A stretch of 64,000 bases of DNA from an uncultured Thermoplasmata archaeon. Lineage in GTDB: Archaea; Thermoplasmatota; Thermoplasmata; Lutacidiplasmatales; UBA184. A model generated the notes under the pieces. It searched no databases, had not been told where the DNA came from, and worked only from the letters and a program-made list of their open reading frames with translations. Position 1 is the first letter of the stretch; every line of letters starts with the position of its first letter. The position numbers and the translations under genes are program-made. Below, one piece after another: positions 1 through 64,000 of this stretch. Location of the stretch: contig CAWEHV010000002.1 of assembly GCA_963809035.1 (NCBI GenBank), positions 1,716,701 to 1,780,700 on the forward strand. The letters are read 5' to 3'.

Positions 1-323
1 ACCGCTGGCGTACTATCATGCTGTCGAAGAGCTATGGGACGAACTTGAAGAGAAGTTCCGCCTGAAGAAAGCCCGCGGGACCCCGTATCCGCACTTCTCC
101 TACTTGGTCGCGCGCCGACTCCATCGACCGGATGTGCAACGACGTGTGACACGACTTGCAGCACGGTCGTTGCCCTTCTCGGTCGAAACCACAGGCGTAC
201 ACGTCTTCCCGGGACCGGTGCTCACCGTCTTTCTTGGGGTCCGCCGTAGTCCTCGTCTCGTACGTTTCCATCGCGCGGTGCGACAGCGAACATTCATAGA
301 CTCGCGGCTCTCGCGACCCTAAG

Positions 324-1121
324 ATGGCTCACGCTCCCAGATTCGAGAATGCCCAGCTTCCTTCACTGTCGGAGTTGCTCAGCGTGGCGCGAGATGCCGC
401 CCATGCCGCTGGCCGGCTGACTCTTGAATCGTTCGGTCGACGCGTTCAGCCGGAGATCAAGCCGGACGGCTCCCCTGTGACTGCTGTCGACAAAGGAGCC
501 GAGAGCGAACTGCGTCGGATCATTCAGGAGTCCTTTCCAACGCACACGATTGTAGGCGAGGAAGGGGGAACTTCCCCGGGCGATCCGCGGGTCCGGTGGA
601 TACTTGATCCGATCGATGGAACTAAAGCGTTCATCCATGGAGTGCCGCTCTATTCTGTTCTTGTCGCTGTCGAGGTGGAAGGTCGGCCCTCGGTCGGCGT
701 GATCCATCTCCCCGCTCTGGAAGAGACCGTGGAGGCCGCCACCGGAATGGGCTGTCGGTGGAATGGGAAGGTTTCTCAGGTGTCCTCGACCGAGAGTCTT
801 TCAGAATCTACGATAATCACGACCTCGGTCCGAGCTTTGGAGGCGCGGGGAGTTCCATTTCATCGCCTAGCATCCGCCACGAGGACCCAGCGCGGATGGG
901 GCGACGCCTACGGGTTCGCGTTGGTCGCTACGGGCCGGGCCGAGGCGGCGATTGAACCCAAGGTGGGACTTTGGGACGTTGCGCCCATGCTTCCGATCAT
1001 CGAGGAAGCCGGGGGCATTGCGACTGATTGGAGTGGGGCAAGGACGATTCTTTCCAGTGACTTCGTTGCCTCGAATGGAGCGATTCACGCGCAGCTGTTA
1101 CGATTGCTCACGAACATCTAG
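324..1121 (+). CDS. Inositol monophosphatase family sugar-phosphatase (SuhB/HisN-like)
   Basis: 265-aa ORF with the IMPase-family metal-binding motifs 'WILDPIDGT' and 'GEEGG'; length typical of the family. Confidence 0.8.
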   Translation: MAHAPRFENAQLPSLSELLSVARDAAHAAGRLTLESFGRRVQPEIKPDGSPVTAVDKGAESELRRIIQESFPTHTIVGEEGGTSPGDPRVRWILDPIDGTKAFIHGVPLYSVLVAVEVEGRPSVGVIHLPALEETVEAATGMGCRWNGKVSQVSSTESLSESTIITTSVRALEARGVPFHRLASATRTQRGWGDAYGFALVATGRAEAAIEPKVGLWDVAPMLPIIEEAGGIATDWSGARTILSSDFVASNGAIHAQLLRLLTNI

Positions 1122-1312
1122 TGCGCTCGGCGCGCATCGGTGAACTTGTCCAGGAGTCGATTATGGCCCGGTCATTGGTCGCGCCCATCCGTCATGGATG
1201 CGGGCCGACGCGGCCGGCTTGGATTCGTCGACACGGCCGCGGTCTATCAAACTGACTTTGAAGACTCGTTATCCATAAGCATCATTTGGGGAGTTTGCGG
1301 TCCGTGGACGAA

Positions 1313-2383
1313 ATGTTGAGAACATCGGGGCCACAGACACCTCCGCTCGCCTATCGCGAGGTAGGGGTGGACATCGACGAAACCGATGCCGCAAAGGCAG
1401 AAATGGCCGATCTCATGAAGGACAGCGGACCTTTGGTCCTCAGCAAGTTCGGAGATTATGCAGCGCTGATTGACGCGCGATTTCCGGGTATCAAGGAACC
1501 TGTTTTGGCGCTGAAAGTCGAGGAACCTGGTTCCAAGCAGCTGCTGGCGTTCCAACATGATCGGGTCGAGGATGTCTGCCGGGACATGATTGCGCACCTC
1601 GTGAACGACGTGGTTGTAATGGGTGCCCGTCCCATTGCGGTTCTTGACGTCGTCGTCTGTGGGAGTTTCGAGAAGAAGACCATGGTCAAGATTGTATCCG
1701 CCCTGACCAAGGCATGCCGAGAGCAGGAGTGTAACCTTGTGGGTGGTGAAACGTCAGTGCAGCCCGGCGTGTTGCCAGAAGGTCGCTACATTCTGAGCGC
1801 AACGGCGGTGGGGGTGGTCGAACGATCCAAGATTATTGATCGAAGTCGGATCCGGATAGGCGACGTTCTTCTTGCGCTCCCGTCGAGCGGGCCGCACACG
1901 AACGGGTATAGTCTCATCCGTCGGCTACTCGAGAGCCAGCCAGATCTGGGTGCGCGACGTGTTGGGGGCCAGACTTTTTTCGAAGCAGCGATGGCTCCCC
2001 ACATCTGCTACTACCAAGCCCTCAAGGAGATCCTGGGAGATTCCGGGACGCATGGGATTGCCCATGTCACCGGCGGCGGGATCGCAGATAATGTGGTGAG
2101 GATCATTCCTCCTGAGGTGGACGCCGTCATCGAACTTTCCTCCATCAAAGTTCCCACTGTCTTCTCCGCCATTCGAGACGCTGGAAGGCTCACGGACGAG
2201 GAGATGCTACGGGTGTTCAATAACGGGCTCGGAATGGTCCTCGCCGTTTCACCAGAACGTGTTCCCGCGGTTGAGAGCCACCTGCGAGCCAATGCCGTGA
2301 ATCCATACGCGGTGGGCTCAGTACGCCCCGGAACGGGACAAGTGACGCTTACAGGGCGTGTCAACTGGCCGTCAGTTTCGTGA
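1313..2383 (+). CDS. purM: Phosphoribosylformylglycinamidine cyclo-ligase (AIR synthetase)
   Basis: Translation has the PurM N-terminal 'LAYREVGVDIDETD' (cf. 'LSYKDAGVDID'), 'GGETS' and 'GYSLIRR'-type motifs. The ORF track starts at a TTG (1286); ATG at 1313 gives the canonical N-terminus. Confidence 0.85.
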   Translation: MLRTSGPQTPPLAYREVGVDIDETDAAKAEMADLMKDSGPLVLSKFGDYAALIDARFPGIKEPVLALKVEEPGSKQLLAFQHDRVEDVCRDMIAHLVNDVVVMGARPIAVLDVVVCGSFEKKTMVKIVSALTKACREQECNLVGGETSVQPGVLPEGRYILSATAVGVVERSKIIDRSRIRIGDVLLALPSSGPHTNGYSLIRRLLESQPDLGARRVGGQTFFEAAMAPHICYYQALKEILGDSGTHGIAHVTGGGIADNVVRIIPPEVDAVIELSSIKVPTVFSAIRDAGRLTDEEMLRVFNNGLGMVLAVSPERVPAVESHLRANAVNPYAVGSVRPGTGQVTLTGRVNWPSVS

Positions 2384-2570
2384 AATCGTCGAGCGGCTCG
2401 CCGTCGCTGGCCGCCTCAGTCTCGGCGCTGATCGCGGTCGCTGTCATCGGCCGCGCGCGTCGTGCTAAGCCCTTGGTCAAGTCGAATGGTCGCTCCCCCG
2501 TGGTGCTCACCCAAAGTGCGCTTGATTTAGACTTGGGGCGAGTGATCATGAGCTGAACGGGGCGAACAGG

Positions 2571-3260
2571 ATGGAAGCGAACCCTACGCACCAGAAGGGG
2601 TACCGAGGTCTGCCGATGGAAGGGATGGTGGCTCGCCGGTACGCGAAGTTGCGTCGCTCTGGGAGTCAGATCGAGGATTGGAGAAAACAGGCGGCTCAAC
2701 TTACCGCCGGACTTCCGGATGATGCCAATATTCTCGAGGTGGCGCCGGGCCCCGGATACTTCGCTATCGAAATGGCGCGAATTGGCCGGTTTTGTGTGAC
2801 CGGACTGGATATCAGCCGCACGTTCGTGCAGATTGAGGCGGAGAACGCACACCGGGCAGGAGTGAGCGCGACCTTCCGGCTGGGGGACGCGTCCAACATG
2901 CCCTTCGCAGACGCATCGTTCGACCTGGTCGTTTGCCAGGCCGCGTTCAAAAACTTCAGCCGACCGGACAAAGCAATAGGGGAGATGCACCGAGTCCTCC
3001 GCGAGGGGGGGACCGCGGTAATCCAAGACATGAGGAAGGACGCTTCCGACGCCGCGATCCGCGAAGAAGTGCGCACGATGCGTCTTGGCCTCGTAGGCAC
3101 TTTCATGACACGGAGGGTTCTGGGTGGACTCCGTCGGCGGGCTTACACGAAAGAACAATTCGAACAGATGGCCAGTCGGAGCGCCTTCGGGGGAAGCGAG
3201 ATCGTGACGAGTGGAATTGGTGTCGAGGTCCGATTAGGGAAGCGAGGCCCGGCGCACTGA
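2571..3260 (+). CDS. Class I SAM-dependent methyltransferase (UbiE/COQ5-like)
   Basis: Motif I 'ILEVAPGPGYFAIEMAR' and 'FDLVVCQAAF'-type post-I/II motifs. The start could alternatively be the ATG at 2616. Confidence 0.7.
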   Translation: MEANPTHQKGYRGLPMEGMVARRYAKLRRSGSQIEDWRKQAAQLTAGLPDDANILEVAPGPGYFAIEMARIGRFCVTGLDISRTFVQIEAENAHRAGVSATFRLGDASNMPFADASFDLVVCQAAFKNFSRPDKAIGEMHRVLREGGTAVIQDMRKDASDAAIREEVRTMRLGLVGTFMTRRVLGGLRRRAYTKEQFEQMASRSAFGGSEIVTSGIGVEVRLGKRGPAH

Positions 3261-3451
3261 AACCGTCGTGGCCCCGCGCGCTCCTCGCGGTCGGTCACTA
3301 ACCGCCCGCCCCGCTCTCAGCAGGAATTGCGAACGTTCAGGGGCAAGGCCCTCTGCCGGGGGTCCCTTGTCTATGAAGCGCGCCGGAAACCCAGCTTGGC
3401 GGCTGACGGGTATTCTCATAAACTAACGCGGAACTCCGCGACTGCGAAAGC

Positions 3452-3841
3452 ATGCAAGTCTCGTTCGGGTACACGGGCATCCGTGTGAAGGACCTAGAAG
3501 CGTCGGTCAAGTTCTACACAAGCGTCCTAGGCATGAAAGAGGTGGATCGGTTCACGCAGGCCACGACGCAAGGGAAGGTCGTGCTCCTTGCCATGGAGGG
3601 GAGCGGCCACTTGCTGGAGCTGAACTACTACCCACCGGGAAACCGGTTCGACACGAAGTATGAAGTCGGCGAAGGGCTTGACCACCTCGGATTCGAGGTG
3701 AAGAACCTAGATTCTGTGCTCGCGGAAGCGAAGCAGGCAGGGTACCCAGTAGAGCTTGAGCTGCAGGACCCGGCGCACCGCTGGGCGTACATCCAAGACC
3801 CGAACGGCATCTGGGTCGAGTTCTTCGTTCCGCCGGACTGA
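3452..3841 (+). CDS. VOC (glyoxalase I / bleomycin-resistance fold) family protein
   Basis: 129-aa ORF; 'GIRVKDLEASVKFYTSVLGM' and 'DHLGFEV' are typical paired beta-alpha-beta-beta-beta VOC modules. Confidence 0.7.
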   Translation: MQVSFGYTGIRVKDLEASVKFYTSVLGMKEVDRFTQATTQGKVVLLAMEGSGHLLELNYYPPGNRFDTKYEVGEGLDHLGFEVKNLDSVLAEAKQAGYPVELELQDPAHRWAYIQDPNGIWVEFFVPPD

Positions 3842-4009
3842 CAGCCGACCGACAGCCGGGGGTTGCAGGTCAGACAGCTCCAAGCCTGGGAGTCCGAAGA
3901 ATCCGTCCAACTTGGAGCCTGTCCTGAAAGGCGAAGATCACGGAACCGCGCCGCTTCCCGTCAGCGGGAGCCTCGGGGGAGGGTCCCGGGAGATCGATCC
4001 ATTCCAGGG

Positions 4010-4110
4010 GGGCCGGCTGGATTCCACCGCCACTAGTGTATCCGCATTGTTCTGTAACAGCAGGCGAATCCGCTCGGGGCTATGGTTCGAATCCGACCGA
4101 GGCTGTCCCT
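4010..4110 (+). other. tRNA-like segment with T-arm motif GGTTCGAATCC; probable integration (att) target
   Basis: Canonical T-loop motif at 4085-4095. Its 3' part is duplicated at 5840-5880 and lies upstream of an integrase. I could not fold it into a complete cloverleaf by eye (possible intron or fragment). Confidence 0.3.
4043..4084. repeat. Direct repeat copy 1 (att-like), ~42 nt with a 29/30-nt identical core 'gtaaca(g/a)caggcgaatccgctcggggctat'
   Basis: Matches 5840-5880 (about 80% over 42 nt, 29/30 in the core). A weaker third copy 'acagcaggcgaat' lies at 8038-8050. Confidence 0.6.
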
Positions 4111-4303
4111 TAGCGACGCCTGCGGTAGCCTAAACCGCGTGCGTATCACAACGCGCACTTTGCCCGCAGCAGGCATTCGAAAAACTCTCAGATGGGCCGG
4201 GGCTCACGGAGCGGCATTCCCGGTCGGGTGGGGTGGGCTGACAAGCAGTATGTAATGTCGGCGCTATACTTGCCCGGAAGCGGGGCGTGAGACTTCACGG
4301 ACG

Positions 4304-5506
4304 ATGGCGGTTTCAGCAACCCTTCGATTCGTGTTGGTCGTGGTCGTCGCCGTCATTGCCGTGACGGGCACGCTTCTCTACTTCCTCGTAGCCACTTCAC
4401 CGGGCGGAACATCGGATAAGTCGCAGAATCCAATAGGCAAGGGCACCGGCTTGCACTATGCGGTGGTCGGGACCATCGCCCAGATCAATGTCAGCGGTGT
4501 CGCCGTCGGATTCTGGCCTCAGGATGTGATCTACGACCCTCAAAGTGGGATGCTCTATGTGGCGTCGGAGAACTCCCAAACTGTGTCCATAGTCGATCCC
4601 AGTACCTTCCAGGCGACTCAGGTGATCCCGACGGGGGCCGATGCGCGAGGTCTGGTACTCGACCCCTCCAACAACCGGCTGTTTGTTTCGAACGATTTCG
4701 CAAGTAACCTCACCGTAATCAACACGACTACAAACACGATTCAGACCACGCTCAACTACACTCCCTACGGGAACATGGTCGGCGAGCAGCTCGACCCCTC
4801 TACCGGTCAACTGCTTGTCCTCGCCAACAATCCTCCGGACTCCATCCTTTCGATTAACCCGAACACCTACAACTTGACCCGCGTCCTCCCCATCGATGTG
4901 AATCCCGGTGGTGGGAACGGGTACGCCATCAACGCCAGTACCCATGTCATTTACTTCCCCGCTCGCGGGGACTACGCGGTCTCGGAGATCGGGGAACTCA
5001 ATGGCACGTCGTTCGAGCGCGTCCCGATGCCGGGGGACGAGGGGCCCACGTCTTCCTTCTCCGACCCGTTGAATGGCGACATCTACGTGATGCTCGGTGG
5101 GTGGCTCTGGATGGGTCCTGGGAATCAAGCCGTGGTCCTTAACCCGGCGACGAACCAGATTGTCGCGACTCTCACCCTCGGCGCCTGGCCGGACGCCTAC
5201 GCCTACAATTCCACCTCGGATCTCCTCTTCGTTTCGTGCGCGGCTTCAGGTAACATTTCGATCATCAATGTTTCCTCGAACCGGGTCGTGGGATCCATCT
5301 TCCTGGGCAACGGCACGCTGCCCGGTGCGATTGCGATCGACCCGGTCACGGGCAACCTCTACATCGGAGAGGACGGAAGCGGCGAGCTCGTCGAGGTCGC
5401 GCTGGTAACCAGCTCCGCCGTGTCTATCGTGCCGGTTGCCCCCACGATGGCCAGCAGCCTGCTGCTCGTGGCGCGCTGGGTCCAAGCCGGCCACTCGGTT
5501 TCGTAG
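4304..5506 (+). CDS. YVTN-family beta-propeller repeat surface protein, N- and C-terminal TM anchors, many N-x-S/T sequons
   Basis: N-terminal hydrophobic helix. Repeated 'LYVASENSQTVSIVD', 'LFVSNDFASNLTVIN', 'LYIGEDGSGELVEV' YVTN/NHL-like blades. C-terminal hydrophobic segment. Confidence 0.7.
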   Translation: MAVSATLRFVLVVVVAVIAVTGTLLYFLVATSPGGTSDKSQNPIGKGTGLHYAVVGTIAQINVSGVAVGFWPQDVIYDPQSGMLYVASENSQTVSIVDPSTFQATQVIPTGADARGLVLDPSNNRLFVSNDFASNLTVINTTTNTIQTTLNYTPYGNMVGEQLDPSTGQLLVLANNPPDSILSINPNTYNLTRVLPIDVNPGGGNGYAINASTHVIYFPARGDYAVSEIGELNGTSFERVPMPGDEGPTSSFSDPLNGDIYVMLGGWLWMGPGNQAVVLNPATNQIVATLTLGAWPDAYAYNSTSDLLFVSCAASGNISIINVSSNRVVGSIFLGNGTLPGAIAIDPVTGNLYIGEDGSGELVEVALVTSSAVSIVPVAPTMASSLLLVARWVQAGHSVS

Positions 5507-5839
5507 AAGGCTCTGCGCGGCACCCCCTGCCTAGAAGCATGCCATCCCGGACCCTCCTATCGCTGCCCTTGGCCTGATTATCGGCAACGACACCCGTTGC
5601 GATTCGACCGGAAGCGAGTGGGGCAGTCTATTCAGGGGGTGCTTGCCTCTTCGGGCGAGTCGACTGTTCTCTGGGGAGGGGGTTTTGGAACGACATCCTC
5701 CGGGCTCGTGAAGAGTCGGGAACAGTGCCTCGTCCGACCCCACCGGCATTGGAGCCGAAGGAGGAGAATCCCTTCAATGCACCACCAAATGCGGCCGGAG
5801 GATGAAGCGCGGAGTGCAGGCTCCTCCCCGAGGTGTATC

Positions 5840-5880
5840 CCATTTGTGATGTAACAACAGGCGAATCCGCTCGGGGCTAT
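5840..5880. repeat. Direct repeat copy 2 (att-like) immediately upstream of the integrase gene
   Basis: See copy 1. Downstream sequence diverges from the tRNA-like context. Confidence 0.6.
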
Positions 5881-5938
5881 CCACATTTCTATTGAAAATG
5901 GATATATCTACCACCCCTATTCCCGGTCCGGGCGAACG

Positions 5939-7210
5939 GTGTCGGCGGCGAGGAAGAAGGATCGTGCCGTCCGGGTCTCGATGGAGAGCGATCCCGAGGT
6001 CGATCGCTGGAGAAAACGCCTCCTCAAGTCCGCTCCGTCTACCGCCGACGTATGGCCCCGGCGCCTGAGCTCGTTCTGCCTCCAAGTCGGGCACACTCCG
6101 GCCAGCCTCCTTGTACTCGATCTTCGCGGTCTCGTGGACCAGCTCGACTCGTTTGAGGAAGGGGAGCGAAAGAAGGGCAACTCGGGCTCGTACGTTGCCT
6201 TCACGGTCAAGGTGGTTCGAAGCTGGCTCCGGTACAACGGGGTGGACGTCCCCCGCGGCGCAGTCAAGGTTCGTGATGCGGACGTCGTGAAAGAGGAGAC
6301 GGCACTCTCTCGATCTCAACTGAGGGCGATTCTGAACGCCGCGACTCAGCGAGAGAAGGTTGCCGTCGCACTCATGGCGATGAGTGGGATCCGTCCGATG
6401 GTCCTCGGAAATTATCGCGGCGACGATGGCCTTCGTGTCCGGGATTGCGATCTCCAGATCAAGAAGGGAAGAGTCGTCTTCGGAGCCCTTCCACTGCGGA
6501 TCGTCGTCCGCCGGGAACTATCCAAAGGTAACCACCAGTACCTGACATTCCTGGGGACGGAGGGCGCGAATTTCTTGCGAGACTACATCGAAGCCCGAAT
6601 CCGAAGCGGTGAGAAGGTCGGCCCGGATTCACCGATAGTGGTGCCGGACCGGGCCGAGCGGAAATTCATTTGGTCCACAAACATCGGGGACCTGGTCCGC
6701 CACGCGATTAGGGGGGCGGAGCTGGACGTGCGCCCGTACTGCCTTAGAACGACGTTCGCAACCCGGACCCTCTCCCTCGAAGCGGAGGGAAAACTTCCGC
6801 ACGCCTACGCCTCTTTTTGGTTGGGACACCGAGGAGACATGACCGCCAGATACGCCCAAAACCGGGGGACCCTCCCCGAGAACGTCATTCAGGAAATGCG
6901 CATGGCGTATCACAGATGTGAACCCGCGTTCAGGAGTTCCGAACCCAGCGTCGAGGACCGGGAAGAGGCGAAATCTATCCTCAAGGCTGAGATCCTCATG
7001 ATCGCCGGTTACACGGCCGAACAGGCGGAGAAAATCCTCGGGGATCCCCACTCGGATGTCGGGGCTGCGATCCGTGAGAAGCTGATGGGTGCCGCGCCCC
7101 CCACGCCCCAGCGGATCGTGACAGTGGATGAGGCTGCGACCCTGTTATCGAGCGGGTGGCGGGTCGTGACTTCAGTCGCGCCCGGTGTACTTGGTACTGG
7201 ACCCACCTGA
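5939..7210 (+). CDS. Tyrosine-type site-specific integrase/recombinase
   Basis: C-terminal catalytic residues in the order R...HxxR...Y ('LRTTFATR', 'HRGDMTARY'). GTG start at 5939 or ATG at 5981. Located directly after the att-like repeat. Confidence 0.8.
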   Translation: MSAARKKDRAVRVSMESDPEVDRWRKRLLKSAPSTADVWPRRLSSFCLQVGHTPASLLVLDLRGLVDQLDSFEEGERKKGNSGSYVAFTVKVVRSWLRYNGVDVPRGAVKVRDADVVKEETALSRSQLRAILNAATQREKVAVALMAMSGIRPMVLGNYRGDDGLRVRDCDLQIKKGRVVFGALPLRIVVRRELSKGNHQYLTFLGTEGANFLRDYIEARIRSGEKVGPDSPIVVPDRAERKFIWSTNIGDLVRHAIRGAELDVRPYCLRTTFATRTLSLEAEGKLPHAYASFWLGHRGDMTARYAQNRGTLPENVIQEMRMAYHRCEPAFRSSEPSVEDREEAKSILKAEILMIAGYTAEQAEKILGDPHSDVGAAIREKLMGAAPPTPQRIVTVDEAATLLSSGWRVVTSVAPGVLGTGPT

Positions 7211-7843
7211 ACAACCGCCCACGTCGTGAGGTCATTTTCGACTCCCCGTGCGGGTTGCTTTTATTAACCACCCGACCGGCCAGCCAGCACTGACGAGCCC
7301 GACTATAAGCCCCCCAACCGCGAGTCCGGGTCGATGGTATTGGGGTCTCGGGAACACGGGATTCACGTCCTGGGAGGGGCGCTCGTCGCTCCCTTTCCCA
7401 AGCTATTCGTTGTCGCGAATTGGTGGGTGACCCAGAGTCGGCGAGTCACCGCCGTTTTCGAAGGGGAGGTCATTATTCTCTGTCGGCCGGGTGCCGAACG
7501 GCTTGCCCTCGCTGGCCTCGATCGAATCCGCCGCGTGCTTACCCAAACGGGAGTGACTGGAATCAAGCAGGCCGCCGCCGACGCCTCCGCCCGGAAGGGT
7601 CAACGGAAAACACCCTAATGCCCCCTCTTCGCACAGACTCTCGATCCTTGGTCCGCCTGAAGCGGCTCATCGCCAAGGGGCCCCCGGGGTCAGCGCTCAG
7701 GACCCTTATCTTAGCCGAGCCAGATACGATAAGCACCGAGCGGCTACTCGCAATCTCGTCGATTTGGCTTAAACTCCTCGACATCGAGGAGGATTCGACC
7801 GACACGACCCCCTCGACCCCGGCGGTAACACGCCGGATTCCCG

Positions 7844-8230
7844 GGGGAACCCGGGCCAGAGCGCGAAGAGGCGCACGTCCGGATCGTCTGCACGACGCAA
7901 TGTCTTGACACGGGAACTCGCGCCGGGAAACTGGTCCGGGGCCTACTGGCCGCGATCGCTTCGTTCGAACGTAAGCTGATCCGCGAGCGCACGGCCGGGT
8001 CGGTGCGAGCGATGCGGGACGGCCTCCGAACGACCCACAGCAGGCGAATGATCGGTCGGACGCCCCGCCTGACGCCCGAGGTAGTCGATCGGATCCGGAG
8101 GAACGTGCCAGCGGCCCAAAGTGGTCGGTTGTTGCTCAGCGGGTCGGGATCCCGAGTGGGGCCTGCCGAAAGGTCAAGGGGCCCCCCTGCGCGAAAACCC
8201 GAGTATGGAAAAAGGTCCCTGAGTGATTAG
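7844..8230 (+). pseudogene. Serine recombinase (resolvase/invertase) C-terminal fragment
   Basis: Frame reads '...LDTGTRAGKLVRGLLAAIASFERKLIRERTAGSVRAMRDG...TPRLTPEVVDRIRR', the conserved end of the resolvase catalytic domain. No N-terminal catalytic Ser region in frame upstream. Confidence 0.55.
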
Positions 8231-8379
8231 AACACTCTCGGCCGAACTGGTAGCCCCCTTCGCCGTGCGCAACCGGTCCCATTAGAACAACCCACTCAGC
8301 CAGCCCCGAGCGGTTTCGCCTCGATTACGGGGTGAATCCTGCTCCCTGCGTCCTAATCCCTCGTACGTCTGACTCGGCA

Positions 8380-8430
8380 TGTAGTCGAACCCCGGGGGGT
8401 TCGAATCCACCGATATCCCCCTCGTTCAAA
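8380..8430 (+). other. tRNA-like dispersed repeat (…CCCCGGGGGGTTCGAATCCACC…)
   Basis: T-arm-like motif. Shares 'ccccgggggttcgaatccac' with 8575-8605. Confidence 0.3.
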
Positions 8431-8560
8431 CTCATCCGGTAACCTGACGACATGTGGGACGAAACCTATGGGTCAGGGAGCCTCCCACCGAATGACGGAC
8501 TTGGCTGGCTCTTAGCCAGGGTTACTTCACCGCCACTCCGCTCTCCTCGCCCACCCTCCT

Positions 8561-8620
8561 GGATCGAAGTGGTCGGCGTCCACTCCCCCCGGGGGTTCGA
8601 ATCCACTTAGATCGCCACCC
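8561..8620 (+). other. tRNA-like dispersed repeat with conserved core 'GGCGTCCACTCCCCCCGGGGGTTCGAATCC' inside an 11-bp stem
   Basis: Stem 8562-8572/8603-8613 (one mismatch) encloses the core. The core recurs at 16919, 30225 and, partially, 32405. Confidence 0.35.
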
Positions 8621-8815
8621 TCAGCGCATTGATCGGTAGCCACATCTCAGACTAGGCATAGGCGAACCGGGAGGAGTGCTCACTCACAAGTGACGCGGAC
8701 CCTCCGGGCCCGTGATGCAATAGCGCCCGCGCAAACATTCCAAGCCGCGATTTGGAGATATCTCTGGAGTATATTTCACTCAGGCTTAAGCGCCTGGTCA
8801 CCCCTAGGATAATCG

Positions 8816-11800
8816 ATGACGGACCGTAGTGCCGCACATGACTCCGCACCGGGCTCACGCGTCACTCAAGGCGGGCACCGATCGCGATTCCGGGTGCTTT
8901 CCGCACTGCGGTCCCGATCATCGCGGCGCGCCATTCTGGTGGTAGTAGTCGCGGTCCTCGCGCTAGGGATCCAGTCGGTTGCTCCTGCTGGCCACGCCTC
9001 ACCCGCATCCGCAGACGTCCGTTCGGCAATCGCCACCGGACCAAACCCGACCGGAGTTCCGAACCTTGTCGCCGCGGCGCAGCAATCGCTCACCTCGGGG
9101 GGCGGGCCGGTAGCAGGGGAACATTGGGCGTGTAGCATTCGGGGAGGGACCTCCTTCCAATGTGGGAGCGATGCGTCTGCCGAATCCACCGGGTTGGCGA
9201 GCACTCTTGGGTGGACCCAAATCGGGGTCAGTCCTCCTCTTGATCCTGGTGGGCTCATGGCCTACGACGTTGCAGAATCTGCTGTCGTACTCCTTGCTTC
9301 TGCCGGTATCAACCCTATCACTTCGAACACATCGACCTGGACCTACGCGAACGGAACATGGGCGCCGGTGGTCACCGCGATCAATCCCCCTGACTGTGGC
9401 GGATCCGTAATGGCCTACGATGCGGCTGATTCCGAGACCGTGCTCTTCACAGGGGCTAATTGCACCGGTAGCGACCAGACCTGGATCTTCCAGGCCGACT
9501 CGTGGCTGCACCTCCACCCCTCGATGGTCCCTCCGGCCCGAGATGGCGCGATCCTTACGTACGACCCGTCAAGAGACTATGCCGTGCTCGCCGGGGGTTA
9601 CAATTCGTCGTGTGGGGGTTTCTGCAGCGATACGTGGGACTTTTCCGGCGGAAATTGGACCAACCTCACAGGCCAAGTAGCGGGGGCTCTCCCGGGTCGC
9701 GAAGGTGCCGCGGCAGCTTACAACCCTTCGGATGGCGACGTGTTCGTCTTCGGCGGAGGAGGAAGTTCCGGGAGTCTTAACGACACTTGGGCCTTCAACG
9801 GCACCGCCTGGTCCCAGGTGCCTCTCGGCGGGAGCGAACCGGAAATGTTCGCTCCCCTACTGACGTACGATTCGGCCGATGGCTACCTGCTGCTCGCTGA
9901 CGGCGACTCCACGGGATGCGTAGAAGTGTGCCCCAACCAGACGTGGAGCGTCGTGTCGGGAGCCTGGACCAAGATCACTCCTACTGGGCCGTTGCCGCCA
10001 CCGAGTGGAGATTGGTCCTGGACCTACGACTCAGCGGCGGCCGCTGTGGTTCTCTTTGGGGGCCCATTTGCATATTCCGTGTACCCGATCACTGGTTCCA
10101 CATGGACCTACGTGGGCGGGGGATGGTTGAATCGGAGTCTGTCACAACCTCCCCCTCCGCGTTCCGAGGCAAGTTTGGTCTACGACGCGGCCGACGGGTA
10201 CGTCCTACTCTTTGGAGGATGGACCGTTCCGTCCGGCGGGAATTCTTACTTCATCGGGGATACCTGGAGCTACTCAAATGGGGTCTGGACTAACCTGACG
10301 GGATCTCAAACGACCGCACCTGGCGCCCGATCCGGCGCGGCAATTGCATACGACGCTGCCGATGGATACGTCATCCTCTTTGGTGGCGAGAGCCCGAGTT
10401 GTCACGGCGGGACGAACCCGTCTTTCCCCGTCTGCGGTGACACATGGGAGTTCATCGGCGGCAAATGGACCCGACTCACCCCTTCCATCGCGCCTTCTAA
10501 TCGGAGCAACGCGGGCATGGTGTACGACGTCGCTGATGGGGAGGTGGTCCTCTTCGGCGGGACCAACGAACTAGGTCTCAATGATACGTGGACCTTCAGC
10601 GCAGGGGTTTGGACCAACATCACCACCTGGAGCCCGCACCCGCCGCCTACCTCACCCATTGCCTCCGCCGGGCTCACGTACGACGCAGGTGACGGGTACC
10701 TCCTGCTGTTCGGTGCGGGCTTGAGTCAGGCCCCATGGATCAACAATGATACCTGGGCGTTCCACGCGGGTCTCTGGACGAACCTAACAGCTTCGGTTCG
10801 GGGGGCTCCGTCTCCTGAGGTGGGGGGAACCCTTGCGTACGACCCGACCTACGGAGTCTCGGTTGAGTTCGGCGGGTGCCTGACTGACGATTGCAGTGTG
10901 CTAGGCGGTCAGACCTTTACCTACGTCAACTCAAACTGGACAGCCCGTTTCCCTCCCCAAGAGCCCAGCCCGCGCGACGGGTCCCAGATGGTGTTCGATT
11001 CGGCGGACGGAATCCTCCTACTCTTCGGCGGGGAAGTTGTCCTCGGGGACAGCCGAGGGGTCACCGGTGATCTCTGGGAGTTCGGCATGGTCTCGACTAC
11101 TCTCTCGGTTCAGAAGTTTACTTCCTCGCCAGATGTATCCGACGTGGGCCTGCCAATAACTTTGCATGTCTCGACAGCAAACGGGAACGGCACGCTGAGC
11201 TACTCTTACATCGACCTACCACATGGCTGTCTGACGTCGAACGCATCCAGTCTCACATGCACGCCGGCCACCGCTGGGACGTATTCTGTCGGAGTCGTCG
11301 TGACCGACACTGCAGACCAGCAAGCATCCGCTCAACTCACTCTCACGGTGAACATGGTCCCGTCCATCACTACCTTCCAGGCATCCCCCAATACAACCAA
11401 CGTCGGCAATCGAACCCTCCTTGAGGCGGTTGTGACAGGTGGAACTGGCAGCTACTCGTACCAGTATACGGGTCTCCCACCCGGGTGCCTCTCCCAGACC
11501 GTTCCGACCCTCCCGTGTCAACCCAACACGGCCGGCAATTACACCGTCTCCGTCAACGTGACGGATTCCGTCGGGGGGAAGGCGATGGCCAGCCTCGGAC
11601 TGACGGTCGAACCGGCCAGTGTCGGGACTTATCCGCAGGTTTCTAGATTCGCGGCCTCTCCGTCACCGATCTCCCTCGGGAACGAGACCAACTTCTCGGT
11701 CGATGTGGTCGGCGGGAATACCGGAATGACGTTTGAGTACTCCGGCCTTCCGCCCGGATGCACTTCAGCCAATGTAACAACGCTCCCATGCACACCCACC

Positions 11801-12367
11801 TCCGCGGACACCTACACCATTCAGCTCGATGTGGTAGCCCCCAACGGGAACTCGACCGAAGTTGGAACCACTCTGACGGTCTACCCCGCCGGGACGCCCG
11901 GTCATCCGCTAGTGGAAGCGTTCGCCGCGACCCCCAGCCTCCTGCAGCTGGGCAACTCCACAGTGTTCGATGTCACGGCGACCGAAGGCGCATCCGTCCT
12001 CACATTCTCATTCGGCGGCTTGCCACCGGGATGTCAGTCACGCGATCAATCGGCGTTGCCATGTACCCCAACCAGCGGAGGAGCCTACACGGTTACGGTA
12101 GTCGTCCGCGATACCCGCGGAAACGCCACCTCGGTCGCAACGTCAATTACGGTGACTGGGAGAGGAATCGTCCCCGGCTCGGGAACGAACCTTTCCGTTC
12201 TGTACACGGAATATGCGATCGTAGCTATCGGGATCGCAGTCGGGTCGCTCGGGGCGGCCGGAGTGTTACTTCAGCGTCGCGACCGACGGCTGCGTGACGA
12301 GGGCGAACAATGGATCGGCGGACTGCTTACCGAAACCCGCTCGCCTCCCAAGAAACCGGGGCCCTAG
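8816..12367 (+). CDS. Giant surface protein: signal/TM, Kelch-type beta-propeller repeats, four tandem ~90-aa Ig/PKD-like modules, C-terminal TM and basic tail
   Basis: Repeated 'DGYVLLFGG...TW(S/E)F..G.WT(N/R)LT' Kelch blades. Four modules of the form 'YSY..GLPPGC.....LPCTP...G.YTV.V.V.D'. Final 'AIVAIGIAVGSLGAAGVLL' helix followed by 'QRRDRRLRDE'. Many N-glycosylation sequons. Confidence 0.7.
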   Translation: MTDRSAAHDSAPGSRVTQGGHRSRFRVLSALRSRSSRRAILVVVVAVLALGIQSVAPAGHASPASADVRSAIATGPNPTGVPNLVAAAQQSLTSGGGPVAGEHWACSIRGGTSFQCGSDASAESTGLASTLGWTQIGVSPPLDPGGLMAYDVAESAVVLLASAGINPITSNTSTWTYANGTWAPVVTAINPPDCGGSVMAYDAADSETVLFTGANCTGSDQTWIFQADSWLHLHPSMVPPARDGAILTYDPSRDYAVLAGGYNSSCGGFCSDTWDFSGGNWTNLTGQVAGALPGREGAAAAYNPSDGDVFVFGGGGSSGSLNDTWAFNGTAWSQVPLGGSEPEMFAPLLTYDSADGYLLLADGDSTGCVEVCPNQTWSVVSGAWTKITPTGPLPPPSGDWSWTYDSAAAAVVLFGGPFAYSVYPITGSTWTYVGGGWLNRSLSQPPPPRSEASLVYDAADGYVLLFGGWTVPSGGNSYFIGDTWSYSNGVWTNLTGSQTTAPGARSGAAIAYDAADGYVILFGGESPSCHGGTNPSFPVCGDTWEFIGGKWTRLTPSIAPSNRSNAGMVYDVADGEVVLFGGTNELGLNDTWTFSAGVWTNITTWSPHPPPTSPIASAGLTYDAGDGYLLLFGAGLSQAPWINNDTWAFHAGLWTNLTASVRGAPSPEVGGTLAYDPTYGVSVEFGGCLTDDCSVLGGQTFTYVNSNWTARFPPQEPSPRDGSQMVFDSADGILLLFGGEVVLGDSRGVTGDLWEFGMVSTTLSVQKFTSSPDVSDVGLPITLHVSTANGNGTLSYSYIDLPHGCLTSNASSLTCTPATAGTYSVGVVVTDTADQQASAQLTLTVNMVPSITTFQASPNTTNVGNRTLLEAVVTGGTGSYSYQYTGLPPGCLSQTVPTLPCQPNTAGNYTVSVNVTDSVGGKAMASLGLTVEPASVGTYPQVSRFAASPSPISLGNETNFSVDVVGGNTGMTFEYSGLPPGCTSANVTTLPCTPTSADTYTIQLDVVAPNGNSTEVGTTLTVYPAGTPGHPLVEAFAATPSLLQLGNSTVFDVTATEGASVLTFSFGGLPPGCQSRDQSALPCTPTSGGAYTVTVVVRDTRGNATSVATSITVTGRGIVPGSGTNLSVLYTEYAIVAIGIAVGSLGAAGVLLQRRDRRLRDEGEQWIGGLLTETRSPPKKPGP

Positions 12368-12483
12368 ATTCGAGCGAAGGTCGGTGCATTGCTGGAGCGA
12401 CGGTGCCTGGCCAGATGCCTCCCATGCGTCCTGGAGCATTGGGATAGTCTCCTTGAGGTCAAGGGACCTCGTGGAGGCAGCCC

Positions 12484-13098
12484 ATGAATCTTCTGGACAT
12501 TGCAATCGGGTTCGCCGGCGGTCTCGGAACGGGCCTAGCTGCGTGGTTCGTTTGGAATCGTTTCCTACGGTCGAGGGAAGCACTCGAACCCTCCCCTGTC
12601 AGCAGTTCGAGCGCCGAGCCCAAGGATGGCACTGGAACCCAACCGAGCACCGCCGAGGTGAGTGTCACGCATCCGGAGGGTGCGACCCAGGTTCCTCCTG
12701 CGTCAGGCGCGTCTCCTGATACTGAACTACGCGAGTGGACGCCGAACATAACCCCGATCGCGCGTCCGGCTCCTATGGCCCCGGAGCAGGAGGTCGTGAC
12801 CCCATTTGATCGGTCCGGACTTCGGGGGCAGGAAATCTCGCGGAGGGTGATTCTGCATTTGATTGAACAAGGTCCACTTTACGACATGGATGTCGCCCCG
12901 ATTGCTTTCACGCAGGAGGGGATGTCGGCTGCTCTCGGAGTTCGGCAGGGTTCACTCGCGAAAGTCCTGCTCCGACTCGTGGCCTCGGGGGCGCTCACGG
13001 TAGATCGCCGTCACGTCACCAAGAGGTCTCTTCGATTGAAGGTCTACCGTCTCACTCCGCTCGGGGTAGCCGTAGCCAGAGAACTCCAGCGGAAGTAG
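12484..13098 (+). CDS. Membrane-anchored winged-helix (MarR/TrmB-like) DNA-binding protein
   Basis: N-terminal TM helix 'LLDIAIGFAGGLGTGLAAWFVW', a low-complexity Ser/Pro linker, then a C-terminal wHTH-like segment 'ISRRVILHLIEQGP...GMSAALGVRQGSLAKVLLRLVASGALT'. Confidence 0.45.
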   Translation: MNLLDIAIGFAGGLGTGLAAWFVWNRFLRSREALEPSPVSSSSAEPKDGTGTQPSTAEVSVTHPEGATQVPPASGASPDTELREWTPNITPIARPAPMAPEQEVVTPFDRSGLRGQEISRRVILHLIEQGPLYDMDVAPIAFTQEGMSAALGVRQGSLAKVLLRLVASGALTVDRRHVTKRSLRLKVYRLTPLGVAVARELQRK

Positions 13099-13470
13099 TA
13101 TACTCACCGGACGAAGCTCTTCCGAACACCAGGGGTAAACTGGTCGCTGTCCGCGAGCGCGGGGGGTCAGGGCCGAACCGCCCTACCGAATATCGCGCCT
13201 CTTGGAAGATGGGGCGGGTGGTGTAACCGCCAATCGACCCAATCGAGTTATCCGCCGATCTCGACGACGGAATTGGACCATTCGGAGCTGGTGGGGTCGA
13301 GGTTCACCCGAGGAATCCGTCGAACCGTGTGTAGTCTGTTGGAGTCAAGTATCCATCGCATGGCCACGAGAACCCCCGCCTCAAGATTCTGTACGGGACC
13401 GCCATGCGGTAACAGAAGAGCCCCTCTGTTGAGGAGGACTGAAATAGCTCATAGGGCATCGTGACAATAG

Positions 13471-14935
13471 ATGACGACATATTGGTCATCTCTTGCCGGC
13501 AAACCATTCGTTACAGTGAGTCCCACAGGTGGAGGGACGCCGCCTAACGACGGAGCGGACTTCGGTCCGGATACCTTGCTCCACAACGTCGGTCCGAGGA
13601 AGACAGTCACCAATGGCATTCAGGAAGCAATCACGGCTATGGCCGGCGTTGAGAATGAAATCTATTGCTTGGCAGGATCATATTCGATTGCAGCGAGTCT
13701 GTACAACAATCATAGCGGCCAGGTGGCGAGATTCTCAGCCGGGGCAATACTCAACTTTAGCCCGACGGGGACGTATGAGACCACCGATCTCAGCCGGCCC
13801 GTGCGATATTCTGGTGGGGACCCAGCGTACCCCCAATGAGCAGAATTATCACGATTGTTACTGGCTCGGAAACGGTGCCCAAATCATTGGGAGCGGTCTC
13901 TCTGGCACGACTCCAGAGGAAGTCTTCGGCGCTGTTCACTCGGCCGCTTCGGTCTACTCGGTTGGGTACAAACTAGTAGTCGAAGGTTTCACAATCAGCA
14001 ACATCGGAAATATCTCATTCATTATCTGTGCGAATAACTACGCCACTGGCGTAACCTACAAACAGCAGGTTCGGCAAGTCCGTTTTTCTAGGATTACGGC
14101 GACATGGTATTCCGGACTTGACTACACCACTGGTGCTTCAGGAATGCTGGTCCACGGTTCCGCTCGTCAGGTTCTGATCGAGGACTGCCTCCTCGATGCG
14201 AGAGGCATTGACGGCTCGCCCCTCCCAGACTTATCAAACTGTTTTATCCATGGGAACGCTGGCGACACAACTCAAATTGTTGTTAGAAGAAGCATGTTTC
14301 TGCAGCCAATTACCTCCGGGTCATGCATGTTCAGCATGGGGTCTTGCTGGGAACTCCAGGGGAATGATTCTGTGATAAAGGGGAACACTGGCCCAAATGA
14401 TGCGCACAGGATTTCAATCGAGGGGTGCGTTTTCGATTCGGGTCGTACGTTGCCCACCGCAAGCGGTTGTGGAGGAGGATACATCGATGATTGCAACGCC
14501 AATTGTAGCACAGTTACTGGTCACATCAAGGAAGTCGTGTTTAGGCGGACCCACTTAGTCAATGTGTACTCGGGTTACCATGCACAGACTGCCGCTGTCT
14601 TTGGAGAATTGAGCTTCAAGGATGGCACCCCACTAGCGGCGTGGTTCCCGGACCAGACACCTCCGAGCTACGTGAGAAATGACCTCCCAAATCGGATTCC
14701 GGGGGACAGCGGGCAGAATCTGAATCCGCCCTCCATAGGTCCATTCTCGTATCAAAACCTAAATGGTTTCAAAATCACGGTGGTCGTAAGCCTAGGTTCC
14801 GGTGTATCCGTCAAGATCAACGGTGCCTTGGTTGGGGTGCCGGCTGGGGCTTTTCAATTGGCACACGGTGACACGATTGTCGTCTCCTACAGCAGCTCCC
14901 ACCAGCCGAATATTTTCGCCCTCTCCATCACCTAG
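13471..14935 (+). pseudogene. Pectate-lyase-superfamily right-handed beta-helix protein, paralog 1, single-nt frameshift near 13795
   Basis: N-terminus (13471 frame) and body (13529 frame) each align to paralog 15337-16710. The frames switch at 'DLS|RP..DILVGTQ'. Either a real frameshift or a sequencing error. Confidence 0.55.
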
Positions 14936-15336
14936 TTAGTCATTCAGCGCCTAAGTCAGATGCCGAGACTAGCTGTTGTGCAAGCTCGATTACCACTATG
15001 CGTAAGTCAAGCCGTTAACAACTGCGAGAGTGACAACGAGTTCCTCGTCGAACCGCAGTCGAGCCAGCTGCGTCTCCTGCATCATTCGGGATGCAACCGC
15101 CACAATTCACTCCCAAGAAACAATCCAAAGAGAGTTTGTCATCTTAGAAGCTGCATTAGGCCTACTGACACTTCTCGGGCTGGAGGCATTACGGAGTCGA
15201 CCCCGACTAATCATCGAAATGTCTGAATCGGTCGCGCCCCGGTGTCCCTTCCCCGAGGCATAGGATTCAGAAGCAAGGCCATCGCGAATTCCGACCTTGA
15301 AGGGCCTTAAATAAATCATCACCATGATTCCCAAGG

Positions 15337-16710
15337 ATGGCAGCGAATTGGGCCACCCTCTCCGGAAAGCCATTCGTAACAGTGAGCCCAACCGGAGGAG
15401 GCACACCTCCTAACAATGGAGCCGACTACGGTCCGGATACCTTGCTTAACAATGTAGGCCCGGGTAAGACTGTCACTAGCGGAATCCAGGAGGCCATAAT
15501 GGCACTCCCTTCAACCGGTGGTACCGTTTACTGCCTGGCAGGTGCGTTTGCCATAAGTGCCAGTCTCTTCAACACGGGGAATTATCAAGTCGTTCAGTTT
15601 TCCGCCGGCGCCATTCTCGAATTCAGCTCCTCTGGGACCTACGTATCCACAGACTTGGCCGGGGATACGGACATCCTAGTTGGTACTCAAAGGACTCCAA
15701 CCGAATTGAATTTTCATGACTGCTACTGGCTTGGGAATGGCACCCAGATCCTTGGAAGCGGTCTGAGTTCGGAATATGTCTTCGCTGCCCAACATTCAGC
15801 GTCCTCCGTTGACGCGGTCGGTTACAAATTGGTAGTAGAGGGTTTCACGATTTCAAATGTCGGCAACAGCGCCTTCATTATCGGAGCCAACAATTACTCG
15901 GGCGGGGTAACTTATTCACAGCAGATTCGCCAAGTTCGATTCTCGAGAATTTCCGCCACATGGAAGAGCGGTACGTCTGGAGCTGGACTTGTGATCGAGG
16001 GGTCGGCCCGTGAGATCCTCATCGAGGACATAACACTAGATACATCGGCTATGGAATCTAATACCTACAACAACTGCTTCATTCGAGGGGCGTCGGGTGA
16101 CACCGAAGATGTCGTTATTGCTCGGTCGACATTCATTCAGGAACCACATAATGGAAACGTGTTCCAAGTCTCTGCAAACACTGGGACTGACAATCCTACT
16201 CAGCCGAGATACGTTTTCAATGTTCGCTTCGAGGATTGTGTGTTTGATTCAGGATCTGCAACCGTGAGCTACAAGAATGCAGGCGGAGGATGGATCGCGG
16301 ATAACAATTCAGGGAGTTCACATCCCGGATTCGTTTACAATGTTGAGTTCTGCCGATGCGAGTTCCTCTATGTCGGGATTACCTTCCAATCCTCAGGGAC
16401 GGGATCGTCCCAGTTTGGTTATCTCCGATTTTCCGAGGGCTCGATTCCTAGCGGGTTTTCTGGCAGCCTTCTCGGCAGAGGCCCGGGCGACCCCGGAACC
16501 ACCCTTTCACTCACAAGTGGTGTGGCCTACACCAATCAGGATGGGTTCGAGGAGCGTATCATCATCTCAGGTGGAGGGGTGACCTCGATCTCACTAAACA
16601 ACCAGGGTACTGGCGTCTTGTCTGGAGCCTTCGTGCTTCGTGACGGGGATTCCTTGACGGTCATTTGGTCCGGCTCCCCGCCGACGGTGATGCTAAAGCA
16701 GCCATTCTAG
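15337..16710 (+). CDS. Pectate-lyase-superfamily right-handed beta-helix protein (tailspike/glycosidase-like fold), paralog 2
   Basis: N-terminus 'TGGGTPPNNGADYGPD...GIQEAI...GGTVYCLAGAF' matches the pectate-lyase-superfamily 'GDGVTDDT.AIQ.AI...GG.VY.P.G.Y' signature. Repeated 'ISNVGNSAFIIGANNYSGG' and 'CVFDSGS' beta-helix rungs. Confidence 0.6.
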   Translation: MAANWATLSGKPFVTVSPTGGGTPPNNGADYGPDTLLNNVGPGKTVTSGIQEAIMALPSTGGTVYCLAGAFAISASLFNTGNYQVVQFSAGAILEFSSSGTYVSTDLAGDTDILVGTQRTPTELNFHDCYWLGNGTQILGSGLSSEYVFAAQHSASSVDAVGYKLVVEGFTISNVGNSAFIIGANNYSGGVTYSQQIRQVRFSRISATWKSGTSGAGLVIEGSAREILIEDITLDTSAMESNTYNNCFIRGASGDTEDVVIARSTFIQEPHNGNVFQVSANTGTDNPTQPRYVFNVRFEDCVFDSGSATVSYKNAGGGWIADNNSGSSHPGFVYNVEFCRCEFLYVGITFQSSGTGSSQFGYLRFSEGSIPSGFSGSLLGRGPGDPGTTLSLTSGVAYTNQDGFEERIIISGGGVTSISLNNQGTGVLSGAFVLRDGDSLTVIWSGSPPTVMLKQPF

Positions 16711-16904
16711 TCGCTAGGCGAGGACGTCACAACGGTGAGCCTAAGTCGCTCCATTCCAAGTGGGTCGGGCCCGGCCTAGAACGTTAGGCGCGCCCAGCCG
16801 TCAGCCGTGTTCCGACCATGAAAGTCGTAGGGAATCACATCGCGGAGCTCACTCCTCTCTCTAGGATCTGGAGATAAGTCCCTCCATAAAGGAGTGTCAT
16901 TTCA

Positions 16905-16960
16905 CTTGGTCAGGTCGGCGTCCACTCCCCCGGGGGGATCAAATCGACCAGAGTCTCGGG
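16905..16960 (+). other. tRNA-like dispersed repeat (core GGCGTCCACTCCCCCGGGGGGATCAAATCG inside a ttggtc/gaccag stem)
   Basis: Same core as 8575 and 30225. Confidence 0.3.
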
Positions 16961-17178
16961 TCCGGACGGACTCGATCCTCACAGGATCTAACCCATGGTT
17001 TCCATGCGCTCCCTGGACGGTTTGTGGGCACGATGCCTACCCAGTAGACCATAGTCCAATCTATGCAATCCTTGCGGTCGGTCCTCGTCCCGCTCGCTGA
17101 TCGCGGTCCCTGTCATCGATCGCGCGCGCCCACAGCCCGAATTTGCCTGCGGCGGGTACGTACGGAGCCGGGCCAAGA

Positions 17179-17649
17179 TCACAAAGCGAGGGGCTTCGCC
17201 AGGGTTCGAAGCCTGAGACTTTCCTCGAACCCTATGGCCTCGAGCTCCCCCCGCGAGCCGGTGCGATGGTCTGGCAGGTCCGTCATGACCCTTGGGGTTT
17301 TCTGTACCTCAATCCACCTCAGCGCGGTCGCGAGCAACTTGCGGGAGCCAGCGGCACCATTCCCTGCAGGTAGGGGGGTCGGGGTCAGTTGCGCGATCTC
17401 AAAGTTGGGGCTCATCACGGCTCTTGCGAATCCGACCGCGAGACCGTTCTCTTCAATCACCCAAGCTTCGATGCGGGCCTTCATGACGCTTTGAAGCAGG
17501 GGCGACAGATGGTAGTCGCTCGCTCGGCGGGGAACAACGTCCCTGACCCTCTGCACCATCTGGGCGTTGTCGAGCTGAGCAAGATGTTTGGCGTCGCCCC
17601 CCGGAAGCTCCGGATTACCTTCGTCCCCAATCCGACCAACGCCAGTCAC
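17179..17649 (-). CDS. GNAT-family N-acetyltransferase, 5' end overlapped or replaced by an IS630 fragment (probably truncated)
   Basis: 'GLAVGFARAV...GNGAAGSRKLL...LEAIGFEE' resembles GNAT motifs A/B. The N-terminal ~15 codons lie inside the partial IS copy 17605-17824. Confidence 0.4.
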   Translation of the reverse strand: MTGVGRIGDEGNPELPGGDAKHLAQLDNAQMVQRVRDVVPRRASDYHLSPLLQSVMKARIEAWVIEENGLAVGFARAVMSPNFEIAQLTPTPLPAGNGAAGSRKLLATALRWIEVQKTPRVMTDLPDHRTGSRGELEAIGFEESLRLRTLAKPLAL

Positions 17650-17824
17650 CTAAATCCGATCGAGACCCACTTCCGAACCATTCGTCGGTGGGCCTTCACC
17701 CGGATTGAACTACACCGATTGGGAGGAGGCTAAGGAGGCACTCCGTCTCGCCATCCGACGGCTCAATCGGATCCACTAGGTGACCAATTCACGACCCACA
17801 CACCTCTGGTGGACGCGGCACTAG
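17605..17824 (+). mobile_element. Partial (3'-terminal ~220 bp) copy of the IS630-family element, inverted relative to the full copy
   Basis: Encodes '...LRITFVPNPTNASHLNPIETHFRTIRRW...' (= C-terminus of the transposase at 18808-19869). Ends in the same terminal repeat 'gacgcggcactag' (17812-17824). Confidence 0.7.
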
Positions 17825-17884
17825 AGGCTGCAAATTGCACGCCCGCGACTTACACTGAACCTTTGGCCGATTGGCGCTCGACGC

Positions 17885-18703
17885 TTATTTGTCGGCATGA
17901 CCCGACTCGGGGTTAGGGGTAGCGGGCAACCCAAGATCCCAGATCATGGGCCAATCCTTCTTGGTGAGAAGGTAGGTGACTGCGAGGCTGAGGACAGACA
18001 GCACAAGGATGACTGCTTCGAAGATCCACATGTTGTACGATGAGGCAAATGGGACAAGGAAATCGATTAGCCCCATCGGAAGTGCGGCCGCGAGATAGCG
18101 GCGCTTTCCTGAAGCCGCAGCTATTGCCGTTAAGATTCCCCACGAGAAATGGGCTAGAATGGACGATATTCGTTCGATTAACCCAATCGCCACTGGTTGC
18201 AAGACCTGGCCCACAGATCCTGAGGGTAGCCCAGACATCCCAGTGATGATTTGTGCTAGCAAATCCGGAATCAAAAGCAACCCGAATAGAACTCCATTTT
18301 CCCAGAACGCCAGGCCTGCCCCGAAAGCCGGCGCCTGCTCCGCCCTGAGTCGGTGTTTGAACGTAGCGTACAGCGCGAACATGTACGCGAGGCCGACCTC
18401 GAAGATGACAGCTTGGAGGCCGAAGTACAGGCCGGCCAGGACGAGGTCCGATGGTTCTAGGAAGATAGCTTGAAAAATCACTTTCGCTGCTATCGCGAGG
18501 AAGTAAGCCAAGGCCGATATGAGAAGTAGGGCGGTTGTCAAGAGATGCTTCCTGTAGTACACATACAGGAGAGCGAAGGCACCAAGTGTGATGACATACG
18601 GTTGGATTAGGTAAAGCCAGGTGAATGGAGTCAAGGCCGGTTGAATCCTTGCTCCCCTAAGAACTGTTGCCGTTCCAACAAATGCGTTGTACCTCGCGCC
18701 CAT
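17885..18703 (-). CDS. Polytopic integral membrane protein (about 8 predicted TM helices), function unknown
   Basis: 272-aa ORF starting at the ATG 18701-18703. Uniformly hydrophobic helices. The 557-aa ORF in the track is a spurious upstream extension running antisense through the IS. Confidence 0.55.
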   Translation of the reverse strand: MGARYNAFVGTATVLRGARIQPALTPFTWLYLIQPYVITLGAFALLYVYYRKHLLTTALLLISALAYFLAIAAKVIFQAIFLEPSDLVLAGLYFGLQAVIFEVGLAYMFALYATFKHRLRAEQAPAFGAGLAFWENGVLFGLLLIPDLLAQIITGMSGLPSGSVGQVLQPVAIGLIERISSILAHFSWGILTAIAAASGKRRYLAAALPMGLIDFLVPFASSYNMWIFEAVILVLSVLSLAVTYLLTKKDWPMIWDLGLPATPNPESGHADK

Positions 18704-18807
18704 GGGAAAATCCGGTCGTGAGTCTACGACCGAACGGACCGTGCTCGCACAATCGACCTTGAATCCTTGCGAACCTACTCGGGCGCGCTGATTATCTCTC
18801 GGTTCGA

Positions 18808-19869
18808 CTAGTGCCGCGTCCACCAGCGGAGTGCGGGGCGTGAATTCGTCACGCAGTGGATCCGATTGAGCCGTCGAATGGCGAGGCGGAGTGCTTCCTT
18901 CGCCTCGCCCCAGTCGGTGTAATTCGACCCGGTGAAGGACCATCGTCGTATCGTTCGGAAATGGGTCTCGATCGGGTTCAGGTGGCTGGCGTTGGTCGGT
19001 GTGGGTACGAAGGTGATCCTCAACCGTTGGGCCGCGGCCATCGCCGCCGGCGTGGTGTGCGTGGAGAGGTTGTCCTGGATCAGATAGATCCGTCCTCCGG
19101 AGGGATACTTCCCTCGGACCCAGTGGAGGAACCTCACGTACCCCGCGCCGTTCTTCGAGGGGGTGAGGTAGCCCCGGAACCGATGGTGGTAGTAGTCGTA
19201 GGCCCCCATCAGGTAGCGAACTCCACCGAGTCGTTGGTAGGTCGCTGGGACTCGGTCGGGGTGCCCCGACCGAGCCCACGTGTGGCCCCCGTAGGGTTGG
19301 AGAGAGATCGGCCCCATCTCGTCCACCGAGACCACGATCGGAGGGTTGTGCGGTCGGTTGGTGAGCTCGTTCAGTCGACGTAGCTTCTCGGCGAACTTGG
19401 GGTCCTTCGAACTCTTCCAGGTCTTCACCGACTGGAAGGTCACCGACTCTTCGAGGAGGATCTGCCGGAGTCGCTCCCGACTGATCGACTCCACCACCCC
19501 CTCGAAGACCAGGGTCTCCTGTAGGAGGTCGAGGGACCAGCTGGTAGGACCCTGCCACCCGTGGTCCTTCGGTCGGGAGAGGGCGAAGGTCACGATGGCC
19601 TTGCGGACCTCGGGGGTGAACTTGGGCTCGGGGCCCGGGCTCTTCTTGGGGGAGAGAGCGTCCCGACCGATCCGATTGTAGTCCTTGATCACCCGTCGGA
19701 CCCAGTCCTCGCTCCAGAGGACGAGGCTCGCGATCTTGGGCGGAGAGAAGCCTTGGAACGAGTGCAGCACGATCATCGCACGCTTGACCACGGTCGGGTC
19801 ATTCGATCGTTTCACGAGACGAGAGAGGGCCTGTCCCTCTTCGTCCGAAAGCTCGCGGACTCGCAGCAT
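18808..19869 (-). CDS. IS630-family DDE transposase
   Basis: 353 aa. N-terminal HTH ('KRAMIVLHSFQGFSPPKIA'). DDE region 'IQDNLSTHTT' ... 'NASHLNPIE', characteristic of IS630. Confidence 0.85.
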   Translation of the reverse strand: MLRVRELSDEEGQALSRLVKRSNDPTVVKRAMIVLHSFQGFSPPKIASLVLWSEDWVRRVIKDYNRIGRDALSPKKSPGPEPKFTPEVRKAIVTFALSRPKDHGWQGPTSWSLDLLQETLVFEGVVESISRERLRQILLEESVTFQSVKTWKSSKDPKFAEKLRRLNELTNRPHNPPIVVSVDEMGPISLQPYGGHTWARSGHPDRVPATYQRLGGVRYLMGAYDYYHHRFRGYLTPSKNGAGYVRFLHWVRGKYPSGGRIYLIQDNLSTHTTPAAMAAAQRLRITFVPTPTNASHLNPIETHFRTIRRWSFTGSNYTDWGEAKEALRLAIRRLNRIHCVTNSRPALRWWTRH

Positions 19870-19952
19870 GGGGAGGAGGCATCACCTCCCCCGGGAAAGT
19901 ACTTGCGCTAGAAGTCAGAAACCTCGAACTCCCCCACTAGACGCGGCACTAG
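18808..19952 (-). mobile_element. IS630/Tc1-mariner family insertion sequence (1145 bp) with 13-bp terminal inverted repeats CTAGTGCCGCGTC
   Basis: TIR at 18808-18820 and its inverse at 19937-19952. TA dinucleotides at both junctions. Single transposase ORF. Confidence 0.75.
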
Positions 19953-20088
19953 CTAAAGGTTCAACCCGATTCGTGACGACCGATTTGTCACTCGCGGAGA
20001 GCTTCCGTTGCCAATCGGCGCGTGGTTGTCCAGCAATATTTATCAGGGGGCATGCAATTGCCGGTTCGTTTGGGGACCCGGGGGTGCA

Positions 20089-21486
20089 ATGGCCGCTCTA
20101 CAATACAAAATTCTAATCGCGGCCGTCGTGGTTGGATTTATTCTTTCCGTCGCAGTTTGGGGGATCGTACGGGACAGGGGTTTCTCTCAGGAATCAATCA
20201 CCGGTTCCGATCACATCCTTAAGCGCCCCCCAAGCCTGCCAAATGTACCGTCTGGCAGTAACAATAGTTCGGGGAACGACGGGCCGTTGGCCCTGCCAAG
20301 TGTTACTAATGTCAGTGTGGGCCATGGTCCTGAGGGTGACGCTTACTCCAATGCCGTGGGTGAGGTTTTCGTCGCGAATTCTCTATCCGACACAGTCTCT
20401 GTGTTTGACACCTCAACCGAAGCAGTTGTCGCGACGATCTCCGTGGGCACCCAGCCCACCCAGGTCATTTTTGACCCTTCGAACGGGATGATTTACGTCC
20501 TCAACATTGGCTCAAACACCGTGTCTGTGATTCAGCCGTCCAGCAACAGCGTGATTGCAACCGCCACGCTTCCTTCTCAGATCTATTGGGGCATTTACAA
20601 TCCGGTGAACGGTGGCATTTACGTACTTTGCCTGAAGAGCTCTGGAAGCGATGAAATTGCCAAGATCGCTCCCACGACCTATGCGGTGACGACCTTGAGC
20701 CTGGGAGGGTTTGGATCGTATATACTGGCATATGACCCGGCCACATTGGACCTCGTTGTCTCCGACTTTTTGTCCAACTCAGTGTCAATAGTAAACAGCA
20801 CCACAAACGGTGTCAGCACGATCAACCTTCCCCTCGGCACCGGCCCAGGCTTTCTCGTTTACAATTCGGTAAACAAGGACATGTACATCATGGATTCATG
20901 TCCTCTTGCTGGAGGCGGAACGACAGCAACCGGGGAGGTCTCGGTATTGGGTGTTTCTAACTCCATCATCAAGACAATTGCTGTTGGCCAAACCCCGATT
21001 ACGGCTACTGTGGACCCTCTGACCCATGAAGTCTACGTCGTGAACTACGGTAACAATGCTAGTCCGATGGGCCAGAGTACAGTCTCCGTAATCAGCCCGG
21101 CTAACAAGGTTATCACTCAGGTCGCAGTCGGGGACGGAGCCGTTTATGCAACATATGATTCTGCCGATGGCGACTTCTTCGTTCCCAACGAGGAATCGGC
21201 CAGCGTTTCGGTACTCAACGCTTCAACCCACACTGTAATCTCGACCATTGCCGTGGTGGGGGGACTCCCGATACTGGGGTTGCAGGATTCAGGGTCGAGC
21301 GATATGTTGGTAATCAGTTGTCCTCACTCTCAGCCCTGTGCATTAGTTGTCATCAGTTCGTCCATCGTGGTTGAGGGCACTCTGACGATTGGGTACGGGC
21401 CAACAGGCGGTGGAATTACTGCCACGTCGGCTGGAGACCGTTATTTTACAAATCCGGTTTCTGGAACGGTGTCGATCGTCTCGTAG
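20089..21486 (+). CDS. YVTN-family beta-propeller repeat surface protein (N-terminal TM anchor)
   Basis: Start at ATG 20089 ('MAALQYKILIAAVVVGFIL'). Repeated 'VFVANSLSDTVSVFD', 'IYVLNIGSNTVSVIQ', 'VYVVNYGNNA' blades. Paralogous to 4304-5506. Confidence 0.7.
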   Translation: MAALQYKILIAAVVVGFILSVAVWGIVRDRGFSQESITGSDHILKRPPSLPNVPSGSNNSSGNDGPLALPSVTNVSVGHGPEGDAYSNAVGEVFVANSLSDTVSVFDTSTEAVVATISVGTQPTQVIFDPSNGMIYVLNIGSNTVSVIQPSSNSVIATATLPSQIYWGIYNPVNGGIYVLCLKSSGSDEIAKIAPTTYAVTTLSLGGFGSYILAYDPATLDLVVSDFLSNSVSIVNSTTNGVSTINLPLGTGPGFLVYNSVNKDMYIMDSCPLAGGGTTATGEVSVLGVSNSIIKTIAVGQTPITATVDPLTHEVYVVNYGNNASPMGQSTVSVISPANKVITQVAVGDGAVYATYDSADGDFFVPNEESASVSVLNASTHTVISTIAVVGGLPILGLQDSGSSDMLVISCPHSQPCALVVISSSIVVEGTLTIGYGPTGGGITATSAGDRYFTNPVSGTVSIVS

Positions 21487-21992
21487 TCCGCGAGCACTGA
21501 GTCGGTTTGGTACTGGTGCTACAGCCTTGCATTCTCTCGCCCACCTTGGGGAATTAGCGGTCGGAAGTTGGTTGGTATCCCAAGAACCGTAGAGGGAGCG
21601 ATACACCAATCTTACTTGCCTTGTCGGTGAAGAAGCCCGCCTGAGTCGTGGAGTTCGCGCTGGCGGTCCGTTCGATGCCCGATTGAGTCAAATGGAAGTC
21701 CGAGCACTAAAGTCGGACGAAAGATGGCTTCGATATCTAGGAGCCTTGCGCGGGAAGCCTAATCGCGGTGCGAGAAACCTCACTTGTCTCCCGACCGTGC
21801 GATCAGAGTTATTGTCTGCAACGTAGAAGCTCCGTCTGAAAGACGGACGAACCTGTTCGCACGCGTCGCGCCGCACAGGGCCGGGTCGATCGGAACCGCC
21901 GATGGTCTATAGTACCAGAAAGGATTCCTACTCCAGGAAAGTCTCAGGAATCGTCCGTTCGAGGGGCCACGAGGAGTGCAAATCGTGACCAT

Positions 21993-23470
21993 TCAGCTTT
22001 CTGGAGTACTTGAGGGAGCGCCGAAGGCCGGGTAGCCCACCCCGTGGAGCGCGTCGCTCGCCACGCGGAGGAATTCGAGCCCGCGCTTCCGACACGTTCG
22101 ATAAACCGACAGCAATTGCTCCAACACCCAGGCGCCCATCCACGAGCGACGGCCTCCCCTGGTTTTCCGGAACAACACTCCCTGTCGGACCTGGCTCTCC
22201 GCCTCGTTGTTGTGCCACGGCACCCGAGGCCCGAGGACGAAGGTGAACAGCATCGACTGACGATGCCTCAGCCCTTTCGCGATCCGAGCGGCCTCGGAGT
22301 CCTTCCACGGTTCGTTGAGGAGGCGAGTGAGCGCTCTTCTCGCCGAACGCTCCACCCGACGACGGAGGCGAAGTAAGGCTTCGGGATGTCCCGTGGACCA
22401 GAGGATGGCTCCTCCCAGGACCTTCCGCACCCCGTCGGCGAATTTCAGGGACTTCTCGGGCGGGCGACCCGCACTCCTGAACTTCGGTTCGACCGCCCGG
22501 ATTAGCGGCCTGGGCTCCATTAGATGGGGCCACTCTGCCCGCTCCAGCCACCGATTCGCGTGCAGCAGGTCGAGCCGGTGTTTCGCTCTCGTTAGACAGT
22601 CGTAGGGGTCCCTCGCGTCACGGACGAGGGTTCTCTGGAGCCCCTCTCCCGCATCTCGCGAACCACCTCCTGAGCCCGACTCGGTGCGATTCGATAGACG
22701 ACGGCTTGGAGGTGAGAGAACACCAATATCCGTCCGTTCTGTCCTCCGACCCGAAACGAGGTTTCGTCTCCGTGGACCTCAGGGACGGTCCGGACCTGTT
22801 CCTTCAGTCCCTCATAGTGCGGCCCCAAAGCCTCCGCGGCCCACCGCTCTATCTTCAGGACCGCCGCCGGGCTCAGCTCAACCCGGTGGCCCTCTCTCCG
22901 ACAGTCTATGATCTTCAGGATACTGAGCCCGAGCATCCGAAGGTGGACGACCCGACCCATCGGTACGAAGTCGAAGGGCCAGTTCAGGGCGTAAGGCGAG
23001 GGGGGCTCGACTCGCGGGTGACATCCCGGACAGGTGTAGCGAGGGATCTCCACCTCAAGGGTGAGGGGTTGGGGCGGAGGGAGGTCGGTGATCGTCCTCC
23101 GACGGATTTCGAACGGTTCCGTCAGCTTCGTGCCACACTCTCCACACTTTTTGAGATAGAGTCGGAGCGGAGGGGAGTTCGGGACTGGGCGCTCGCGCGA
23201 CCGTCCCTCATGACCCACTTGGCCGCCGGTCGGACGAGGCTCTAGGGGTCGAGTGGTGCGACGGTAGAACACACGGCTCGTGGGCAGTCCTCCGGCTTCG
23301 GCGGTGAGGTCGCTCGGGGCGAGGAGGGGGACGGAGTCATTTATCCGACGGATCTCCTCCTAGGCCCTGCGGAGCGTCTCCCGAACCTCTCGGTTCTCCT
23401 TCTCTAGCCCGTTGGAGCGCTCCAGGCGCTCGCGGATCGCCCGATTCTCTTCGTGGTCGAGCGTGAGGGG
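21993..23470 (-). pseudogene. IS66-family transposase (TnpC) remnant, interrupted by frameshifts
   Basis: N-terminal coiled coil 'ENRAIRERLERSNGLEKENREVRETLRRA' (23340-23460). Zinc finger 'CGECGTKL...CPGCH' and 'HGDETSFRVGG...ILVFSHLQAVVY' (22592-23272). C-terminus 'PWHNNEAESQVRQGVLFRKTRGG...WVLEQLLSVYRTCRKRGLEFL' (21993-22520). Three frames are needed to read it. Confidence 0.7.
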
Positions 23471-23862
23471 CTCGCCCTCCTCGGCGAGCGCGAATACCTC
23501 CACCGCGTCCCGAGAATACACGTCCCCCCCGCGCCGGGGATAGAAAGTTCACCGGAAAGTACAATCGTTCATACGGCCAGGGGCTCTCAGGCGGTCCGGA
23601 AAGGTGAGTGGTTACGGCAAATCTGGGTCGGCAAGTGAGTGGTTCTGTCAATGCTAGGCCTAGTCAGACACTACTTGGAACCCGCTCCACGGTTGGACCT
23701 CCATGGGTAGATTGTGCAGGGTCGAACAAGGCGAAGCCATAATGGTAGAGAGGACCAAGATTTGTCCTCTCCCTCTGCGATCTTCCCACCTGCCCTCGGA
23801 AGGCGAATACTCATCTCCCCGACCGCGGTCTAGGTTGAGGCTTCGGAGACGTCAAGTCAGTA

Positions 23863-25335
23863 ATGCTCGCGCGAACATCCAAAGGTCCGACAAGGACGAA
23901 TAGCCGGAGTGTTAAGGAACTTTTCGACCTAACTCTTGCTAGGTCAATAATCGGGGGCGCTCCGGGTTTTCTACTTGGCGGATCAAAGTCAGGCGTTCGC
24001 ATCAGGCAGGGTTGGGGTATCCGTTCGGTAGATACTCTTGAACCGGCGACTCGACACACAATTTTCGGGTTCGGATCCGTCACCAAGATTTACACCGCGG
24101 TTGCTATTGTCCGGTTGCAAGACCAGGGAAGGTTGTCAATCAACCAAAGCGTTGAATCTTTGATACCTGAGCTCGCGGGATGGTTACCTTCGGGACGGCG
24201 GACGATCACGATTGGCCATTTGCTTAGTCATACCTCCGGAATTCCCCCGCTCGACTGTGTGCCTCAATGGGCTCCTGCTAAACATCCTTCAACAAGACGT
24301 CAGAATGCCGGCATATCTGACCTTAGATCGCGGTATCAACAGATCATAAGTCGGATTATTCTTGGTATGAAAACTTCGAGAATTTCTCCGCCGGGACGAC
24401 AATTCAGTTATTCGAACGAAGGCTATGCCCTACTAGGACTTATTGTTGAACGGGCAAGTGGCCAGTCGTTTAGAGACTACTGTGGCCATGAACTGTTTCG
24501 AACAGCAGGTCTGACACACACTACCTTTCAGCCCACTAAACTAAGGAACAGCGCGACACCGTACGCTTATCGAGTCAGAGGCGAAGTAGCTGAATTGGTT
24601 GCCATCCCGCAGGGTGGATCGCCCGATCCGATCGACTCCGCTGGAGGGTTATGGGGTTGCATAGACGATCTGTTGAACTTCCTGGAGATTCTCGATACCA
24701 AGGGAAGAGTCGGTGGTGTCCGGATAATCTCTCCCTCGGGATGGAAATCTCTTACGAAATCAATCGCCCTCGTGGAGCCTGGAATTGGTTACTCGTATGG
24801 GCTTAACATTCAGGATAACATGCACGGGGTTCGGCTGCTGTGGCACTCAGGGGACGCTTGGGGGTGCTCTGCCTCTTTTGGATGGGTGCCGAAGCTAAAA
24901 TTGACCTGCGCGGTACTCGCAAATCTCGCGGGAGCTCGGACGGAACAAGTTGTTCTGAGCGCCATAAACCGTGCTCTTGGCCTCGATCCGCTTACACCCC
25001 GAGTGACCTACCCACACCAGAAACTGAGCAAGTCACGGTTAGAGGCCTTCTTCGGAGATTATGCTTCGATGAATGGAATGTTCCTACAGATTAGGCCGGA
25101 GTACAACAAGGTCACGATCAGAGTGTCGGGATTCAGCTTCGAAGGGGTGACCGTTTCACCCTCGAGCATGGCGATCTATTCTCCGCATGGACCCCAACTT
25201 ATTCAGTTTCTATCCTGGGCTGGCTCCCGTCCAACAGCAGTACGATTCGGGGGCCGGGTCCTTCGCCGCATCGTCTCCCGGGAGGTGGCCCTGACGGGCC
25301 TCCCTCCTTCGCTATCGCCAGAAGTTATGACGTAA
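23863..25335 (+). CDS. Beta-lactamase/transpeptidase-fold serine hydrolase (class C beta-lactamase / PBP4-like family)
   Basis: Active-site 'GSVTK' (S-x-x-K), 'YSN' (Y-x-N) and 'HSGDAWG' (K/H-S/T-G). Begins a lower-GC block. Confidence 0.7.
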   Translation: MLARTSKGPTRTNSRSVKELFDLTLARSIIGGAPGFLLGGSKSGVRIRQGWGIRSVDTLEPATRHTIFGFGSVTKIYTAVAIVRLQDQGRLSINQSVESLIPELAGWLPSGRRTITIGHLLSHTSGIPPLDCVPQWAPAKHPSTRRQNAGISDLRSRYQQIISRIILGMKTSRISPPGRQFSYSNEGYALLGLIVERASGQSFRDYCGHELFRTAGLTHTTFQPTKLRNSATPYAYRVRGEVAELVAIPQGGSPDPIDSAGGLWGCIDDLLNFLEILDTKGRVGGVRIISPSGWKSLTKSIALVEPGIGYSYGLNIQDNMHGVRLLWHSGDAWGCSASFGWVPKLKLTCAVLANLAGARTEQVVLSAINRALGLDPLTPRVTYPHQKLSKSRLEAFFGDYASMNGMFLQIRPEYNKVTIRVSGFSFEGVTVSPSSMAIYSPHGPQLIQFLSWAGSRPTAVRFGGRVLRRIVSREVALTGLPPSLSPEVMT

Positions 25336-25347
25336 GAGGCTTGCGAT

Positions 25348-27057
25348 ATGTCAGGTCAATTGGGGACAGAGCGCACACAGAATCCTACAAGTTTGAACGG
25401 GTGGCGAGTTGGCCTAAGGGCCGTTTCAGAACTTTCTGACCTCTCGAGAGAGTTTCGCGGTCTCCAGGGCACCTTTCTCGGACTGACGGTAGTTCAACTG
25501 TTATTGAGCGCTGCTGTGCCTCTGCTCATTGGGGCGATTATCGACGACATTTCCGTCCATGATTTCGACGTATCCGCCGATGTGGTTACGATTTTCATCA
25601 TCCTTGTAATCTATCGATTGGTTGGATTGGCAACCCAATATGTCCTGGCTCTAACTCAGATACGCTTAGGAATCTCGACACAAACAGGCATGGTTTCCTC
25701 GGTCAATTACACGTCGATCGGGGCACTCTCCCAATTCACTAAAGGCGACCTTCTATCTCGGATAATGTCCGATGCCCTCACAGTCGCCTCAAGTGCTGTT
25801 ACCTTTACACTATCCCTCTATGGACTTATTGCCTCGACGGCAATCAGCCTCGTAGTTCTTCTTTATCTCTCTCCCCCAATGACCGCCATCGCTGTCCTCT
25901 CTCTCCCTGTCTTCTATCTAGTCGTTCTCGCGACCGGGAATAAGATCACGCGGGAAACGTTACAGGAGCGAAGAATCTACTCAGCGTCAACTGAAGAATT
26001 GAGAGTAATCCTCGATAGTCAATTGACACTTCGCGCGCTCTCAAGTCAGGATTACTCAGTAAAGAGGTTCCAGGGTGCAATGGCCTCGTGGTCGACAAGG
26101 GCACGTCGGCTAGCCTGGCTTGGGTCCATTACCGGAAATTCTAGCGGGTTCCTGTTAGGGGTAGTGCCCTTGGGCATCTTCGTTCTTGGTCTCTACCTTG
26201 TTAGCCGAGGCGAAACTAGCCTGGGTTCGTCAATCGCATTCTTCGTTTATGTTCCGACGTTATTCGCATCAGTAATGGGCATAACTGCTCTCTACACATC
26301 TATCGCTTCAGTAACGCCCCGACTTGAACGGGTGCGGGAGGTGTCAGCACTCCGGACCGAGCATTCGAGGGGTATGAGTCCTAACAAACTAGTGCCTGTG
26401 GAAGTGCGGAATCTGACCGTCACGGCCCCCGGGGTTGTCATTCTCAGTGGTGTCACGCTGACGATTAATCCGGGCGTAACGGTAGTCTCGGGACCAAACG
26501 GCTCAGGAAAATCCACACTTCTCAAGGTGATCGCCGGCATTGAACACGTGTACCAAGGAAGTGTTCGCCTCGGCGGATACGATCTTAGACAAATCTCATT
26601 GGACACGGTGAGAAAGTCAATCGTGCTCGTTGGTGATCACGATGCCTATTTTGCGGGCACTCTTCGAGATTGCATAAGTCTTGGAACGACCGTACCTGAC
26701 GTCCAAATCGAGGAGGCCCTACGAGTCGTCGGCTTGAACCATCTCTCGACGCAAATCGGTGAGGCAGTCCATCCCCTCATCGACAGATTGTCAACAGGAG
26801 AACGTCAACGCTTTGCGGTAGCAAGGGCGATACTCAAGCAACCTGAACTAATTATTCTTGACGAATCGCTGTCAGCAGTCGACGGGACTCAGGAGGCGAT
26901 TATTATCCAATCGATAATTGACTTCGGAATACCTGGAATCGTAGTCGTAAGTCATAGGGAACCGGTCCTCAGAGCAGCTAGTGCCCGATTTCGTCTACTC
27001 AGAGGCTGCCTGGTCGACCCTCCACATGCAGAACCAAGCGATTTAGATGGCCAATAG
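25348..27057 (+). CDS. ABC exporter, fused transmembrane domain plus ATPase
   Basis: Six-TM N-terminal half. Walker A 'GPNGSGKST', signature 'LSTGERQR', Walker B 'IILDESLSAVD'. No C39 peptidase domain seen. Confidence 0.8.
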   Translation: MSGQLGTERTQNPTSLNGWRVGLRAVSELSDLSREFRGLQGTFLGLTVVQLLLSAAVPLLIGAIIDDISVHDFDVSADVVTIFIILVIYRLVGLATQYVLALTQIRLGISTQTGMVSSVNYTSIGALSQFTKGDLLSRIMSDALTVASSAVTFTLSLYGLIASTAISLVVLLYLSPPMTAIAVLSLPVFYLVVLATGNKITRETLQERRIYSASTEELRVILDSQLTLRALSSQDYSVKRFQGAMASWSTRARRLAWLGSITGNSSGFLLGVVPLGIFVLGLYLVSRGETSLGSSIAFFVYVPTLFASVMGITALYTSIASVTPRLERVREVSALRTEHSRGMSPNKLVPVEVRNLTVTAPGVVILSGVTLTINPGVTVVSGPNGSGKSTLLKVIAGIEHVYQGSVRLGGYDLRQISLDTVRKSIVLVGDHDAYFAGTLRDCISLGTTVPDVQIEEALRVVGLNHLSTQIGEAVHPLIDRLSTGERQRFAVARAILKQPELIILDESLSAVDGTQEAIIIQSIIDFGIPGIVVVSHREPVLRAASARFRLLRGCLVDPPHAEPSDLDGQ

Positions 27058-27394
27058 TGGGATGCCCCTTAATCCTGGCCCGGGCCCACCTTTTACCTGG
27101 TAGGAAAGTCCGCCCTCAACCGGCTCCTTTTGCCACGCCATTGCGACCTAGTATCCTTAAGACGAGTCGATGGCCGGCCCTCTTTTCATGTGAAATCAGA
27201 CAAGGTTTCCAGAGGCCAGGACGGGACGCATCGCCACTGAAATGCGCACTGAGATCGAGCGGGAGGAAGTACTCATGAGATTGCATCGAGTCTAGTCTCT
27301 CTCCTCTGCACATGATTGTGCGTAGAGTAGATTGCCCAAAATATGGGGTGTAAACGTGGCGCCCTCGACCCGTCAAGAATCATTCTCGAGCAGG

Positions 27395-28438
27395 CTAGGA
27401 GGGTAGGCTGGCCGGGGGAGGAAGTAGTTCATTTAGCACTATTATCGGATCCTGGCTTAGGAGAACGTCATTGAGTAGAATTTGCGACTTGTTGGCGGCG
27501 ATGAAATTCAGTACCTCCTTCTTCTTGTCGCTAAAGATGTGGAGACACGCCTCGCACATTGACGAATAGTGCCGCGTGTCTCCGACGGCTGATAGAATGC
27601 CCCTGGTCCCTCGCATATGTATCCACCAGAAAAGGAGGTTCGCCCGCGCAGCCTGGACCATACTGGCAAAGCTAGTATTCATGACATTTCCGACGGAAAG
27701 GCCATCGGTATCGAACGCCGCGTGACCGCAGCAAAGGTGGACACTCCCCTCCGGGTGGACCGCGAGAGTCTTTCCAATCTGTTTGCAGCCGATCTTGTCG
27801 TTCGCCCTCTCGGAGGCAGGCAGTCGTCCCGGTTGGTCTGTAAAGAGGCGGCCACGCCCCGTCGCGCTCGGTTTATCTTCTAGAAAAATCACCCGCTGGG
27901 CTAGTTCCTCACTTGACAACCCCAGGTACTCAGCAGTACCGGCAATGACCGATTTCGAACTATGCTTGCTCCAATTATCGACTATCGTCGCCACCGCAAC
28001 ACGCAAGTTCTGAGCCAAACTCGCTTCGACAAAACGATAAACATTCTCTACGGGCATGAATTCAGCATGGTAGTCGTCGTAGCTCGTATTTATCTCGTCC
28101 AGTCCCGCCTCCTTAAGTCGGGAGACCATACTTGATGCGGAATCCTTGCTTCTGGCCCAATAGGCATTTGTAACAACTCGGGTAAGAAGGCCCATTTCGT
28201 GTGATTTCCGGATGCCATACTCCAAGTCCGCCATGTGAAGTGTTGGCTCACCCCCGGTAAAGACGACCACACCGATAGTTCCGAGTTCTTTGGCACTGTC
28301 CAGCGAGCGGTCAAGGACAACCCGCGGCATTCGAAGGGATACTTCGGGCGCACTGCTCACGCTACAATGTGCGCACCGGAAGTTACATTTCAAATCAAGG
28401 AATATTGACAATATCGTAGGGATCATACTCCGGTCCAA
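27395..28438 (-). CDS. Radical SAM enzyme with C-terminal SPASM/twitch-type auxiliary-cluster domain (peptide- or cofactor-modifying maturase family)
   Basis: 'CNFRCAHC' (CxxxCxxC) near the N-terminus, 'GGEPTL' SAM motif, C-terminal Cys cluster 'CKQIGKTLAVHPEGSVHLCCGH...CEAC'. Confidence 0.75.
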   Translation of the reverse strand: MDRSMIPTILSIFLDLKCNFRCAHCSVSSAPEVSLRMPRVVLDRSLDSAKELGTIGVVVFTGGEPTLHMADLEYGIRKSHEMGLLTRVVTNAYWARSKDSASSMVSRLKEAGLDEINTSYDDYHAEFMPVENVYRFVEASLAQNLRVAVATIVDNWSKHSSKSVIAGTAEYLGLSSEELAQRVIFLEDKPSATGRGRLFTDQPGRLPASERANDKIGCKQIGKTLAVHPEGSVHLCCGHAAFDTDGLSVGNVMNTSFASMVQAARANLLFWWIHMRGTRGILSAVGDTRHYSSMCEACLHIFSDKKKEVLNFIAANKSQILLNDVLLSQDPIIVLNELLPPPASLPS

Positions 28439-28443
28439 CTAGG

Positions 28444-28908
28444 CTATTCGCGCGAAGGGCCGTCAATAATCACAATCGCAATCAGTACGATGATAACAAC
28501 CGAAACCGTACTGACAGCCGCACTTGTCGCTGTAAAATAGCTCAGATTGACAAAAAGACCAGTGTTGGAGTAAACATACACGCTACTGGGAGGAGGCCAG
28601 GGACGGTCAACGATTATGACGGATAAGGCCGGTCGCTCAAGATTGCCCTTGGCGAGATCAACTGGGACACCTCTTTGGACTTGACCAGCCAGGTTTGCCA
28701 GATACTGGCGGTGGTACGTTGAAACAGGCTCGATCTCCTTTAGCGAGACGTTGGCACCGAGGTCGATACCGAAGGTAGATTTCACCACTCCTCGGGCATC
28801 TGCGCTGACTGCTTCCCTGAATTCCTTCTCAAATCGCGCACGCCCAACAAATCGATAAACTTCCTGGGGGTTAAGGCTAGGAATTTCCAATATTGACTCG
28901 GAATCCAT
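28444..28908 (-). CDS. 154-aa Cys-free protein with C-terminal hydrophobic segment, encoded immediately upstream of the radical SAM gene; candidate substrate/partner
   Basis: 5-nt spacing to the rSAM gene, same strand. C-terminal region 'SVYVYSNTGLFVNLSYF' is rich in aromatic-x-Asn triplets, followed by a TM helix. Confidence 0.35.
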   Translation of the reverse strand: MDSESILEIPSLNPQEVYRFVGRARFEKEFREAVSADARGVVKSTFGIDLGANVSLKEIEPVSTYHRQYLANLAGQVQRGVPVDLAKGNLERPALSVIIVDRPWPPPSSVYVYSNTGLFVNLSYFTATSAAVSTVSVVIIVLIAIVIIDGPSRE

Positions 28909-29344
28909 AGCCGAGGCGGATACCGCGGTCAGCTACTTATTCCTTTGCAAGAGCGTGGGAAGAATCTTCAAAATGAACGGTAGGGCGTGAAGGTCATTGA
29001 ATGAAGGACAAGGCTTCCATAGACCGCTCGTGAAGTCTAGGATAACGGCCCGAATTCGACGGACCCATCCGCGGATTTCAGAATGAAGATATGCCCCACT
29101 GAGACTTGATTCGATTCTGTGAATCCACATGGAGGGCCCTCCGCCCCGGACACGCGCAGACAAGGTAATGGAAGACTTGACCGTCGAGTGAGGGGGCAAG
29201 ACTATCCAAGGAGAATTCAGCGGAGCTAGTCCATTCCATTATCCAATTCCACCCATGAGAAAAGAAGGCCCTCTGCTCCGGTAATGAGGGAAGATGACCG
29301 GCCCAACTTCGACACAATGAAGGCTTCAAGTACCTTTCACTACT

Positions 29345-29971
29345 GTGATACGTGATTCTGTGACAAACTCGCTCAACACTGATCGGTATGAGTTCAATCT
29401 CTCTACATCGGCCAAGATTGCAATTCGGAGATACTCCTACGGTCGATTCGCTGGGTTCGTCATCGCGATTTTCTTGATTTGGCTTGGGTTTTGGCTTTTC
29501 CAAGATATCGCTTCCCAAGGTGTTGACCTTGTGATTGGAGTTACTTGGGTGGTTGCCGGCTATACTCTATTCGTTCTCCTACGCAGCAAACCCCCAGTGC
29601 CTCTATGTGCGGTCACACTCCTTCCGGAAGAAGTGAGGCTTCGCTTCGGAGACGGTACCGAGCTCAACCAACAATGGACGGACCCCAAATTTAGGTTGCT
29701 GTTTTGGGATTTCTCAATAGATTCCGATTCATCTAGGGGAGAAGCTCACTCCGTCCGCATGATTGGCCCAGACGGATGGGAGTGGAACGTCCCCTCGGCG
29801 CTTGCAGATGTCTTGATCCGAGCAGCGAAGACTCACTCGTTGCCCGTCTTGGTCCGCATAGAATTTGTGAGAGTGGGGAGAACCAAGTATTCCGTCATAG
29901 CGACACATATTGGAGACCTGGAGCATATCTCCGAACCCTCGGAAGCATCCCGCAGGCCCCGGTCTGATTGA
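29345..29971 (+). CDS. Hypothetical membrane protein (two N-terminal TM helices plus soluble domain)
   Basis: ORF with plausible start. Hydrophobic helices 'FAGFVIAIFLIWLGFWLF' and 'VIGVTWVVAGYTLFVLL'. No recognisable catalytic motifs. Confidence 0.4.
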   Translation: MIRDSVTNSLNTDRYEFNLSTSAKIAIRRYSYGRFAGFVIAIFLIWLGFWLFQDIASQGVDLVIGVTWVVAGYTLFVLLRSKPPVPLCAVTLLPEEVRLRFGDGTELNQQWTDPKFRLLFWDFSIDSDSSRGEAHSVRMIGPDGWEWNVPSALADVLIRAAKTHSLPVLVRIEFVRVGRTKYSVIATHIGDLEHISEPSEASRRPRSD

Positions 29972-30189
29972 GAGTGCTATGAGGGGTCTTCCACTGCGGC
30001 ATGTACCACCCAGCAATTGGAAGGTACGGTAATCCCATTGGGGCAAATCGAAACAACCCAATCGGACAGTGGCCCGCTTCGTGCGCCACAGGTGGTGCTC
30101 GGAATTAGTCCGGGCAGCTTTTTGGCAGGTCCGAACCCATGGACCGAAAAATCCGACTTGGCCCAGAAACCTTGGGATTTGGACCCTCG

Positions 30190-30265
30190 GGGGTGGCAAA
30201 TCCCCCCGGTGGTTCGAGTCTGCCGGCGTCCACACCCCCCGGGGGTTCAAATCCGCTAGTTTTGC
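30190..30265 (+). other. tRNA-like dispersed repeat pair (GGTTCGAGTC followed by GGCGTCCACACCCCCCGGGGGTTCAAATCC)
   Basis: Same conserved core as 8575 and 16919, preceded by a G6/C6 hairpin. Located at the right border of the low-GC island. Confidence 0.3.
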
Positions 30266-30731
30266 CATGCACATGCGGTATCGGTAGAGCAGCATGAATC
30301 CACCGACGATTGTGGCCAAGGGCTAGCTCACGGCCCGTCATCGGCCGCGGTCGCGCGCACCGAGTCATGGGCAGTCTGCTCAGGCATCGTGCGTGTCCGG
30401 CGCCGAGACGGTTCTCGTAACATCGCCTGGATCGTTTCGCACCAAGATCGCATCGGTAACTGTTAGCAGGTGGCACCGACGGGCGCCCCGGCTCGAGGTG
30501 ATCTCTAGGCCTCGGGGCTGAGAGTTGAGGCCGCTTCTTATGCCCGTTCCTTGAGGGTCCCGAGCAGACCCTCTGGAGGCCCGTGCGGGCTGGGTGCCGC
30601 TCTGTCTCCAAACCAAAGCAGATTCCCGAAATCCGGACAAGCTTAACTGGTCGATTTGGCCGCGGCGAACTATGGCCGCACCCACCTATCGAGCACATTC
30701 TATTTGAGCCGCAGGTGCTAGTGAATCTGTC

Positions 30732-31619
30732 TTGACGCTCGGACGTGAATTCGAGCCCGAAGCGGATGGTACGATCCAAGCGTTCGAGTATCTTCTCAGT
30801 GAGCTGGAGGGACACCTGGGCAAGCCGGTCGAGTTCCGCGAGAGCGCGGATGCGCTTCTCTGGACCTCTACCCTGAGGACCTTGGTTAAGATGTTCACCG
30901 AACTATTAGAGGGACTCGCCGCAACCGACAGAAGTGAGGGGCCCGCGAAGATTCTGCTCGAATCACTCGCTGTTACACTTACGGACCTCCAACGGAGCTT
31001 GGACTGGGAGAATCTCGCAAGGTCCCCTGAACCCGAGTTTGGGAGCACTGTGGAGAATCCAGAGGATAACATCCGTCGATGGCTGGAGGCGGGATACTGG
31101 CGGCCCCTGCGCCAAGCCGTTGCAAGGAGTCAACCCCTCATTGAGATCGCGGTTCGACGGTTGCGGAGGGTTCGTCCACTCATAGGTCCTTTAGCTGAAC
31201 TCAGAGACGAGGATAATCGCTTCGCATCGCATCAGACCAATCTTCGAACCCGGCTTGAGGATTTGACTGACGCGGAACGGAGGGCATTCAAGGTGAGGGT
31301 GGCCGTCGGCTCGCTTACCCTCGTCGGAATCGCGGGAGGCGTACTTCCGCTCGCGCTGCTGATTATTGGGGGAGCCGAGGCTCAAGGGCTGATCAGCTCC
31401 GAATCCGCGTTGTTGCTGGGTTGGTTTCTCGCCCCTGCACTCGCGCTTATCGCTGCGTTCCTTGCGGCCGGAGGGTGGCTCGCCGCTGCTCGCGAAGTAG
31501 CTCAGGCACAGGTTTCGAAGCACGCTAGGATTCGCGATGAGTGGTCGACCGCCCTGACACATGCTCTGGCCGAAGTCTTCATCTCGCAAGCGGACAGTCG
31601 GAGGCTTCGCACCGGATGA
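30732..31619 (+). CDS. Hypothetical protein with C-terminal TM helices
   Basis: 295-aa ORF. Stop overlaps the next start (ATGA at 31616-31619), suggesting co-transcription. Confidence 0.4.
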   Translation: MTLGREFEPEADGTIQAFEYLLSELEGHLGKPVEFRESADALLWTSTLRTLVKMFTELLEGLAATDRSEGPAKILLESLAVTLTDLQRSLDWENLARSPEPEFGSTVENPEDNIRRWLEAGYWRPLRQAVARSQPLIEIAVRRLRRVRPLIGPLAELRDEDNRFASHQTNLRTRLEDLTDAERRAFKVRVAVGSLTLVGIAGGVLPLALLIIGGAEAQGLISSESALLLGWFLAPALALIAAFLAAGGWLAAAREVAQAQVSKHARIRDEWSTALTHALAEVFISQADSRRLRTG

Positions 31620-31930
31620 CGGTTCAAGAGGTCGAGATTGCCGTGTTCAGCACGGCTGTAACGCTTGCGGGACTGGGCGGACCGCTCCTGTCGTTCTACC
31701 TGCCTAACCGTAGCTCCCCCGACTACGGGGAACGTACGAAGGGTATGCTCGCCCTGCTACTTTGGACATGTTGGCTTCTGGCCTCGGCTTTCGTGTGCCT
31801 CTGGTCTGTTTGGTCGGGCGACGGCGCTCTGTACGGATTCGGTCCGGTCATGTTTGGTGTCGGCGCTGTTTGGCTTGTTTATCTACTGGTCTTGGCGAGC
31901 AGCTCCCGACCCGGTCCTGTAAGTCCATAG
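31616..31930 (+). CDS. Small polytopic membrane protein (about 3 TM)
   Basis: ATG at 31616 overlapping the upstream stop. Hydrophobic helices 'AVFSTAVTLAGLGGPLL', 'MLALLLWTCWLLASAFVCLW', 'VMFGVGAVWLVYLLVLA'. Confidence 0.4.
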   Translation: MTVQEVEIAVFSTAVTLAGLGGPLLSFYLPNRSSPDYGERTKGMLALLLWTCWLLASAFVCLWSVWSGDGALYGFGPVMFGVGAVWLVYLLVLASSSRPGPVSP

Positions 31931-32051
31931 ACCCAAGCCCCAAGACCGAGAACCACAGGGCACTCTGGAACGCATGTTTCGGTGGGGCCTATGCGAGCGC
32001 CCCCTGTCGGAGCGGGCGAACTCGCAGCACCCCTCATCGGCGCCGTCCGAA

Positions 32052-32375
32052 CTACCCTATGTGGACGGCGCATCCTGCCACTTCGCGCATCTCTGCGACG
32101 TACGGGACGCTGTAGTGCCTCTGGATTGTGCGAGGCGAATCGCCAGTCAGTTCGGCGACCTCTTCCGGCTTCCAGCCGCGCGCCTGCGCAATTTTGACAG
32201 TCGTCGCTCTCAACGTGTGAAACAGCTTTGGCGGTAGCCCTGCCGCCTTGAGCGAACGCTGAAGGACGTCATACGCCGCGCGACCGCTTAGGTGGCCATG
32301 GATCCCCTGCCAGGCCGGGAACCCCCAGCGCCTACCCCGTGGGAGGTCGCGAAGGTACGCTCGCAAGTCCACCAC
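32052..32375 (-). pseudogene. Tyrosine integrase C-terminal catalytic fragment (int(C)-like remnant)
   Basis: 'HTLRATTVKIAQARGW...TIQRHYS' is the HxxR...Y catalytic end of a tyrosine recombinase. No N-terminal domain. Sits 25 nt from the tRNA-like segment 32400-32490. Confidence 0.6.
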
Positions 32376-32399
32376 GACGCGCCCATGGATTCGGACGTG

Positions 32400-32490
32400 A
32401 GGTATCCACTCCCCGGCGGTTCAAAATCCTCAGAGTAGTGGATACGGACGGATTTGGCGGCACACGGGTTCAAATCCAGCGCGTTGGAGC
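32400..32490 (+). other. tRNA-like segment (…GGTTCAAAATCC… / …GGGTTCAAATCCAGCGCGTTGGAGCACCA) adjacent to the integrase fragment
   Basis: Two T-arm-like motifs. 8-bp stem gtatccac/gtggatac. Ends in GCACCA. Confidence 0.3.
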
Positions 32491-32764
32491 ACCACCAGCT
32501 CCGTTCAGCCCCCCTGCGCTTTGTGATCTGTTCCTAAAAGGGCCTGAAGGTCGGTGGTTGCCCCTGACGTCGGGGGTCGACCGCGAGGGCCAATTCAACT
32601 TCGGCCCTGGCCCGGCGTAGACGACAGAGAAAGCGAGCTAGCAACCTCAAGAAGGGGATGGGAGCCAAAAGGACACGTACACGCGGTCTGTTCCCGGAGG
32701 TTGAGAGCCTTCCTTGAACCAAGAAGCTAACCGGACTTGCTCGGGGTCCGAAAATCACACTTCA

Positions 32765-34114
32765 CTATGTGAGGGGATGCCCAGAAGCCACGGAATGCCT
32801 GACGGCCCCTTCCATCTGACCTATCTTGCTGTAGGCCTCTAACGGCCTAAGAACGGTAATCCCGGTTCCAGTGTAAGCCTCCTCGATTGCTGCGCCATAC
32901 TCTCGTCCACCCAGTACCACGACCCGGGCGAACTTGTGGAAACCCTCCCGAAGGAGCTGTCCTCGAATTCGGATAGTGCTGACTGCGCTGCTCCGTCGTC
33001 TAAAAGTCGCATCGTAGTTATCGTGAATCAAGAAACCGGGTCTGACGAGGCCATGTTTTGCAGACAGTATGGCCCATGCGTCGCCGAATTCCTCCGCATA
33101 GGTTCGATTCGCAAAGAAGAAGCGTCCGATGTAAGCATTCTTGGCAGCTGCAGGGCCAGCGTCGGTCCTCTCATCCCAAATCTTCCGCGACCCGCAACTA
33201 ACTATGACTAATGTCCTTCCTTGAGGTCTAGCGCGTTCGATTTCGGATTTCGCGCCGTTGAGATAGAGCGGTCCCGTGAAGATTTGATCACTCAAGAAGT
33301 TACGAACCTGGGCGTACCGCGACCTCCGGGCCAAGTGAACGGAAGCCCGCGTACGCGGCTTGTAATTGAATATCCAGCCCTTGTAATCGCTGCCGAACAA
33401 ACCGAGCTGCTGGAATCGGAGATGACGAGAGGGATGATAGCATCCAAGCGCAAACAGCCAATCGTCGGGGTGAGACGCGCGAATCCGGTCAAGAACATTG
33501 TAGAGTACTCCTTTTCCCCGCACGTGAACATAGTGCGAGGTGTTCCTGCGGCGCTTCAGCAATCCTCCTATTGCAACATGCTGATACCCCATCCTTCGAA
33601 GCCGTTCGTAACAGCGCAAGTATTCAGGGACTGATCTGCCTTGTGCGACGGCCACAAGGGTAAACTTCCGAGGTCGCTTCTCATACGCCCGCAAGCCGAT
33701 GCGCGCGCTTCTCACGGTGAGGTCCGCTGCGCGAAGCCGATCTATGATGATTCCGAAGTCGACACCCATTCTCTCGTACCGGCTGAAGAGCTCGGAATAA
33801 TCAAGGGTGCATCCATCCTTTGTAAAAACCCCCGAATCGCAAATCTTCGTTACCCCTCGACGGCGTAGCTGTCGGCATTGCTCATCATGGCCGTTGCCGC
33901 AATAGGATTCACCGCATGGGAAATCAGCGAGGAGTTGTTGGAAATGGAACGAAGTGTTCGCATGAGACATGATGCCCAGTGGACCTTCGTAATCACCGAA
34001 TCGGATTCCTCGTAAGATGCGCAATGAAGCCGGACGATCAGCTACAAAGAAGGGGGTAAAAGTCGAAAGGGCGGCAGTTCCAGAGGCTGCCCGGATGGCT
34101 GCCCGGGAAATCAA
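32765..34114 (-). CDS. TGT-fold (archaeosine/queuine tRNA-guanine transglycosylase-like, DpdA-like) protein lacking the Zn subdomain, fused to a C-terminal ~130-aa domain of unknown function
   Basis: Motifs in the ArcTGT order: 'ICDSGVFT' (cf. DSGSFQ), 'GVDFGIIID' (cf. GVDIGTFLD), 'VAIGGLL' (cf. IGGVVP), 'LFALGCYHP' (cf. LFGAGHP). No CxCxxC...H zinc motif. Last gene of the operon. Confidence 0.6.
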   Translation of the reverse strand: MISRAAIRAASGTAALSTFTPFFVADRPASLRILRGIRFGDYEGPLGIMSHANTSFHFQQLLADFPCGESYCGNGHDEQCRQLRRRGVTKICDSGVFTKDGCTLDYSELFSRYERMGVDFGIIIDRLRAADLTVRSARIGLRAYEKRPRKFTLVAVAQGRSVPEYLRCYERLRRMGYQHVAIGGLLKRRRNTSHYVHVRGKGVLYNVLDRIRASHPDDWLFALGCYHPSRHLRFQQLGLFGSDYKGWIFNYKPRTRASVHLARRSRYAQVRNFLSDQIFTGPLYLNGAKSEIERARPQGRTLVIVSCGSRKIWDERTDAGPAAAKNAYIGRFFFANRTYAEEFGDAWAILSAKHGLVRPGFLIHDNYDATFRRRSSAVSTIRIRGQLLREGFHKFARVVVLGGREYGAAIEEAYTGTGITVLRPLEAYSKIGQMEGAVRHSVASGHPLT

Positions 34115-35004
34115 CTCGAGCCTCCGCGAAGGGCGTCGAGCTCAAGGGGGTCGACCGGTAGCCCTCGGCGCGCATAGCATTGAACGAGATCAGACAACAT
34201 CTTGGCATGGGGTCCATCCAAGAGAACTCCCGCCTCTCCAGTCGCTCCAAACGAATGGTTTCTGAACTCTCCGCTACCAACATAGGCCCATTTTCGGTCT
34301 TGGACGATAATTTTGTGATGAACCGAAGCCGCGATGGCGCCTCTCGCTCGCAGATTCTCCGCCGGAGGAGGCACAAAACGGAGATAGTCCCTTATCTCAA
34401 AATGAGTGGGGTCGTCCGGGTTGTTCCGCTTGTAAGAGTCCCACAGGTTCTGGAGAGCGTCAATACGCTCTTCGTACTGGCGCGGTCGAGTCGAATCCTC
34501 CCTCACGAGGATTCCTCTTCCCACAAGCGTGAACTCGATATGGCGAGCAAATGACTTTTCAAAATCGTCGCTGAAACGTGAGAGCGCGCGGGAATCGATG
34601 AACGGGGAGATGATTTGGAGCTGTTCCTGAGCGCCACCAACCAGTGCCGAGAATACGGCCTCGAGGTTCGCATGTTCTACCGCGGGATGCAGATTGCACG
34701 CTTTGTGGGCATCAGCCATGATGTCGATTGGATCATTGTGAATCACCGTTACCTTTCCCGCGTGTCTGGCCCAGTCGATGCGAGGCCGAGCAACGCGGTA
34801 GGCCCGACCCGGTGATTGAATGAGCTCCAGGTCGCCCTGTCGAACTAGGCGTTCGAGGGCCAGTTCAATCTCAGGCATCGGAATGTCGTCCAACTCGTCA
34901 ATAATCTCTCTGGGCCCCCCTACGCCTAGCCTTTGAAGGAGGGACGAAATCTGCAGGTCAATTTGGTCACTGCTGGTCATTCTGTTGAATCCAGTCGACC
35001 GCAA
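34111..35004 (-). CDS. Phospholipase D-family (HKD) nuclease, DrmC/DpdK-like
   Basis: Single HKD motif 'HHKIIVQD...GSGEFRN'. 4-nt overlap with the downstream gene and 38-nt overlap with the upstream gene. Confidence 0.7.
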   Translation of the reverse strand: MRSTGFNRMTSSDQIDLQISSLLQRLGVGGPREIIDELDDIPMPEIELALERLVRQGDLELIQSPGRAYRVARPRIDWARHAGKVTVIHNDPIDIMADAHKACNLHPAVEHANLEAVFSALVGGAQEQLQIISPFIDSRALSRFSDDFEKSFARHIEFTLVGRGILVREDSTRPRQYEERIDALQNLWDSYKRNNPDDPTHFEIRDYLRFVPPPAENLRARGAIAASVHHKIIVQDRKWAYVGSGEFRNHSFGATGEAGVLLDGPHAKMLSDLVQCYARRGLPVDPLELDALRGGSS

Positions 35005-36697
35005 TCGTTCTGTCTAAGAGGAGGTTCGGGGGCATCCAGCGGTTGTACTCCCGAGTCAAGAACCCGTGGCAAGACGTGTTGTCCGTCTTGATGCAGGCGA
35101 TGCAAGAGGAGTCGCAAAGCTGCGGACACTCCTGGATTCGTCGAATTCCTCGCACGAGCCAACTGGTCATCTGGCCGGAATGCTGAGAGAGCTGGGTGAT
35201 TCCACCGTCGGCCAGATCCCGTGTTTCGAAAAAGAGAATCGCGGCATCTGCCACGAGCATCCGGGAATCGAAATCCTCGAGGCCGATTTCTGTAACGAGT
35301 GAGGAGCGGAGGGCGTGCTCTATAGCATGAAGCAGCTTGGTCATTACGAACACGTTTTTCTCACCGTCAGCGGTCAGGAGATCCTGCAATCCCAACCTTG
35401 CAACGTTCTCCGACTCCGCCATGAACCGCCTCTCGTAATCCTGACCCTCCCCGTTACCGCCCGATAGAAGCCTCGCTAGCTTCGTCTTGTTGAGGCCGAT
35501 AATCAATCCACGACCTTCGGTGATCGTGGCAAAGGCACGGAATCGCTGGACCCCCGGCTGTACTTGGAAGAAGCGTGGGTAACGCTCGTCGTCAGGGACC
35601 GGCGGCTTGGGTCTGATTTCCGACCGGTACCCATAGACAGCTAGAAGAGATTGAATCTGTGGTACATCGAAAATTTCGGTTGCGCCAAGCCTACGGAGCC
35701 ATTTTGCGGCGCTAGGTTCAACCGTAGACATCGTGAACGAGTGCATCGTGTCTCTGTGCTGAGTCTTCAGACTCGCGAGTTGAACGTCTCGCCCCTGAGC
35801 GTCTCGGACAAATGTGACTGTCAGAGGTACCGCAATTTCTCCACTCGTAGCGGAGCGAGGAGCCATGATCGACGTCGTTTCTCCAGCGAGTAACTCTTCG
35901 TCAGAAATGTTGCAGATTGAGCAGAGTCGATTGACTCGTTGCGTGTTGATGTTCGACGGACAACTGGTCACCTCGCATCGCCAATGAGCATCACTCAGGT
36001 TCGCCCCGATGTCCAAGAACAGTCCATGGCCAGAGGTGCAGTGGATCCAGCCGGTGGCAAGTTTCCTTGAGAATGTGTTGTACGGCAGGAGCGGTTCGAT
36101 GTTTGCGCACCTTGGGCAGGAATAGACAACGTTCAGCTGGTGAAGCTCAGAATCTTCCTTGTGAAAAGTGCAACGGAGGCTTTCGGCGCCGTTTGGGTCG
36201 AGGTTGTAGTACCGATGGCATGAGTCACAAAGGAACAATGTAGGAAATATTGCACCCTGGACTTCGCTATTCTCATCTATCAACCGGAGGTCGACAGACT
36301 CTGGACCCATAACTCGTTCGTGGGCCCCTTCAACCCGTTGCCCGTCCGCCGAAACTTCGGTTCCCTTAGTCGCTCCTAGGCTGGCCAAGAACGCATTTGC
36401 GGCCACCTGGTCGGCCACCAGGCCGGCCGCCACATTCTGAACCGGCAAGATCCGCAACGATCGGTCACGTTCTTCTCGGCGCACGGCGCGTGCTATGCGC
36501 GCACGCGCCTCGCGATCGACCTTGCGTGCGTAGTCGACGCTGATTAGTCGCGCGATAGTCGTTTTAACAGTTTCGTATTCATCGCCAAGCGGCCGCCCGG
36601 TGAGTCGCACAGTTCGTAGTGTCGCATATTCGGTGCTCCAGGGTCTGTCAGGAAAGTACCGGAATAGGGCTTGGTACTTGCTTACCTTCCGCGTCAA
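34967..36697 (-). CDS. Cys-rich protein with C-terminal zinc-ribbon, DUF1998/DrmB-like by position and Cys pattern
   Basis: 576 aa. Multiple CxxC/CxxxC clusters, including C-terminal 'CPQLCDSSCIACIKTDNTSC'. Start overlaps the helicase stop (ATGA). Confidence 0.4.
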   Translation of the reverse strand: MTRKVSKYQALFRYFPDRPWSTEYATLRTVRLTGRPLGDEYETVKTTIARLISVDYARKVDREARARIARAVRREERDRSLRILPVQNVAAGLVADQVAANAFLASLGATKGTEVSADGQRVEGAHERVMGPESVDLRLIDENSEVQGAIFPTLFLCDSCHRYYNLDPNGAESLRCTFHKEDSELHQLNVVYSCPRCANIEPLLPYNTFSRKLATGWIHCTSGHGLFLDIGANLSDAHWRCEVTSCPSNINTQRVNRLCSICNISDEELLAGETTSIMAPRSATSGEIAVPLTVTFVRDAQGRDVQLASLKTQHRDTMHSFTMSTVEPSAAKWLRRLGATEIFDVPQIQSLLAVYGYRSEIRPKPPVPDDERYPRFFQVQPGVQRFRAFATITEGRGLIIGLNKTKLARLLSGGNGEGQDYERRFMAESENVARLGLQDLLTADGEKNVFVMTKLLHAIEHALRSSLVTEIGLEDFDSRMLVADAAILFFETRDLADGGITQLSQHSGQMTSWLVRGIRRIQECPQLCDSSCIACIKTDNTSCHGFLTREYNRWMPPNLLLDRTIAVDWIQQNDQQ

Positions 36698-38310
36698 GGT
36701 GGGCCGGTCTCCTCCACAGTATCATCGGCGGAATCATCTTCGATTACCGTCTCTTCGTGATGAAATTGCTGTAACTGGCCAGCCAAGGCGTCGACGGGCC
36801 GAACAGAAACGTCGCGCTCTTCAGAGTCCCGTAACGAGAGAAGAAGAAGCTGGTCGGCTGAGAGGATACCGCCGATGTAGTTCCCGGGACCTCCCATCGA
36901 GCTCCACGAGACAATGAGATGGGTGAGCTCATCAAATGCGAGATCTAGGTACTCCCGGTAATCCGGTCCTTCAGTACCGCTCAGGACTTCGGCGAGATCT
37001 CTGAGCACCTGCACCTTCAGAGCAGGGTTCGCCTCCAGTTTCTGGACCGCCTTGGGAGCGGTCATCATGTACCGGTCGTCGTAGGTACTGTGAGCGAATA
37101 AGACCACGCGAAGCACATTCGCGAATATCTGGCGAGCGGCGTATCGATTCGCGCGTCGCATGGGGCGCGGTTCGAAGTAGCCACGCAAATCGCTTAGTAT
37201 GTAGTGAAAGTTCGCGTAGAACTCAATATCACGAGGAAGATCAGGCCGGACGATTACGTGTGCATGTCCTGGCGCTCTTTCGCGTCGCCCAGTTCGCCCA
37301 ATTGTTTGAACGAATTCCGTGATTGATTCGGGGAGGCTCACCATCACGAGTTGGTTTAGGTCCTCGATATCGAGACCCAGGCTAATCACAACATTTGCCA
37401 CGAAACTCTGAAGTGAACCTTTCGATGCACGGGTGAAGTAGTCCACGAGTCTGTCATTGGGAGTATCGCCCGAGATGAACGGTATCGTGTCTCCGCCCCC
37501 GGAAGCACGTCCGGTAGCATCTCTATATTCCCTTACTAGGAGCCGACCCACATCCTTCCGCTGGACGTAGGTGAGGTTGATTCCGTACGGACGGCCTTCT
37601 CCAGTGTAACCCAACTTCGTTTCGAGCTGACGCTGGAACTTGTGATTCTTGAGAATTGCGTCTCTAACGTGCACCATCGTGCGGGTTGCCAAACGAGGAC
37701 TGCTAGTCCCGATCGGCATTGTGACTAGGCTCCTGTACCGCGTTCTACTGGGATCGACCTCGAAGCTCTTCGAGAATTCGACGTCTGCTGGACTCACAAT
37801 TAACTGATGATTCGGGTCGTCTAACCGCGTGAGCTCTGCCAGAAGCTCTGCTTCGTTTGCGATAGTAGCGGTCCCGACCTGGAATCCAAAAAGCTTGGCG
37901 ATTCGACCGCCGGGGGGATCATTAGGTGTCGTGGCACGTCGTTGATAGAGTTGAAGCAAGGCGATGAATGTACTAAGGTAGATTCCTGTCAGTCCATGTA
38001 GGCTGTGGACTTCATCGAAGGTCCAAAACTGAATCGGCCGTCTGGTCTCGGGGCCGAGGTTTTCAGAGTTACACTTGATGCAATGGGTAGCGTAGTTCCA
38101 CCAAACGGGGCTCATGGCCCCACATTCTCCGCAGGGGCGGACCGGGAAACCGAACAAGCGCATCCCAGGAGGTTCGGCACCCGACCGAGCCGTGGCTTCG
38201 AAGAAGAGTTTGTCGGGGGTGGCGATTAGAATCGCGGGTAAGAAATCCGCGGATTCCCCACTGCCATACATATAGTCAATTTTGTGCTCGCACTCAGACC
38301 TGATCTCCAC
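36694..38310 (-). pseudogene. SF2 (DExH) helicase, C-terminal portion (motifs II-VI) of a gene split by IS insertion; DrmA-like
   Basis: 'FWTFDEVHSL' (motif II DEVH) and 'QTIGRTGRRERAPGHAHVI' (motif VI). The N-terminal half, with Walker A, is encoded at 39982-41652 on the same strand on the other side of the IS. Confidence 0.65.
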
Positions 38311-38319
38311 GCCCGTTAG

Positions 38320-40020
38320 TTGCTAGCTTCCTTCCCGGACCCCTCCTTCTCCTCGAGGATCCGCACTGTTCGACCGGCAGGTTCATTAGGAACATACGCA
38401 CTACATAGTACGTATGGCGTTCCCTCGGGTCATCACCACGCGCGGCCGACACTATCTCCAGCAGGTCGAGTCGGTCTGGGACCCGAAGAAGAAGCGCTCC
38501 GTCACCCGGGTCCTCGCCCATCTCGGCCCCTGCGATGAGGGCGGCAAGCTCCTGCGCCCGCCTCGGGCCCGGGTGGAGAGCGTTCACTCCTCGTTTCCGG
38601 TCGGTCCTCTCGCCGTGCTGTATGCCGCGGCCCGTGAGCTCCGGGTGCGCGAGCATCTCCAGAGGGTTCTTCCGGGGGCTCCTACCGAGCTGATCCTGTG
38701 TCTCGCCCTGAACCAGGCCACGGCCCGCGTCCCGATCTGCCGCCTTCCCGAGTGGGTACGGGCGAGCCCGCTGCCTCGGTGGGAGAGCTTCCCGGCCGAG
38801 GAGCTAAGTCCTCGACACTTCGAGGAGGCACTCTCCTCGCTCTGTCACCTCACCCCGGAGAAGACGTGGGAGGACCGGGGCCTCCTGCTTCAGCAGGAAC
38901 TCACCGGGGCGTGGCGGGGCCGCTCTCGAGAGCCGGCCGGCGCCTACTACGACATCACGAAACAGGCGTACTACGGGAAGCATTGTCCCTACGGCCAGTT
39001 GGGCCACGACGAGCGGGGCACGGCCCCGGTCGTGGGGTTCGGGATGGCCGTGTCCCGGGAGCATCACCACCCGATCCTCTGTCGAGTCCTTCCCGGTGGA
39101 CAGAACGATTCGCTGAGCGTGGCTCCCACGCTGGAGCTGCTCCAGTCCCAGGGTCTGCGGCATCTGACGCTCGTGATGGACAAGGGGATGACGTCGAAGG
39201 CGAACGTGCTCCGAGCGCGCGAGGCGGGCTACCACGTCATCGGGTCGGTCAAGGGGTGGAGCGCCGAGTCGGTGGAGCATGCCTCTCGATGGCCCGGGGA
39301 GGAACTGGAGCGCTCGGAGTTCGTGGTCGGGACTTCCCATGGAGGGGCGGTGTATGCGCGGGCGTTCACGGCGCCGCTGCTGGGGCTACCGAAGGTGAGG
39401 ATCGCGGTGGTGGAGAATCTCTCCCGCAAGGCGGAGGATCGCCAAGCGCGGGACCTTCTGCTTCAGGAGTTGGAGGGACCGGTGGCGAAAGCTCGGTTGG
39501 AGGAGATCCGCTCGGAACTGGGCGAGGTCATCGTCACCGCCCGAGGAAGGAGAGGGTTCCGAGTCGACCCGAAGGCCGTGGAGCGGGAACGGGCGCTGGA
39601 CGGCCGCTTCCTGCTGTTCAGTACGGTCCTCTCGCTCGACGGGCGAGCGATGTACCGGGAGGTACTTCGCGAAGGATGCGGTGGAGAAGGCGTTCCGCAC
39701 GAGCAAGGGGGAACTGTCGCTGGGCCCGGTGAGGTATCGTCGGAAGGATCGGTTGGACGCCTACGCCACGGTGGTCTACGTGGCGTATTTGCTCTGGAGT
39801 TGGGCGGAGCGGAGGTTGCAGGAGAAATACCCCGAGCGGAGCCTGTCGGAGGCGATGCGCTCCCTCGAGAATCTGGCGTGGGTACGGTTTGGGACCGGGA
39901 AATCCGTCCGGGAGTGGGCCACTCGCCTCACCACCGAGCAGGAGAAGGTTCTCGCCGCCGTCAGCGCCGTACAGTATGTAGCTACATACTAACAGGCCGC
40001 GAGCTCAGGTCAGAGTTCTG
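38320..40020 (+). mobile_element. IS1634/IS4-superfamily (ISH-like) insertion sequence interrupting the helicase gene
   Basis: About 1.7-kb block. Carries a DDE transposase in two frames and separates the two halves of one helicase reading frame. Terminal repeats are only weakly recognisable (…tatgtag…). Confidence 0.6.
38414..39992 (+). CDS. IS1634/IS4-family DDE transposase, two frames (38414-39690 and 39681-39992; frameshift near 39670)
   Basis: 'VMDKGMTSKANVLRAREAGYHVIGSVKG' and C-terminal 'AFRTSKGELSLGPVRYRRKDRLDAYATVVYVAYLL' (cf. the 'E.FR..K..L..RP..H....R..AH' end of IS4/IS1634). Either a sequencing error, a programmed shift or a pseudogene. Confidence 0.65.
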
Positions 40021-41652
40021 ACAGACTCCGATAATCCTTTTCCCGAAGTTCTGTGCGAATACTGACTTGCTTCTGTGGCAGTTCGGGCAGACTTCGAACT
40101 GCACCATACGCTGTCCAACATTGGGTCGCGCAACGGCAGCGTAGAGGGGGTCCCGAGTTCCGATGAGGATTCCTCCCGTGATGTTGGACTTAGGGAATAC
40201 CTGCCTCGAGTTATGCAAGAGAATCGTCAGCCGGCGGTACATGTCCTCGTTAAGAATTCTAGTGGGAAACGCGAGCACCGCTCGATTTCCGGTCCATAGA
40301 TAATACAAAAGGGAATTTGCCATGAAAACGAGGGTCTTACCCGTCCCTGTGGGGGCCTTTACCAGGTGGCACGATCCAGCGACCTTGGCGTTCAACAAAA
40401 GTTGGACTTGCCTTTGAATGGCCAACCATTGAAACCAGTGCAAATGCGTGATTTCCGGGAATGAACGATGAATCGACTCGATGACCCCAGCAAGAGTCGC
40501 AATCCGGCCACTTGCCTTCAGTTTCATCAATTCCTCCTCTGAAAGGCAATCGAGGTGGGATGCCAGGCCCTCTTCATCTCCGAGTTCGCTTATTGGGGGT
40601 CCAGGCACGGGGCGGATCAGCACGCTGTCGTGGACGGCAGTCATGGCGGCAATGAGGAGCTTTGATGAACCGGGCGGAATCGTGACCACGCAATTCACAC
40701 CGCGGGGGGCGTTTTGCTGAATCTCAGTGAGGAACGCCCGTCGAGCCTCCCCCGCCTCCTCGGCGACGAGCCTCTGAGAATCGTCTTGCGTCGGGAAGGT
40801 AATATCTCGGTCGAATGCTATTCGAACTTCGGGGAAAACAATCGTCTTCTCTCCCCAGTACGTTGCGGCAGCTGCTTCCTTTTCGCTCACATGCGTGACG
40901 TTCGTAACATCAATCTCTAGGGTCGGGGGGTTTCCGTTCGATTCAGAACTCAGCCGGGCGGTCACTCGAACGGTCCTCGGAGGCGAGCGATGCAACAGAA
41001 CAGCCGCTCCGGTCGGGCGTGCTGCGTTCGACTCCACCTCTGCGTTCTGACGGCTCTCTTCTCTCAGGACTTCGCGGAACTCGGGAATCTCAATGGTGAA
41101 ATCGTTCGAGGTCCCTAAGTCAAGCTTTCCCTCCCAAGTGTAGTGACCTAGGGAGAGGCCGATTGGCCGGACGGCAGATCCAATTTCGCTGCGGAGATTT
41201 GCCCGTTTCAGACCGGGTCCCTCTGTGGACTCGACGTCAAAGAAATCACGAGGTATCGAAGGACGCTTAACCGATCTCCGCTCACGCAACCCGTGTTGAG
41301 TTTGCTCGGCATAGGAAACCCACCGTGGTACGGAGAAATCGATTCGGACTTGTACCGCACCGGGATTCGAGAATAGCGGAACGATCACGCGTATGTAGGG
41401 TGCGTACCGCCATGCTTGATTTCGCTTTCGAATCGAAACATCGTGCGGCACCAGGTAGTTCGCGAGGAACGAGTCCCGCACCTCGCGCAGTGGGCTGAAC
41501 GTGACCTGGTGTATCTGGGGAGCAGATATTTGATCGAGCGCGAGACTGTCAGGTCTGTTCGGATGAGAATCGGCAAGGAATCGACGAATCCGGTCATCCA
41601 GTGTCCCTGAGAGTGAGCTAGCTGCGACCATATGTGAGCCCTCCGTGACCAA
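39982..41652 (-). pseudogene. SF2 helicase, N-terminal portion (large N-terminal domain, Walker A 'APTGTGKT', zinc finger 'CPNCH') of the IS-split DrmA-like gene
   Basis: Motif I near the C-terminal end of this ORF. Reading frame runs into IS sequence and stops at 39982. Confidence 0.6.
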
Positions 41653-43855
41653 GAAGCGTCACTTCGACTGCTCGAACCTTGAACCCGCCGGGACTAGCCA
41701 ACCAGACACCCCCGACTCTTGCCCTGGGATACGCGAAGGCGCACAAATGCTCGACTGCTTTCGATACCGAGTAGGCCGGGCCGACCGCGGCACCGGCACC
41801 TCGAAGCGAAACGCTTCCGAAGCGCCGGAAGACACCGCAAGCTCGCTTCACCAGTCCGCGAAAATCCGCGTCGCGCGGAACGTTTATGATTCTTGGAGCT
41901 GTCCCCCCTCCCGCCTCCTTCCAGAGTTCCTCTTGTGCGGTCCAATCTTTACGCTGTTGGGAAGCTTCCAGATTCGCCAGCTCGATCACAAGAGGCACCC
42001 TCGAACCAGTCCCCCCAACCGCGAGTCGTGTTAATTCGGTGTGTTTTAGCCAGAACATGGGATGGGCTCGATCCATCGAGAGAGCGTGAGTGGAAAGTCG
42101 AGCAAAATCTGGTGTCGTACGAAATCGTTCCTCGTCATCGACTGAACCCCGGCGGGAGAGTTTCTCCCACTTAACGACGGATTGTGGAGTAACCTGACTA
42201 GGTACGTAAACCCAAGTGTCCTCACAGTCAATGACGTGGGCAGAGTTCCTAAGGGATCTGAGGGACTCCTTGAGTGGGCGCACCCCGGACCACGCGCGGT
42301 CCAATAGCTCGACGCCAGCGTCGGAGATTGAACGGTATGACTTGACGATACCTAAGGCGGAAATCTCCTCCGCGCGCTGCCGCGATATCACTTCGATTTT
42401 GTGGAAAGGTTCCACTTGGAACTCAAATCGGTCGGTCTGGGTTCGCTGACGTCCGCGCAAGGTGTCGGACAGAATCACTTCGATCCATTGGCCCGGCTGG
42501 AGACTTCGGATAAAGCCCCGACGACGCTCAAAGTCCTCGAAATCGAAGATCAATTGTGATGGCAGTCCGAACACATCTCTGGCGAAGATAGAGGGTTGTG
42601 AGCAATATCTATCGAGAGGGGCTTTCACCTCGAATGGTGAGACGAATGTTCGGCTAAATGGGTGGTGCCCTTCTGACCACGTGTTGCGATCGATATTGAA
42701 TGCGGCGAATTGCCCTGCGTCGGAAACCAGAGCCTCCAGTGAGGGCAAGGAAGCCAGATGGGTCATAATGAATGTTCGGATTGCCGGGTCGAGTTGTTGA
42801 GTAGACAGGGAGCCCGCGTCGCCCGTGTTCCGCACGCGACCGAGGTAAGGGTAGGCTCTCCAACGTGCCAGGATTAGCCGGCGAAGGAATGTCCGCGCGG
42901 GATCGGCCCTGCCTTCCCGGTGCCTCTCAGGACTGATTGTCGTGCTAAGGTGCAAGATGGTGTCGAATTCGGGAACGTAGATGCGGAAGTAGTTTCCAGA
43001 GTAAGCTCCGCCGAATCTAGTCTTTTCCACGCTGAGTATGATTGACTCGAGTTGTGGGGTCAATCCTTGAAGCTCTGCATCCTTCCAGTCCACCATTCGA
43101 TGGGAGAAATCTCTGACAAAATCGATTCCGAGTGCGGCTGTAGGGTTCGTGGCAGCTTCCTCACGAAGCTTTGCCCAGATTGAGTTTAGCTCGGCAGAGT
43201 CGAAAGGTTTCTCAGCTTCGAGGGCCAAGTCTGTTCGGAGGTAGTTGATTCGATCCTCGTTCTTCAGGTATCGGCTATACAATTCGCTAAGCAGATTCGA
43301 AACTAGCTCGACGGGAGCCAATGGAATCTCCGCAGCATCCTTCCGCTGCTTCCACGATTCGATTGAGGAGAGTTCTGGTCGAAGCCCGTAGTCTTCCAGC
43401 TCCGCCTCCACCTTTGGCCAATCGGCGCTTCTAAACTGCCAGAACGCGAATTCGCCATCCTCAGTGCGAAGCAGCTCATGTCGCGGTGAGAGAGCGGCCA
43501 AGTGGGCGTACAATTGCGTCGGAAGCCAGGTCTCAGATACATCCAGGTACACGTGCTCCGGGTCTCTAAGAAGCCCGAGTCGGATGGATGGGAGGCGTCG
43601 AGCCCGGAGGATGTAATCCACTTTCGACGCTTGGATTGGATGAACCGATCCTTCCTGAACGATACCGAAATCCGGCGGTCTGCCTTCAACTCGAAAGCTC
43701 CTCAGAATCCATCCGTTTAACAACAAAGGCCGTCGACCAGCTCCGGTAGGTAGCCAATGGATGGGGAGCCATGTCCGGTCAAGAATCCGAAGGAATTGAA
43801 CATGGCTCCCTTCTGGGAGGTTCCCCTGGAAGAATCCCCAACCCGCCATCGGCAT
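41618..43855 (-). CDS. 745-aa protein of unknown function, first gene of the operon (DrmE-like by position)
   Basis: Long ORF with a 35-nt overlap onto the helicase start. No recognisable catalytic motifs. Confidence 0.45.
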   Translation of the reverse strand: MPMAGWGFFQGNLPEGSHVQFLRILDRTWLPIHWLPTGAGRRPLLLNGWILRSFRVEGRPPDFGIVQEGSVHPIQASKVDYILRARRLPSIRLGLLRDPEHVYLDVSETWLPTQLYAHLAALSPRHELLRTEDGEFAFWQFRSADWPKVEAELEDYGLRPELSSIESWKQRKDAAEIPLAPVELVSNLLSELYSRYLKNEDRINYLRTDLALEAEKPFDSAELNSIWAKLREEAATNPTAALGIDFVRDFSHRMVDWKDAELQGLTPQLESIILSVEKTRFGGAYSGNYFRIYVPEFDTILHLSTTISPERHREGRADPARTFLRRLILARWRAYPYLGRVRNTGDAGSLSTQQLDPAIRTFIMTHLASLPSLEALVSDAGQFAAFNIDRNTWSEGHHPFSRTFVSPFEVKAPLDRYCSQPSIFARDVFGLPSQLIFDFEDFERRRGFIRSLQPGQWIEVILSDTLRGRQRTQTDRFEFQVEPFHKIEVISRQRAEEISALGIVKSYRSISDAGVELLDRAWSGVRPLKESLRSLRNSAHVIDCEDTWVYVPSQVTPQSVVKWEKLSRRGSVDDEERFRTTPDFARLSTHALSMDRAHPMFWLKHTELTRLAVGGTGSRVPLVIELANLEASQQRKDWTAQEELWKEAGGGTAPRIINVPRDADFRGLVKRACGVFRRFGSVSLRGAGAAVGPAYSVSKAVEHLCAFAYPRARVGGVWLASPGGFKVRAVEVTLLGHGGLTYGRS

Positions 43856-43904
43856 AATCAGTGACAGATCTAAAGGGGTGGAACGAGGAGGGAAAATCCC
43901 TAGT

Positions 43905-45335
43905 CTATATCACGAAGTCGCGGACGTCGATGACTCTGAACTTCGGTCCTGCGTCCCCAAGGCTGGCTTCGATCACAAGCCGAGCCAGGTGTTCCCTGCA
44001 GTCTCCCTGCATGCGAAGCACATCCATGCGAGTCGCCGAAGCGTCGGGAGGAATGCAATGGAATGAGAGATGGGTCGACTCTTGAATCTCACCGGTGACG
44101 GCAACACCTGCTGCCGCCGCTGCCGTCTTCACTGCTCGTCGGAGAAAATCGGTCAGGACTCCATCTTCCAGGCCTTTTGGTACACGAATGTCGAAGCCCT
44201 GTTCGGGCCCGTCCCCGGCAAACGACAGGATAATCGGAATCGGGTCGGCGGTTCGGCTTTCCGAAAGAACCCTGGCAAGTTCCGTTGCCTGGCGGTGAGA
44301 AGCTAACGCTGCCGTTGCAGACTTGGCAGCCTCTCCCATTGATTCGTGCGCCGCCCTCTTCTTTTCGTAAGAGGAAATCATCTCTTCTCTGGCGGCCCGA
44401 TCTATGCCGGCACTGATCACCGACTTTATCGACTCTGGAACACGCAGTGCTCCGCGCTCCATCGCATCTAGGAAAACCAGTTCGTCTCTCGCGGCAAGAT
44501 AGGCCGCCGCCGCAGATTTGTGAAACTCGGATTCCTCCCAAGCACCGACGTTTCCGATGGCCTCGAGCTCGGCAATCGAAGAGACGTGAAGTCCTTGCGG
44601 CCTCAAAATCTCATTTGCCCACTCGACCAGGTCCGTCCGCGCGACCCGGAGTTGTTCCTCGAGTGGGCGACTCCCGCCAATCCGGCCAGAAGGTCGCGAC
44701 CCCGATTCGATTCTTCGAAGCGATGATGCAGCCCGGCTGACGACTTGCATCGCTGCTTTTGCAGGATCGTCCGCATATGTCTGCAGGTCGTGCAGAACTG
44801 TGTCGTGCGCTTCCTGGGCGCCCTTCCGCAGCCGCTCGGCCTCATCCTTTTCCCGTCCGAGTCGCTCGACCTCCCTCGTCAGAATCTCGGCCCTTGACTG
44901 TAGTCGCGCTTTTTCCTGTTCCACCTGGAGGCTCTGTGCTTGATAGGCCAGCTCAAGCTCGCGCGCGCGTTTTTCCAGTTGATTCTCAATCCACGCTTGA
45001 TCACGCGGTGGCTCCCGTTCGGCTACAGCAGCAACTGACCGAGGTGGGACGGCAGTCAGGTGCCATTGAAGGTACTGCCCCCTTGCCGATGCGATACGAC
45101 CCCTGGCCTTCTCAAGGTATTCTTCCCATTGAGGCCGTGAAAGGCCGGTGAGAAGGAGCCTCCCTTTCGCAATATCCTCGATATCGACTCGAGCATGTTC
45201 CGATTTCGCTTTGGGTAGCGTCCCAAGATACGAATTCAATAGCCCTTTGAATCCCTGAACAGCGGTCGAAAGGTCGCCCCCTTTTACCTCGATTTCTGCC
45301 AGGAAAGAGGAAGCTTGCGCCGTCATGCACCCCAC
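43905..45335 (-). CDS. 476-aa coiled-coil-rich hypothetical protein
   Basis: Central region 'ENQLEKRARELELAYQAQSLQVEQEKARLQSRAEILTREVERLGREKDEAERLRK' is a strong heptad pattern. Confidence 0.45.
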   Translation of the reverse strand: MGCMTAQASSFLAEIEVKGGDLSTAVQGFKGLLNSYLGTLPKAKSEHARVDIEDIAKGRLLLTGLSRPQWEEYLEKARGRIASARGQYLQWHLTAVPPRSVAAVAEREPPRDQAWIENQLEKRARELELAYQAQSLQVEQEKARLQSRAEILTREVERLGREKDEAERLRKGAQEAHDTVLHDLQTYADDPAKAAMQVVSRAASSLRRIESGSRPSGRIGGSRPLEEQLRVARTDLVEWANEILRPQGLHVSSIAELEAIGNVGAWEESEFHKSAAAAYLAARDELVFLDAMERGALRVPESIKSVISAGIDRAAREEMISSYEKKRAAHESMGEAAKSATAALASHRQATELARVLSESRTADPIPIILSFAGDGPEQGFDIRVPKGLEDGVLTDFLRRAVKTAAAAAGVAVTGEIQESTHLSFHCIPPDASATRMDVLRMQGDCREHLARLVIEASLGDAGPKFRVIDVRDFVI

Positions 45336-45465
45336 GCATCAGCTCTCTCCCTCATAAATGTGAGCAGCTCCGGAACTCTCAGGGCTTGCCCATGCCTAGT
45401 TGTTATCAGTGGTTTCGTTCCTCCCACGTCGCATCGCTCGTTCCCCTCTTCGCGAGGATCGATCG

Positions 45466-45669
45466 ATGCAGGCAGCCGGCATCCGGAATCCGCCCGCCGA
45501 ACGCGACCCCACGCCGACAGACGCCAACCATGGAGCCCCCCGCCTCCGCACCGTCACGGGAAACCGTTTCCCGCGCAAGTGCTCATGCGGGTGCGGCTGC
45601 GAAACCCGCCAAGACCGAATGACTCTCTACTTTGCCCATTTCACGCGGAGTCAATCGTGCTCTGCATAG
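45466..45669 (+). CDS. Small protein (67 aa) with conserved N-terminus '...HGAPRLRTVTGNRFPRKCSCGCG', truncated paralog of 49010-49741
   Basis: ~100-nt block about 85% identical to 49025-49135. Differences fall at third codon positions of this + frame (gga/ggc, cgt/cgc, ccg/cct, tca/tcg), which is what coding selection would produce. Confidence 0.45.
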   Translation: MQAAGIRNPPAERDPTPTDANHGAPRLRTVTGNRFPRKCSCGCGCETRQDRMTLYFAHFTRSQSCSA

Positions 45670-45839
45670 CCCGTGCTCGGCGCGAATCTACAGCCTCGGT
45701 AGGCATCCCCCTTCGAGTTCGCGAGCGAACAGGGAATCGAGTCCTGTTAAGGAAACGATTCCCGGCAGGAGATAGCTCGTAGAGTCGCCGACGCGAACTC
45801 GATGGACCAAGAGACGCGGATCCGAAGCGCAGTTCGGAG

Positions 45840-47645
45840 TCAGGTTCCTCGAAGCCATGTCAAAGCCGCTCCAATCTCGTTGGGCTCGCACTCGCGAACT
45901 GCGGGTATTCGCGACAGCTGTGATTTGGGGTGGTCGTGGTCTCCATCAGTCACGATAAGGAGTCTGTCGGCGGCTATTCCCTCCCGCGCAAGGTCGTCGA
46001 GAGCCTTTCCGAGTTCGGTTCCCCCTGACGTTTGTAAGTGCTTCGACATCGGTGAACCCCGGAGATCGCCACCCGGGACGAGACCAGCGTTGAAACGGTA
46101 GATATGAACGAATGAATCCGAGACCGCACTTCCCAAAGCGACCTGGACCTCAGGTTTCTCGTACGCGTCACCCATGCTACTCGAAACATCAAGCAGCAGG
46201 ACCAAGCAGAGACCTTGCAGTGGTGCCTTCGCTTTGGAGACTGCATCCAGAAGGTTGCTTCTCACTAGGTCCAAAGCCGGACGGTTTCCCGGATGAACTC
46301 CCTCAATCAGCACGGATTGAGGAGGGAGATTGGGTCGGACCCCTGAGTCGTCGTAATTGAGTACTAAGACTCCTCCCGAGTCCGGAGTGCCACCGACATA
46401 CTTCGTGCAGACTTCCTCCACGTGCTCCTTCGTCAGCCGTGCTCGTTGCTTGAACTCGACTACTGCGACCGTGCTTGCCGGCACGCTGGGGTCCTCTGAA
46501 CAGATTCTCAGATCCGGCTGAATGTCGTAAGGAGTCCCTGGGGCCGGCTTGGTTCTGATTCGTACCGCAACGCAGGCGTTCGGATACTGACGCGAACGCA
46601 AAGAGGCGACGATGCCCGGAAGGTAGCCATCGATCGCAACTCGGTGGCCATTGACGATGGGGATCGGACCAAGAAATGCGAGCTCATTCAGCACCACGAT
46701 TGTCGACCAGACCTCGTAGGTCTGCCACCTATGTTTCCAAAAAGGTAGCTCCAGAACGTCGAGTGTCTTGTTGATCCACTCAACCTTGTCGTTGCGGGCA
46801 GTGTGAATTTTCGAGGCAATCTCGTTGTCAAAGAATGTGACTGCCTCGGTCCTCGGGCTAACAGCCACCTCAGAGGCGAAGAGAAAAACGAGGGCCCAAC
46901 CCGGAACCAGGTCTGTCAGCATTTGGGCAGCATCCTCAAGCGACGCGAAATGTGTATCCGGTGGCGCCGTCGTAACCTTCAATTCTGGAACAGTTCGGAG
47001 CTCGTTCCTCACTTCGAGCTCATTTGCGTACTCGTCGATTATCCACTGGAATGCGCGCTTGGTCCATGACAAGACTCTCCCGAAGTCATCGGCACCGCTA
47101 GATGGAACCGGTAACCGAAGACGTTGTCCACGACGGTATCCGAGGCTGGGTCCGGGAGTGTTTTCTGGGAGTCCTTCCCTGATAATCCGTTCGAGGTCGA
47201 AGAACTTGTGAAGGATCTGGGGAGTCAACAGTTTGACGTCCACAGGAGAGAAGGCAGCTTTGACCTGGTTGAGCTGTTTGCGAAATGACTCGAGATTAAC
47301 AGGAGTCGTTTTCCCGGTCGGGTCAAGCTGAATCGTAAGTGTCTCGGTAGTCCTTGTCGCGGAAATAGCTGCGAGGTAGCTCCATATTTCTTCAAACATC
47401 TGACTGAAAGGCTGGACAACAAGGAGAATCCTCTCGAGCAAGTCCTCAGCAGTCATCTTCGATGAACGAAGAAACTCGTCCAACCCGTTTTCCGGGCAGC
47501 CGACAGCACGACAGAGGTCTCTCTCCAGAGCAACATCCCGACCCCGATCCGGCTTGAGATCCAGCCCTCGATTTCGCAGGGCCCCGTAGAGCTCAGCCGC
47601 CGTCTTCAAGACGGGGGGAGAATCCCCAGAAACTCTTCGACTCAT
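45840..47645 (-). CDS. 601-aa protein with C-terminal von Willebrand factor A (vWA) domain
   Basis: MIDAS-type 'LLLDVSSSM', 'GGTELGKAL', 'LIVTDGDHD'. N-terminal ~450 aa unassigned. Confidence 0.65.
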   Translation of the reverse strand: MSRRVSGDSPPVLKTAAELYGALRNRGLDLKPDRGRDVALERDLCRAVGCPENGLDEFLRSSKMTAEDLLERILLVVQPFSQMFEEIWSYLAAISATRTTETLTIQLDPTGKTTPVNLESFRKQLNQVKAAFSPVDVKLLTPQILHKFFDLERIIREGLPENTPGPSLGYRRGQRLRLPVPSSGADDFGRVLSWTKRAFQWIIDEYANELEVRNELRTVPELKVTTAPPDTHFASLEDAAQMLTDLVPGWALVFLFASEVAVSPRTEAVTFFDNEIASKIHTARNDKVEWINKTLDVLELPFWKHRWQTYEVWSTIVVLNELAFLGPIPIVNGHRVAIDGYLPGIVASLRSRQYPNACVAVRIRTKPAPGTPYDIQPDLRICSEDPSVPASTVAVVEFKQRARLTKEHVEEVCTKYVGGTPDSGGVLVLNYDDSGVRPNLPPQSVLIEGVHPGNRPALDLVRSNLLDAVSKAKAPLQGLCLVLLLDVSSSMGDAYEKPEVQVALGSAVSDSFVHIYRFNAGLVPGGDLRGSPMSKHLQTSGGTELGKALDDLAREGIAADRLLIVTDGDHDHPKSQLSRIPAVRECEPNEIGAALTWLRGT

Positions 47646-47946
47646 GATTCAACCAAAATGACATGATGATTCTAAACCTCTTCCAAATTGCTAGCTGCGA
47701 CAACCGTACTCACTTGCCACCCCGGGGTTCCTGACTCGGCTTTCGCCTGTCCCTCCCCTCACGAGGGAAATGTGACCTAACCCCCGTCACAAACCGGTCC
47801 TTGTCAGACCTCCCATCATGGTATGAGACCGCGGGAACCCCCGTCGCTTTGCAGCCTATAGGGGGAACCTTCCCGCATGTACGACCTTTATCGTGAGGGG
47901 AGCGATTCCCCACCCATGATCGACCTAGGCCGATCCCGCCCCATCG

Positions 47947-48960
47947 ATGGCCGACACTAGCCCGAGCTCCGACCCCCTTTACGTCGGCTGGATGACAGGT
48001 TACATGCACGCAGAGTGCGCCCACCTCTTCTTCCACAATGGCGCGATCTCTAAGGAGACCGACCGGCATCGACTTCTCCGAGCGATCTTCACGTACCAAA
48101 CCCTGGTCGAAACCCTCCAGCCTAGCGACCAAGCCGAGATCTCGAAGGGCCTCAAGACCATGGTCGCGGAGGTAGCGGAGGCGAAGCTCAACATCGGAAC
48201 GGTCCAAGAAGAGGACTTCGACCGCTGGCACGATTCGGTCATGGGAACGCTGCGTGCGAAGATTCCCTCGGCGTACCACGCAGCCGGATTTGCGAGCACG
48301 GTCTCAGACCTGTGCACCCCCCCGAAGACGGCAGGGTGGATTCGTCACGCGTTGAATCACACACTGACCCAGTACTACCTCCCGAAGATCGGGCGGGCCA
48401 TTTCCAACGATGCGCACGATGTGATCGCAAGTGACTGCGTCCGTTTGGCGGGTTGGGTTGACGAAGACCCGGTCGTGGGCCCAGAAAGGGTCGGGAAAGC
48501 GCTGAGGGCCCAGGTACGGGAGCAGTGGACAGACCTCGTCCTGGGCCAGAAGTCCGCCCCCGATCTTCTGAGCGGCGGAAGCCAGGCCTGGCTCTGGATT
48601 CTCGGGGCCCTCCTCGCAATCGGAATCGGCCTCGGCATCGCGGCCATAGTCGCCCTGCCATTCTTCGTCGTTCTATGGATCGCGAAGGTGAATCTCGCCA
48701 ACATCACGCTGAGTTCAACGAACAATGTACTTTCAACCGTGCAGACCTTCTTGGGAATCCTGACCGCTGTCGGGGTAACATTGGGGTTCGTCCTCAAGAA
48801 GGCCTATCAAGGATTCGAAGCGGCCTTCTCGTGGATTGGAGTACGGTTGGCCGGGCTTCGGTCGCTCGAACGGAACCAGGGCCCCGGCAAAGCGCGGGCT
48901 GTGAAGACTCAGCAACCTGAGGTTCCCGCGGAACCCAGTCTTCCCGTTGCCCCGACGTAG
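47947..48960 (+). CDS. Hypothetical protein with two C-terminal TM helices
   Basis: 337-aa ORF. 'AWLWILGALLAIGIGLGIAAIVALPFFVVLWIA' and 'FLGILTAVGVTLGFVL' helices. Confidence 0.45.
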   Translation: MADTSPSSDPLYVGWMTGYMHAECAHLFFHNGAISKETDRHRLLRAIFTYQTLVETLQPSDQAEISKGLKTMVAEVAEAKLNIGTVQEEDFDRWHDSVMGTLRAKIPSAYHAAGFASTVSDLCTPPKTAGWIRHALNHTLTQYYLPKIGRAISNDAHDVIASDCVRLAGWVDEDPVVGPERVGKALRAQVREQWTDLVLGQKSAPDLLSGGSQAWLWILGALLAIGIGLGIAAIVALPFFVVLWIAKVNLANITLSSTNNVLSTVQTFLGILTAVGVTLGFVLKKAYQGFEAAFSWIGVRLAGLRSLERNQGPGKARAVKTQQPEVPAEPSLPVAPT

Positions 48961-49009
48961 CACCTCCTGGTGGGCCTCGCCCGTCCCTTCCTTTGGCGAG
49001 GGACGTGCG

Positions 49010-49741
49010 ATGCAGAGCATCCACCACTCAACGCCAGAGACCCGAACGCCGACCGAAGCCACACACGGAGCCCCTCGCCTCCGCACCGTCACGGGCAACC
49101 GCTTCCCTTGCAAGTGCTCGTGCGGGTGCGGCCAGTCGATCCCGCGCGACCCGGAGATCCGCATCGTGGGGGACTTCGGCGCGCCACGCCCGTATCCAGC
49201 CTACCTGCGCGAGCACTCGCTCGACTACGGGAGCTATCGCGGTCGGTGGCAGTCGCGCCGGGAGACGCTGGCCGCGGTCCCAGGGTTCGTTCCCGCAACT
49301 GCCCATTTGGCCGATCCGGACGAGGAGAGGACCCGAAGCCCGCCATTCGGGGACGACCCTGCCCACACCGAGGCGGACGCGTCCCCGAGCCCCGAGGCAG
49401 GGCGTCCTTGGGCCTCCGGCCAGCTTGTTTTCAATGCGGGCCAATTCGAGTCTGCGCGGAGCGGGTTCGCCGACTACGCGATAGACGACGAGACGGCTGC
49501 CCAGCTCCGCACCCGCGTGAACCGGGTCATCCTCGAGGACCTCGAACAGAAGGTTCTGGCCCTGAGGGCCCTCCACGCGAAGCTCCGGGACCTGGAGGCG
49601 GGGCCCTCGTTCGGGGAAGTAGTGGCGCGTTCGCGGCCGGGCCGACCCAAACCCCGCGAGGTCGCATGTTCGAGATCCGCCTGCGCATCCTGGACCTGCG
49701 GGAGCGGGAGAGCGATCTCCCGTCCTTCATCGGGATCGTAG
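49010..49741 (+). CDS. Hypothetical protein with N-terminal 'HGAPRLRTVTGNRFPCKCSCGCG' module and coiled-coil region; may be fused by frameshift to the HicB-like ORF that follows
   Basis: Full-length paralog of 45466-45669. Ends in a frame overlapping 49666-49920. Confidence 0.35.
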   Translation: MQSIHHSTPETRTPTEATHGAPRLRTVTGNRFPCKCSCGCGQSIPRDPEIRIVGDFGAPRPYPAYLREHSLDYGSYRGRWQSRRETLAAVPGFVPATAHLADPDEERTRSPPFGDDPAHTEADASPSPEAGRPWASGQLVFNAGQFESARSGFADYAIDDETAAQLRTRVNRVILEDLEQKVLALRALHAKLRDLEAGPSFGEVVARSRPGRPKPREVACSRSACASWTCGSGRAISRPSSGS

Positions 49742-49920
49742 AGGGGTTTCCCCAGGTCCTGGTGCACGCGACGACAGTCGAGCAGGGGGAGAGGGACCTG
49801 ACGAACGCGCTGATCGAGCACCTGAGGCGGCTGCAGGATCACGAGACAACTCGGATCGACTGGGATGAGTTCCCGACGGTGCGAGTCGTTCGGTTGAGAC
49901 TAACCCCTCTCGCGGGATAG
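49666..49920 (+). CDS. HicB-like / UPF0150-fold small protein (84 aa)
   Basis: 'FEIRLRILD...SFIGIVEGFPQVLVHATTVEQGERDLTNALIEHL' follows the HicB N-domain pattern (beta-hairpin, 'PG/PQ' turn, 'T.GET/QGE..EAL'). Confidence 0.4.
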   Translation: MFEIRLRILDLRERESDLPSFIGIVEGFPQVLVHATTVEQGERDLTNALIEHLRRLQDHETTRIDWDEFPTVRVVRLRLTPLAG

Positions 49921-49936
49921 GCGTTCCCGCAAGGTG

Positions 49937-52900
49937 TTACTCCTCGCCTGCCCAATACTCGAGGAACCCTTCCACAAGGACCTCCTTCGTGGCGGCTCGG
50001 GACCCGGGAATTCCCGCCTCTTTCCACCTCTCCCTGAGTTGCGGGATGGTTTCTCCTGCGAGCTTCTGCTTCATGAGCGTTAACTCGACCGGCGAGCGCT
50101 TCGGACTGATAACAGCCCCTTCAGACCACTTCTTCTCAAATTCAGCGAGTTCTCGTTCGAGTGCTCCAACGTACTCGTTCTTGGAGGTATCCGTCCGTGC
50201 CTGAAGGCGAAACTCGTGTCTCATCCTGCCAAGGACCCGGCGAAAACCTTCCCTCGCCCACTCTTGGGTCCCCGACCTGACTTGGTAGTAGGATTTGGCG
50301 GAGAGATCGTCTTGGCAACACTCGACGAGGAATCCCCAACCTCTTTCCGAAAATTCAGCCTGAGCGGGGATAACGAAGGTAACATCTCTCATCCAGCCGA
50401 CGAGCGCGGGACGCAGCTTCTCTGAGAGGTGTTCAATGAAGGTTGGGTTTGAGACGAGGTGATGCATGAGTTGTAGCTTTGCCTCGGCGGCCCTCGAATC
50501 ATTTCCGGTGGCGTTTACTGCGCTAACCGCTTGCACGAACAACTCAATTCCCTCGCCCTCCGCGAGGATGAGACGAACTTTTTCTCGAACATCTCTCTCA
50601 TTTTCAGTTCTGAGTCGCTTCAGGCGGTCAGCATCGCCAAAGACTCCCGCCTCTTCGAGCAGAGCAATCGCGCGGTCTACGGTCCCTCGGTCGGGCTGTG
50701 CCCCCGACACGTACTGATAACCGAGAAATCGCCCTTCCACCCCTTTGACAAATGTCGGGTCGAGTTGGGCCTGATGTTCCTCTGCGAGCTGCCAAGCGCG
50801 GGAGAGGTCCTCAGCACGCTCGAGGCATTCGATCGCACCCTTGAAGTTCTGGTCTTCGAGTTCGAGGGAAGCCAAGCGTTGTAACGCCAGTTCTTTGCCC
50901 CTCGCGTCTCGCGTGCCAATGACACGAGCAAGGAGCTCCTTTGTTGCAGGTCTCTCCCCATCATGAAGACGCAGGGCAACAACGGCTGAGAGCATATTCG
51001 GGTCCCGAGCGTAAACAAGGGGGTCAAGCTGGTCGGTCCAGGTCTTCAACCGGCTCCATGCGTAGGATGATGTGTAATCCCGGCGGAGCGGCCCGACGGC
51101 CAGTTGGAGCCGTGGCATCGCTCCGCTCAAGCCCTTGATAGCGGGCGAGAAGTTACCGAGCCGGGCAGAATCTTCGGCCTGTGCAATCTCTACGTTCGGA
51201 GAGCCCATATCGGTCGACTTCAAGTAACTTTGAGCGGCCTCACTCCAGAGTTGACTCGCTCCAATAAGGGCTGCCTCGGCAAAGGCATCGGCTGCCCGAC
51301 GATACTGACTTGGAGCTTGATCCTGTCCCGCGCCGGAGTCCGCCAACGCCTTCCACTGCTTCCCTGCTTCTTCCCAGTTGGATGCTTTAGTAGCCCCCTC
51401 AGCTAGCACGGTGCGCGCTGCGACGTACTGTCGGCCGAGCAGCCGTTGCAGTCGGTTCCTTTCAATAACCCGCACAACGATGTCGTGTTTACCTTCCTTC
51501 AGCAGGAAGTCACACAGCTTGACCATCGGTGCCACATCGTCCCTGGCGGTTTTCCAGAGCACCGTCTCGTGCAACTCGACCAAATCATCGATGAGTCGGA
51601 GCTCCTGAAGGTGCTCGGATAATCGTCCCTTGGAGCCGTCGATCGTCGGAACGTCGGGGGACTGGATCAGGAATTTGAGATAGGCCGTGGCAGCGGCCTT
51701 TGCAGTGCGGCCCTCAGAGCACATTAAATCAGAGTAAAGCAACCATCCTTCATGTTCGAGAGAACGAGAACTAGACAGTGACAGGGTCCGGCGAACTTCG
51801 CTCCATTGTTCACCGTGAACATAGGCCTGGGCCGCCTTCATCCGGAAGACGCCGCCGAACTGGGACCAATTGTCCCCGGCCTGCTTCCAGGCGATTTGAG
51901 CGCGGGTGCCCTCACCCTTTCGATAAGCGGTGCCAGCCTCATCCTCCAGTTGTTCAGCCCTAACCTCGAGCAAGAGGTGTTGGGCCTCAAGATGGTGAGG
52001 TGCCCTATCCAAGCAGTCAAGCGCATACGCGAGCATTCGAGCATCCCGCTCCTCGCGATACAAGTCCAGATATTTTCTGGCATCCGCTACCCAGTTTCGA
52101 TCATCCTCGGCGGCAAGCGCAGGGTCGCCGCTGAGTCCCCGGATGTTGTCTCGATGAGTGCAATCGACCTCCTTCATCCTTGCCCATATCTTCTGGACGG
52201 CCTCCGCCTCGTCGAAAACGAAAAGATACTTTGTTGAACGAGTGACGGCGATGTAAAGCCTGTTCAGATGGTAAAGGACAGGCATCCGGGATCGCAATCC
52301 GTCCTCCGGTTCGGTGTCGCGGATCGTCTGCTCGGCGAATTCAGAGAAAATCGGCCGCGAGCCGATCTTGTAGAGGATCACGCGTTCAAATTCGAGGCCC
52401 TTGATATCAGAAATTGTGTGTAGACGGACGGAAGCGAGGACCTTGTCCAAGGAGAGGTCAACTTCGCGCCGTGCGACGAGTCTTGCGATTCGCGCCTCAC
52501 CATGAATCCCGTTGAGAACTTCCAACAGGTGACGGTCGCTCGAAAGGAACTTCAGTATGTCTTCCTCATCTTCGTCCCAGATGAGGAGCGCCGTCCCGGG
52601 TCGAGGATTACGTAGGAGTTGTATGAGGGCAACATCGTCTAGTTCGCCCGATACTTCGTAGCATTCGGGTTCGCGGCCCCAAGGCTCTCTCGCCCGCTGC
52701 TCGACGACGGCTTCCCGAGCATAGTGCCTTCGGCGTCTCTGTACCGCGTTTGCAAGATTCACTATCGGTTGCGGGGTCCTCTGATTGAGTTCGAGATCGG
52801 TCTGTCTCAGTGGGTCACCTTTGTAGAACAAAGCCTTGATATGAGTCCAGTTGAAACCAGTCGGGTTGATTGTCTGTTGGGGGTCGCCTGCGAGTGCCAC

Positions 52901-54253
52901 TCTGATTCCTTTGCTGGGGAGTTGCGACTCACCCTTGAGGAGATATTCTAGGACCCGAAACTCGACTCGGGTCAAGTCCTGGGCCTCATCCAGGTATATC
53001 TCATCGAAGATCGCGGGAGGGTGGTCCTTCACAGTATCCCAGGCTGCGAGCGCCAGATCAATATCGTCGTAGTATCCGTTGGACCGAAGCCACTCCGAGT
53101 ACCTTTCGTTCAACGAGATGACTTGTTCCAGATCCTCCCGGGTCAGGTCGCTGGTGAACTTCTTCGGGACGGAACTCTTTCGACCAGTCACGAAGAAGTC
53201 GTCGATTGTCAGCGGGGAGTCCTCCCTGAGTCCCTTCAGGAGGCTTCGGATGACATACCATGCAAACTCAGCGCTGACCCTCTTTGCTCGACCGTATTTT
53301 TTCTCGACTTGGAGGAATTCGCGATTGAACCTTCCGAACCCGACCCTATGCTCGGGCTTCTCGAAGGGCGCACGGCTATGCACATCTAAGAGTCCCCTTA
53401 GGACGTCAGGGAATGACTTGAACTCGCAGGTCCCGTCCTGCTCTGCCTTGGCTGTCTGTCTGTGCTTGTAAGTCAATGCAGCGTCGATGTTCTGACGAAG
53501 CAGATCAACGACCTTCTGGCTGTAGGCGGTGCAGAGCAACTTGGCCTGATAGCCCTCGCCTCGACAACTTGCGATGACCCACGCTGCCCGGACAGCGAGC
53601 ATGCTGGTCTTGCCAGTACCTGCTTGTCCGTTGATGAGGATCGGAGTGGGGGCATATATCGATTCAATCTGGCGAGGGCTCGGGATGATGTTTGCCGATG
53701 ACTCAAGCCACGCGATGGCGCTGTCCATCTCTTCCGGTGGAACGTTCAGTAGCTGTCGGTAGTCGGCTCCTGACCGCCCGGGTGGTGCATCGAGTCTCCG
53801 GCGATCCGGCTCGATGGGAATGATTACGTCCTTAATCTCAGCGGCCATGGGGGACCGCGCAAGGACCCTCTCTCGGAGTGCATGATCCTCGTCGTGAGAC
53901 GTTGTCAGATCGTCGACAAGTACGAGTGGAAGTTCAGCCTCCTCCTCGTCGCGGATTACCCTGAAGTAGCCGCGAATTTGCCTTTGATCCCCTCGAAACC
54001 TGTAAACTGTGTAACCATCCCTGTCCTTTCCGCAGTTGCGAATTCTGAGACTCGAATTGGGGTTTGCCGGTGGCCAGTTTTCTTGGAAGTAGAGATTGCG
54101 AAACGACTCCCAAAGGTGCTCGGCCCGCACTGGATCGCTCTTGCGCAGTTTTTCTATAGTCTTCTTCGCCCGCTTCGATAGGCAAATGACGAAATCGGCG
54201 CCGTTCGGCGCCTCTTTCCAATAGCGTTCCCACAGAGAGTTGCCGGGTCCCAC
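49937..54253 (-). CDS. 1438-aa UvrD/PcrA-like SF1 helicase (N-terminal ~700 aa) fused to a ~700-aa alpha-helical (TPR-like) C-terminal domain
   Basis: Walker A 'INGQAGTGKTSML', motif II 'IYLDEAQDLT', 'TISDIKGLEFERVIL' and 'LYIAVTRSTKYLFVF' (motifs V/VI). C-terminal half is helical repeats with no nuclease motif seen. Confidence 0.7.
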   Translation of the reverse strand: MGPGNSLWERYWKEAPNGADFVICLSKRAKKTIEKLRKSDPVRAEHLWESFRNLYFQENWPPANPNSSLRIRNCGKDRDGYTVYRFRGDQRQIRGYFRVIRDEEEAELPLVLVDDLTTSHDEDHALRERVLARSPMAAEIKDVIIPIEPDRRRLDAPPGRSGADYRQLLNVPPEEMDSAIAWLESSANIIPSPRQIESIYAPTPILINGQAGTGKTSMLAVRAAWVIASCRGEGYQAKLLCTAYSQKVVDLLRQNIDAALTYKHRQTAKAEQDGTCEFKSFPDVLRGLLDVHSRAPFEKPEHRVGFGRFNREFLQVEKKYGRAKRVSAEFAWYVIRSLLKGLREDSPLTIDDFFVTGRKSSVPKKFTSDLTREDLEQVISLNERYSEWLRSNGYYDDIDLALAAWDTVKDHPPAIFDEIYLDEAQDLTRVEFRVLEYLLKGESQLPSKGIRVALAGDPQQTINPTGFNWTHIKALFYKGDPLRQTDLELNQRTPQPIVNLANAVQRRRRHYAREAVVEQRAREPWGREPECYEVSGELDDVALIQLLRNPRPGTALLIWDEDEEDILKFLSSDRHLLEVLNGIHGEARIARLVARREVDLSLDKVLASVRLHTISDIKGLEFERVILYKIGSRPIFSEFAEQTIRDTEPEDGLRSRMPVLYHLNRLYIAVTRSTKYLFVFDEAEAVQKIWARMKEVDCTHRDNIRGLSGDPALAAEDDRNWVADARKYLDLYREERDARMLAYALDCLDRAPHHLEAQHLLLEVRAEQLEDEAGTAYRKGEGTRAQIAWKQAGDNWSQFGGVFRMKAAQAYVHGEQWSEVRRTLSLSSSRSLEHEGWLLYSDLMCSEGRTAKAAATAYLKFLIQSPDVPTIDGSKGRLSEHLQELRLIDDLVELHETVLWKTARDDVAPMVKLCDFLLKEGKHDIVVRVIERNRLQRLLGRQYVAARTVLAEGATKASNWEEAGKQWKALADSGAGQDQAPSQYRRAADAFAEAALIGASQLWSEAAQSYLKSTDMGSPNVEIAQAEDSARLGNFSPAIKGLSGAMPRLQLAVGPLRRDYTSSYAWSRLKTWTDQLDPLVYARDPNMLSAVVALRLHDGERPATKELLARVIGTRDARGKELALQRLASLELEDQNFKGAIECLERAEDLSRAWQLAEEHQAQLDPTFVKGVEGRFLGYQYVSGAQPDRGTVDRAIALLEEAGVFGDADRLKRLRTENERDVREKVRLILAEGEGIELFVQAVSAVNATGNDSRAAEAKLQLMHHLVSNPTFIEHLSEKLRPALVGWMRDVTFVIPAQAEFSERGWGFLVECCQDDLSAKSYYQVRSGTQEWAREGFRRVLGRMRHEFRLQARTDTSKNEYVGALERELAEFEKKWSEGAVISPKRSPVELTLMKQKLAGETIPQLRERWKEAGIPGSRAATKEVLVEGFLEYWAGEE

Positions 54254-54830
54254 GAACTCGCTTCAGGGGACATACCACTCTTAAACACGACCCTTCCGAC
54301 CCACCCTTTCGTCGGGGTTTGGCACACATTCGATGCATCTTCGAAGTTGACATCCCTTCCAACGGGTGGGATTTCCGACATGATCCGATGGTGGGCGGAG
54401 GTCAAGGAATCCCTAGCGCTCATCGCGGTCGGTCATCGTCACGCAATTGGGGGAAGGCAACCTTCACAAACGGGGTTGAAGTGACGCTACGCCTGTCGGC
54501 GTGACGTAGGCTCATGATTTCCCATCGTTTCGTCGTTGGGTCCTTCCAAAACGTGGTCCATAGGCCCCGACCGTGGGTTCTCACCGGGCGGGCGCCCCGG
54601 AGGCTGGCTCCAACTCCCGGTCGATCCCCCCGCCGCGGCCGAAAGACCCCCGTTCCGTCCCTTCCCCGGACCCCTTAATCACACCAGCCTCTGGTCCGCC
54701 GCTTCTTCCGAACAATCCCTCAATTAATTGAGGGATACCAATGGAGACTGCACCGGTATTACCCGCGCGCGAAGGGTACCGAGGGTGGGGAAGGGACCAG
54801 GGGGGTCCTCAACAGATGATACCCCCCCCT

Positions 54831-55015
54831 CTGTGTAATGTTTCATAGGACATTACACTTAGGGGGCATATCCTATGTTCTTACCCCCAAGTTTCCAAAC
54901 CCTTCCCCCTCTAAGTTTCCCTACGCGCGTGAATCCGGGTGAGGCTCCATGTAGGGGGCATGTCATACATGCCCCATGCGAAAGCCCGGGCAAACCAAGG
55001 TCTGGCTCACGCGAG
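54831..55015 (+). repeat. Left terminal inverted repeat, including a 9-bp-stem hairpin (GGGGCATGT/ACATGCCCC)
   Basis: Compared directly with the right end. The hairpin is kept by compensatory substitutions. Confidence 0.7.
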
Positions 55016-55182
55016 ATCAGGTTTCCCAACTCGCCGGTCGCCACGGGCTCCGCTTCTGCGTAGTGCGTCCGCGCAAGGCTGGAGCGGGCGAGGGATACGC
55101 GACGATCGTACGCACCTACGACACCAAGGGACAACCGATCCCGAGCGCTGAATCCACAGGACGCGGTCGGCCAGATGGCTAG
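54976..55182 (+). CDS. 68-aa protein encoded inside the left repeat arm ('MRKPGQTKVWLTR...VVRPRKAGAGEGYATIVRTY...')
   Basis: A homologous, frame-disrupted copy exists in the right arm on the opposite strand. Nucleotides diverge but residues are conserved. Confidence 0.35.
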   Translation: MRKPGQTKVWLTRDQVSQLAGRHGLRFCVVRPRKAGAGEGYATIVRTYDTKGQPIPSAESTGRGRPDG

Positions 55183-55963
55183 GGAAAATCGATCTGTACA
55201 GCTGAACCCGGCACCGAGCCCCCCGGTTTCGGTTGCTCAGAAGCCGAAGGCGCCCCCCACGAACTCCAAGACCTAAGAACAACCGGCCCAATGGCCCCCC
55301 GACTTCAAACTCGGGTGTAATCCGGTGATTCAAGTCCTTGGGGTTAGCCTCGTACCACGCGCCGCCTCAGAAGACTCGATACTCCGAGTCGTCAGTGTTC
55401 TCCGGCGACGTGGAGGCCGGTGCGACAAGGCCCGTCAAACCCGCGAGGACAATCTTGGCCTCGATGATCTGCGCGGACGGACTGGCCGTTAGGTCCCAGA
55501 GTCCTCCTGTGGGGAGATGGACCCGGATTCGGAAGGTGTGATGTTGGTTGAGAAGCAACCAGAACTGACTCGGTCGGATTAGTCCACCGCGGCGGGCCTG
55601 GAGAATCTCTCGACCCAAGCGAAGGGCCTCTCCGTAGTCACCGCGAGTGTCTAGAAAGAGGTCCGAGGCCATGCTGGGTTGACGTCCGGAGACACAATGA
55701 ACCTTCGTACCCGCGAACTCCCTGCGGCCATAGCATTCGTCGACCCAGACTCAGCGCACTCGTTGTCAGCAACGGGACCCAATCCGATAGGCACGTGAGA
55801 TCCACTCGGCATGGGGGGAGCAGGACGTAACCGGGCTCCCGGGGCCTGGGAAGACCTCGGAACGGCTCCACACCCGCCCCGGACCGATCGAGGGCCAGGG
55901 CGACCCGTTTCCGACGGCCAATCCGGGGCTACTTCGGGGGGATCGGGAAGACGGGAGCACCGC

Positions 55964-56149
55964 TCAGTCCCGGATCTTGCTCTCGACTTCCTCAGCGGAG
56001 ATTCTGGGTTGGCCTGCGCGGCGCTCCAGCAGCGCGACGAACTCGGGCGGGGGGTTCTCCAAGAAGAAGTCTTCGAACGCCGAGTCCCAGGTCTCCGCGG
56101 GGCTCAGCACGATTTTGGTCGTTGGGCCAGCCGCGCGTCGTCGCGTCAT
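55964..56149 (-). CDS. 61-aa hypothetical protein, downstream partner of the HicB-like gene
   Basis: 4-nt overlap (ATGA) with the HicB-like stop. Confidence 0.25.
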   Translation of the reverse strand: MTRRRAAGPTTKIVLSPAETWDSAFEDFFLENPPPEFVALLERRAGQPRISAEEVESKIRD

Positions 56150-56385
56150 GCCGGGTCAGGAGGTGGGCCACGTCGGAGCATCTCGGAGATCGCCTCGTCC
56201 AGGTCCTCCAGATAAGGGGCGGGATCCCCGTTCGATTCCAGGTAGAGAGAGATTGCGTCGGTCAGGTTGCGCCGGAGTTCAGGAAGCGAGTCCGCCTGAG
56301 TAATACAGCCCGGGAGTTCCTTCACTGACGCCCAGTACGCCTCGTCGTCGAACCCGCCGTCCAGATGGACTCGCGCCACGGTCAC
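56146..56385 (-). CDS. HicB-like (UPF0150) antitoxin-fold protein, N-domain only
   Basis: 'VHLDGGFDDEAYWASVKELPGCITQADSLPELRRNLTDAISLYLE' matches the HicB N-domain pattern. 4-nt overlaps with both flanking small ORFs. Confidence 0.55.
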   Translation of the reverse strand: MTVARVHLDGGFDDEAYWASVKELPGCITQADSLPELRRNLTDAISLYLESNGDPAPYLEDLDEAISEMLRRGPPPDPA

Positions 56386-56564
56386 TTGAGCAACTCGAAC
56401 AGGCGGGCGTGGTCCCGGGCCACCTTGGGAAGTTCCTCAATCGCCCGCCCGATCAAGTCGCTGTCCGGCTTGCCCGCCTCGCGCCGAAGCTGTTGCGTCC
56501 GCAGGAGAATCATCCGCGCGCCGGCCACCCCGGGGGGCTCGGGGTCTCCCTCTTCGGGCGCCAT
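56382..56564 (-). CDS. 60-aa hypothetical protein, upstream partner of the HicB-like gene (no HicA motifs recognised)
   Basis: Overlaps the HicB-like start by 4 nt. No 'GSHH'-type HicA signature. Confidence 0.25.
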   Translation of the reverse strand: MAPEEGDPEPPGVAGARMILLRTQQLRREAGKPDSDLIGRAIEELPKVARDHARLFELLK

Positions 56565-57034
56565 TTCGATAACGGAAATGCAGGCGTGTTAGATAACTTC
56601 TGTCTTCGAACGTACCGAGCCGAATACGCCCACAGGCCCGAACCCCACTCGGTTCGGCTGTTACGCCTCCACAAGCTCTTTCGATTTCACCCCTGTCTTT
56701 CGGCCCTGGTAGATCCGGACTTGTCGAGCGCGTGCCTTCGCCGCCCATACTCCTGACTCTTGGTTTCAGGTGGGGCTTTGCACTGCAAGTACGCGACATG
56801 GGTCCATTCCTCCTCGTCCCCCTGATGGCGGAAGATCCCGAGCTTGCCATTGAACAAGAGGAACCGGAAGGACTCGTCCTCGGTCACCTCCATGCTGCGA
56901 TTGTCCCTTGGATTAGCGTGCCGTCGTCGCGGTAGGTGCGTACGAATGTACCGAATCCTTCCCCGGCACCGGCGCCCTTCGGCCGCACCACGCGCTACCG
57001 GAAGTAGTAACGCGAGACGGCGAGATGGACCTCG

Positions 57035-57219
57035 CTCCGCGTGAGCCAGACCTTGGTTTGCCCGGGCTTTCGCATGGGGATGAATAATCATCCCCCTACA
57101 TAGAGCCTCACCCGGATTCACGCGCGTAGGGAAACTTAGAGGGGGAAGGGTTTGGAAACTTGGGGGTAAGAACATAGGATACTCCCCCTAAGTGTAATGT
57201 CCTATGAGAGATTACACAG
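57035..57219 (-). repeat. Right terminal inverted repeat, including an 8-bp-stem hairpin (GGGGATGA/TCATCCCC)
   Basis: Reverse complement aligns to 54831-55015. Confidence 0.7.
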
Positions 57220-57910
57220 GCAGTAATCCCCTGATTTGGACCGTAGACCCGGGCCCAGCTCACCCCTCTTGTCAGCCGTGGATATCCCAGCCCTTCGGAA
57301 TCACGTGTTACCTACTACCCCCTCGCTCGAGAAGGCGTGAGCAAGCCAAGGTACGGATGGGTGGAGGCCCCGGCAACTACCCCAGGTTGGGTTTTGGTGG
57401 TAGGTCGGGGTGCTCCGACCGGTGCTGAATGGGGCGGGGTCAGCGGCACCGTTATGGTGGCTAAACTTCCAGAGGTCCGTCGATCGACCGCTGAGTGGAT
57501 GCCTTGAATCCTGCGACAAAGGTAAGTTCGGCCCTAGAGGGCAGCCACGCCCAACGCCGAAACTCGTCCCAGAACGAGCAGGAGGGCCCTTCCCCGCCCT
57601 CCAACACACATTGTCGAGGTGTCGGGTCTCGGGACACCGCGTCAGAGCCAGTGGGCCCCTGTAGAGGGCATTGCGGTGAGTTGGATTCCCAACCGACCCA
57701 CGAGGTGGATGCGGTGTCTGTTCCTTCAACATCAAAGCGTTGGGCTTGACCGCGTCTACTCCAAGTCTCGTTCTAAGGTGCATTGCGCCTACCTTCGATT
57801 CGACGCATTCGAGCAGCGGAAGCTTCGGTAGTACTGAGTGTGCCTGTTATTGCCGGCGTGAAATGAGAGTATTGCTTTGAAAGGGAGTCCCAAAAGGGTT
57901 TGGCGCACGG

Positions 57911-59086
57911 GTGGCTGCCCGGGCTAGTCAGACGATGAATGGAAATCCCCCTGGCCCACCTCACCCGTCTGCTACAGTCGTTCCCCCGACGATATCCCAT
58001 CCTGTAGCAAGGGATTCTCGCCTACGTCTGTTCTTTGCCTGGCCGGCTGGCCGCAACGACGGTTCGAAGCTCTCCCCGTGGTGGATCCTCGCCCCGCCGA
58101 TTGGAGTTGGACTCGGTGTAGTAGTAGTCTTTCTGATTTTGCACTACCAATTTGGCTATCACTTTAGTCCCGAGTTCATCAGCGTCATGGTATCCGCGGT
58201 CACCGTGTATTCCGCCTGGTCCGTAGTCAGAGGATCGATGGGGGTCCGCTGGGTATACACGGTTCTGGAAAAGACGCGAGAAGAGACGGAAAAGAGGAGG
58301 ATCTTGCACCTGTGGGTCTGCGAGTGGGCTGGTTTCATACTCGGACCAATTTCCCTAGCTGGTGCCGGGTACATTCACTTCTTCGGTCCCCGCAACGGGG
58401 TAACGCTCGCACTGGCGTCGCTCCTCCCGGCTGGAACGATTGTCTTTCTCGCCCTCTTCACTCGTTACTCAACACGCGCCTTCTCGGATGATGTGACACG
58501 CCAACTCGAGAAGACTGCACAACATTGGAAGGAACAAACGCAACACCTAGTCGATGCGACCGCAGCTTTGAGGCAGGTTGTGGAGCTGCAATCCGGGGCG
58601 ATGGATCTGACCCGCACGGGCGTTCGACTCAATGAAGAGCTACTCCAGCTCGAAAGAGAGAGGGAGAGACTCCGGATCGAGGGGCAGGAAGTCCAGCGAA
58701 GGCGACTCCAACCTCAGCTTGGGTTTTCGTTGGAGATTCCGAACGCGCTCATCAAGCACATGAACGTGTACGTTCACAATCGGGGAATGGATGGGCGCAA
58801 CCTAGTCTTGTACTTCGGGATTCCTCCAAACCAAGTCCTCCAGTACGTCGCACAGGGAATCACCCCACAGGAGGTGGCCCATGTTGACTTCCACGATATC
58901 GCGGAATGGCCGACAGATGCCAATCTCGCGATTACGTGCGAAATCTCGGACGTTCTCGGAAATCGGTATAGATACGTCACCTATCGAGAATATCATCGCA
59001 ACCTGTCGGGTGGCCTAATCCAGACGTCATCACCAACCGTCACACCCGCAGGGTGGATTTATCCAGATCCGTCTACGGTCACATGA
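57911..59086 (+). CDS. Hypothetical membrane protein (4 TM) with coiled-coil segment
   Basis: 391-aa ORF. TM helices 'WWILAPPIGVGLGVVVVFLIL', 'ISVMVSAVTVYSAW', 'AGFILGPISLAGAGYIHFF', 'LALASLLPAGTIVFLALF'. Confidence 0.4.
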   Translation: MAARASQTMNGNPPGPPHPSATVVPPTISHPVARDSRLRLFFAWPAGRNDGSKLSPWWILAPPIGVGLGVVVVFLILHYQFGYHFSPEFISVMVSAVTVYSAWSVVRGSMGVRWVYTVLEKTREETEKRRILHLWVCEWAGFILGPISLAGAGYIHFFGPRNGVTLALASLLPAGTIVFLALFTRYSTRAFSDDVTRQLEKTAQHWKEQTQHLVDATAALRQVVELQSGAMDLTRTGVRLNEELLQLERERERLRIEGQEVQRRRLQPQLGFSLEIPNALIKHMNVYVHNRGMDGRNLVLYFGIPPNQVLQYVAQGITPQEVAHVDFHDIAEWPTDANLAITCEISDVLGNRYRYVTYREYHRNLSGGLIQTSSPTVTPAGWIYPDPSTVT

Positions 59087-59308
59087 CAACCAATCCCGTC
59101 GCCTTCTGCAGACGAAGGATCAGATTGTTGGAAGCGAGGGGCTACAAGATGGGTGGATTCGAAGGTTAGGGGAGCGGTGGGTGACTGGAGGAGATTACGT
59201 GCAAGCTAGGTTGCACCTAACCTGCAGTCGGGGTGACGGGAGGCCGCTCCAGCCTCTCGTAGTCTAATCAAGTTTATTCGCACCGGAGGGGTTAATCCAG
59301 CACCGGAA

Positions 59309-60268
59309 ATGATCTCAGGGAACACGGACTCATCAGCCGCAAAGGCCCAGATATCCGCGATTCGGTTTCAAGCCGCTCAACTCCTCTCCACACTGACCCT
59401 ATCAGCCCAAGCCTCTGGCGGTGCCGGCGGAAACTTACTCATCAACCTAGGTATCCGGGAACTGGTTCCGCATGGTTGGAAGGGCACAAGTCGAAAGATA
59501 GTATCTGGGTTGGAACGCTCGAACAGGATCGCAGCGGGGGGGAGGATTCTTCAGCAAGTTGGGGCCCTCGTCAGTGAATCTAGGGCCTTCGCCGCCTCTC
59601 ACTCCATCGTCGATAACTCACTGCGGTCGGGCCCAAACTCCCAGAAACTGCTTCGAAAACTCGGCGCGGCTTTTGATCGCGGCAGTCCAACTTCCCGTTT
59701 GCACAACCTCATCGGGGCTCTGGACAGAATCTCCCTACTGGATTTGGTTACGAATCAGGAGGTGGTCCGAGTTCTACAGGAGCGCCGGTTCAAGCATGCT
59801 AGCCTGCGAGTAAGGAGAGAGGCTCCGGGGCTCGGGAAGATCCTGCAAGAACTTCCCGGGCCACAAGATTTGGCATACTATGAGGCTCGCCTAAGCGCCT
59901 TCAGAATCTCACCCGGCGTAAGCAAGTCGATTGACGGAGCCCTTGAGCGACTCAAACAAGGGGGACCAGACGGGTTCAGGCAGGGTGTCTCATCGATTAG
60001 GGTAGCCTTCGACAACTTGATCGTCGAGCTCACTCAAGAAGGCGACTGGAAGGTCGGACTGAGCCGACTCGTGGTATCAGAGGAAGAGCGGGGCGTGGCC
60101 AAGCAGTTTCACCACATGCTAAGCCGATCCGAGCACCCCGGGACAACTACCTCGAGAGAGGTCTTGCTGCTCACGCTCGAGCTTTTCGCCGTCCTCTCGA
60201 CACGGCTGGTCCAACTGCGAGGGTTGCAGGGGGTAGCCCAGAGTGGCAATTCCAAGGAGAATCGATAG
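59309..60268 (+). CDS. Hypothetical 319-aa protein
   Basis: Clean ORF. No motifs recognised. Confidence 0.35.
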   Translation: MISGNTDSSAAKAQISAIRFQAAQLLSTLTLSAQASGGAGGNLLINLGIRELVPHGWKGTSRKIVSGLERSNRIAAGGRILQQVGALVSESRAFAASHSIVDNSLRSGPNSQKLLRKLGAAFDRGSPTSRLHNLIGALDRISLLDLVTNQEVVRVLQERRFKHASLRVRREAPGLGKILQELPGPQDLAYYEARLSAFRISPGVSKSIDGALERLKQGGPDGFRQGVSSIRVAFDNLIVELTQEGDWKVGLSRLVVSEEERGVAKQFHHMLSRSEHPGTTTSREVLLLTLELFAVLSTRLVQLRGLQGVAQSGNSKENR

Positions 60269-60476
60269 CATCCCGGCTGTTCGAACAACCTTGAGGCCCG
60301 GCTGCTTGTTCTTCGCGAAAGTCTATGCAATGGACATCGCAGATTCTGAAGTTTTCAATGGCGTAGACCTCTCCAGCTGGCACACGAGAACAGGATGATG
60401 CCGCGCTGGCCAGGGCTCCCGAGGCCTAAGGAGCCACGCGTTACGGCGGGGCCCAGGCGTCGCTTAAGTTCGGCAA

Positions 60477-62567
60477 CTATCTGTTTAGGGAGACATCTTC
60501 GTCAGAGTCAAAATCCCTCTTGATTTGCTCCAATCTCGCCCTTTCTTCTTCTCCGGCGGCGTAGGCTTCGAGCGGTTGCCAAAGAGAGGGACTGATCTTT
60601 GCGAGTCCAAGCCGACGCTTCAACGATGGCCAATCCCACACGGTCCCCCATGGGACCAATCCGACGTATGCGACCGGGTCTATCGAACCGACCGTCGCAA
60701 CTACACCGGTGACTTTTCCCGACCCCTTGAGACCTAGCTCGTCATAGAGGATTCTTGGCGTGTTTGAGTTCGACTTGATGTCCTTTAGAAATCGCAATAC
60801 GATTCCGGCATTCCCCTTGGGATCCAGCTCTGACTGATTATTGACGGTCCACGGATCTGATCCCCGCTCCATCAGATGGGGCTTACACTCTATTAGGAAA
60901 ATCTCGGATTCCTTCCCGGGCCTGTACGCAATCACATCAACCTCCCTTCCCCCTTGCCACTTCAGAATCCGTCTGATGGCTACCACCTCGAGTCCCTCTC
61001 GTCGGACGAGCTCTGCGACTAGAAGCTCCGCCAGGACACCTCTGATTCCGCTTAGATTGTCCTCGAAACTCTGAACATCCGCCCTTAGTCGCTTGAGGGG
61101 GCCCGATTCAACATAATGCCGCAGTTTCTCTGTGTCAGGAAACACAAATTCCCTAACCTCCACATCTGATCCCGCACTGGAAATGAGGGACTCAATTACC
61201 TTCCAGACCTGGCCTCCGCCACCGGAATAGTCGGTCGCAGCCTCCAACAAAAGCCAGTACTCAGATGCATTGGACGCGATTGTCCCAAACCCGGGCATGA
61301 AGACTGCGTAACTGTACCCGTTTCCCGGTGTCGTTGGGTGCTTCAATCTTATCAGGCGAATCTTTCCTCCACCATTCCTTGCAATGACAAGGAGCCCAGT
61401 GAAGAGGGCGGTGAAGTAGTTCATCTGAACATATGGGTGCGAAGCTCCGACTCGTACAGGCCTCATCTCGAAAATCTCGTCGAGACGATCGCGGGAGGGC
61501 ACCTTGTCCGACTTCTGAACGACAAGCTCGGCAATTTCAAACGCAGGTATCTTACTCACAAGCTCAAACCTAATCCCACGTAGGATCGTCTTCTGAAGGC
61601 TGAGCTCGCCGAGCTTGGCCAGCGTAAGGTTGCCGACATTACCAAATTCGTTATCAAACTCATCGAAGGAAGTACTGACCCAAACTCGGCGAAAGAGTTC
61701 GAGGTAATGAGTAAATTCCAATGGGCCCAAAAGTTTCCACCAGAGGAAGATTACAGCGAACTTGAATCCCCCAAGTAACTCGCCTTCGCGATCGTTCCGC
61801 CCCCGGCGGCTCGCGCGGAGGCGATGCCTTGTCGTGGTCCCGCCAAATTCAGACCCGCTCCGGAAGAGTTCCGAGTAAGCCCACTCCACGGTCCGCTCAT
61901 CGTGGAACGTGACGTGGACAAAGTCTATGGTGGCCGTTGGTGCGAAGTCCTTCAGTGATAGCTCTTTAGCAGGCTCGCTTAGTCTCACGACGTAGTGACT
62001 CTCGAGCAGCCCGCTCATCGACTTGAGGTAGGGCGTGACGCGTTCGGCGGCCGCTTGCAGTTGTTCCCAAGAACCCGCCGATATCAGTTCGGTTCGAATC
62101 CACCAGACGTTCCTTATCAACTTCTCATGCTCAGAGTTACCTGATGGGATCAGAAAGCCTTCCTGGTTCCAGGTGAAGGCCATACCGATTCCTTCAACCG
62201 CCTCAACTCCGAAAGTCTCAGGCGAGGTGAATGCTTCCGAAAGAAGGGAATACACAGGGACGAGGATGCCCAGTTTATAGCCCAGTAACAATCTGTCGGG
62301 TGATTCGACAACTTCTCCCCACTCTTCGAGTTTTTCCCGGAGTTCGCTGCCCCCTTCAATGTCCAACAGGGTACCAATCGAGTGAAGCGCACCCAGGAGA
62401 GTCCGGATTGAGAACTGCCGGTTGAAGGTTTGCACGACGTCTGAATCGTCCGAGGAGCCCCCGGTTGCAGATTTCTTAGTCTTTCGTTTGGCCACGGTTT
62501 CAGCCTTGCAATTCCCCCGATCCCGTACTCGGTCATAGATACTCCGGTCGTGACAAACTGAGTCCAC
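60477..62567 (-). CDS. 696-aa protein with C-terminal PD-(D/E)xK-type nuclease-like motif
   Basis: 'GGREVDVIAYRPGKESEIFLIECKPH' gives D...E-x-K spacing typical of restriction-endonuclease-fold nucleases. Lower-GC gene. Confidence 0.45.
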   Translation of the reverse strand: MDSVCHDRSIYDRVRDRGNCKAETVAKRKTKKSATGGSSDDSDVVQTFNRQFSIRTLLGALHSIGTLLDIEGGSELREKLEEWGEVVESPDRLLLGYKLGILVPVYSLLSEAFTSPETFGVEAVEGIGMAFTWNQEGFLIPSGNSEHEKLIRNVWWIRTELISAGSWEQLQAAAERVTPYLKSMSGLLESHYVVRLSEPAKELSLKDFAPTATIDFVHVTFHDERTVEWAYSELFRSGSEFGGTTTRHRLRASRRGRNDREGELLGGFKFAVIFLWWKLLGPLEFTHYLELFRRVWVSTSFDEFDNEFGNVGNLTLAKLGELSLQKTILRGIRFELVSKIPAFEIAELVVQKSDKVPSRDRLDEIFEMRPVRVGASHPYVQMNYFTALFTGLLVIARNGGGKIRLIRLKHPTTPGNGYSYAVFMPGFGTIASNASEYWLLLEAATDYSGGGGQVWKVIESLISSAGSDVEVREFVFPDTEKLRHYVESGPLKRLRADVQSFEDNLSGIRGVLAELLVAELVRREGLEVVAIRRILKWQGGREVDVIAYRPGKESEIFLIECKPHLMERGSDPWTVNNQSELDPKGNAGIVLRFLKDIKSNSNTPRILYDELGLKGSGKVTGVVATVGSIDPVAYVGLVPWGTVWDWPSLKRRLGLAKISPSLWQPLEAYAAGEEERARLEQIKRDFDSDEDVSLNR

Positions 62568-62965
62568 TCCCGTTGACCACTCAGGAGGGGCCGCAGTTAA
62601 CAGATCGCAGATTGACGAGAATCTAGGCTATCGCCTGTGGTCAAAGTCTCCCTTCAACCCACTTTCAATCTCCGTGTCTCTGGAAAGGAATGTATCCGTC
62701 GATGCCGAAATCGAATCAATACCCGTCGCCTTCTCAGTCAGTACACTAGATCTCTGCAATCGATATGGAGGCAAGGCTTCTCGCACCGCAGTCTGACTGG
62801 CCAACCCGACCTCCGGTGGGTGCAAGGACCTTGCACCTGAGAACAATCAAACTGCGTGCGGGTGAGTTACTGGAGTCCTACGAGATTCGTTTGCCCACTC
62901 GTATGTCCGTTGGATGCGAGGTTGCCAGTCTAAGTAGGCGTGGGCTCTCCTAGGCGTGGAGCGGT

Positions 62966-63970
62966 TTGGGCTTGCTCGACGGTGGTCCAGGTCTCGCCCG
63001 CAGAGTTGATTGGACCACCCAAGAGTGGACGATTGCCTGGGACGCCTGTCCAAAGGAAAAGCAGAGCTATGGTCAAACAGACAGGAATGTCGTCGAAGTT
63101 GCCGATCTCATTGACCGGACGCCCTCGGCAGTCTCTCGCGCCTTTGGGAATCTTTGGGGAGCCAAGACAAATGGCAAGAAGGGGCTGCGAAACTTTGCAG
63201 GAGCGGCCCTCGCGGTTGTCGAGCAATACGGGACGGACTATGATTCACTTCACCGTGAGGCTGCCGGTTTCAGACGCGAGCTGGTCCGCGATTCCCTCAC
63301 CCCTCGGATTGACATCGAATCTCCCAATAACGAGGGCGTCTTACCTGACACCGAGATTCGTAGCGCATTGCGCCACCTCAGATTGACTCGCCCGTACTAC
63401 TTCATCTACCACAGGGTTGGGAGCCTGAGCCAGGGAATCGGGTTCGTTTCCGAACACTCGTTTGAGATTGGGGCCGGGCTCATTCAACTGGTTAAGTGGA
63501 TCGACGAACGAGTTCGGAGAAAGGAGCGAACCGTTCCTGAGGCGGAGGTAACCCGCAGCCGCGCCTGGGTTCGATTCCGCGAGGGGAAAGTAGAATCGGT
63601 CGAGGTGGAAACTCTACACAGACGACTTCCCAACTTTCACTCTAATGAACTGGGGGCTGAGGGTCGCGAACAGCTCGCCTCGTTTCTTGTATTCATCAAG
63701 GGACTTAGAGAGGTCAAGTCCTCAGACCAATCTGAGACCTCCCGCCCGAGACACGTGGCACGTGATCACAGTCGCAAAGTCAGAAGAATCACTAGGCTAT
63801 TGAGAGTCCCGGTGACACACCTTTGCCCGGACTGTATCGACCAACTCGATCGACTCCTTCGCCAGGCCGAATCCCCAGGGTTCCGCAAGGCGGTCCGCGA
63901 ATTTCGTCAACGCAAGCGGACAACTTCAGTCGTGGCCGGACAGCTCACCCTTGACTCCTGGGAACCGTAG
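62966..63970 (+). CDS. Hypothetical 334-aa protein
   Basis: ORF only. C-terminal 'CPDCIDQLDRL' could be half of a zinc ribbon. Confidence 0.3.
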   Translation: MGLLDGGPGLARRVDWTTQEWTIAWDACPKEKQSYGQTDRNVVEVADLIDRTPSAVSRAFGNLWGAKTNGKKGLRNFAGAALAVVEQYGTDYDSLHREAAGFRRELVRDSLTPRIDIESPNNEGVLPDTEIRSALRHLRLTRPYYFIYHRVGSLSQGIGFVSEHSFEIGAGLIQLVKWIDERVRRKERTVPEAEVTRSRAWVRFREGKVESVEVETLHRRLPNFHSNELGAEGREQLASFLVFIKGLREVKSSDQSETSRPRHVARDHSRKVRRITRLLRVPVTHLCPDCIDQLDRLLRQAESPGFRKAVREFRQRKRTTSVVAGQLTLDSWEP

Positions 63971-64000
63971 CAGGACCTTGCTTGCAGACGCCAACCGATA

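What the first reader, a model, noticed from the sequence alone, without database searches (positions are those of the whole stretch)
8380..32490. Family of dispersed tRNA-like segments sharing the core GGCGTCCAC(T/A)CCCCCCGGGGG(T/A)TC(G/A)AATCC at the borders of mobile blocks
Six sites carry a canonical T-arm motif: 4010-4110, 8380-8430, 8561-8620, 16905-16960, 30190-30265 and 32400-32490. Three share a ~30-nt core and a fourth shares it partially, embedded in site-specific long stems (for example 8562-8572 pairing with 8603-8613). None folds into a complete cloverleaf by eye. Each sits next to an integrase, an integrase fragment, an IS copy or an island boundary. They could be fragmented or intron-containing archaeal tRNA genes used repeatedly as att sites, 3'-half remnants left by successive integrations, or a structured small-RNA or MITE family.
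Basis: seen in the sequence. Interest (0 to 1): 0.55.

Follow-up and report, generated by a model that had tools for sequence, protein, structure and literature searches.

The report
Integration-site scars derived from tRNA genes
The "tRNA-like" segments are not tRNA genes or a small-RNA family; they are most likely short DNA scars left where mobile elements integrated next to tRNA-Gln and tRNA-Ala genes in a Thermoplasmata archaeon, an ordinary phenomenon with one unusual repeat that merits a modest follow-up.

Summary
The sequence observation is real. The ~30-nt core occurs three times on the + strand (8575, 16917, 30225; none expected by chance), with partial or degenerate copies at 8390, 30203, 30176(-) and 32405. 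No site is a tRNA: ARAGORN (with introns) and Rfam find nothing, while the same Rfam model scores real tRNAs in relatives at 60-70 bits.

The six sites form two unrelated families.
- Sites 4010-4110 and 5833-5880, plus inverted 8302-8321, carry the exact last 19 nt of tRNA-Gln(UUG). In six related loci an intact tRNA-Gln lies ~60 nt upstream of the homologue of the integrase at 5939-7210. These are classical att remnants.
- The core family recurs in Thermoplasmata relatives as direct-repeat arrays ending beside tRNA-Ala(UGC). Full copies there begin with the exact last 13 nt of tRNA-Ala (reverse complement). Pairs of copies bracket three different toxin-antitoxin cassettes.

In the window, copies B and C coincide with GC steps, and the degenerate copy E abuts a truncated small integrase.

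Best reading: att-type junction repeats from serial integrations, now decayed (confidence ~0.55). A recombinase-driven cassette system or a MITE is not excluded. Novelty is low to moderate.

The parts
4024..4083 (+). Degenerate pseudo-tRNA-Gln / att repeat copy 1. The repeat proper is 4036-4083; 4065-4083 is the exact last 19 nt of tRNA-Gln(UUG), including 1 nt of trailer.
   Evidence: Direct repeat with 5833-5880, 88% over 48 nt. Alignment to tRNA-Gln of L015/L018/L019. BLAST 19/19. No tRNA call.
4084..4108 (+). Second, more degenerate tRNA-Gln 3'-end-like fragment (GGTTCGAATCCGACCGAGGCTGT) in tandem with the first.
   Evidence: Sequence; alignment row win4070.
5821..5880 (+). Pseudo-tRNA-Gln 58 nt upstream of the integrase. 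The 5' end CCCCGAGGTGTA and the 3' 19 nt match tRNA-Gln; the middle is replaced.
   Evidence: In relatives an intact tRNA-Gln occupies this position relative to the integrase.
5939..7210 (+). Tyrosine integrase, 423 aa, of a Thermoplasmata/archaeal family that sits beside tRNA-Gln(UUG) in relatives.
   Evidence: PF00589 E = 1.6e-4. PHROG_1 integrase E = 5e-11. 83 homologues found, many named integrase by their sources. Context.
8302..8321 (-). Inverted copy of the tRNA-Gln 3' fragment (AGGCGAAACCGCTCGGGGCT) on the far side of the integrase.
   Evidence: Inverted repeats I1/I2, 95% over 20 nt.
8376..8605 (+). 230-nt module bounded by the palindromic half-copy D (8386-8408, TCGAACCCCGGGGGGTTCGAATCC) and the full core A (8571-8604). 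It has 20-nt terminal inverted repeats, 8380-8399 / 8586-8605.
   Evidence: I4. The same module is 94% identical in metagenome contig L005 892-1122, with unrelated flanks on both sides.
16913..16946 (+). Core copy B (GGTCGGCGTCCACTCCCCCGGGGGGATCAAATCG). The preceding TTGGTCAGGTCGG matches the reverse complement of the tRNA-Ala 3' end at 10 of 13 positions.
   Evidence: GC step from 54.5% to 60.8% at this point.
30176..30254 (+). Composite site C: inverted motif copy 30176-30195 (-), motif copy 30203-30222 (+) and core copy C 30221-30254 (+). The outer copies form a ~20-bp inverted repeat.
   Evidence: Fold z = -2.8. The 53-nt double-motif arrangement is shared with L004 2922-2974 at 83%. GC step from 52% to 59.6%.
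32403..32496 (+). Degenerate core copy E (32403-32430, GGTATCCACTCCCCGGCGGTTCAAAATCC). It is followed by a second T-arm-like piece whose 13-mer at 32465-32477, CGGGTTCAAATCC, equals tRNA-Ala positions 50-62.
   Evidence: (E = 0.56, weak).
32076..32399 (-). C-terminal 108 aa of a ~200-aa tyrosine integrase, truncated at about residue 86 exactly where copy E begins. The N-terminal part is not in the window.
   Evidence: Homologues P0002-P0007 of 175-210 aa carry PF00589. tblastn. DNA alignment with intact genes.
18808..19952 (-). IS630-like insertion sequence (DDE_3 transposase, 353 aa) with 31-nt terminal inverted repeats. A partial inverted copy lies at 17612-17824, ~650 nt right of core B.
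   Evidence: Precomputed Pfam for the identical gene in L013; repeats.
62091..62104 (+). Isolated GGTTCGAATCCACC, 14 nt shared with copy D. Its relation to the family is uncertain.

Best explanation
The segments are DNA-level recombination junctions (att-type repeats), not RNA genes. They were left by tyrosine-integrase-mediated integration of mobile elements at tRNA genes and later decayed and rearranged. There are two families.

Family 1 (4024-4108, 5821-5880, inverted 8302-8321).
- These are copies of the 3' end of tRNA-Gln(UUG), the target of the 423-aa integrase at 5939-7210.
- Shown: the window repeats keep the exact last 19 nt of the tRNA, from the T loop to one base past the 3' end, and the integrase lies at the same ~60-nt distance as in relatives.
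- Inferred: crossover within the T-loop to 3'-end segment, repeated events giving tandem fragments, and an inversion giving the copy on the other strand.

Family 2 (core copies A 8571-8604, B 16913-16946, C 30221-30254; partial copies D, C' and an inverted one; degenerate E).
- It is a ~34-bp repeat made of a 5+1+5 palindrome (CCCCC-N-GGGGG), a T-loop-like arm (TTCRAATCC) and a left arm (GGTCGGCGTCCAC).
- Shown in related genomes: the repeat forms same-orientation arrays that end ~24 nt from the 3' end of tRNA-Ala(UGC). Full copies start with the exact last 13 nt of that tRNA. Pairs of copies bracket small cargo, namely three different toxin-antitoxin pairs and a hydrolase.
- Inferred mechanism: small elements integrate at the 3' end of tRNA-Ala through a short identity block (CCGACCAGTCCAT plus trailer).
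- The palindromic motif is inferred to lie in both arms of their attP as a recombinase-binding site.
- Successive integrations would push older junctions outward, giving arrays.
- Recombination between the directly repeated motifs, together with IS activity, would delete or reshuffle the cargo.

In the window the array is old. The tRNA-Ala part is diverged (9-10 of 13 positions), the anchoring tRNA is not in the window, and the blocks between copies (8.3 and 13.3 kb) are cargo-type genes of differing GC content.
For: Not tRNA genes.
- Searches find nothing; the positive control is.

Family 1.
- The integrase family has 83 homologues.
- In six loci from relatives an intact, 100% conserved tRNA-Gln(UUG) lies ~60 nt upstream of the integrase, in conserved chromosomal synteny.
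- Window 4065-4083 and 5862-5880 match tRNA positions 56-74 at 19 of 19; the alignment is.
- Direct and inverted repeats flank the integrase.

Family 2.
- The core occurs 3 times against 0 expected.
- All hits in public genomes are Thermoplasmata.
- Copies cluster in direct orientation in L001, L003, L004, L005 and L006.
- The last copy lies ~24 nt from tRNA-Ala in L002, L003 and L006, and from a truncated tRNA-Ala in L004.
- The 13-nt tRNA-Ala 3' end is exact inside full cores.
- ParE-type toxin plus antitoxin lies between paired cores in four genomes, on the cores' strand. These comprise three non-orthologous pairs.
- Conservation stops abruptly at both ends of the core.
- L005 shares the 230-nt D-A module but neither flank.
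- GC steps occur at B and C.
- E abuts a truncated integrase.
- The palindrome is kept by a compensatory change, CCCTC-C-GAGGG in L001. A 1-nt centre cannot close the full 5-bp stem as RNA, which suits a duplex-DNA protein site better.

Literature. Partial tRNA copies at island ends, tandem islands and inverted partial copies are well documented in archaea (PMC4383910, PMC9897764).
Against: - No intact tRNA-Gln or tRNA-Ala is in the window, so no complete island (regenerated tRNA plus displaced fragment) can be delimited here.
- No integrase could be tied to the core family. Neither integrase family occurs in the 8-kb loci L001-L006, and intact homologues of the small integrase have no core nearby.
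- No empty-site or excised-circle evidence was obtained. Near-identical contigs (L011, L013) are colinear with the window.
- The T-loop-like arm of the core lies on the opposite strand to the tRNA-Ala fragment, which a simple 'displaced 3' half' does not explain.
- The breakpoints seen between the window and L005 fall at the outer edges of the palindromic motif. They do not fall in the tRNA-identity block where the model places the crossover.
- The window cores keep only 9-10 of 13 tRNA-Ala positions, so their link to tRNA-Ala rests on relatives.
Confidence: 0.55

Rival explanations
1. Cassette system. The palindromic motif is itself the crossover site of a dedicated site-specific recombinase, possibly host XerA or an unidentified enzyme. 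Segments between two motifs are then modules that excise as circles and re-insert at any other motif. This would resemble integron cassettes or the Xer-dependent dif modules of Acinetobacter plasmids, and the tRNA-Ala region would be only the preferred array site.
For: - The same 230-nt module, bounded by motif copies, sits in different contexts in the window and L005, with homology ending exactly at the motif edges.
- Arrays of same-orientation copies are spaced 0.07-1.5 kb apart. Each interval holds one small unit, and three different toxin-antitoxin pairs are flanked by the same repeat.
- Copy D reads as 11-bp imperfect inverted arms (9 of 11) around a 6-bp centre: GTAGTCGAACC-CCGGGG-GGTTCGAATCC (sequence).
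- The palindrome is conserved with one compensatory change.
- dif modules often carry toxin-antitoxin genes (PMC6449649, PMC13141974).
Against: - No recombinase gene lies next to the arrays in L001-L006.
- The integron core sites GTTRRRY / RYYYAAC are absent (sequence).
- dif modules are flanked by inverted sites, whereas these are direct.
- Most copies have only one recognisable half-site.
- The exact 13-nt tRNA-Ala end inside full copies is better explained by tRNA-targeted integration.
- Only one module is seen in two contexts.
Confidence: 0.2
2. MITE or REP-like repeat. The motif is the terminal inverted repeat of a small non-autonomous transposable element (the 230-nt module 8376-8605; the 78-nt unit 30177-30254). 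Solitary cores would be solo ends.
For: - 20-nt terminal inverted repeats at 8380-8399 / 8586-8605 (I4) and 30176-30195 / 30235-30254.
- The module recurs at 94% identity with different flanks in L005.
- GTAG precedes the palindrome in D, as in REP elements (sequence; the REP comparison is from my own knowledge).
Against: - No target-site duplication at either copy (sequence).
- No autonomous IS with matching ends. The IS630 ends differ and the weak motif-like match at 37900-37917 showed no matching IS ends around it.
- Copy number is very low. The 29-nt pattern matched one stretch in each of four genomes among 185,579 species representatives, and two metagenome contigs.
- Most copies (B and the full cores in relatives) have no inverted partner.
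- Copies cluster beside tRNA-Ala rather than being dispersed.
Confidence: 0.12
3. Functional RNA: tRNA-like small RNAs, split or intron-containing tRNA genes, or a structured cis element transcribed from the + strand.
For: - A T-loop consensus is present.
- A hairpin TGGAC...GTCCA upstream of the palindrome shows some two-sided changes across 13 copies. The covariation score is 0.132 against 0.085 in shuffles, reached by 1 of 500 shuffles.
Against: - No Rfam or ARAGORN hit, with a working positive control.
- Folding energies are no better than shuffles at five of six window sites.
- The hairpin register differs between copies and is absent in B and C.
- The 5' strand of that hairpin is simply the tRNA-Ala 3' end.
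- The central palindrome has a 1-nt centre, so it cannot close as a full 5-bp RNA hairpin.
- The flanks that would have to complete any fold are unrelated between copies.
Confidence: 0.04

Closest known systems
Genomic islands integrated in tRNA genes, with a regenerated tRNA at one end and a displaced tRNA fragment at the other, including tandem islands (Islander/TIGER, PMC4383910; Williams 2002 as cited in PMC9897764; archaeal examples such as PYG1 between partial and complete tRNA-Gln(UUG) in Pyrococcus yayanosii, PMC9897764)
   Same: - Exact tRNA 3'-end copies occur: 19 nt of tRNA-Gln in the window, and 13 nt of tRNA-Ala in relatives.
- A tyrosine integrase lies next to the tRNA-Gln copy at the same spacing as in relatives.
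- Direct repeats mark block borders, several junctions lie in series, and an inverted partial copy is present.
- PMC9897764 also describes inversion separating partial and full copies.
   Different: - No intact target tRNA is in the window, and the integrase-proximal tRNA-Gln copy is itself degenerate.
- The core family is a composite: the 13-nt tRNA-Ala end is joined to a conserved 21-28-nt palindromic T-loop-like motif on the opposite strand.
- That motif recurs at both ends of the small islands, which carry no integrase.
Xer-dependent dif modules of Acinetobacter plasmids (PMC6449649, PMC13141974)
   Same: - Short (~28-bp) recombination sites bound small discrete modules, often toxin-antitoxin pairs.
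- The same module appears in different contexts.
- No recombinase is encoded in the module.
   Different: - dif modules are flanked by sites in inverted orientation with clear XerC and XerD arms.
- Here the copies are direct, most have one recognisable arm, they are chromosomal, archaeal and tied to a tRNA gene.
- Xer involvement is untested.
Integron gene cassettes and attC sites
   Same: Same-orientation arrays of imperfectly palindromic sites separate single small cargo units, including toxin-antitoxin pairs.
   Different: - No IntI-type integrase or attI is adjacent.
- The conserved GTTRRRY / RYYYAAC core sites are absent.
- The repeat is much shorter than the 57-141-nt length I recall for attC sites.
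MITEs / REP elements
   Same: They share short terminal inverted repeats, small size, intergenic location, and one module found in two contexts.
   Different: There is no target-site duplication, no parent IS, very low copy number, and clustering at one kind of locus.
SSV-type 'suicidal' archaeal integrases that split their own gene on integration (PMC7253208)
   Same: An integrase gene fragment ends exactly at an att-like repeat (32399 / 32403).
   Different: - Intact homologues of this ~200-aa integrase contain no core sequence inside the gene.
- The N-terminal part is not found in the window.
- This is therefore a truncation, not a self-split.

Membership tests
tRNA genes (canonical, intron-containing or split) | Cloverleaf recognised by a tRNA covariance model or tRNA finder | tested here: not met
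   Rfam RF00005 gives no hit in the window at the gathering score, nor at E <= 10 in 3800-9000 and 29900-32700. ARAGORN with introns up to 200 nt finds none at the sites. Positive control: 69.7 and 60.4 bits for real tRNAs in L002 and L015. tRNAscan-SE in archaeal mode and split-tRNA models were not available.
tRNA genes (canonical, intron-containing or split) | T stem of 5 bp flanking the TTCRAAT loop, followed by a 7-nt acceptor strand complementary to a 5' strand | tested here: not met
   Read from sequence. The flanking pentamers give 2-4 of 5 pairs. Sequence after AATCC is unrelated between copies.
att sites of tRNA-targeting integrative elements (displaced tRNA fragment) | Exact identity to the 3' part of a real tRNA gene | tested here: met
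   tRNA-Gln positions 56-74 match at 19 of 19 at 4065-4083 and 5862-5880. tRNA-Ala positions 62-74 match at 13 of 13 in full cores of L001 and L004. Window cores A and B keep only 9-10 of 13 (sequence).
att sites of tRNA-targeting integrative elements (displaced tRNA fragment) | Tyrosine integrase encoded next to the att site | tested here: inconclusive
   Met for the tRNA-Gln family (integrase 58 nt from 5880). For the core family there is only a truncated, apparently unrelated small integrase at E and none in L001-L006.
att sites of tRNA-targeting integrative elements (displaced tRNA fragment) | Island bounded by an intact tRNA at one end and the fragment at the other | tested here: inconclusive
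   Not met in the window, which has no intact tRNA. Met in the relatives L003 and L006: intact tRNA-Ala, a ~0.9-kb toxin-antitoxin unit, then a full or diverged core.
att sites of tRNA-targeting integrative elements (displaced tRNA fragment) | Presence/absence polymorphism or excised circular form | not testable with these tools
   Near-identical contigs are colinear with the window. Collection scans were exhausted, and no read-level data were available.
MITE | Terminal inverted repeats | tested here: met
   8380-8399 / 8586-8605 is 85% complementary over 20 nt. 30176-30195 / 30235-30254 also pairs.
MITE | Target-site duplication and a related autonomous IS with the same ends | tested here: not met
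   No duplication at the module ends in the window or L005. The IS630 ends differ and the weak motif-like match at 37900-37917 showed no matching IS ends around it.
Integron cassette array / attC | IntI integrase with attI next to the array; R'' RYYYAAC and R' GTTRRRY core sites | tested here: not met
   No integrase is next to the arrays in L001-L006. The motifs are absent from the core (sequence).
Xer/dif modules | 28-bp site with two 11-bp inverted arms and a 6-bp centre, flanking modules in inverted orientation, recombined by Xer | tested here: inconclusive
   Copy D fits 11-6-11 with 9 of 11 arm symmetry. Other copies have only one such arm, and all copies are in direct orientation. Xer binding was not testable.
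Rfam-described RNA families | Match to any of 4227 covariance models | tested here: not met

The most novel reading that the evidence does not exclude
The ~20-30-bp palindromic T-loop-like motif is the recombination site of a previously undescribed archaeal module-shuffling system. In Thermoplasmata this system would assemble arrays of small cargo units (toxin-antitoxin pairs, hydrolases, surface-protein blocks) beside tRNA-Ala without an element-encoded integrase. It would be an archaeal counterpart of dif modules or integron cassettes.
Probability: 0.15. Interest if true: 0.7.

Novelty: new member of a known kind. Interest (0 to 1): 0.35.

Why it matters
For annotation, these segments should be labelled as att remnants or pseudo-tRNA fragments and not as tRNA or sRNA genes. 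They mark the 4-32 kb stretch of the window as a mosaic of integrated and decayed mobile DNA.

The work also assigns a target, tRNA-Gln(UUG), to a widespread ~430-aa integrase family. It contains 83 detected homologues across Thermoplasmata, and sources label some as Methanomassiliicoccales, Hadarchaeales and Thaumarchaeota.

The core family is more interesting. Three different toxin-antitoxin cassettes sit between the same repeat next to tRNA-Ala in several Thermoplasmata genomes. That suggests either a family of integrase-less mini-islands mobilised in trans, or a cassette-type recombination system. Both can be tested directly with complete genomes and metagenomic read data.

Tried and rejected
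- ARAGORN at a lowered threshold (-ps80) gave 287 'tRNAs' in 64 kb, which is pure noise.
- The only default ARAGORN call, tRNA-Glu at 49879-49954, is not supported by Rfam even at E <= 10. It is probably a false positive.
- SSV-type split integrase at 32400 was rejected. Intact homologues lack the core inside the gene, and no N-terminal half is in the window.
- TnpB omega-RNA / IS605 right end was rejected.
  - The only TnpB-like ORF (L001 4621-6216) is 820 nt from the core, separated by another gene.
  - The 457-aa ORF upstream of copy B has no transposase or nuclease domain hit and by eye resembles a beta-helix protein.
- IS630 ends share only the 8-mer GCGTCCAC with the core, which is taken as chance.
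- A weak motif-like match at 37900-37917 (3 mismatches) showed no IS-type inverted repeats around it.
- Viral contig scans with three patterns gave nothing relevant. The nine hits for TGGACYGGTCGGCGTCCA lack the rest of the core and fall into just two recurring sequences, eight of the nine contigs under 14 kb. The single motif hit lies in an unrelated 619-kb contig.
- Look-ups of window proteins for strain variants gave only colinear contigs or nothing.
- PHROGs gave no viral hallmark in the blocks between cores.
- I tried to read the core as anticodon arm, variable loop and T arm: AGTGG-TCGGCGT-CCACT would give anticodon GGC. It fails on C33, a 6-C 'variable loop', and the absence of that stem in other copies.
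- One Pfam call failed because of wrong ORF coordinates.

Full report

Yes.
None was found in 100 dinucleotide shuffles.
- The T-loop consensus GGTTCRAATCC occurs six times exactly, all on the + strand, against 0.09 expected.
The sixth, at 62091, was not listed. Site 16905-16960 carries a two-mismatch version.
- Repeat finding and a profile built from 13 copies add more. There are partial copies at 8390-8408 and 30203-30222, an inverted copy at 30176-30195, and a weak degenerate copy at 32405-32425.
- All copies are intergenic.

**2. Are they tRNA genes?**

No.
- ARAGORN finds nothing at any site, with or without introns up to 200 nt.
- Rfam finds no family at gathering scores in the whole window. 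It finds no tRNA-like match at E <= 10 in 3800-9000 or 29900-32700.
- The same search scores real tRNA-Ala and tRNA-Gln genes of relatives at 69.7 and 60.4 bits, so the negative result is meaningful.
- The pentamers either side of TTCRAAT do not form a proper T stem. Sequence after AATCC is unrelated between copies.

**3. Are they a structured RNA?**

Unlikely.
- Five of the six window sites fold no better than shuffled sequence, with z between -1.1 and +1.0.
- Only 30165-30272 stands out (z = -2.8). That is a plain ~20-bp inverted repeat of the motif.
- The 'site-specific long stem' at 8562-8613 exists in the minimum-free-energy fold but is not significant (z = -0.45).
- Across 13 copies the central CCCCC-N-GGGGG palindrome is 98.5% symmetric, with one compensatory change (CCCTC-C-GAGGG in L001).
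- The upstream hairpin TGGAC...GTCCA is paired in 72.5% of cells.
- A palindrome with a one-base centre cannot close its full 5-bp stem as RNA, although a shorter 4-bp stem with a 3-nt loop is conceivable. It is more typical of a duplex-DNA site for a dimeric protein (inference).

**4. Where does the window come from?**
- The core pattern hits only Thermoplasmata MAGs among the representatives of 185,579 species: L001-L004, one exact stretch each. It also hits two metagenome contigs, L005 and L006.
- One window protein is encoded on NCBI GCA_049585255.1 contig JBAUZL010000202.1 with the same gene order.

**5. Family 1: tRNA-Gln-derived att remnants**

This family comprises 4024-4108, 5821-5880 and inverted 8302-8321.
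- The ORF at 5939-7210 is a tyrosine integrase: weak PF00589, PHROG_1 integrase E = 5e-11, and 83 homologues, many annotated as integrase.
- In six loci carrying homologues of 50-76% identity, the integrase sits ~60 nt downstream of an intact tRNA-Gln(UUG). That tRNA is 100% identical among the loci, in conserved chromosomal synteny from prefoldin to pyruvate kinase.
- The window repeat 4036-4083 / 5833-5880 (88% identical) ends with the exact last 19 nt of that tRNA, positions 56-74.
- The copy at 5821-5880 also keeps the tRNA 5' end (CCCCGAGGTGTA), and even the trailer resembles L015. Its middle is replaced, so it is not a functional tRNA.
- A second, more degenerate 3'-end copy follows at 4084-4108. 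An inverted one lies at 8302-8321, on the far side of the integrase.
- This is the classical signature of integration into a tRNA gene, with partial tRNA copies marking the ends (PMC4383910, PMC9897764).
- PMC9897764 describes an archaeal island between partial and complete tRNA-Gln(UUG). It also notes that inversions can place the copies on opposite strands.
- This site shares only the 11-nt T-loop motif with the other sites.

**6. Family 2: the core family (A, B, C, D, C', E)**

In relatives the copies are clustered and co-oriented:

| Locus | Core copies | Strand |
|---|---|---|
| L004 | 5361, 4497, 4429, 2922 | - |
| L001 | 7072, 7995 | + |
| L003 | 2317, 3176 | + |
| L006 | 1258, 1996 | + |
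| L005 | 925, 1121 | + |

- In L002, L003 and L006 the last copy is followed by a ~24-nt spacer ending GGGGAT(A/G). Next comes the reverse complement of an intact tRNA-Ala(UGC). In L004 a truncated tRNA-Ala fragment takes that place.
- Full-length copies start with ATGGACTGGTCGG. That is the exact reverse complement of tRNA-Ala positions 62-74. In L004:4429 part of the trailer is included too.
- The ~0.7-0.9 kb between two copies encodes an antitoxin (DUF7557 / VapB-like) and a ParE-family toxin on the cores' strand in L001, L003, L004 and L006.
- These are three non-orthologous pairs. Another interval in L004 holds an alpha/beta hydrolase.
- So small cargo units are bracketed by the repeat next to the 3' end of tRNA-Ala.

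**7. The window copies**
- Copies A and B keep only a diverged tRNA-Ala part, 9-10 of 13 positions. No tRNA-Ala is in the window.
- Conservation ends abruptly at AATCC on the right and at GG(T)CGG on the left.
- Copies B and C coincide with GC steps: 54.5 to 60.8% and 52 to 59.6%. Copy A does not.
- The intervening blocks carry cargo-type genes:
  - a Kelch/PKD surface protein;
  - two paralogous proteins that by eye resemble beta-helix proteins;
  - an IS630 copy and a fragment of another;
  - a beta-lactamase-family protein, an ABC transporter and a radical-SAM/SPASM gene.
- Copy E abuts, within 3 nt, the C-terminal 108 residues of a ~200-aa tyrosine integrase truncated at about residue 86.
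- Intact homologues have no core inside the gene, and the N-terminal part is absent from the window. This is therefore a truncation and not an SSV-type split.

**8. The 230-nt module 8376-8605**
- It runs from the palindromic copy D to core A and has 20-nt terminal inverted repeats.
- It recurs at 94% identity in L005 with unrelated sequence on both sides. Homology starts and stops at the outer edges of the motif copies.
- This fits an internal junction of a tandem array, which has the attP arrangement motif - spacer - tRNA identity - core, as at L004 4497-4429.
- It is equally what a mobile module or a MITE would show.

**9. Mechanism proposed**

Shown:
- exact tRNA 3'-end identities;
- integrase adjacency for tRNA-Gln;
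- arrays anchored at tRNA-Ala;
- cargo between repeats;
- abrupt homology breaks;
- GC steps.

Inferred:
- Small elements integrate at the 3' end of tRNA-Ala through the identity block CCGACCAGTCCAT plus trailer.
- The palindromic motif sits in both attP arms as a protein-binding site.
- Repeated integrations build arrays.
- Recombination between the directly repeated motifs removes cargo. This would give the minimal form seen in L002: tRNA fragment, core, spacer, tRNA.
- IS activity and inversions scatter the junctions, as in the window.

Weak points:
- No integrase is tied to this family.
- No empty site or circle was found.
- The T-loop-like arm is on the opposite strand to the tRNA fragment.
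- The window/L005 breakpoints lie at the motif edges, not in the identity block.

For these reasons I keep a cassette-type recombination system (0.2) and a MITE (0.12) as live rivals. A functional RNA gets 0.04.

**10. Comparison with known systems and novelty**
- Family 1 is an ordinary member of the tRNA-targeted island class. It adds a likely target assignment, tRNA-Gln(UUG), for a widespread archaeal integrase family.
- Family 2 works like att junctions of tandem tRNA-linked islands. It has an unusual composite repeat and integrase-less toxin-antitoxin units.
- Family 2 resembles, but fails the defining tests for, integron attC arrays, Acinetobacter dif modules (PMC6449649, PMC13141974) and MITEs.
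- I rate the finding as a new member of a known kind with interest 0.35. The most novel reading still open, an archaeal module-shuffling system based on this motif, gets 0.15 probability.

Noticed in passing
window 57171-57672 (and L005 355-857): A ~500-nt stretch with no convincing ORF is 80% identical by BLAST (87% mean column identity over a wider ~600-nt alignment) to a stretch of metagenome contig L005. In L005 it lies immediately upstream of the copy of the 230-nt module. There is no Rfam match even at E <= 1. It may be an undescribed structured RNA or a conserved regulatory region.
   Followed up: partly
window 49879-49954: ARAGORN calls a tRNA-Glu(CUC) here, but Rfam's tRNA model gives no match at E <= 10. 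It is probably a false positive, so the 64-kb window appears to hold no genuine tRNA gene.
   Followed up: partly
window 2426-2459 and 17095-17128; L004 4250-4280: A 34-nt repeat (CGCTGATCGCGGTC.CTGTCATCG..CGCGCGCG, 91% identical) occurs twice in the window. One copy is ~150 nt downstream of core B. A 26-nt exact match lies at a similar distance downstream of a core in L004. Its meaning is unknown.
   Followed up: no
window 13471-14935 and 15337-16710: Two adjacent paralogous ~460-aa proteins, which by eye resemble pectin-lyase/beta-helix proteins, have no Pfam or PHROG match. Their 5' regions are 75% identical over 168 nt. They sit in a low-GC (52-56%) block that ends at core B.
   Followed up: no
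window 45511-45597 and 49046-49132: An 87-nt direct repeat at 87% identity, 3.5 kb apart. It was not examined.
   Followed up: no
window 23863-28908: A low-GC cluster holds a beta-lactamase-family protein, an ABC exporter, a radical-SAM/SPASM enzyme and a small 154-aa ORF. It looks like a peptide-modification (RiPP-like) cargo cluster, and it ends at core C.
   Followed up: no
window 55964-56385 (-): Two small adjacent ORFs. The 61-aa ORF resembles the antitoxin of the cassette in L004 (tblastn E = 1.6e-7). The 79-aa ORF looks HicB-like by eye. No core copy lies nearby.
   Followed up: partly
window 32765-38313 (-) and about 38415-39992: Right of the last core copy lie DUF6884, a weak PLD-like match (E = 1.7e-4, below the Pfam cutoff), a 576-aa protein, a helicase, and then a gene with a faint DDE_Tnp_1 (transposase) match. 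This looks like a defence or mobile block, so the mosaic region extends beyond the finding's coordinates.
   Followed up: no
L001 4621-6216: A 531-aa TnpB/Cas12f-like ORF (PF07282) lies ~820 nt upstream of the first core copy in this relative. It is judged unrelated to the repeat.
   Followed up: partly

What the first reader, a model, noticed from the sequence alone, without database searches (positions are those of the whole stretch)
32765..43855. DISARM-like defense operon in which the methyltransferase slot is taken by a TGT-fold (DpdA/ArcTGT-like) transglycosylase
Seven collinear minus-strand ORFs with overlapping stops and starts run in this order: a 745-aa unknown protein, a large DExH helicase (Walker A, DEVH, QxxGRxGR), a Cys-rich zinc-ribbon protein, a single-HKD phospholipase-D nuclease, and a TGT-fold protein. 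Class-2 DISARM runs drmE-drmA(helicase)-drmB(DUF1998)-drmC(PLD)-drmMII(methylase). Here the order is the same, but no methyltransferase is present. The last gene instead carries all four core TGT motifs in the ArcTGT order and lacks the zinc subdomain, as DNA-acting DpdA enzymes do. An archaeal host already makes preQ0 for archaeosine. A DNA-directed TGT paralog could therefore mark self DNA with a 7-deazaguanine, while the helicase, PLD and DUF1998 proteins restrict unmodified DNA. I do not know of such a hybrid being described.
Basis: partly seen in the sequence, partly recalled or inferred. Interest (0 to 1): 0.9.

Follow-up and report, generated by a model that had tools for sequence, protein, structure and literature searches.

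The report
DISARM-like defence operon with DpdA-type base-swapping enzyme
An archaeal anti-virus operon built like DISARM has, where the DNA methylase normally sits, an enzyme of the kind that swaps guanine in DNA for a 7-deazaguanine base; the layout recurs in other microbes, but this copy is broken by a mobile element.

Summary

The five-gene cassette recurs in eight lineages I examined. Only one has a DNA methylase next door, and the 64-kb window has none.

The DpdA-like/DUF6884 pair is a portable module. Of 129 related loci, 96 pair it with HerA plus a NurA-like protein. Others pair it with SIR2-ORC/CARF-like genes or with fused YprA-type helicases.

The best reading is a restriction-modification-like system that marks self DNA with a 7-deazaguanine. 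The chemistry is untested. I found no description of this architecture; the nearest published relatives are Dpd, BRIGADE and BRC. I rate it a new variant of a known kind.

The parts
43905..45335 (-). 476-aa coiled-coil-like protein of unknown function; possible accessory sixth gene
   Evidence: No Pfam, PADLOC or NCBIfam hit. Homologues lie next to the cassette in two other lineages at different positions: L003 11585-13105 and L135 14440-15900.
41618..43855 (-). 745-aa first gene of the cassette ('X745'): a multi-domain nucleic-acid-binding protein in the position of DrmE
40010..41652 (-). drmA 5' fragment (N-terminal region plus RecA1 with Walker A). The ORF as read runs on to 39982, into the IS
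   Evidence: PADLOC DrmA PDLC02573 positions 307-503, E 4.8e-16, and Pfam DEAD. tblastn with intact L001 DrmA residues 1-542.
38299..40009 (+). IS1634-family insertion sequence (1711 bp) interrupting drmA; transposase ORF at 38414-40021
   Evidence: Terminal inverted repeats CCTGA(T/G)CTC... and a 5-bp TCAGA duplication at 38294-38298 and 40010-40014. NCBIfam transpos_IS1634 E 4e-27, 95.3 bits against a cut-off of 100. GC is 0.647 against about 0.55 in the flanks. It is the only copy in the window, and the same insertion occurs in the 99.97%-identical contig L006.
36694..38298 (-). drmA 3' fragment (DEVH box, RecA2 with motif VI, C-terminal region)
   Evidence: PADLOC DrmA PDLC02573 positions 501-962, E 1.6e-39, and Pfam Helicase_C. 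Joining it to the 5' fragment after removing the IS and one duplication copy gives an uninterrupted 1080-aa ORF. A family profile hits PDB DrmA 7s9v_A at E 1.1e-9 over 237 residues.
34967..36697 (-). drmB (576 aa; OB-CON-DUF1998-type zinc-binding partner of DrmA)
   Evidence: PADLOC DrmB PDLC02581 E 7.9e-25 over residues 5-569. A family profile hits only DrmB 7s9v_B in the PDB, E 7e-5. Fourteen Cys are invariant in eight sequences, including a C-terminal C524/C528/C532/C535/C543 cluster. A near-identical fragment is named 'DUF1998 domain-containing protein' by NCBI. The Pfam MZB/DUF1998 model gives no hit at E 0.1.
34111..35004 (-). drmC (297 aa; single-HKD phospholipase-D-family nuclease)
   Evidence: PADLOC DrmC PDLC02600 E 1.7e-13. 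Pfam PLDc_2 scores 21.8 bits, below the 27-bit gathering score. The HxK...D...GSxE motif is visible in the translation.
32765..34114 (-). 449-aa fusion of a DpdA-like DNA-guanine-transglycosylase TIM barrel (aa ~20-280) and a DUF6884 domain (aa ~300-445)

Best explanation
This is a restriction-modification-like defence operon made of two modules.

**Restriction module.** It is DISARM-like and has four parts:
- DrmA, an SF2 helicase of the YprA family.
- DrmB, its separately encoded zinc-binding DUF1998-type partner.
- DrmC, a PLD-family nuclease.
- A 745-aa OB/winged-helix/Alba nucleic-acid-binding protein specific to this DrmABC clade.

**Modification module.** It is not a methyltransferase. 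It is a single 449-aa protein. Its N-domain is a DpdA-type DNA transglycosylase with an Asp nucleophile (D243) and an Asp acid/base (D93). Its C-domain is DUF6884, a predicted base-flipping, DNA-binding domain distantly related to YaaA/DpdC.

**Inferred mechanism.**
1. The transglycosylase exchanges guanines in host DNA for a 7-deazaguanine base. That base is most likely preQ0, drawn from the host pool made for archaeosine.
2. The fused DUF6884 domain then does one of two things. It may process the inserted base, as DpdC does when it hydrates preQ0 to the amide (ADG). Or it may supply the DNA opening that DpdB's ATPase supplies in bacteria.
3. DrmAB translocates on unmarked incoming DNA, and DrmC and/or partner proteins degrade it.

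**Shown and inferred.** Shown here: folds, catalytic residues, conserved synteny, absence of a methylase, and modular reuse of the DpdA-like/DUF6884 pair. Inferred: the identity of the inserted base, the role of DUF6884, and that the mark blocks restriction.

**State in this genome.** drmA is interrupted by an IS1634-family element, so restriction is probably lost while the modification gene stays intact.
For: - **DISARM core.** PADLOC DrmA, DrmB and DrmC profiles match. Family profiles hit the solved DrmB and DrmA chains of 7s9v.
- **TGT/DpdA fold and catalytic set.**
- **DUF6884.** The domain carries conserved CxxxK and LSAxxG motifs. Pfam curators describe it as YaaA-related and likely base-flipping. 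DpdC belongs to the YaaA/DUF328 family according to PMC12839542. There are weak direct links: PADLOC DpdC E 3.9e-4, hhalign against YaaA E 3e-4, and YaaA 5caj as the best PDB hit at E 0.15.
- **Conserved cassette.** I examined it in eight lineages: window/L006, L001/2, L003/4/50, L026, L090, L130, L131/2 and L135. Genes overlap or abut. One lineage (L090) has a permuted order. Contig lengths point to a ninth copy (the P0060 contig) that I did not fetch.
- **No methylase.** No DNA methyltransferase was found beside seven of the eight examined cassettes, though flank coverage is uneven and the L131/132 contigs barely extend beyond the cassette. The 64-kb window has none.
- **Portable module.** The DpdA-like/DUF6884 pair is fused in 75 loci and split into two genes in 39, out of 135. 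It is linked to at least four effector sets: HerA plus NurA-like (96 of 129 loci), SIR2-ORC plus CARF-like, split DISARM-like, and fused YprA-MZB(-PLD) helicases.
- **Module shuffling.** DISARM-context copies are polyphyletic among HerA-context copies.
- **Decay pattern fits restriction-modification logic.** The effector is disrupted and the modifier intact in the window/L006 and probably in L008 and L015/L072, whose effector ORFs are fragmented for reasons I did not check. I saw no locus where only the modifier was disrupted.
- **Precedents.** DpdA/B/C mark DNA for Dpd restriction. Dpd's helicase lies in the DISARM-like clade.
Against: - There are no chemical data, so neither the substrate base nor a DNA target is demonstrated.
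- The barrel scores only 31 bits on the NCBIfam DpdA equivalog (cut-off 200). It is missed by Pfam TGT and every other Pfam model at E 0.1, so it is a separate subfamily whose specificity could differ.
- No DpdB-like ATPase is present, and bacterial DpdA needs one.
- preQ0 synthesis genes are not part of the module. QueC or QueD homologues lie within 10 kb in only 3 of about 135 loci, roughly the chance expectation by my estimate.
- The link between DUF6884 and DpdC is weak. Stand-alone DUF6884 genes are common on plasmids and phages without any TGT partner.
- One lineage (L001/2) does carry an adjacent N6-adenine methylase/Eco57I-like gene.
- SIR2-type partners elsewhere are typical of abortive-infection systems, which do not obviously need self-marking.
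Confidence: 0.6

Rival explanations
1. The DpdA-like/DUF6884 enzyme is an effector or sensor aimed at invader DNA, not a self-marker. It would recognise and excise or exchange bases in incoming DNA, for example the 7-deazaguanines that many phages use to evade restriction. That would leave abasic or covalent lesions, which the helicase/nuclease partners then process. This would be a type-IV-like, modification-dependent defence.
For: - The same catalytic Asp pair would support base excision as well as exchange.
- A DUF6884 member, YfjM, was recovered as an interactor of abasic and RNA-base lesions according to the Pfam paper.
- No preQ0 synthesis genes or DpdB accompany the module.
- Partners include SIR2- and HerA/NurA-type effectors, which are often triggered by sensing rather than by absence of a mark.
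- Phage and archaeal-virus genomes with 7-deazaguanines are documented.
Against: - Every characterised DpdA inserts a base; none is known to act as a glycosylase for restriction.
- The gene sits exactly where DISARM class 2 has its methylase.
- Where cassettes are decayed, the partner genes are broken and this gene stays intact. That fits a modifier better than an effector, though the sample is only three lineages.
Confidence: 0.13
2. The TGT-like enzyme modifies a protein or an RNA, not DNA. A precedent is the type IV CBASS Cap10 TGT-like enzyme, solved in complex with the cyclase CdnD in a structure titled as containing an 'NDG modification'. Under this reading the enzyme regulates the DrmAB/X745 machinery and does not mark the genome.
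Against: - No QueC-like partner occurs in the cassettes. That Cap10 works with a QueC-like Cap9 is from my own knowledge, not a tool result.
- The ArcTGT C-terminal tRNA-binding domains are absent from the model.
- The fused partner domain is predicted to bind DNA.
Confidence: 0.07
3. Self/non-self discrimination is provided by an ordinary methyltransferase encoded elsewhere in the genome, or adjacent as in L001. The DpdA-like/DUF6884 protein would then have an accessory DNA-repair or housekeeping role and merely be co-located.
For: L001/L002 have a 986-aa N6_Mtase/Eco57I gene immediately downstream. Only 64 kb of the 2.3-Mb genome could be inspected.
Against: - The gene is translationally coupled to drmC by a 4-nt overlap.
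- It is retained in all eight examined lineages of the cassette despite only about 40-72% identity.
- It travels with unrelated effector sets in more than 100 other loci.
- Seven of the eight examined lineages have no adjacent methylase.
Confidence: 0.1

Closest known systems
DISARM class 2 (drmE-drmA-drmB-drmC-drmMII; Ofir et al. 2018, as summarised in PMC11529989)
   Same: - The helicase (DrmA) and its DUF1998 partner (DrmB) are encoded as separate adjacent genes, followed by a PLD nuclease (DrmC), in the same order and co-oriented. According to Bell et al., consistent separation of these two genes is seen only in the DISARM branch.
- A large protein of unknown function comes first.
- One modification gene comes last.
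   Different: - The last gene is a DpdA-like transglycosylase fused to DUF6884, not a C5 methylase.
- The first gene has no detectable similarity to DrmE profiles.
- DrmA and DrmC are far below NCBIfam equivalog cut-offs.
Dpd system (dpdA-K; 7-deazaguanine restriction-modification of Salmonella Montevideo and others)
   Same: - A TGT-fold DNA transglycosylase with the same catalytic residues, which is the best structural match.
- A partner from the YaaA/DUF328 superfamily (DpdC in Dpd, DUF6884 here).
- Restriction genes that include a DISARM-clade YprA helicase and a PLD nuclease.
   Different: - No DpdB ATPase, and none of DpdD-I.
- The modifier is one fused protein.
- The C-domain is DUF6884, not DUF328.
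- The helicase is split DISARM-style, and the 745-aa protein is unique to this clade.
- The hosts are mainly archaea.
BRIGADE (Bell et al., bioRxiv 10.1101/2025.09.15.676423)
   Same: It is an archaeal hybrid of Dpd-like base hypermodification genes with YprA-family helicases and PLD nucleases.
   Different: - BRIGADE helicases are ARMADA-like.
- It usually has two helicases.
- It carries a 7-deazaguanine biosynthetic cluster plus DpdG and DpdHI/BrxC.
- It was found only in haloarchaea.
- None of these features applies here.
BRC, BREX-related capture system (PMC12839542)
   Same: A TGT-family enzyme is proposed as an alternative self-marking module recruited into a non-Dpd defence system, without DpdB.
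   Different: BRC is a seven-component system built around PglZ, BrxC-like, STAND, DUF4007, HerA/FtsK and GNAT proteins. Its authors report no DpdC homologue. Here the partners are DrmABC and the TGT is fused to DUF6884.
Viral DpdA subfamilies (DpdA1-4; PMC6884629, PMC10516641)
   Same: They are stand-alone DNA transglycosylases that work without DpdB and use host or phage-made 7-deazaguanines.
   Different: Those enzymes protect viral genomes. The protein here is cellular and sits in a defence cassette. It matches neither Pfam TGT nor DUF6610 (the DpdA4 family), and tblastn finds no barrel homologue in phage or plasmid records.

Membership tests
DISARM | DrmA: SF2/YprA-type helicase | tested here: met
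   PADLOC DrmA E 1.6e-39 and 4.8e-16 on the two fragments. A family profile hits PDB DrmA 7s9v_A at E 1.1e-9 and YprA 6znp. NCBIfam DISARM_DrmAS scores only 26.7 bits against a cut-off of 950, so it is a distant member. The gene is interrupted by an IS in this window.
DISARM | DrmB: separately encoded DUF1998/MZB zinc-binding protein next to DrmA | tested here: met
   PADLOC DrmB E 7.9e-25, full length. The only significant PDB hit of the family profile is DrmB 7s9v_B, E 7e-5. Cys clusters are conserved. The Pfam MZB model itself does not hit at E 0.1.
DISARM | DrmC: PLD-family nuclease | tested here: met
   PADLOC DrmC E 1.7e-13. The HKD motif is present. Pfam PLDc_2 scores 21.8 bits against 27, and NCBIfam DrmC_I scores 23.6 against 133.
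DISARM | A DNA methyltransferase (DrmMI N6-adenine or DrmMII C5-cytosine) in the operon | tested here: not met
   No DNA methyltransferase domain occurs in any operon protein or in any ORF of 150 aa or more that I scanned, which covers nearly all such ORFs in the window. It is absent next to seven of the eight examined homologous cassettes.
DISARM | DrmD (SNF2) or DrmE | tested here: not met
   The 745-aa protein and ten of its homologues, near and distant, hit no PADLOC DrmE or DrmD profile. It resembles DrmE only in position and size.
Dpd (7-deazaguanine restriction-modification) | DpdA: TGT-fold DNA transglycosylase with Asp nucleophile and Asp acid/base | tested here: met
Dpd (7-deazaguanine restriction-modification) | DpdB: ParB-like ATPase required for insertion | tested here: not met
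   No operon or flanking protein I scanned hits a PADLOC DpdB profile or a ParB domain.
Dpd (7-deazaguanine restriction-modification) | DpdC: DUF328/YaaA-family enzyme converting dPreQ0 to dADG | tested here: inconclusive
   The C-domain is DUF6884, not DUF328. The links are weak: PADLOC DpdC E 3.9e-4, hhalign against YaaA probability 39% and E 3e-4, and PDB YaaA E 0.15. Pfam curators state a distant relationship.
Dpd (7-deazaguanine restriction-modification) | dPreQ0/dADG present in genomic DNA | not testable with these tools
   This requires LC-MS/MS of DNA nucleosides.
tRNA-guanine transglycosylases (bacterial TGT / ArcTGT) | Match to the Pfam TGT model, the C-terminal zinc subdomain and, for ArcTGT, the C1-C3/PUA tRNA-binding domains | tested here: not met
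BRIGADE | ARMADA-like YprA helicase(s), a 7-deazaguanine biosynthetic cluster and DpdG/DpdHI | tested here: not met
   The helicase matches DrmA profiles and is split DISARM-style. No QueC/D/E homologue occurs in the window or in the cassette loci. No DpdG, DpdH or DpdI hits were found.

The most novel reading that the evidence does not exclude
The DpdA-like/DUF6884 pair could be a widespread, DpdB-independent, portable 'epigenetic marking' cassette of archaea and bacteria. It would write a 7-deazaguanine-type base, possibly a derivative not yet seen in cellular DNA, and serve as the self-label for at least four unrelated effector architectures:
- split DISARM-like DrmABC plus X745;
- HerA plus NurA-like;
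- SIR2-ORC plus CARF-like;
- fused YprA-MZB-PLD.

That would define a large, undescribed superfamily of non-methyl restriction-modification-like systems, and the operon in this window would be its DISARM-type member.
Probability: 0.4. Interest if true: 0.8.

Novelty: new variant of a known kind. Interest (0 to 1): 0.62.

Why it matters
**Base hypermodification in place of methylation.** If the inferred function is right, DISARM-type restriction can be coupled to base hypermodification. The enzyme for that comes as a compact single-protein module that needs only the host's preQ0 pool.

**More cellular DNA may carry 7-deazaguanines.** The known organisms would extend from Dpd-bearing bacteria (and, by prediction, BRIGADE haloarchaea) to Thermoplasmata, methanogens, Asgard archaea and several bacterial phyla.

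**A tractable test for DISARM.** The cassette gives a simple system for asking how DISARM-like helicases tell self from non-self. That question is still open for canonical DISARM, which is not strictly methylation-dependent.

**Practical value.** A DpdB-independent DNA transglycosylase fused to a base-flipping domain would be a useful tool for site-directed DNA base exchange.

**Scope of the claim.** The finding is bioinformatic, and the copy in this window is disrupted. Experiments should use an intact homologue (L001, L003, L130 or L135).

Tried and rejected
- **A tRNA-modifying ArcTGT paralogue: rejected.** There is no Pfam TGT hit and no PUA or zinc domain, and the DpdA match is stronger.
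- **The C-domain as a bona fide DpdC: not supported beyond a distant superfamily link**. tblastn against plasmids and phages found only stand-alone DUF6884 genes and no barrel homologues.
- **preQ0 genes as part of the module: not supported.** phmmer with E. coli QueC, QueD and QueE found neighbours in only 3 of about 135 loci, which I treat as chance.
- **A methylase hidden in the neighbourhood: not found.** I scanned nearly all ORFs of 150 aa or more in the window, plus the flanks of L026 and L090.
- **An intact copy in the sister contig: none.** L006 carries the identical IS insertion.
- **A genomic island bounded by a tRNA: dropped.** Rfam does not support the ARAGORN tRNA-Glu at 49879-49954 and ORFs overlap it, so I treat it as a false positive.
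- **Word-indexed protein searches found few relatives.** X745 returned 3 hits and DrmB returned 6. The exhaustive profile search was needed for X745.
- **Literature searches returned no description of this architecture.** I tried DISARM+DpdA, 7-deazaguanine+DrmA, DpdA+HerA, deazaguanine+NurA+HerA, guanine transglycosylase+DUF1998, and DUF6884. The stored supplements of Bell et al. mention neither DUF6884 nor DpdA.

Full report
**1. What is in the sequence**

The window comes from a Thermoplasmata archaeon. Exact protein look-ups place it on a 2.3-Mb contig, and near-identical fragments are named 'Thermoplasmata archaeon' by NCBI.

Between 32765 and 43855 the minus strand carries these ORFs:
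- 745 aa at 41618-43855
- 556 aa at 39982-41652
- 538 aa at 36694-38310
- 576 aa at 34967-36697
- 297 aa at 34111-35004
- 449 aa at 32765-34114

Neighbouring ORFs overlap by 4-38 nt.

The 556-aa and 538-aa ORFs are the two halves of one helicase gene. Between them lies a GC-rich stretch (0.647 against about 0.55) with a plus-strand ORF that matches IS1634-family transposases (NCBIfam E 4e-27).

The element spans 38299-40009. It has imperfect terminal inverted repeats of about 31 nt and is flanked by a 5-bp direct repeat, TCAGA. Removing it and one repeat copy restores an uninterrupted 1080-aa ORF. That ORF is collinear with intact 1067-1078-aa homologues.

A second assembly of the same population is 99.97% identical over 14 kb and carries the same insertion. 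The system in this genome is therefore most probably crippled.

**2. The restriction-like core is DISARM-like**

PADLOC profiles give:
- DrmA, E 1.6e-39 and 4.8e-16 on the two halves, covering contiguous profile positions 307-503 and 501-962;
- DrmB, E 7.9e-25, end to end;
- DrmC, E 1.7e-13.

A profile of DrmB homologues finds the solved DrmB (7s9v_B, E 7e-5) as its only significant PDB hit. A DrmA profile aligns 237 residues to solved DrmA (7s9v_A, E 1.1e-9) and also detects YprA.

These proteins are distant members. NCBIfam equivalog models score far below their cut-offs, and Pfam's MZB/DUF1998 model misses DrmB.

Encoding helicase and DUF1998 protein as separate genes is, according to Bell et al., consistent only in the DISARM branch.

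**3. The first gene (X745)**

X745 has no hit in Pfam, PADLOC or NCBIfam. An exhaustive profile search of 1.84 billion representatives finds only 33 relatives. None of the ten tested matches DrmE profiles.

X745 follows DrmABC even in a distant locus (L134). That locus has a different gene order and shows no DpdA-like gene, although its contig is short and cut at the 5' end. X745 therefore belongs to the restriction module. It is analogous to DrmE in position and size only.

**4. The last gene**

The 449-aa protein has 280 or more relatives. An AlphaFold2 model built with 63 sequences is confident (pLDDT 92.4, pTM 0.90).

The residues that Gedara et al. identify in DpdA are D95 (acid/base), F99, D130, H181-G182, G206-G207, L236 and D256 (nucleophile). 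I map them to D93, F97, D125, Q158-G159, G183-G184, L223 and D243 here. All are invariant in 63 sequences. The partial profile alignment to 7ui4 supports the first five sites. Matching 20-residue spacing supports L223 and D243.

The barrel lacks the zinc and PUA domains of tRNA enzymes. It is missed by Pfam TGT and by every other Pfam model at E 0.1. It scores 31 bits on NCBIfam DpdA against a cut-off of 200. It is thus a separate DpdA-like subfamily, distinct from bDpdA and from DpdA4/DUF6610.

*C-domain.* Residues ~300-445 are DUF6884 (E 2.4e-15). The CxxxK and LSAxxG motifs are invariant in the 19 closest relatives. Pfam's curators describe DUF6884 as a distant relative of YaaA (PF03883) with a DNA-binding cleft and a predicted base-flipping site.

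DpdC is assigned to PF03883/DUF328 in PMC12839542. My own tests of the link are weak:
- PADLOC DpdC, E 3.9e-4;
- hhalign against E. coli YaaA, probability 39% and E 3e-4, aligning the LSAxxG motif;
- YaaA as the best but non-significant PDB hit, E 0.15.

**5. Conservation and absence of a methylase**

The five-gene cassette occurs in eight lineages that I examined:
- window/L006;
- L001/L002 (72% identity for the DpdA-like protein);
- L003/L004/L050 (55%);
- L026, from a Heimdallarchaeota MAG;
- L090, with the DpdA-like gene first;
- L130;
- L131/L132;
- L135.

Contig lengths point to one more copy, on the P0060 contig, which I did not fetch.

Only L001/L002 have a DNA methyltransferase next door, a 986-aa N6_Mtase/Eco57I protein. 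I found none in the available flanks of the others, although the L131/L132 contigs barely extend past the cassette. None occurs in the 64-kb window.

A 476-aa gene adjacent in the window recurs next to the cassette in two other lineages at different positions. It may be an accessory component.

**6. A portable module (beyond the original finding)**

Scans of genomes and metagenomes gave 129 loci. By neighbouring genes they sort as follows:

| Partner genes | Loci |
|---|---|
| HerA ATPase (PADLOC HerA E 3e-48) plus a ~610-aa protein with a faint NurA match | 96 |
| SIR2-ORC/CDC6 ATPase plus a CARF-like protein | 8 by the automatic sort; more carry these gene clusters |
| Split DISARM-like cassette | 8 |
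| 1450-aa helicase with fused MZB/DUF1998 plus a ~1000-aa protein | 5 |
| Helicase-MZB-PLD fusion (Archaeoglobus) | 2 |
| Other or contig too short | 10 |

Counting the window and five loci fetched later, DUF6884 is fused to the barrel in 75 of 135 loci. It is a separate small gene in the same cluster in 39. It is undetected in 21, many of which are short contigs.

DISARM-context barrels are not monophyletic. The nearest relatives of those in L026, L090, L130 and L131 sit in HerA contexts. The pair therefore behaves as a shuffled module, as modification genes do in restriction-modification-like systems.

Where cassettes are decayed, it is the partner genes that are broken. This holds for the window/L006, and probably for L008 and L015/L072, whose effector ORFs are fragmented for reasons I did not check. 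I saw no locus with only the modifier disrupted. The sample is small.

**7. Mechanism**

The best-supported model has three steps:
1. The barrel exchanges guanine in host DNA for a 7-deazaguanine, probably preQ0 from the host pool.
2. DUF6884 either processes the inserted base, as DpdC does, or supplies the DNA opening or base flipping that DpdB's ATPase assists in bacteria.
3. DrmAB, DrmC and X745 act on unmarked DNA.

Folds, catalytic residues, synteny, absence of a methylase and modular reuse are shown. The base, the DNA target and the protective effect are inferred.

Four points count against the model:
- There is no DpdB.
- No linked preQ0 genes exist. QueC or QueD homologues are near the module in only 3 of about 135 loci.
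- The barrel is a divergent subfamily.
- Stand-alone DUF6884 genes are common without TGT partners.

The rival explanations are:
- an invader-directed glycosylase or exchange enzyme, acting as a type-IV-like defence against 7-deazaguanine phages;
- a distal methylase doing the marking.

**8. Comparison with known systems and novelty**

DISARM is defined by drmABC, a methylase and drmD or drmE. Here the three core genes pass, but the methylase and DrmD/E features fail. The operon is therefore DISARM-like, not DISARM.

Dpd shares the DpdA fold, a YaaA-superfamily partner, a DISARM-clade helicase and a PLD nuclease. It differs in DpdB, DpdD-I and overall architecture.

BRIGADE (haloarchaea, ARMADA-like helicases, biosynthetic cluster) and BRC (PglZ/HerA/STAND/TGT) are recent precedents for Dpd-type modules in other defence systems. 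Both have different components. [quoted passage not shown]

I found no paper that describes a DrmABC cassette with a DpdA-like/DUF6884 gene, or the HerA/NurA-like/DpdA-like trio. I therefore rate it a new variant of a known kind. It is of solid but not exceptional interest (0.62), reduced because this particular copy is inactivated and the chemistry is untested.

Noticed in passing
L007, L009, L010, L016, L017, L133 and about 90 other loci (e.g. L009 2606-7506): The commonest home of the DpdA-like/DUF6884 module is a three-gene cassette: a ~610-aa protein with a faint NurA match, a ~620-aa HerA ATPase, and the DpdA-like/DUF6884 protein. When the barrel lacks the C-domain, a separate ~150-aa DUF6884 gene sits upstream of the pair. 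I found no description of this cassette in the searchable literature, and it differs from the seven-gene BRC system.
   Followed up: partly
L019-L021, L049 (e.g. L021 6481-11300): The same module follows an 830-aa SIR2 + ORC/CDC6-like ATPase fusion and a ~335-aa protein that matches PADLOC CARF profiles. This pairs a presumed DNA modifier with an NADase-type effector.
   Followed up: partly
L015/L072 (Archaeoglobus, 9962-18075); L093, L124, L125, L129: The module has further YprA-type partners. In Archaeoglobus it is a helicase carrying Helicase_C + MZB/DUF1998 + PLDc_2 in one 1387-aa protein, preceded by a separate 311-aa DEAD fragment that may be a split gene. In the L093 group it is a 1450-aa DEAD/Helicase_C/MZB helicase plus an unknown ~1000-aa protein.
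   Followed up: partly
window 43905-45335; L003 11585-13105; L135 14440-15900: A 476-506-aa protein with no family match lies next to the DISARM-like cassette in three lineages, but on different sides and strands. It may be an accessory component.
   Followed up: partly
L001 9112-12072 (also L002): The closest intact homologue of the cassette is followed by a 986-aa N6_Mtase/Eco57I/MmeI-like protein. It may be a separate type IIG enzyme or a lineage-specific addition. It is the only methylase seen next to any of the cassettes.
   Followed up: partly
window 49879-49954: ARAGORN calls a tRNA-Glu(CUC) here. Rfam finds no tRNA anywhere in the window, and two long ORFs overlap the stretch, so it is probably a false positive.
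   Followed up: yes
window 49937-54253 and 62966-63970: A 1438-aa UvrD-type helicase with PADLOC GajB matches (E 2e-11) and a 334-aa protein with a weak HNH match lie a few kb from the operon. The region may be a defence island.
   Followed up: no
window 5939-7210 and 22592-23272: There is a weak tyrosine-integrase match (423 aa) and an IS66-family transposase fragment. Together with the IS1634 element they point to mobile-element activity in this stretch.
   Followed up: no
window 23863-28438: A beta-lactamase-fold protein, an ABC exporter (transmembrane and ATPase domains) and a radical-SAM/SPASM protein sit together. The arrangement looks like a peptide-maturation and export cluster and is unrelated to the finding.
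   Followed up: no
window 38414-40021: Only residues 31-413 of the 535-aa transposase ORF match the IS1634 model. The C-terminal ~120 residues are Gly/Arg/Glu-rich, and the ORF runs 12 nt past the element's end, so the transposase may be frameshifted or decayed.
   Followed up: no
L130 2236-9855: Upstream of the cassette in this haloarchaeon-like contig lie genes with PycTM, RNase_T and ThiF domains. These may belong to other defence systems in the same island.
   Followed up: no

What the first reader, a model, noticed from the sequence alone, without database searches (positions are those of the whole stretch)
36694..41652. The system's helicase gene is split by an IS1634/ISH-like insertion
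Walker A 'APTGTGKT' and a CPNCH zinc finger sit at the end of ORF 39982-41652. Motifs II-VI are in ORF 36694-38310 on the same strand. A 1.7-kb block between them encodes an IS4/IS1634-type DDE transposase, itself in two frames, on the opposite strand. The defense operon in this strain is therefore probably inactive. That fits either toxicity or recent IS expansion, and it makes the locus easy to overlook by automated annotation.
Basis: seen in the sequence. Interest (0 to 1): 0.6.

Follow-up and report, generated by a model that had tools for sequence, protein, structure and literature searches.

The report
Defence helicase gene split by IS
A 1.7-kb jumping gene of the IS1634 family has inserted into the helicase gene of a rare DISARM-like defence operon in a Thermoplasmata archaeon; removing it in silico restores the gene exactly, so this is a real but ordinary knock-out.

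Summary
The minus-strand ORFs 39982-41652 and 36694-38310 are the two halves of one DrmA-like (DISARM-type) SF2 helicase gene. Between them lies a 1711-bp IS1634-family element at 38299-40009. It has 30-bp imperfect terminal inverted repeats and a 5-bp target-site duplication, TCAGA. Five near-identical copies in another Thermoplasmata genome share the same ends and carry TCAGA or TCTGA duplications. Removing the IS plus one duplicate (38299-40014) gives a 1080-aa ORF. That ORF aligns without a gap across the junction to uninterrupted orthologues of 1072-1117 aa and rebuilds an invariant four-cysteine zinc ribbon. Two other assemblies of the same locus carry the same insertion.

One correction: the "two-frame" transposase comes from a single extra G at 39661. 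That G is absent from both other assemblies, where the transposase is an intact 525 aa.

Loss of function of the helicase, and polar effects on the four translationally coupled neighbours, are inferred and were not shown. The toxicity idea is untested.

The event is commonplace, so interest is low. The operon is more unusual. A DpdA-like transglycosylase fused to a DpdC-like domain sits where related cassettes carry DNA methylases.

The parts
41618..43855 (-). First gene of the cassette, 745 aa, no recognisable domain. It occupies the position that DrmE has in class 2 DISARM, as I recall that gene order.
   Evidence: ORF. No Pfam, PADLOC or NCBIfam hit. Homologues sit directly upstream of drmA in L001, L003, L004, L040, L041 and L042. 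The family is rare: 27 representatives among 1.8 billion proteins.
40015..41652 (-). 5' part of drmA: native codons for residues 1-546 plus part of the next codon, carrying Walker A, motif Ia and the first three cysteines of the zinc ribbon. As an ORF it runs on to a stop at 39982 and picks up 9 IS-encoded residues (DLSSRPVSM).
40010..40014 (.). Right copy of the 5-bp target-site duplication, TCAGA.
38299..40009 (+). IS1634-family insertion sequence, 1711 bp (1710 bp without the extra G). The terminal inverted repeats are 38299-38328 and 39980-40009 and match at 22 of 30 positions. Both ends begin CCTGAKCT.
   Evidence: The ends are identical in five other copies whose flanks differ.
38414..39992 (+). 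Transposase gene, intact length 525 aa. In the window it is broken by one extra G at 39661, just upstream of the Y(2)K(3)E(6)K motif.
38294..38298 (.). Left copy of the 5-bp target-site duplication, TCAGA.
36694..38293 (-). 3' part of drmA: the fourth cysteine of the split zinc ribbon, motif Ib, a second zinc ribbon, the DEVH box, motifs III-VI and the C-terminal region. The listed ORF starts at a GTG at 38310, inside the IS end.
34967..36697 (-). DrmB-like gene (DUF1998-type zinc-binding partner of DrmA), 576 aa. It overlaps the end of drmA by 4 nt.
   Evidence: PADLOC DrmB PDLC02581, E 7.9e-25, over the full length. NCBI names a cluster-mate 'DUF1998 domain-containing protein'.
34111..35004 (-). 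DrmC-like phospholipase-D-family nuclease gene, 297 aa.
   Evidence: PADLOC DrmC PDLC02600, E 1.7e-13. Pfam PLDc_2 and NCBIfam DISARM_DrmC_I hits are below their cut-offs.
32765..34114 (-). Last gene of the cassette, 449 aa: an N-terminal DpdA-like transglycosylase (TGT) fold fused to a C-terminal DUF6884 / DpdC-like domain.
   Evidence: Pfam DUF6884 at 57 bits, above the cut-off of 30. PADLOC DpdA E 3e-8. AlphaFold model with pLDDT 89. The best PDB fold match is 7UI4, the DNA preQ0 insertase DpdA, E 8.8e-10.

Best explanation
An IS1634-family insertion sequence transposed into a TCAGA site inside drmA, the helicase gene of a five-gene DISARM-like operon in a Thermoplasmata archaeon, and duplicated those 5 bp. 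The element is 1.71 kb, encodes one 525-aa DDE transposase, and lies antisense to drmA. It cuts the gene between Walker A / motif Ia and the DEVH box. The cut falls inside a CxxC...CxxxxC zinc ribbon embedded in the first RecA-like domain. The upstream fragment now ends after nine IS-encoded residues. The downstream fragment has no native start codon. This part is shown by the sequence and by comparison with other copies and orthologues. The rest is inferred. The helicase is non-functional. Because the five genes overlap or abut as a translationally coupled operon, expression of drmB, drmC and the transglycosylase-fusion gene downstream is probably reduced as well, so the system is off in this lineage. 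The insertion is evolutionarily recent, since there is no other lesion in the operon and the IS is about 99.9% identical to copies elsewhere. It is nevertheless shared by at least two slightly different genomes.
For: Both halves hit one DrmA profile at abutting positions. Excising 38299-40014 gives a 1080-aa ORF. That ORF aligns gap-free across the junction with nine relatives, including P0001 (70% identity, 1073 aa), and C522, C525, C544 and C549 are invariant. The restored protein gives one continuous DrmA match, residues 357-985 against profile positions 307-936, at 203 bits; the two halves score 56 and 134 bits. Eighteen further metagenomic relatives gave tblastn matches on one strand with nothing like a 1.7-kb insertion (query residues matched listed as one span per locus; continuity of a single ORF was not checked). 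The IS ends are defined by five other copies, 99.6-99.9% identical, with unrelated flanks. Each is bracketed by TCAGA or TCTGA. The transposase matches NCBIfam IS1634 above its cut-off. Size, 5-bp duplication, C-----YT ends and a YREK motif lacking the arginine all match the published family description (PMC2266710). The same insertion at the same site is present in the Logan contig from SRR28061721, which is identical over 10.7 kb except for one base. It is also present in ENA ERZ25039509 contig_61878, which differs by 4 substitutions and 3 indels over 21.7 kb. The other four genes have the same lengths as their orthologues. Gene overlaps are 41618-41652, 36694-36697, 34967-35004 and 34111-34114.
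Against: There is no expression or phenotype data. Loss of function and polarity are inferred from gene anatomy only. An outward-reading promoter in the IS end could still drive the downstream genes; archaeal promoters could not be assessed with the available tools. No empty-site allele from a close relative was found, so the pre-insertion state is reconstructed from orthologues at 70% identity or less. Read-level data were not available, so a mixed population with and without the IS cannot be excluded. It is also unknown whether the three assemblies derive from independent samples.
Confidence: 0.9

Rival explanations
1. The insertion is an assembly artefact. A repeated IS was wrongly placed inside an intact drmA when contigs were joined.
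For: The IS is multi-copy in related genomes. The window's assembly has at least one probable base error inside the IS.
Against: A perfect 5-bp duplication flanks the element, as at five other copies. Two other assemblies contain the identical junctions. NCBI annotation of a cluster-mate also starts inside the C-terminal half.
Confidence: 0.02
2. The insertion is real, but the system still works in whole or in part. Either the two helicase fragments reassemble, or an outward promoter in the IS end expresses the C-terminal fragment and the downstream genes. In the second case the modification gene may stay on while restriction is off.
For: Both fragments are still long open frames. A GTG inside the IS end opens the C-terminal ORF. 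The downstream genes are intact. The insertion has persisted in two slightly diverged genomes.
Against: The break lies inside the RecA1 domain and removes the fourth cysteine of an invariant zinc ribbon from the Walker A fragment. None of the 27 relatives shows a gene split at this point. Intact open frames are expected anyway after a recent insertion.
Confidence: 0.08
3. The insertion was selected because the system is costly or autoimmune, rather than being a neutral hit during an IS burst.
For: The restriction-side helicase is the hit gene, and the lesion is shared by two genome variants.
Against: There is only one event. The restored gene contains 12 TCWGA target sites in 3.2 kb, against about 2 per kb across the window, so it is an easy random target. 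The IS shows signs of recent activity at many unrelated sites. There is no sign of repeated independent hits.
Confidence: 0.15

Closest known systems
IS1634 family insertion sequences (split off from IS4 by De Palmenaer et al. 2008, PMC2266710)
   Same: A single DDE transposase of about 525 aa matches the NCBIfam IS1634 model above its cut-off. Length is 1.7 kb. The target duplication is 5 bp. The ends fit C-----YT. The YREK motif lacks the arginine and reads Y(2)K(3)E(6)K. The host is a euryarchaeon.
   Different: The duplicated target is a defined near-palindrome, TCWGA, in six of six recent copies, whereas the family description gives AT-rich tracts. Whether this element already has an ISfinder name could not be checked.
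DISARM, especially class 2 (drmE-drmA-drmB-drmC-drmMII; Ofir et al. 2018, gene order from my own knowledge; DrmAB structure in PMC9142583)
   Same: The helicase and its DUF1998 partner are encoded by separate adjacent genes and followed by a PLD nuclease. Bell et al. 2025 (bioRxiv 10.1101/2025.09.15.676423) describe this arrangement as the hallmark of the DISARM branch. The five-gene order has an uncharacterised large protein first and a DNA-modifying enzyme last.
   Different: No methyltransferase is in or next to the cassette in this window. The last gene is a transglycosylase-DpdC fusion. The first gene hits no DrmD or DrmE model. NCBIfam DISARM equivalog cut-offs are missed by a wide margin.
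Dpd 7-deazaguanine restriction-modification system (dpdA-C plus dpdD-K; PMC10164549)
   Same: The last gene combines a DpdA-like fold (best PDB match 7UI4) with a DUF6884 / DpdC-type domain. In Dpd these two activities insert preQ0 into DNA and convert it to dADG.
   Different: The two are fused into one protein. No DpdB ATPase is present. The restriction side is DrmABC, not DpdD-K.
BRIGADE (Dpd/ARMADA hybrid systems of haloarchaea; Bell et al. 2025)
   Same: Archaeal, built around a YprA-family helicase, associated with a PLD nuclease, and linked to 7-deazaguanine chemistry.
   Different: As described, BRIGADE has two YprA-like helicases with fused DUF1998, a deazaguanine biosynthesis cluster and DpdG / DpdHI. 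None of these is seen here.

Membership tests
IS1634 family | DDE transposase matching the family profile | tested here: met
   The intact homologue P0011 (98% identical) hits NCBIfam NF033559 transpos_IS1634 at E 1.1e-51 and 176 bits, above the cut-off of 100, over profile positions 3-479 of 483. Database relatives are named IS1634 family transposase.
IS1634 family | Element length of 1500-2000 bp with terminal inverted repeats beginning C-----YT | tested here: met
   The element is 1711 bp. The left end reads CCTGATCT and the right end CCTGAGCT. The inverted repeats match at 22 of 30 positions. The criterion is from PMC2266710.
IS1634 family | Target-site duplication of 5-6 bp | tested here: met
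   TCAGA flanks the window copy. TCAGA or TCTGA flanks five other copies.
IS1634 family | Variant YREK motif, with the arginine usually absent | tested here: met
   The sequence YFAKDAVEKAFRTSK gives Y(2)K(3)E(6)K.
IS1634 family | AT-rich target | tested here: not met
   The target is TCWGA in all six recent copies. This is a descriptive tendency of the family, not a strict criterion.
DISARM | DrmA helicase | tested here: inconclusive
   The restored protein hits PADLOC DrmA PDLC02573 at E 1.9e-60. NCBIfam DISARM_DrmA models score 21-28 bits against cut-offs of 950-999. The solved DrmA structure 7S9V matches only over RecA2, E 2.5e-9.
DISARM | DrmB (DUF1998) encoded as a separate gene next to DrmA | tested here: met
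   PADLOC DrmB, E 7.9e-25, over the full length. There is no Pfam hit. NCBI names a cluster-mate as a DUF1998 protein.
DISARM | DrmC PLD-family nuclease | tested here: inconclusive
   PADLOC DrmC, E 1.7e-13. Pfam PLDc_2 scores 21.8 bits against a cut-off of 27, and NCBIfam DrmC scores 23.6 against 133.
DISARM | Dedicated DNA methyltransferase (DrmMI or DrmMII) | tested here: not met
   No methylase domain was found in any ORF of 180 aa or more that was scanned in the window (the ORFs before 8.8 kb, at 12484-13098, 21928-23272 and others were not scanned). More distant cassettes L045 and L047 do carry two methylases directly after DrmC. L001 has an N6_Mtase gene after the cassette.
DISARM | DrmD (SNF2) or DrmE accessory protein | tested here: not met
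   The 745-aa protein and two orthologues have no PADLOC hit at E up to 1.
DISARM | Protection against phage | not testable with these tools
   This needs an experiment.
Dpd system | DpdA DNA transglycosylase | tested here: inconclusive
   At fold level the best PDB match is 7UI4 DpdA, E 8.8e-10. PADLOC DpdA gives E 3e-8. NCBIfam DpdA scores 31 bits against a cut-off of 200. The invariant motifs DSGxF and GxDYKG resemble the TGT catalytic motifs, from my own knowledge.
Dpd system | DpdC (DUF6884 / DUF328) | tested here: met
   Pfam DUF6884 at 57.3 bits, above the cut-off of 30. DpdC is equated with DUF6884 and PF03883 in bioRxiv 10.1101/2025.02.24.639861 and 10.1101/2025.10.09.681413.
Dpd system | DpdB ATPase and the DpdD-K restriction genes | tested here: not met
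   There are no such hits in the cassette. The helicase gives only weak DpdF matches, all scoring below DrmA.

The most novel reading that the evidence does not exclude
The interrupted operon may belong to an undescribed DISARM class. In it, self DNA would be marked by a 7-deazaguanine base inserted by a fused DpdA-DpdC enzyme, rather than by methylation. The DrmABC helicase-nuclease module would restrict DNA that lacks this mark. The IS knock-out would then be a natural 'restriction-off' allele of such a system. The evidence does not exclude this. The fusion occupies the slot that DNA methylases fill in sister cassettes. One orthologous cassette is followed by a gene of the Vut_1 family, which I recall as the YhhQ preQ0/preQ1-transporter family. 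No paper retrieved in the searches describes this combination.
Probability: 0.35. Interest if true: 0.65.

Novelty: new member of a known kind. Interest (0 to 1): 0.25.

Why it matters
For the finding itself the value is mainly practical. It shows that this locus encodes one DrmA-type helicase, not two unrelated ORFs. It gives the exact repair: delete 38299-40014. It also supplies a natural loss-of-function allele. The finding documents a recently active archaeal IS1634-family element with a defined TCWGA target. It warns that the frameshift in the transposase is probably not real. The wider interest lies in the operon that was hit, a rare archaeal DISARM-like cassette in which a deazaguanine-type DNA-modifying fusion replaces the methylase. 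Anyone wishing to test that system should synthesise the repaired gene or use an uninterrupted orthologue such as P0001.

Tried and rejected
1. The repeat finder reported 37-nt inverted repeats (38292-38328 and 39980-40016), and excising exactly that span also restores a frame. I rejected these as the true ends. Other copies show that similarity stops at 38299 and 40009, and the extra 7 nt are the near-palindromic TCWGA duplication plus 2 chance bases.
2. Ends at GTTAG...CTAAC (38316-39993) were rejected. Simple excision there does not restore the frame (manual reading of the sequence; not run as a computation), and other copies extend further out.
3. No second copy of the IS or of the transposase exists in the window.
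4. A blastn search of the IS against the plasmid collection found nothing.
5. I considered programmed frameshifting in the transposase. It was rejected because intact 525-aa genes dominate the databases and are present at this very locus in two other assemblies.
6. I looked for an empty-site allele in close relatives. The metagenome scan with the helicase alignment found only relatives of 26-36% identity. Exact look-up of the N-terminal fragment found no record.
7. Testing whether the 745-aa protein is DrmE gave no PADLOC hit even at E up to 1.
8. Literature searches for DrmA plus transglycosylase, and for IS disruption of DISARM, returned nothing relevant.
Full report
**What is there.** The minus strand between 32.7 and 43.9 kb carries a run of overlapping or abutting ORFs:
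- a 745-aa ORF at 41618-43855;
- a 556-aa ORF at 39982-41652;
- a 538-aa ORF at 36694-38310;
- a 576-aa ORF at 34967-36697;
- a 297-aa ORF at 34111-35004;
- a 449-aa ORF at 32765-34114.

The 556-aa ORF contains KAPTGTGKT and CPNCH near its C-terminus. The 538-aa ORF contains FDEVH, GTATIAN and QTIGRTGRR. Pfam sees DEAD in the first and Helicase_C in the second. PADLOC places both on the same DrmA profile, PDLC02573, at abutting positions 307-503 and 501-962. The next two genes hit DrmB (E 7.9e-25) and DrmC (E 1.7e-13). The last gene hits DpdA, DpdC and Pfam DUF6884. Between the two helicase ORFs, on the + strand, is a GC-rich block (0.63-0.66 against about 0.55 around it). It encodes a DDE transposase read in two frames.

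**Exact anatomy of the insertion.** I scanned all excisions around the two junctions. One stood out: a 1716-bp excision bounded by a 5-bp direct repeat, TCAGA, at 38294-38298 and 40010-40014. This makes the element 38299-40009, or 1711 bp, with 30-bp imperfect inverted repeats starting CCTGAKCT. The 37-nt inverted repeat reported by the repeat finder is these repeats plus the near-palindromic duplication.

The boundaries were tested independently. A scan of reference genomes with the transposase found 27 loci, all in Thermoplasmata MAGs. Five copies in MAG MFD09222.bin.2.161 are 99.6-99.9% identical to the window's element. Their similarity to the window stops exactly at 38299 and 40009, and their flanks are unrelated. 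Each is bracketed by a 5-bp duplication, TCAGA once and TCTGA four times. The element therefore duplicates 5 bp at a TCWGA target.

**Family of the element.** An intact 525-aa homologue, P0011, is 98% identical. It matches NCBIfam transpos_IS1634 at 176 bits, above the cut-off of 100. The published description of the family (PMC2266710) fits in these respects:
- length of 1500-2000 bp;
- ends of the form C-----YT;
- 5-6 bp duplications;
- a YREK motif usually lacking the arginine, here Y(2)K(3)E(6)K;
- a preference for Euryarchaeota.

The one departure is the target, which the paper describes as AT-rich.

**Does excision restore the gene?** Deleting the IS and one duplicate (38299-40014) yields a single 1080-aa ORF. 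Its junction reads ..CPNCHRSKSVFAQNFGKRIIGVCQNS|ECEHKIDYMYG... A search of 5.8 billion proteins found only ten relatives. Six of them are full-length and uninterrupted (1072-1117 aa), including P0001 at 70% identity over 98% of the query. In the alignment there is no gap at the junction. The four cysteines C522, C525, C544 and C549 are invariant, so the IS sits inside a conserved zinc ribbon.

The restored protein gives one continuous DrmA profile match, residues 357-985 against profile positions 307-936, at 203 bits. This mirrors the uninterrupted orthologues. Eighteen more distant metagenomic relatives (26-36% identity) gave same-strand tblastn matches with no sign of an insertion.

**Is the insertion real?** Two other assemblies contain the same locus with the IS at the same site. 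One is a Logan contig from SRR28061721, identical over 10.7 kb apart from one base. The other is ENA ERZ25039509 contig_61878 (380 kb), which differs by 4 substitutions and 3 indels over 21.7 kb. The window's own source contig is 2.31 Mb. Cluster-mates are annotated by NCBI as Thermoplasmata archaeon proteins, named only 'helicase-related protein' and 'DUF1998 domain-containing protein'. Misassembly is very unlikely.

**The transposase frameshift.** The only difference between the window and the Logan contig is one extra G at 39661 (GGGAGG against GGGAG). ERZ25039509 also lacks it, and in both the transposase is an intact 525 aa. The same extra G occurs in two of the five copies in the other MAG, and those two copies carry further small indels. 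It is therefore either a recurrent consensus error at this site or a circulating variant. It should not be taken as evidence that the element is dead.

**Consequences (inferred).** The break separates Walker A and motif Ia from motif Ib, the DEVH box and motifs III-VI, all within the first RecA-like domain. It leaves the fourth zinc ligand on the other fragment. The upstream fragment ends after nine IS-encoded residues. The downstream ORF begins at a GTG inside the IS end. None of 27 relatives shows a gene split here.

The five genes overlap by 4-38 nt, which suggests one transcription unit. A 1.7-kb antisense insertion is therefore expected to reduce expression of drmB, drmC and the last gene. 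All other genes match their orthologues in length. The IS is essentially identical to copies elsewhere, so the event is recent.

The restored gene has 12 TCWGA sites, against about 2 per kb in the window overall, so it is an easy random target. Nothing here supports selection against a toxic system. Recent IS activity is supported.

**The system that was hit.** Orthologous loci share the same five-gene order: an unknown protein of 745-778 aa, DrmA, DrmB, DrmC, and a fusion of 436-491 aa. An AlphaFold model of the fusion has pLDDT 89. Its best PDB match is 7UI4, the DNA preQ0 insertase DpdA, followed by the tRNA-guanine transglycosylases. Its C-terminal domain is DUF6884, the DpdC type.

In more distant cassettes (L045, L047) the slot after DrmC holds two DNA methylases instead. 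One orthologous cassette is followed by a Vut_1-family gene, which I recall as the YhhQ preQ0/preQ1-transporter family. The fusion family is larger, with more than 280 hits, often annotated as YaaA. In Methanoperedens-like archaea it follows a different pair of genes, an unknown 614-aa protein plus a DUF87/HerA-type ATPase.

By the criteria of Bell et al. 2025, separate helicase and DUF1998 genes followed by a PLD nuclease place the cassette on the DISARM branch. It lacks a methylase, however, and fails the NCBIfam DISARM cut-offs. I therefore describe it as DISARM-like with a Dpd-type modification module, not as a member of DISARM or Dpd.

**Verdict.** The finding is correct and now precisely delimited. 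An IS interrupting an accessory defence gene is a routine event, so interest is low. The unusual part is the operon, recorded here as a separate lead.

Noticed in passing
window 32765-43855 (- strand); loci L001, L003, L004, L040-L042, L045, L047: The five-gene cassette is: unknown 745-aa protein, DrmA, DrmB, DrmC, and a DpdA-like transglycosylase fused to a DpdC/DUF6884 domain. The fusion sits where more distant sister cassettes carry two DNA methylases. This suggests a DISARM-like system that marks DNA with a 7-deazaguanine base. No paper I could retrieve describes it.
   Followed up: partly
L036-L039 (Methanoperedens-like and other archaeal contigs): The same transglycosylase-DpdC fusion, usually annotated 'peroxide stress protein YaaA', follows a different conserved pair: an unknown protein of about 614 aa and a DUF87/HerA-type ATPase of about 600 aa. 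The fusion looks like a portable module shared between different putative defence systems.
   Followed up: partly
window 39661: A single extra G breaks the transposase frame. It is absent from two other assemblies of this locus but present in two of five IS copies in another long-contig MAG. This points either to a recurrent consensus error at GGGAG(G) or to a circulating variant.
   Followed up: yes
IS copies in window, L007-L009, L029, L030: All six recent copies of this IS1634-family element are flanked by TCAGA or TCTGA. That is a defined near-palindromic TCWGA target, unlike the AT-rich targets described for the family.
   Followed up: yes
window 49879-49954 (+) and 49937-54253 (-): A tRNA-Glu(CTC) gene abuts the end of a 1438-aa UvrD/GajB-like helicase gene. 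GC content falls to 0.52-0.57 across roughly 13-30 kb and 33-48 kb, against 0.60-0.63 outside. The defence cassette may lie in a genomic island.
   Followed up: no
window 23863-28438: A beta-lactamase-fold protein, an ABC transporter with fused permease and ATPase, and a radical SAM/SPASM enzyme lie together. This looks like a peptide-maturation or export cluster. It is conserved next to the cassette in L034.
   Followed up: no
window about 40290-40299; L002 and L035: The short-read Logan assembly of SRR28061721 breaks inside the N-terminal half of drmA, about 280 bp from the IS and not at an IS boundary. The reason is unknown.
   Followed up: no
window 43905-45335 and 45840-47645 (- strand): Two further ORFs upstream of the cassette, 476 aa and 601 aa, have no family hit in my searches. 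A precomputed Pfam Y4bO_3rd hit is recorded for the second in L034 and L035. They are conserved in the near-identical strain L034 but were not detected next to the orthologous cassettes.
   Followed up: no
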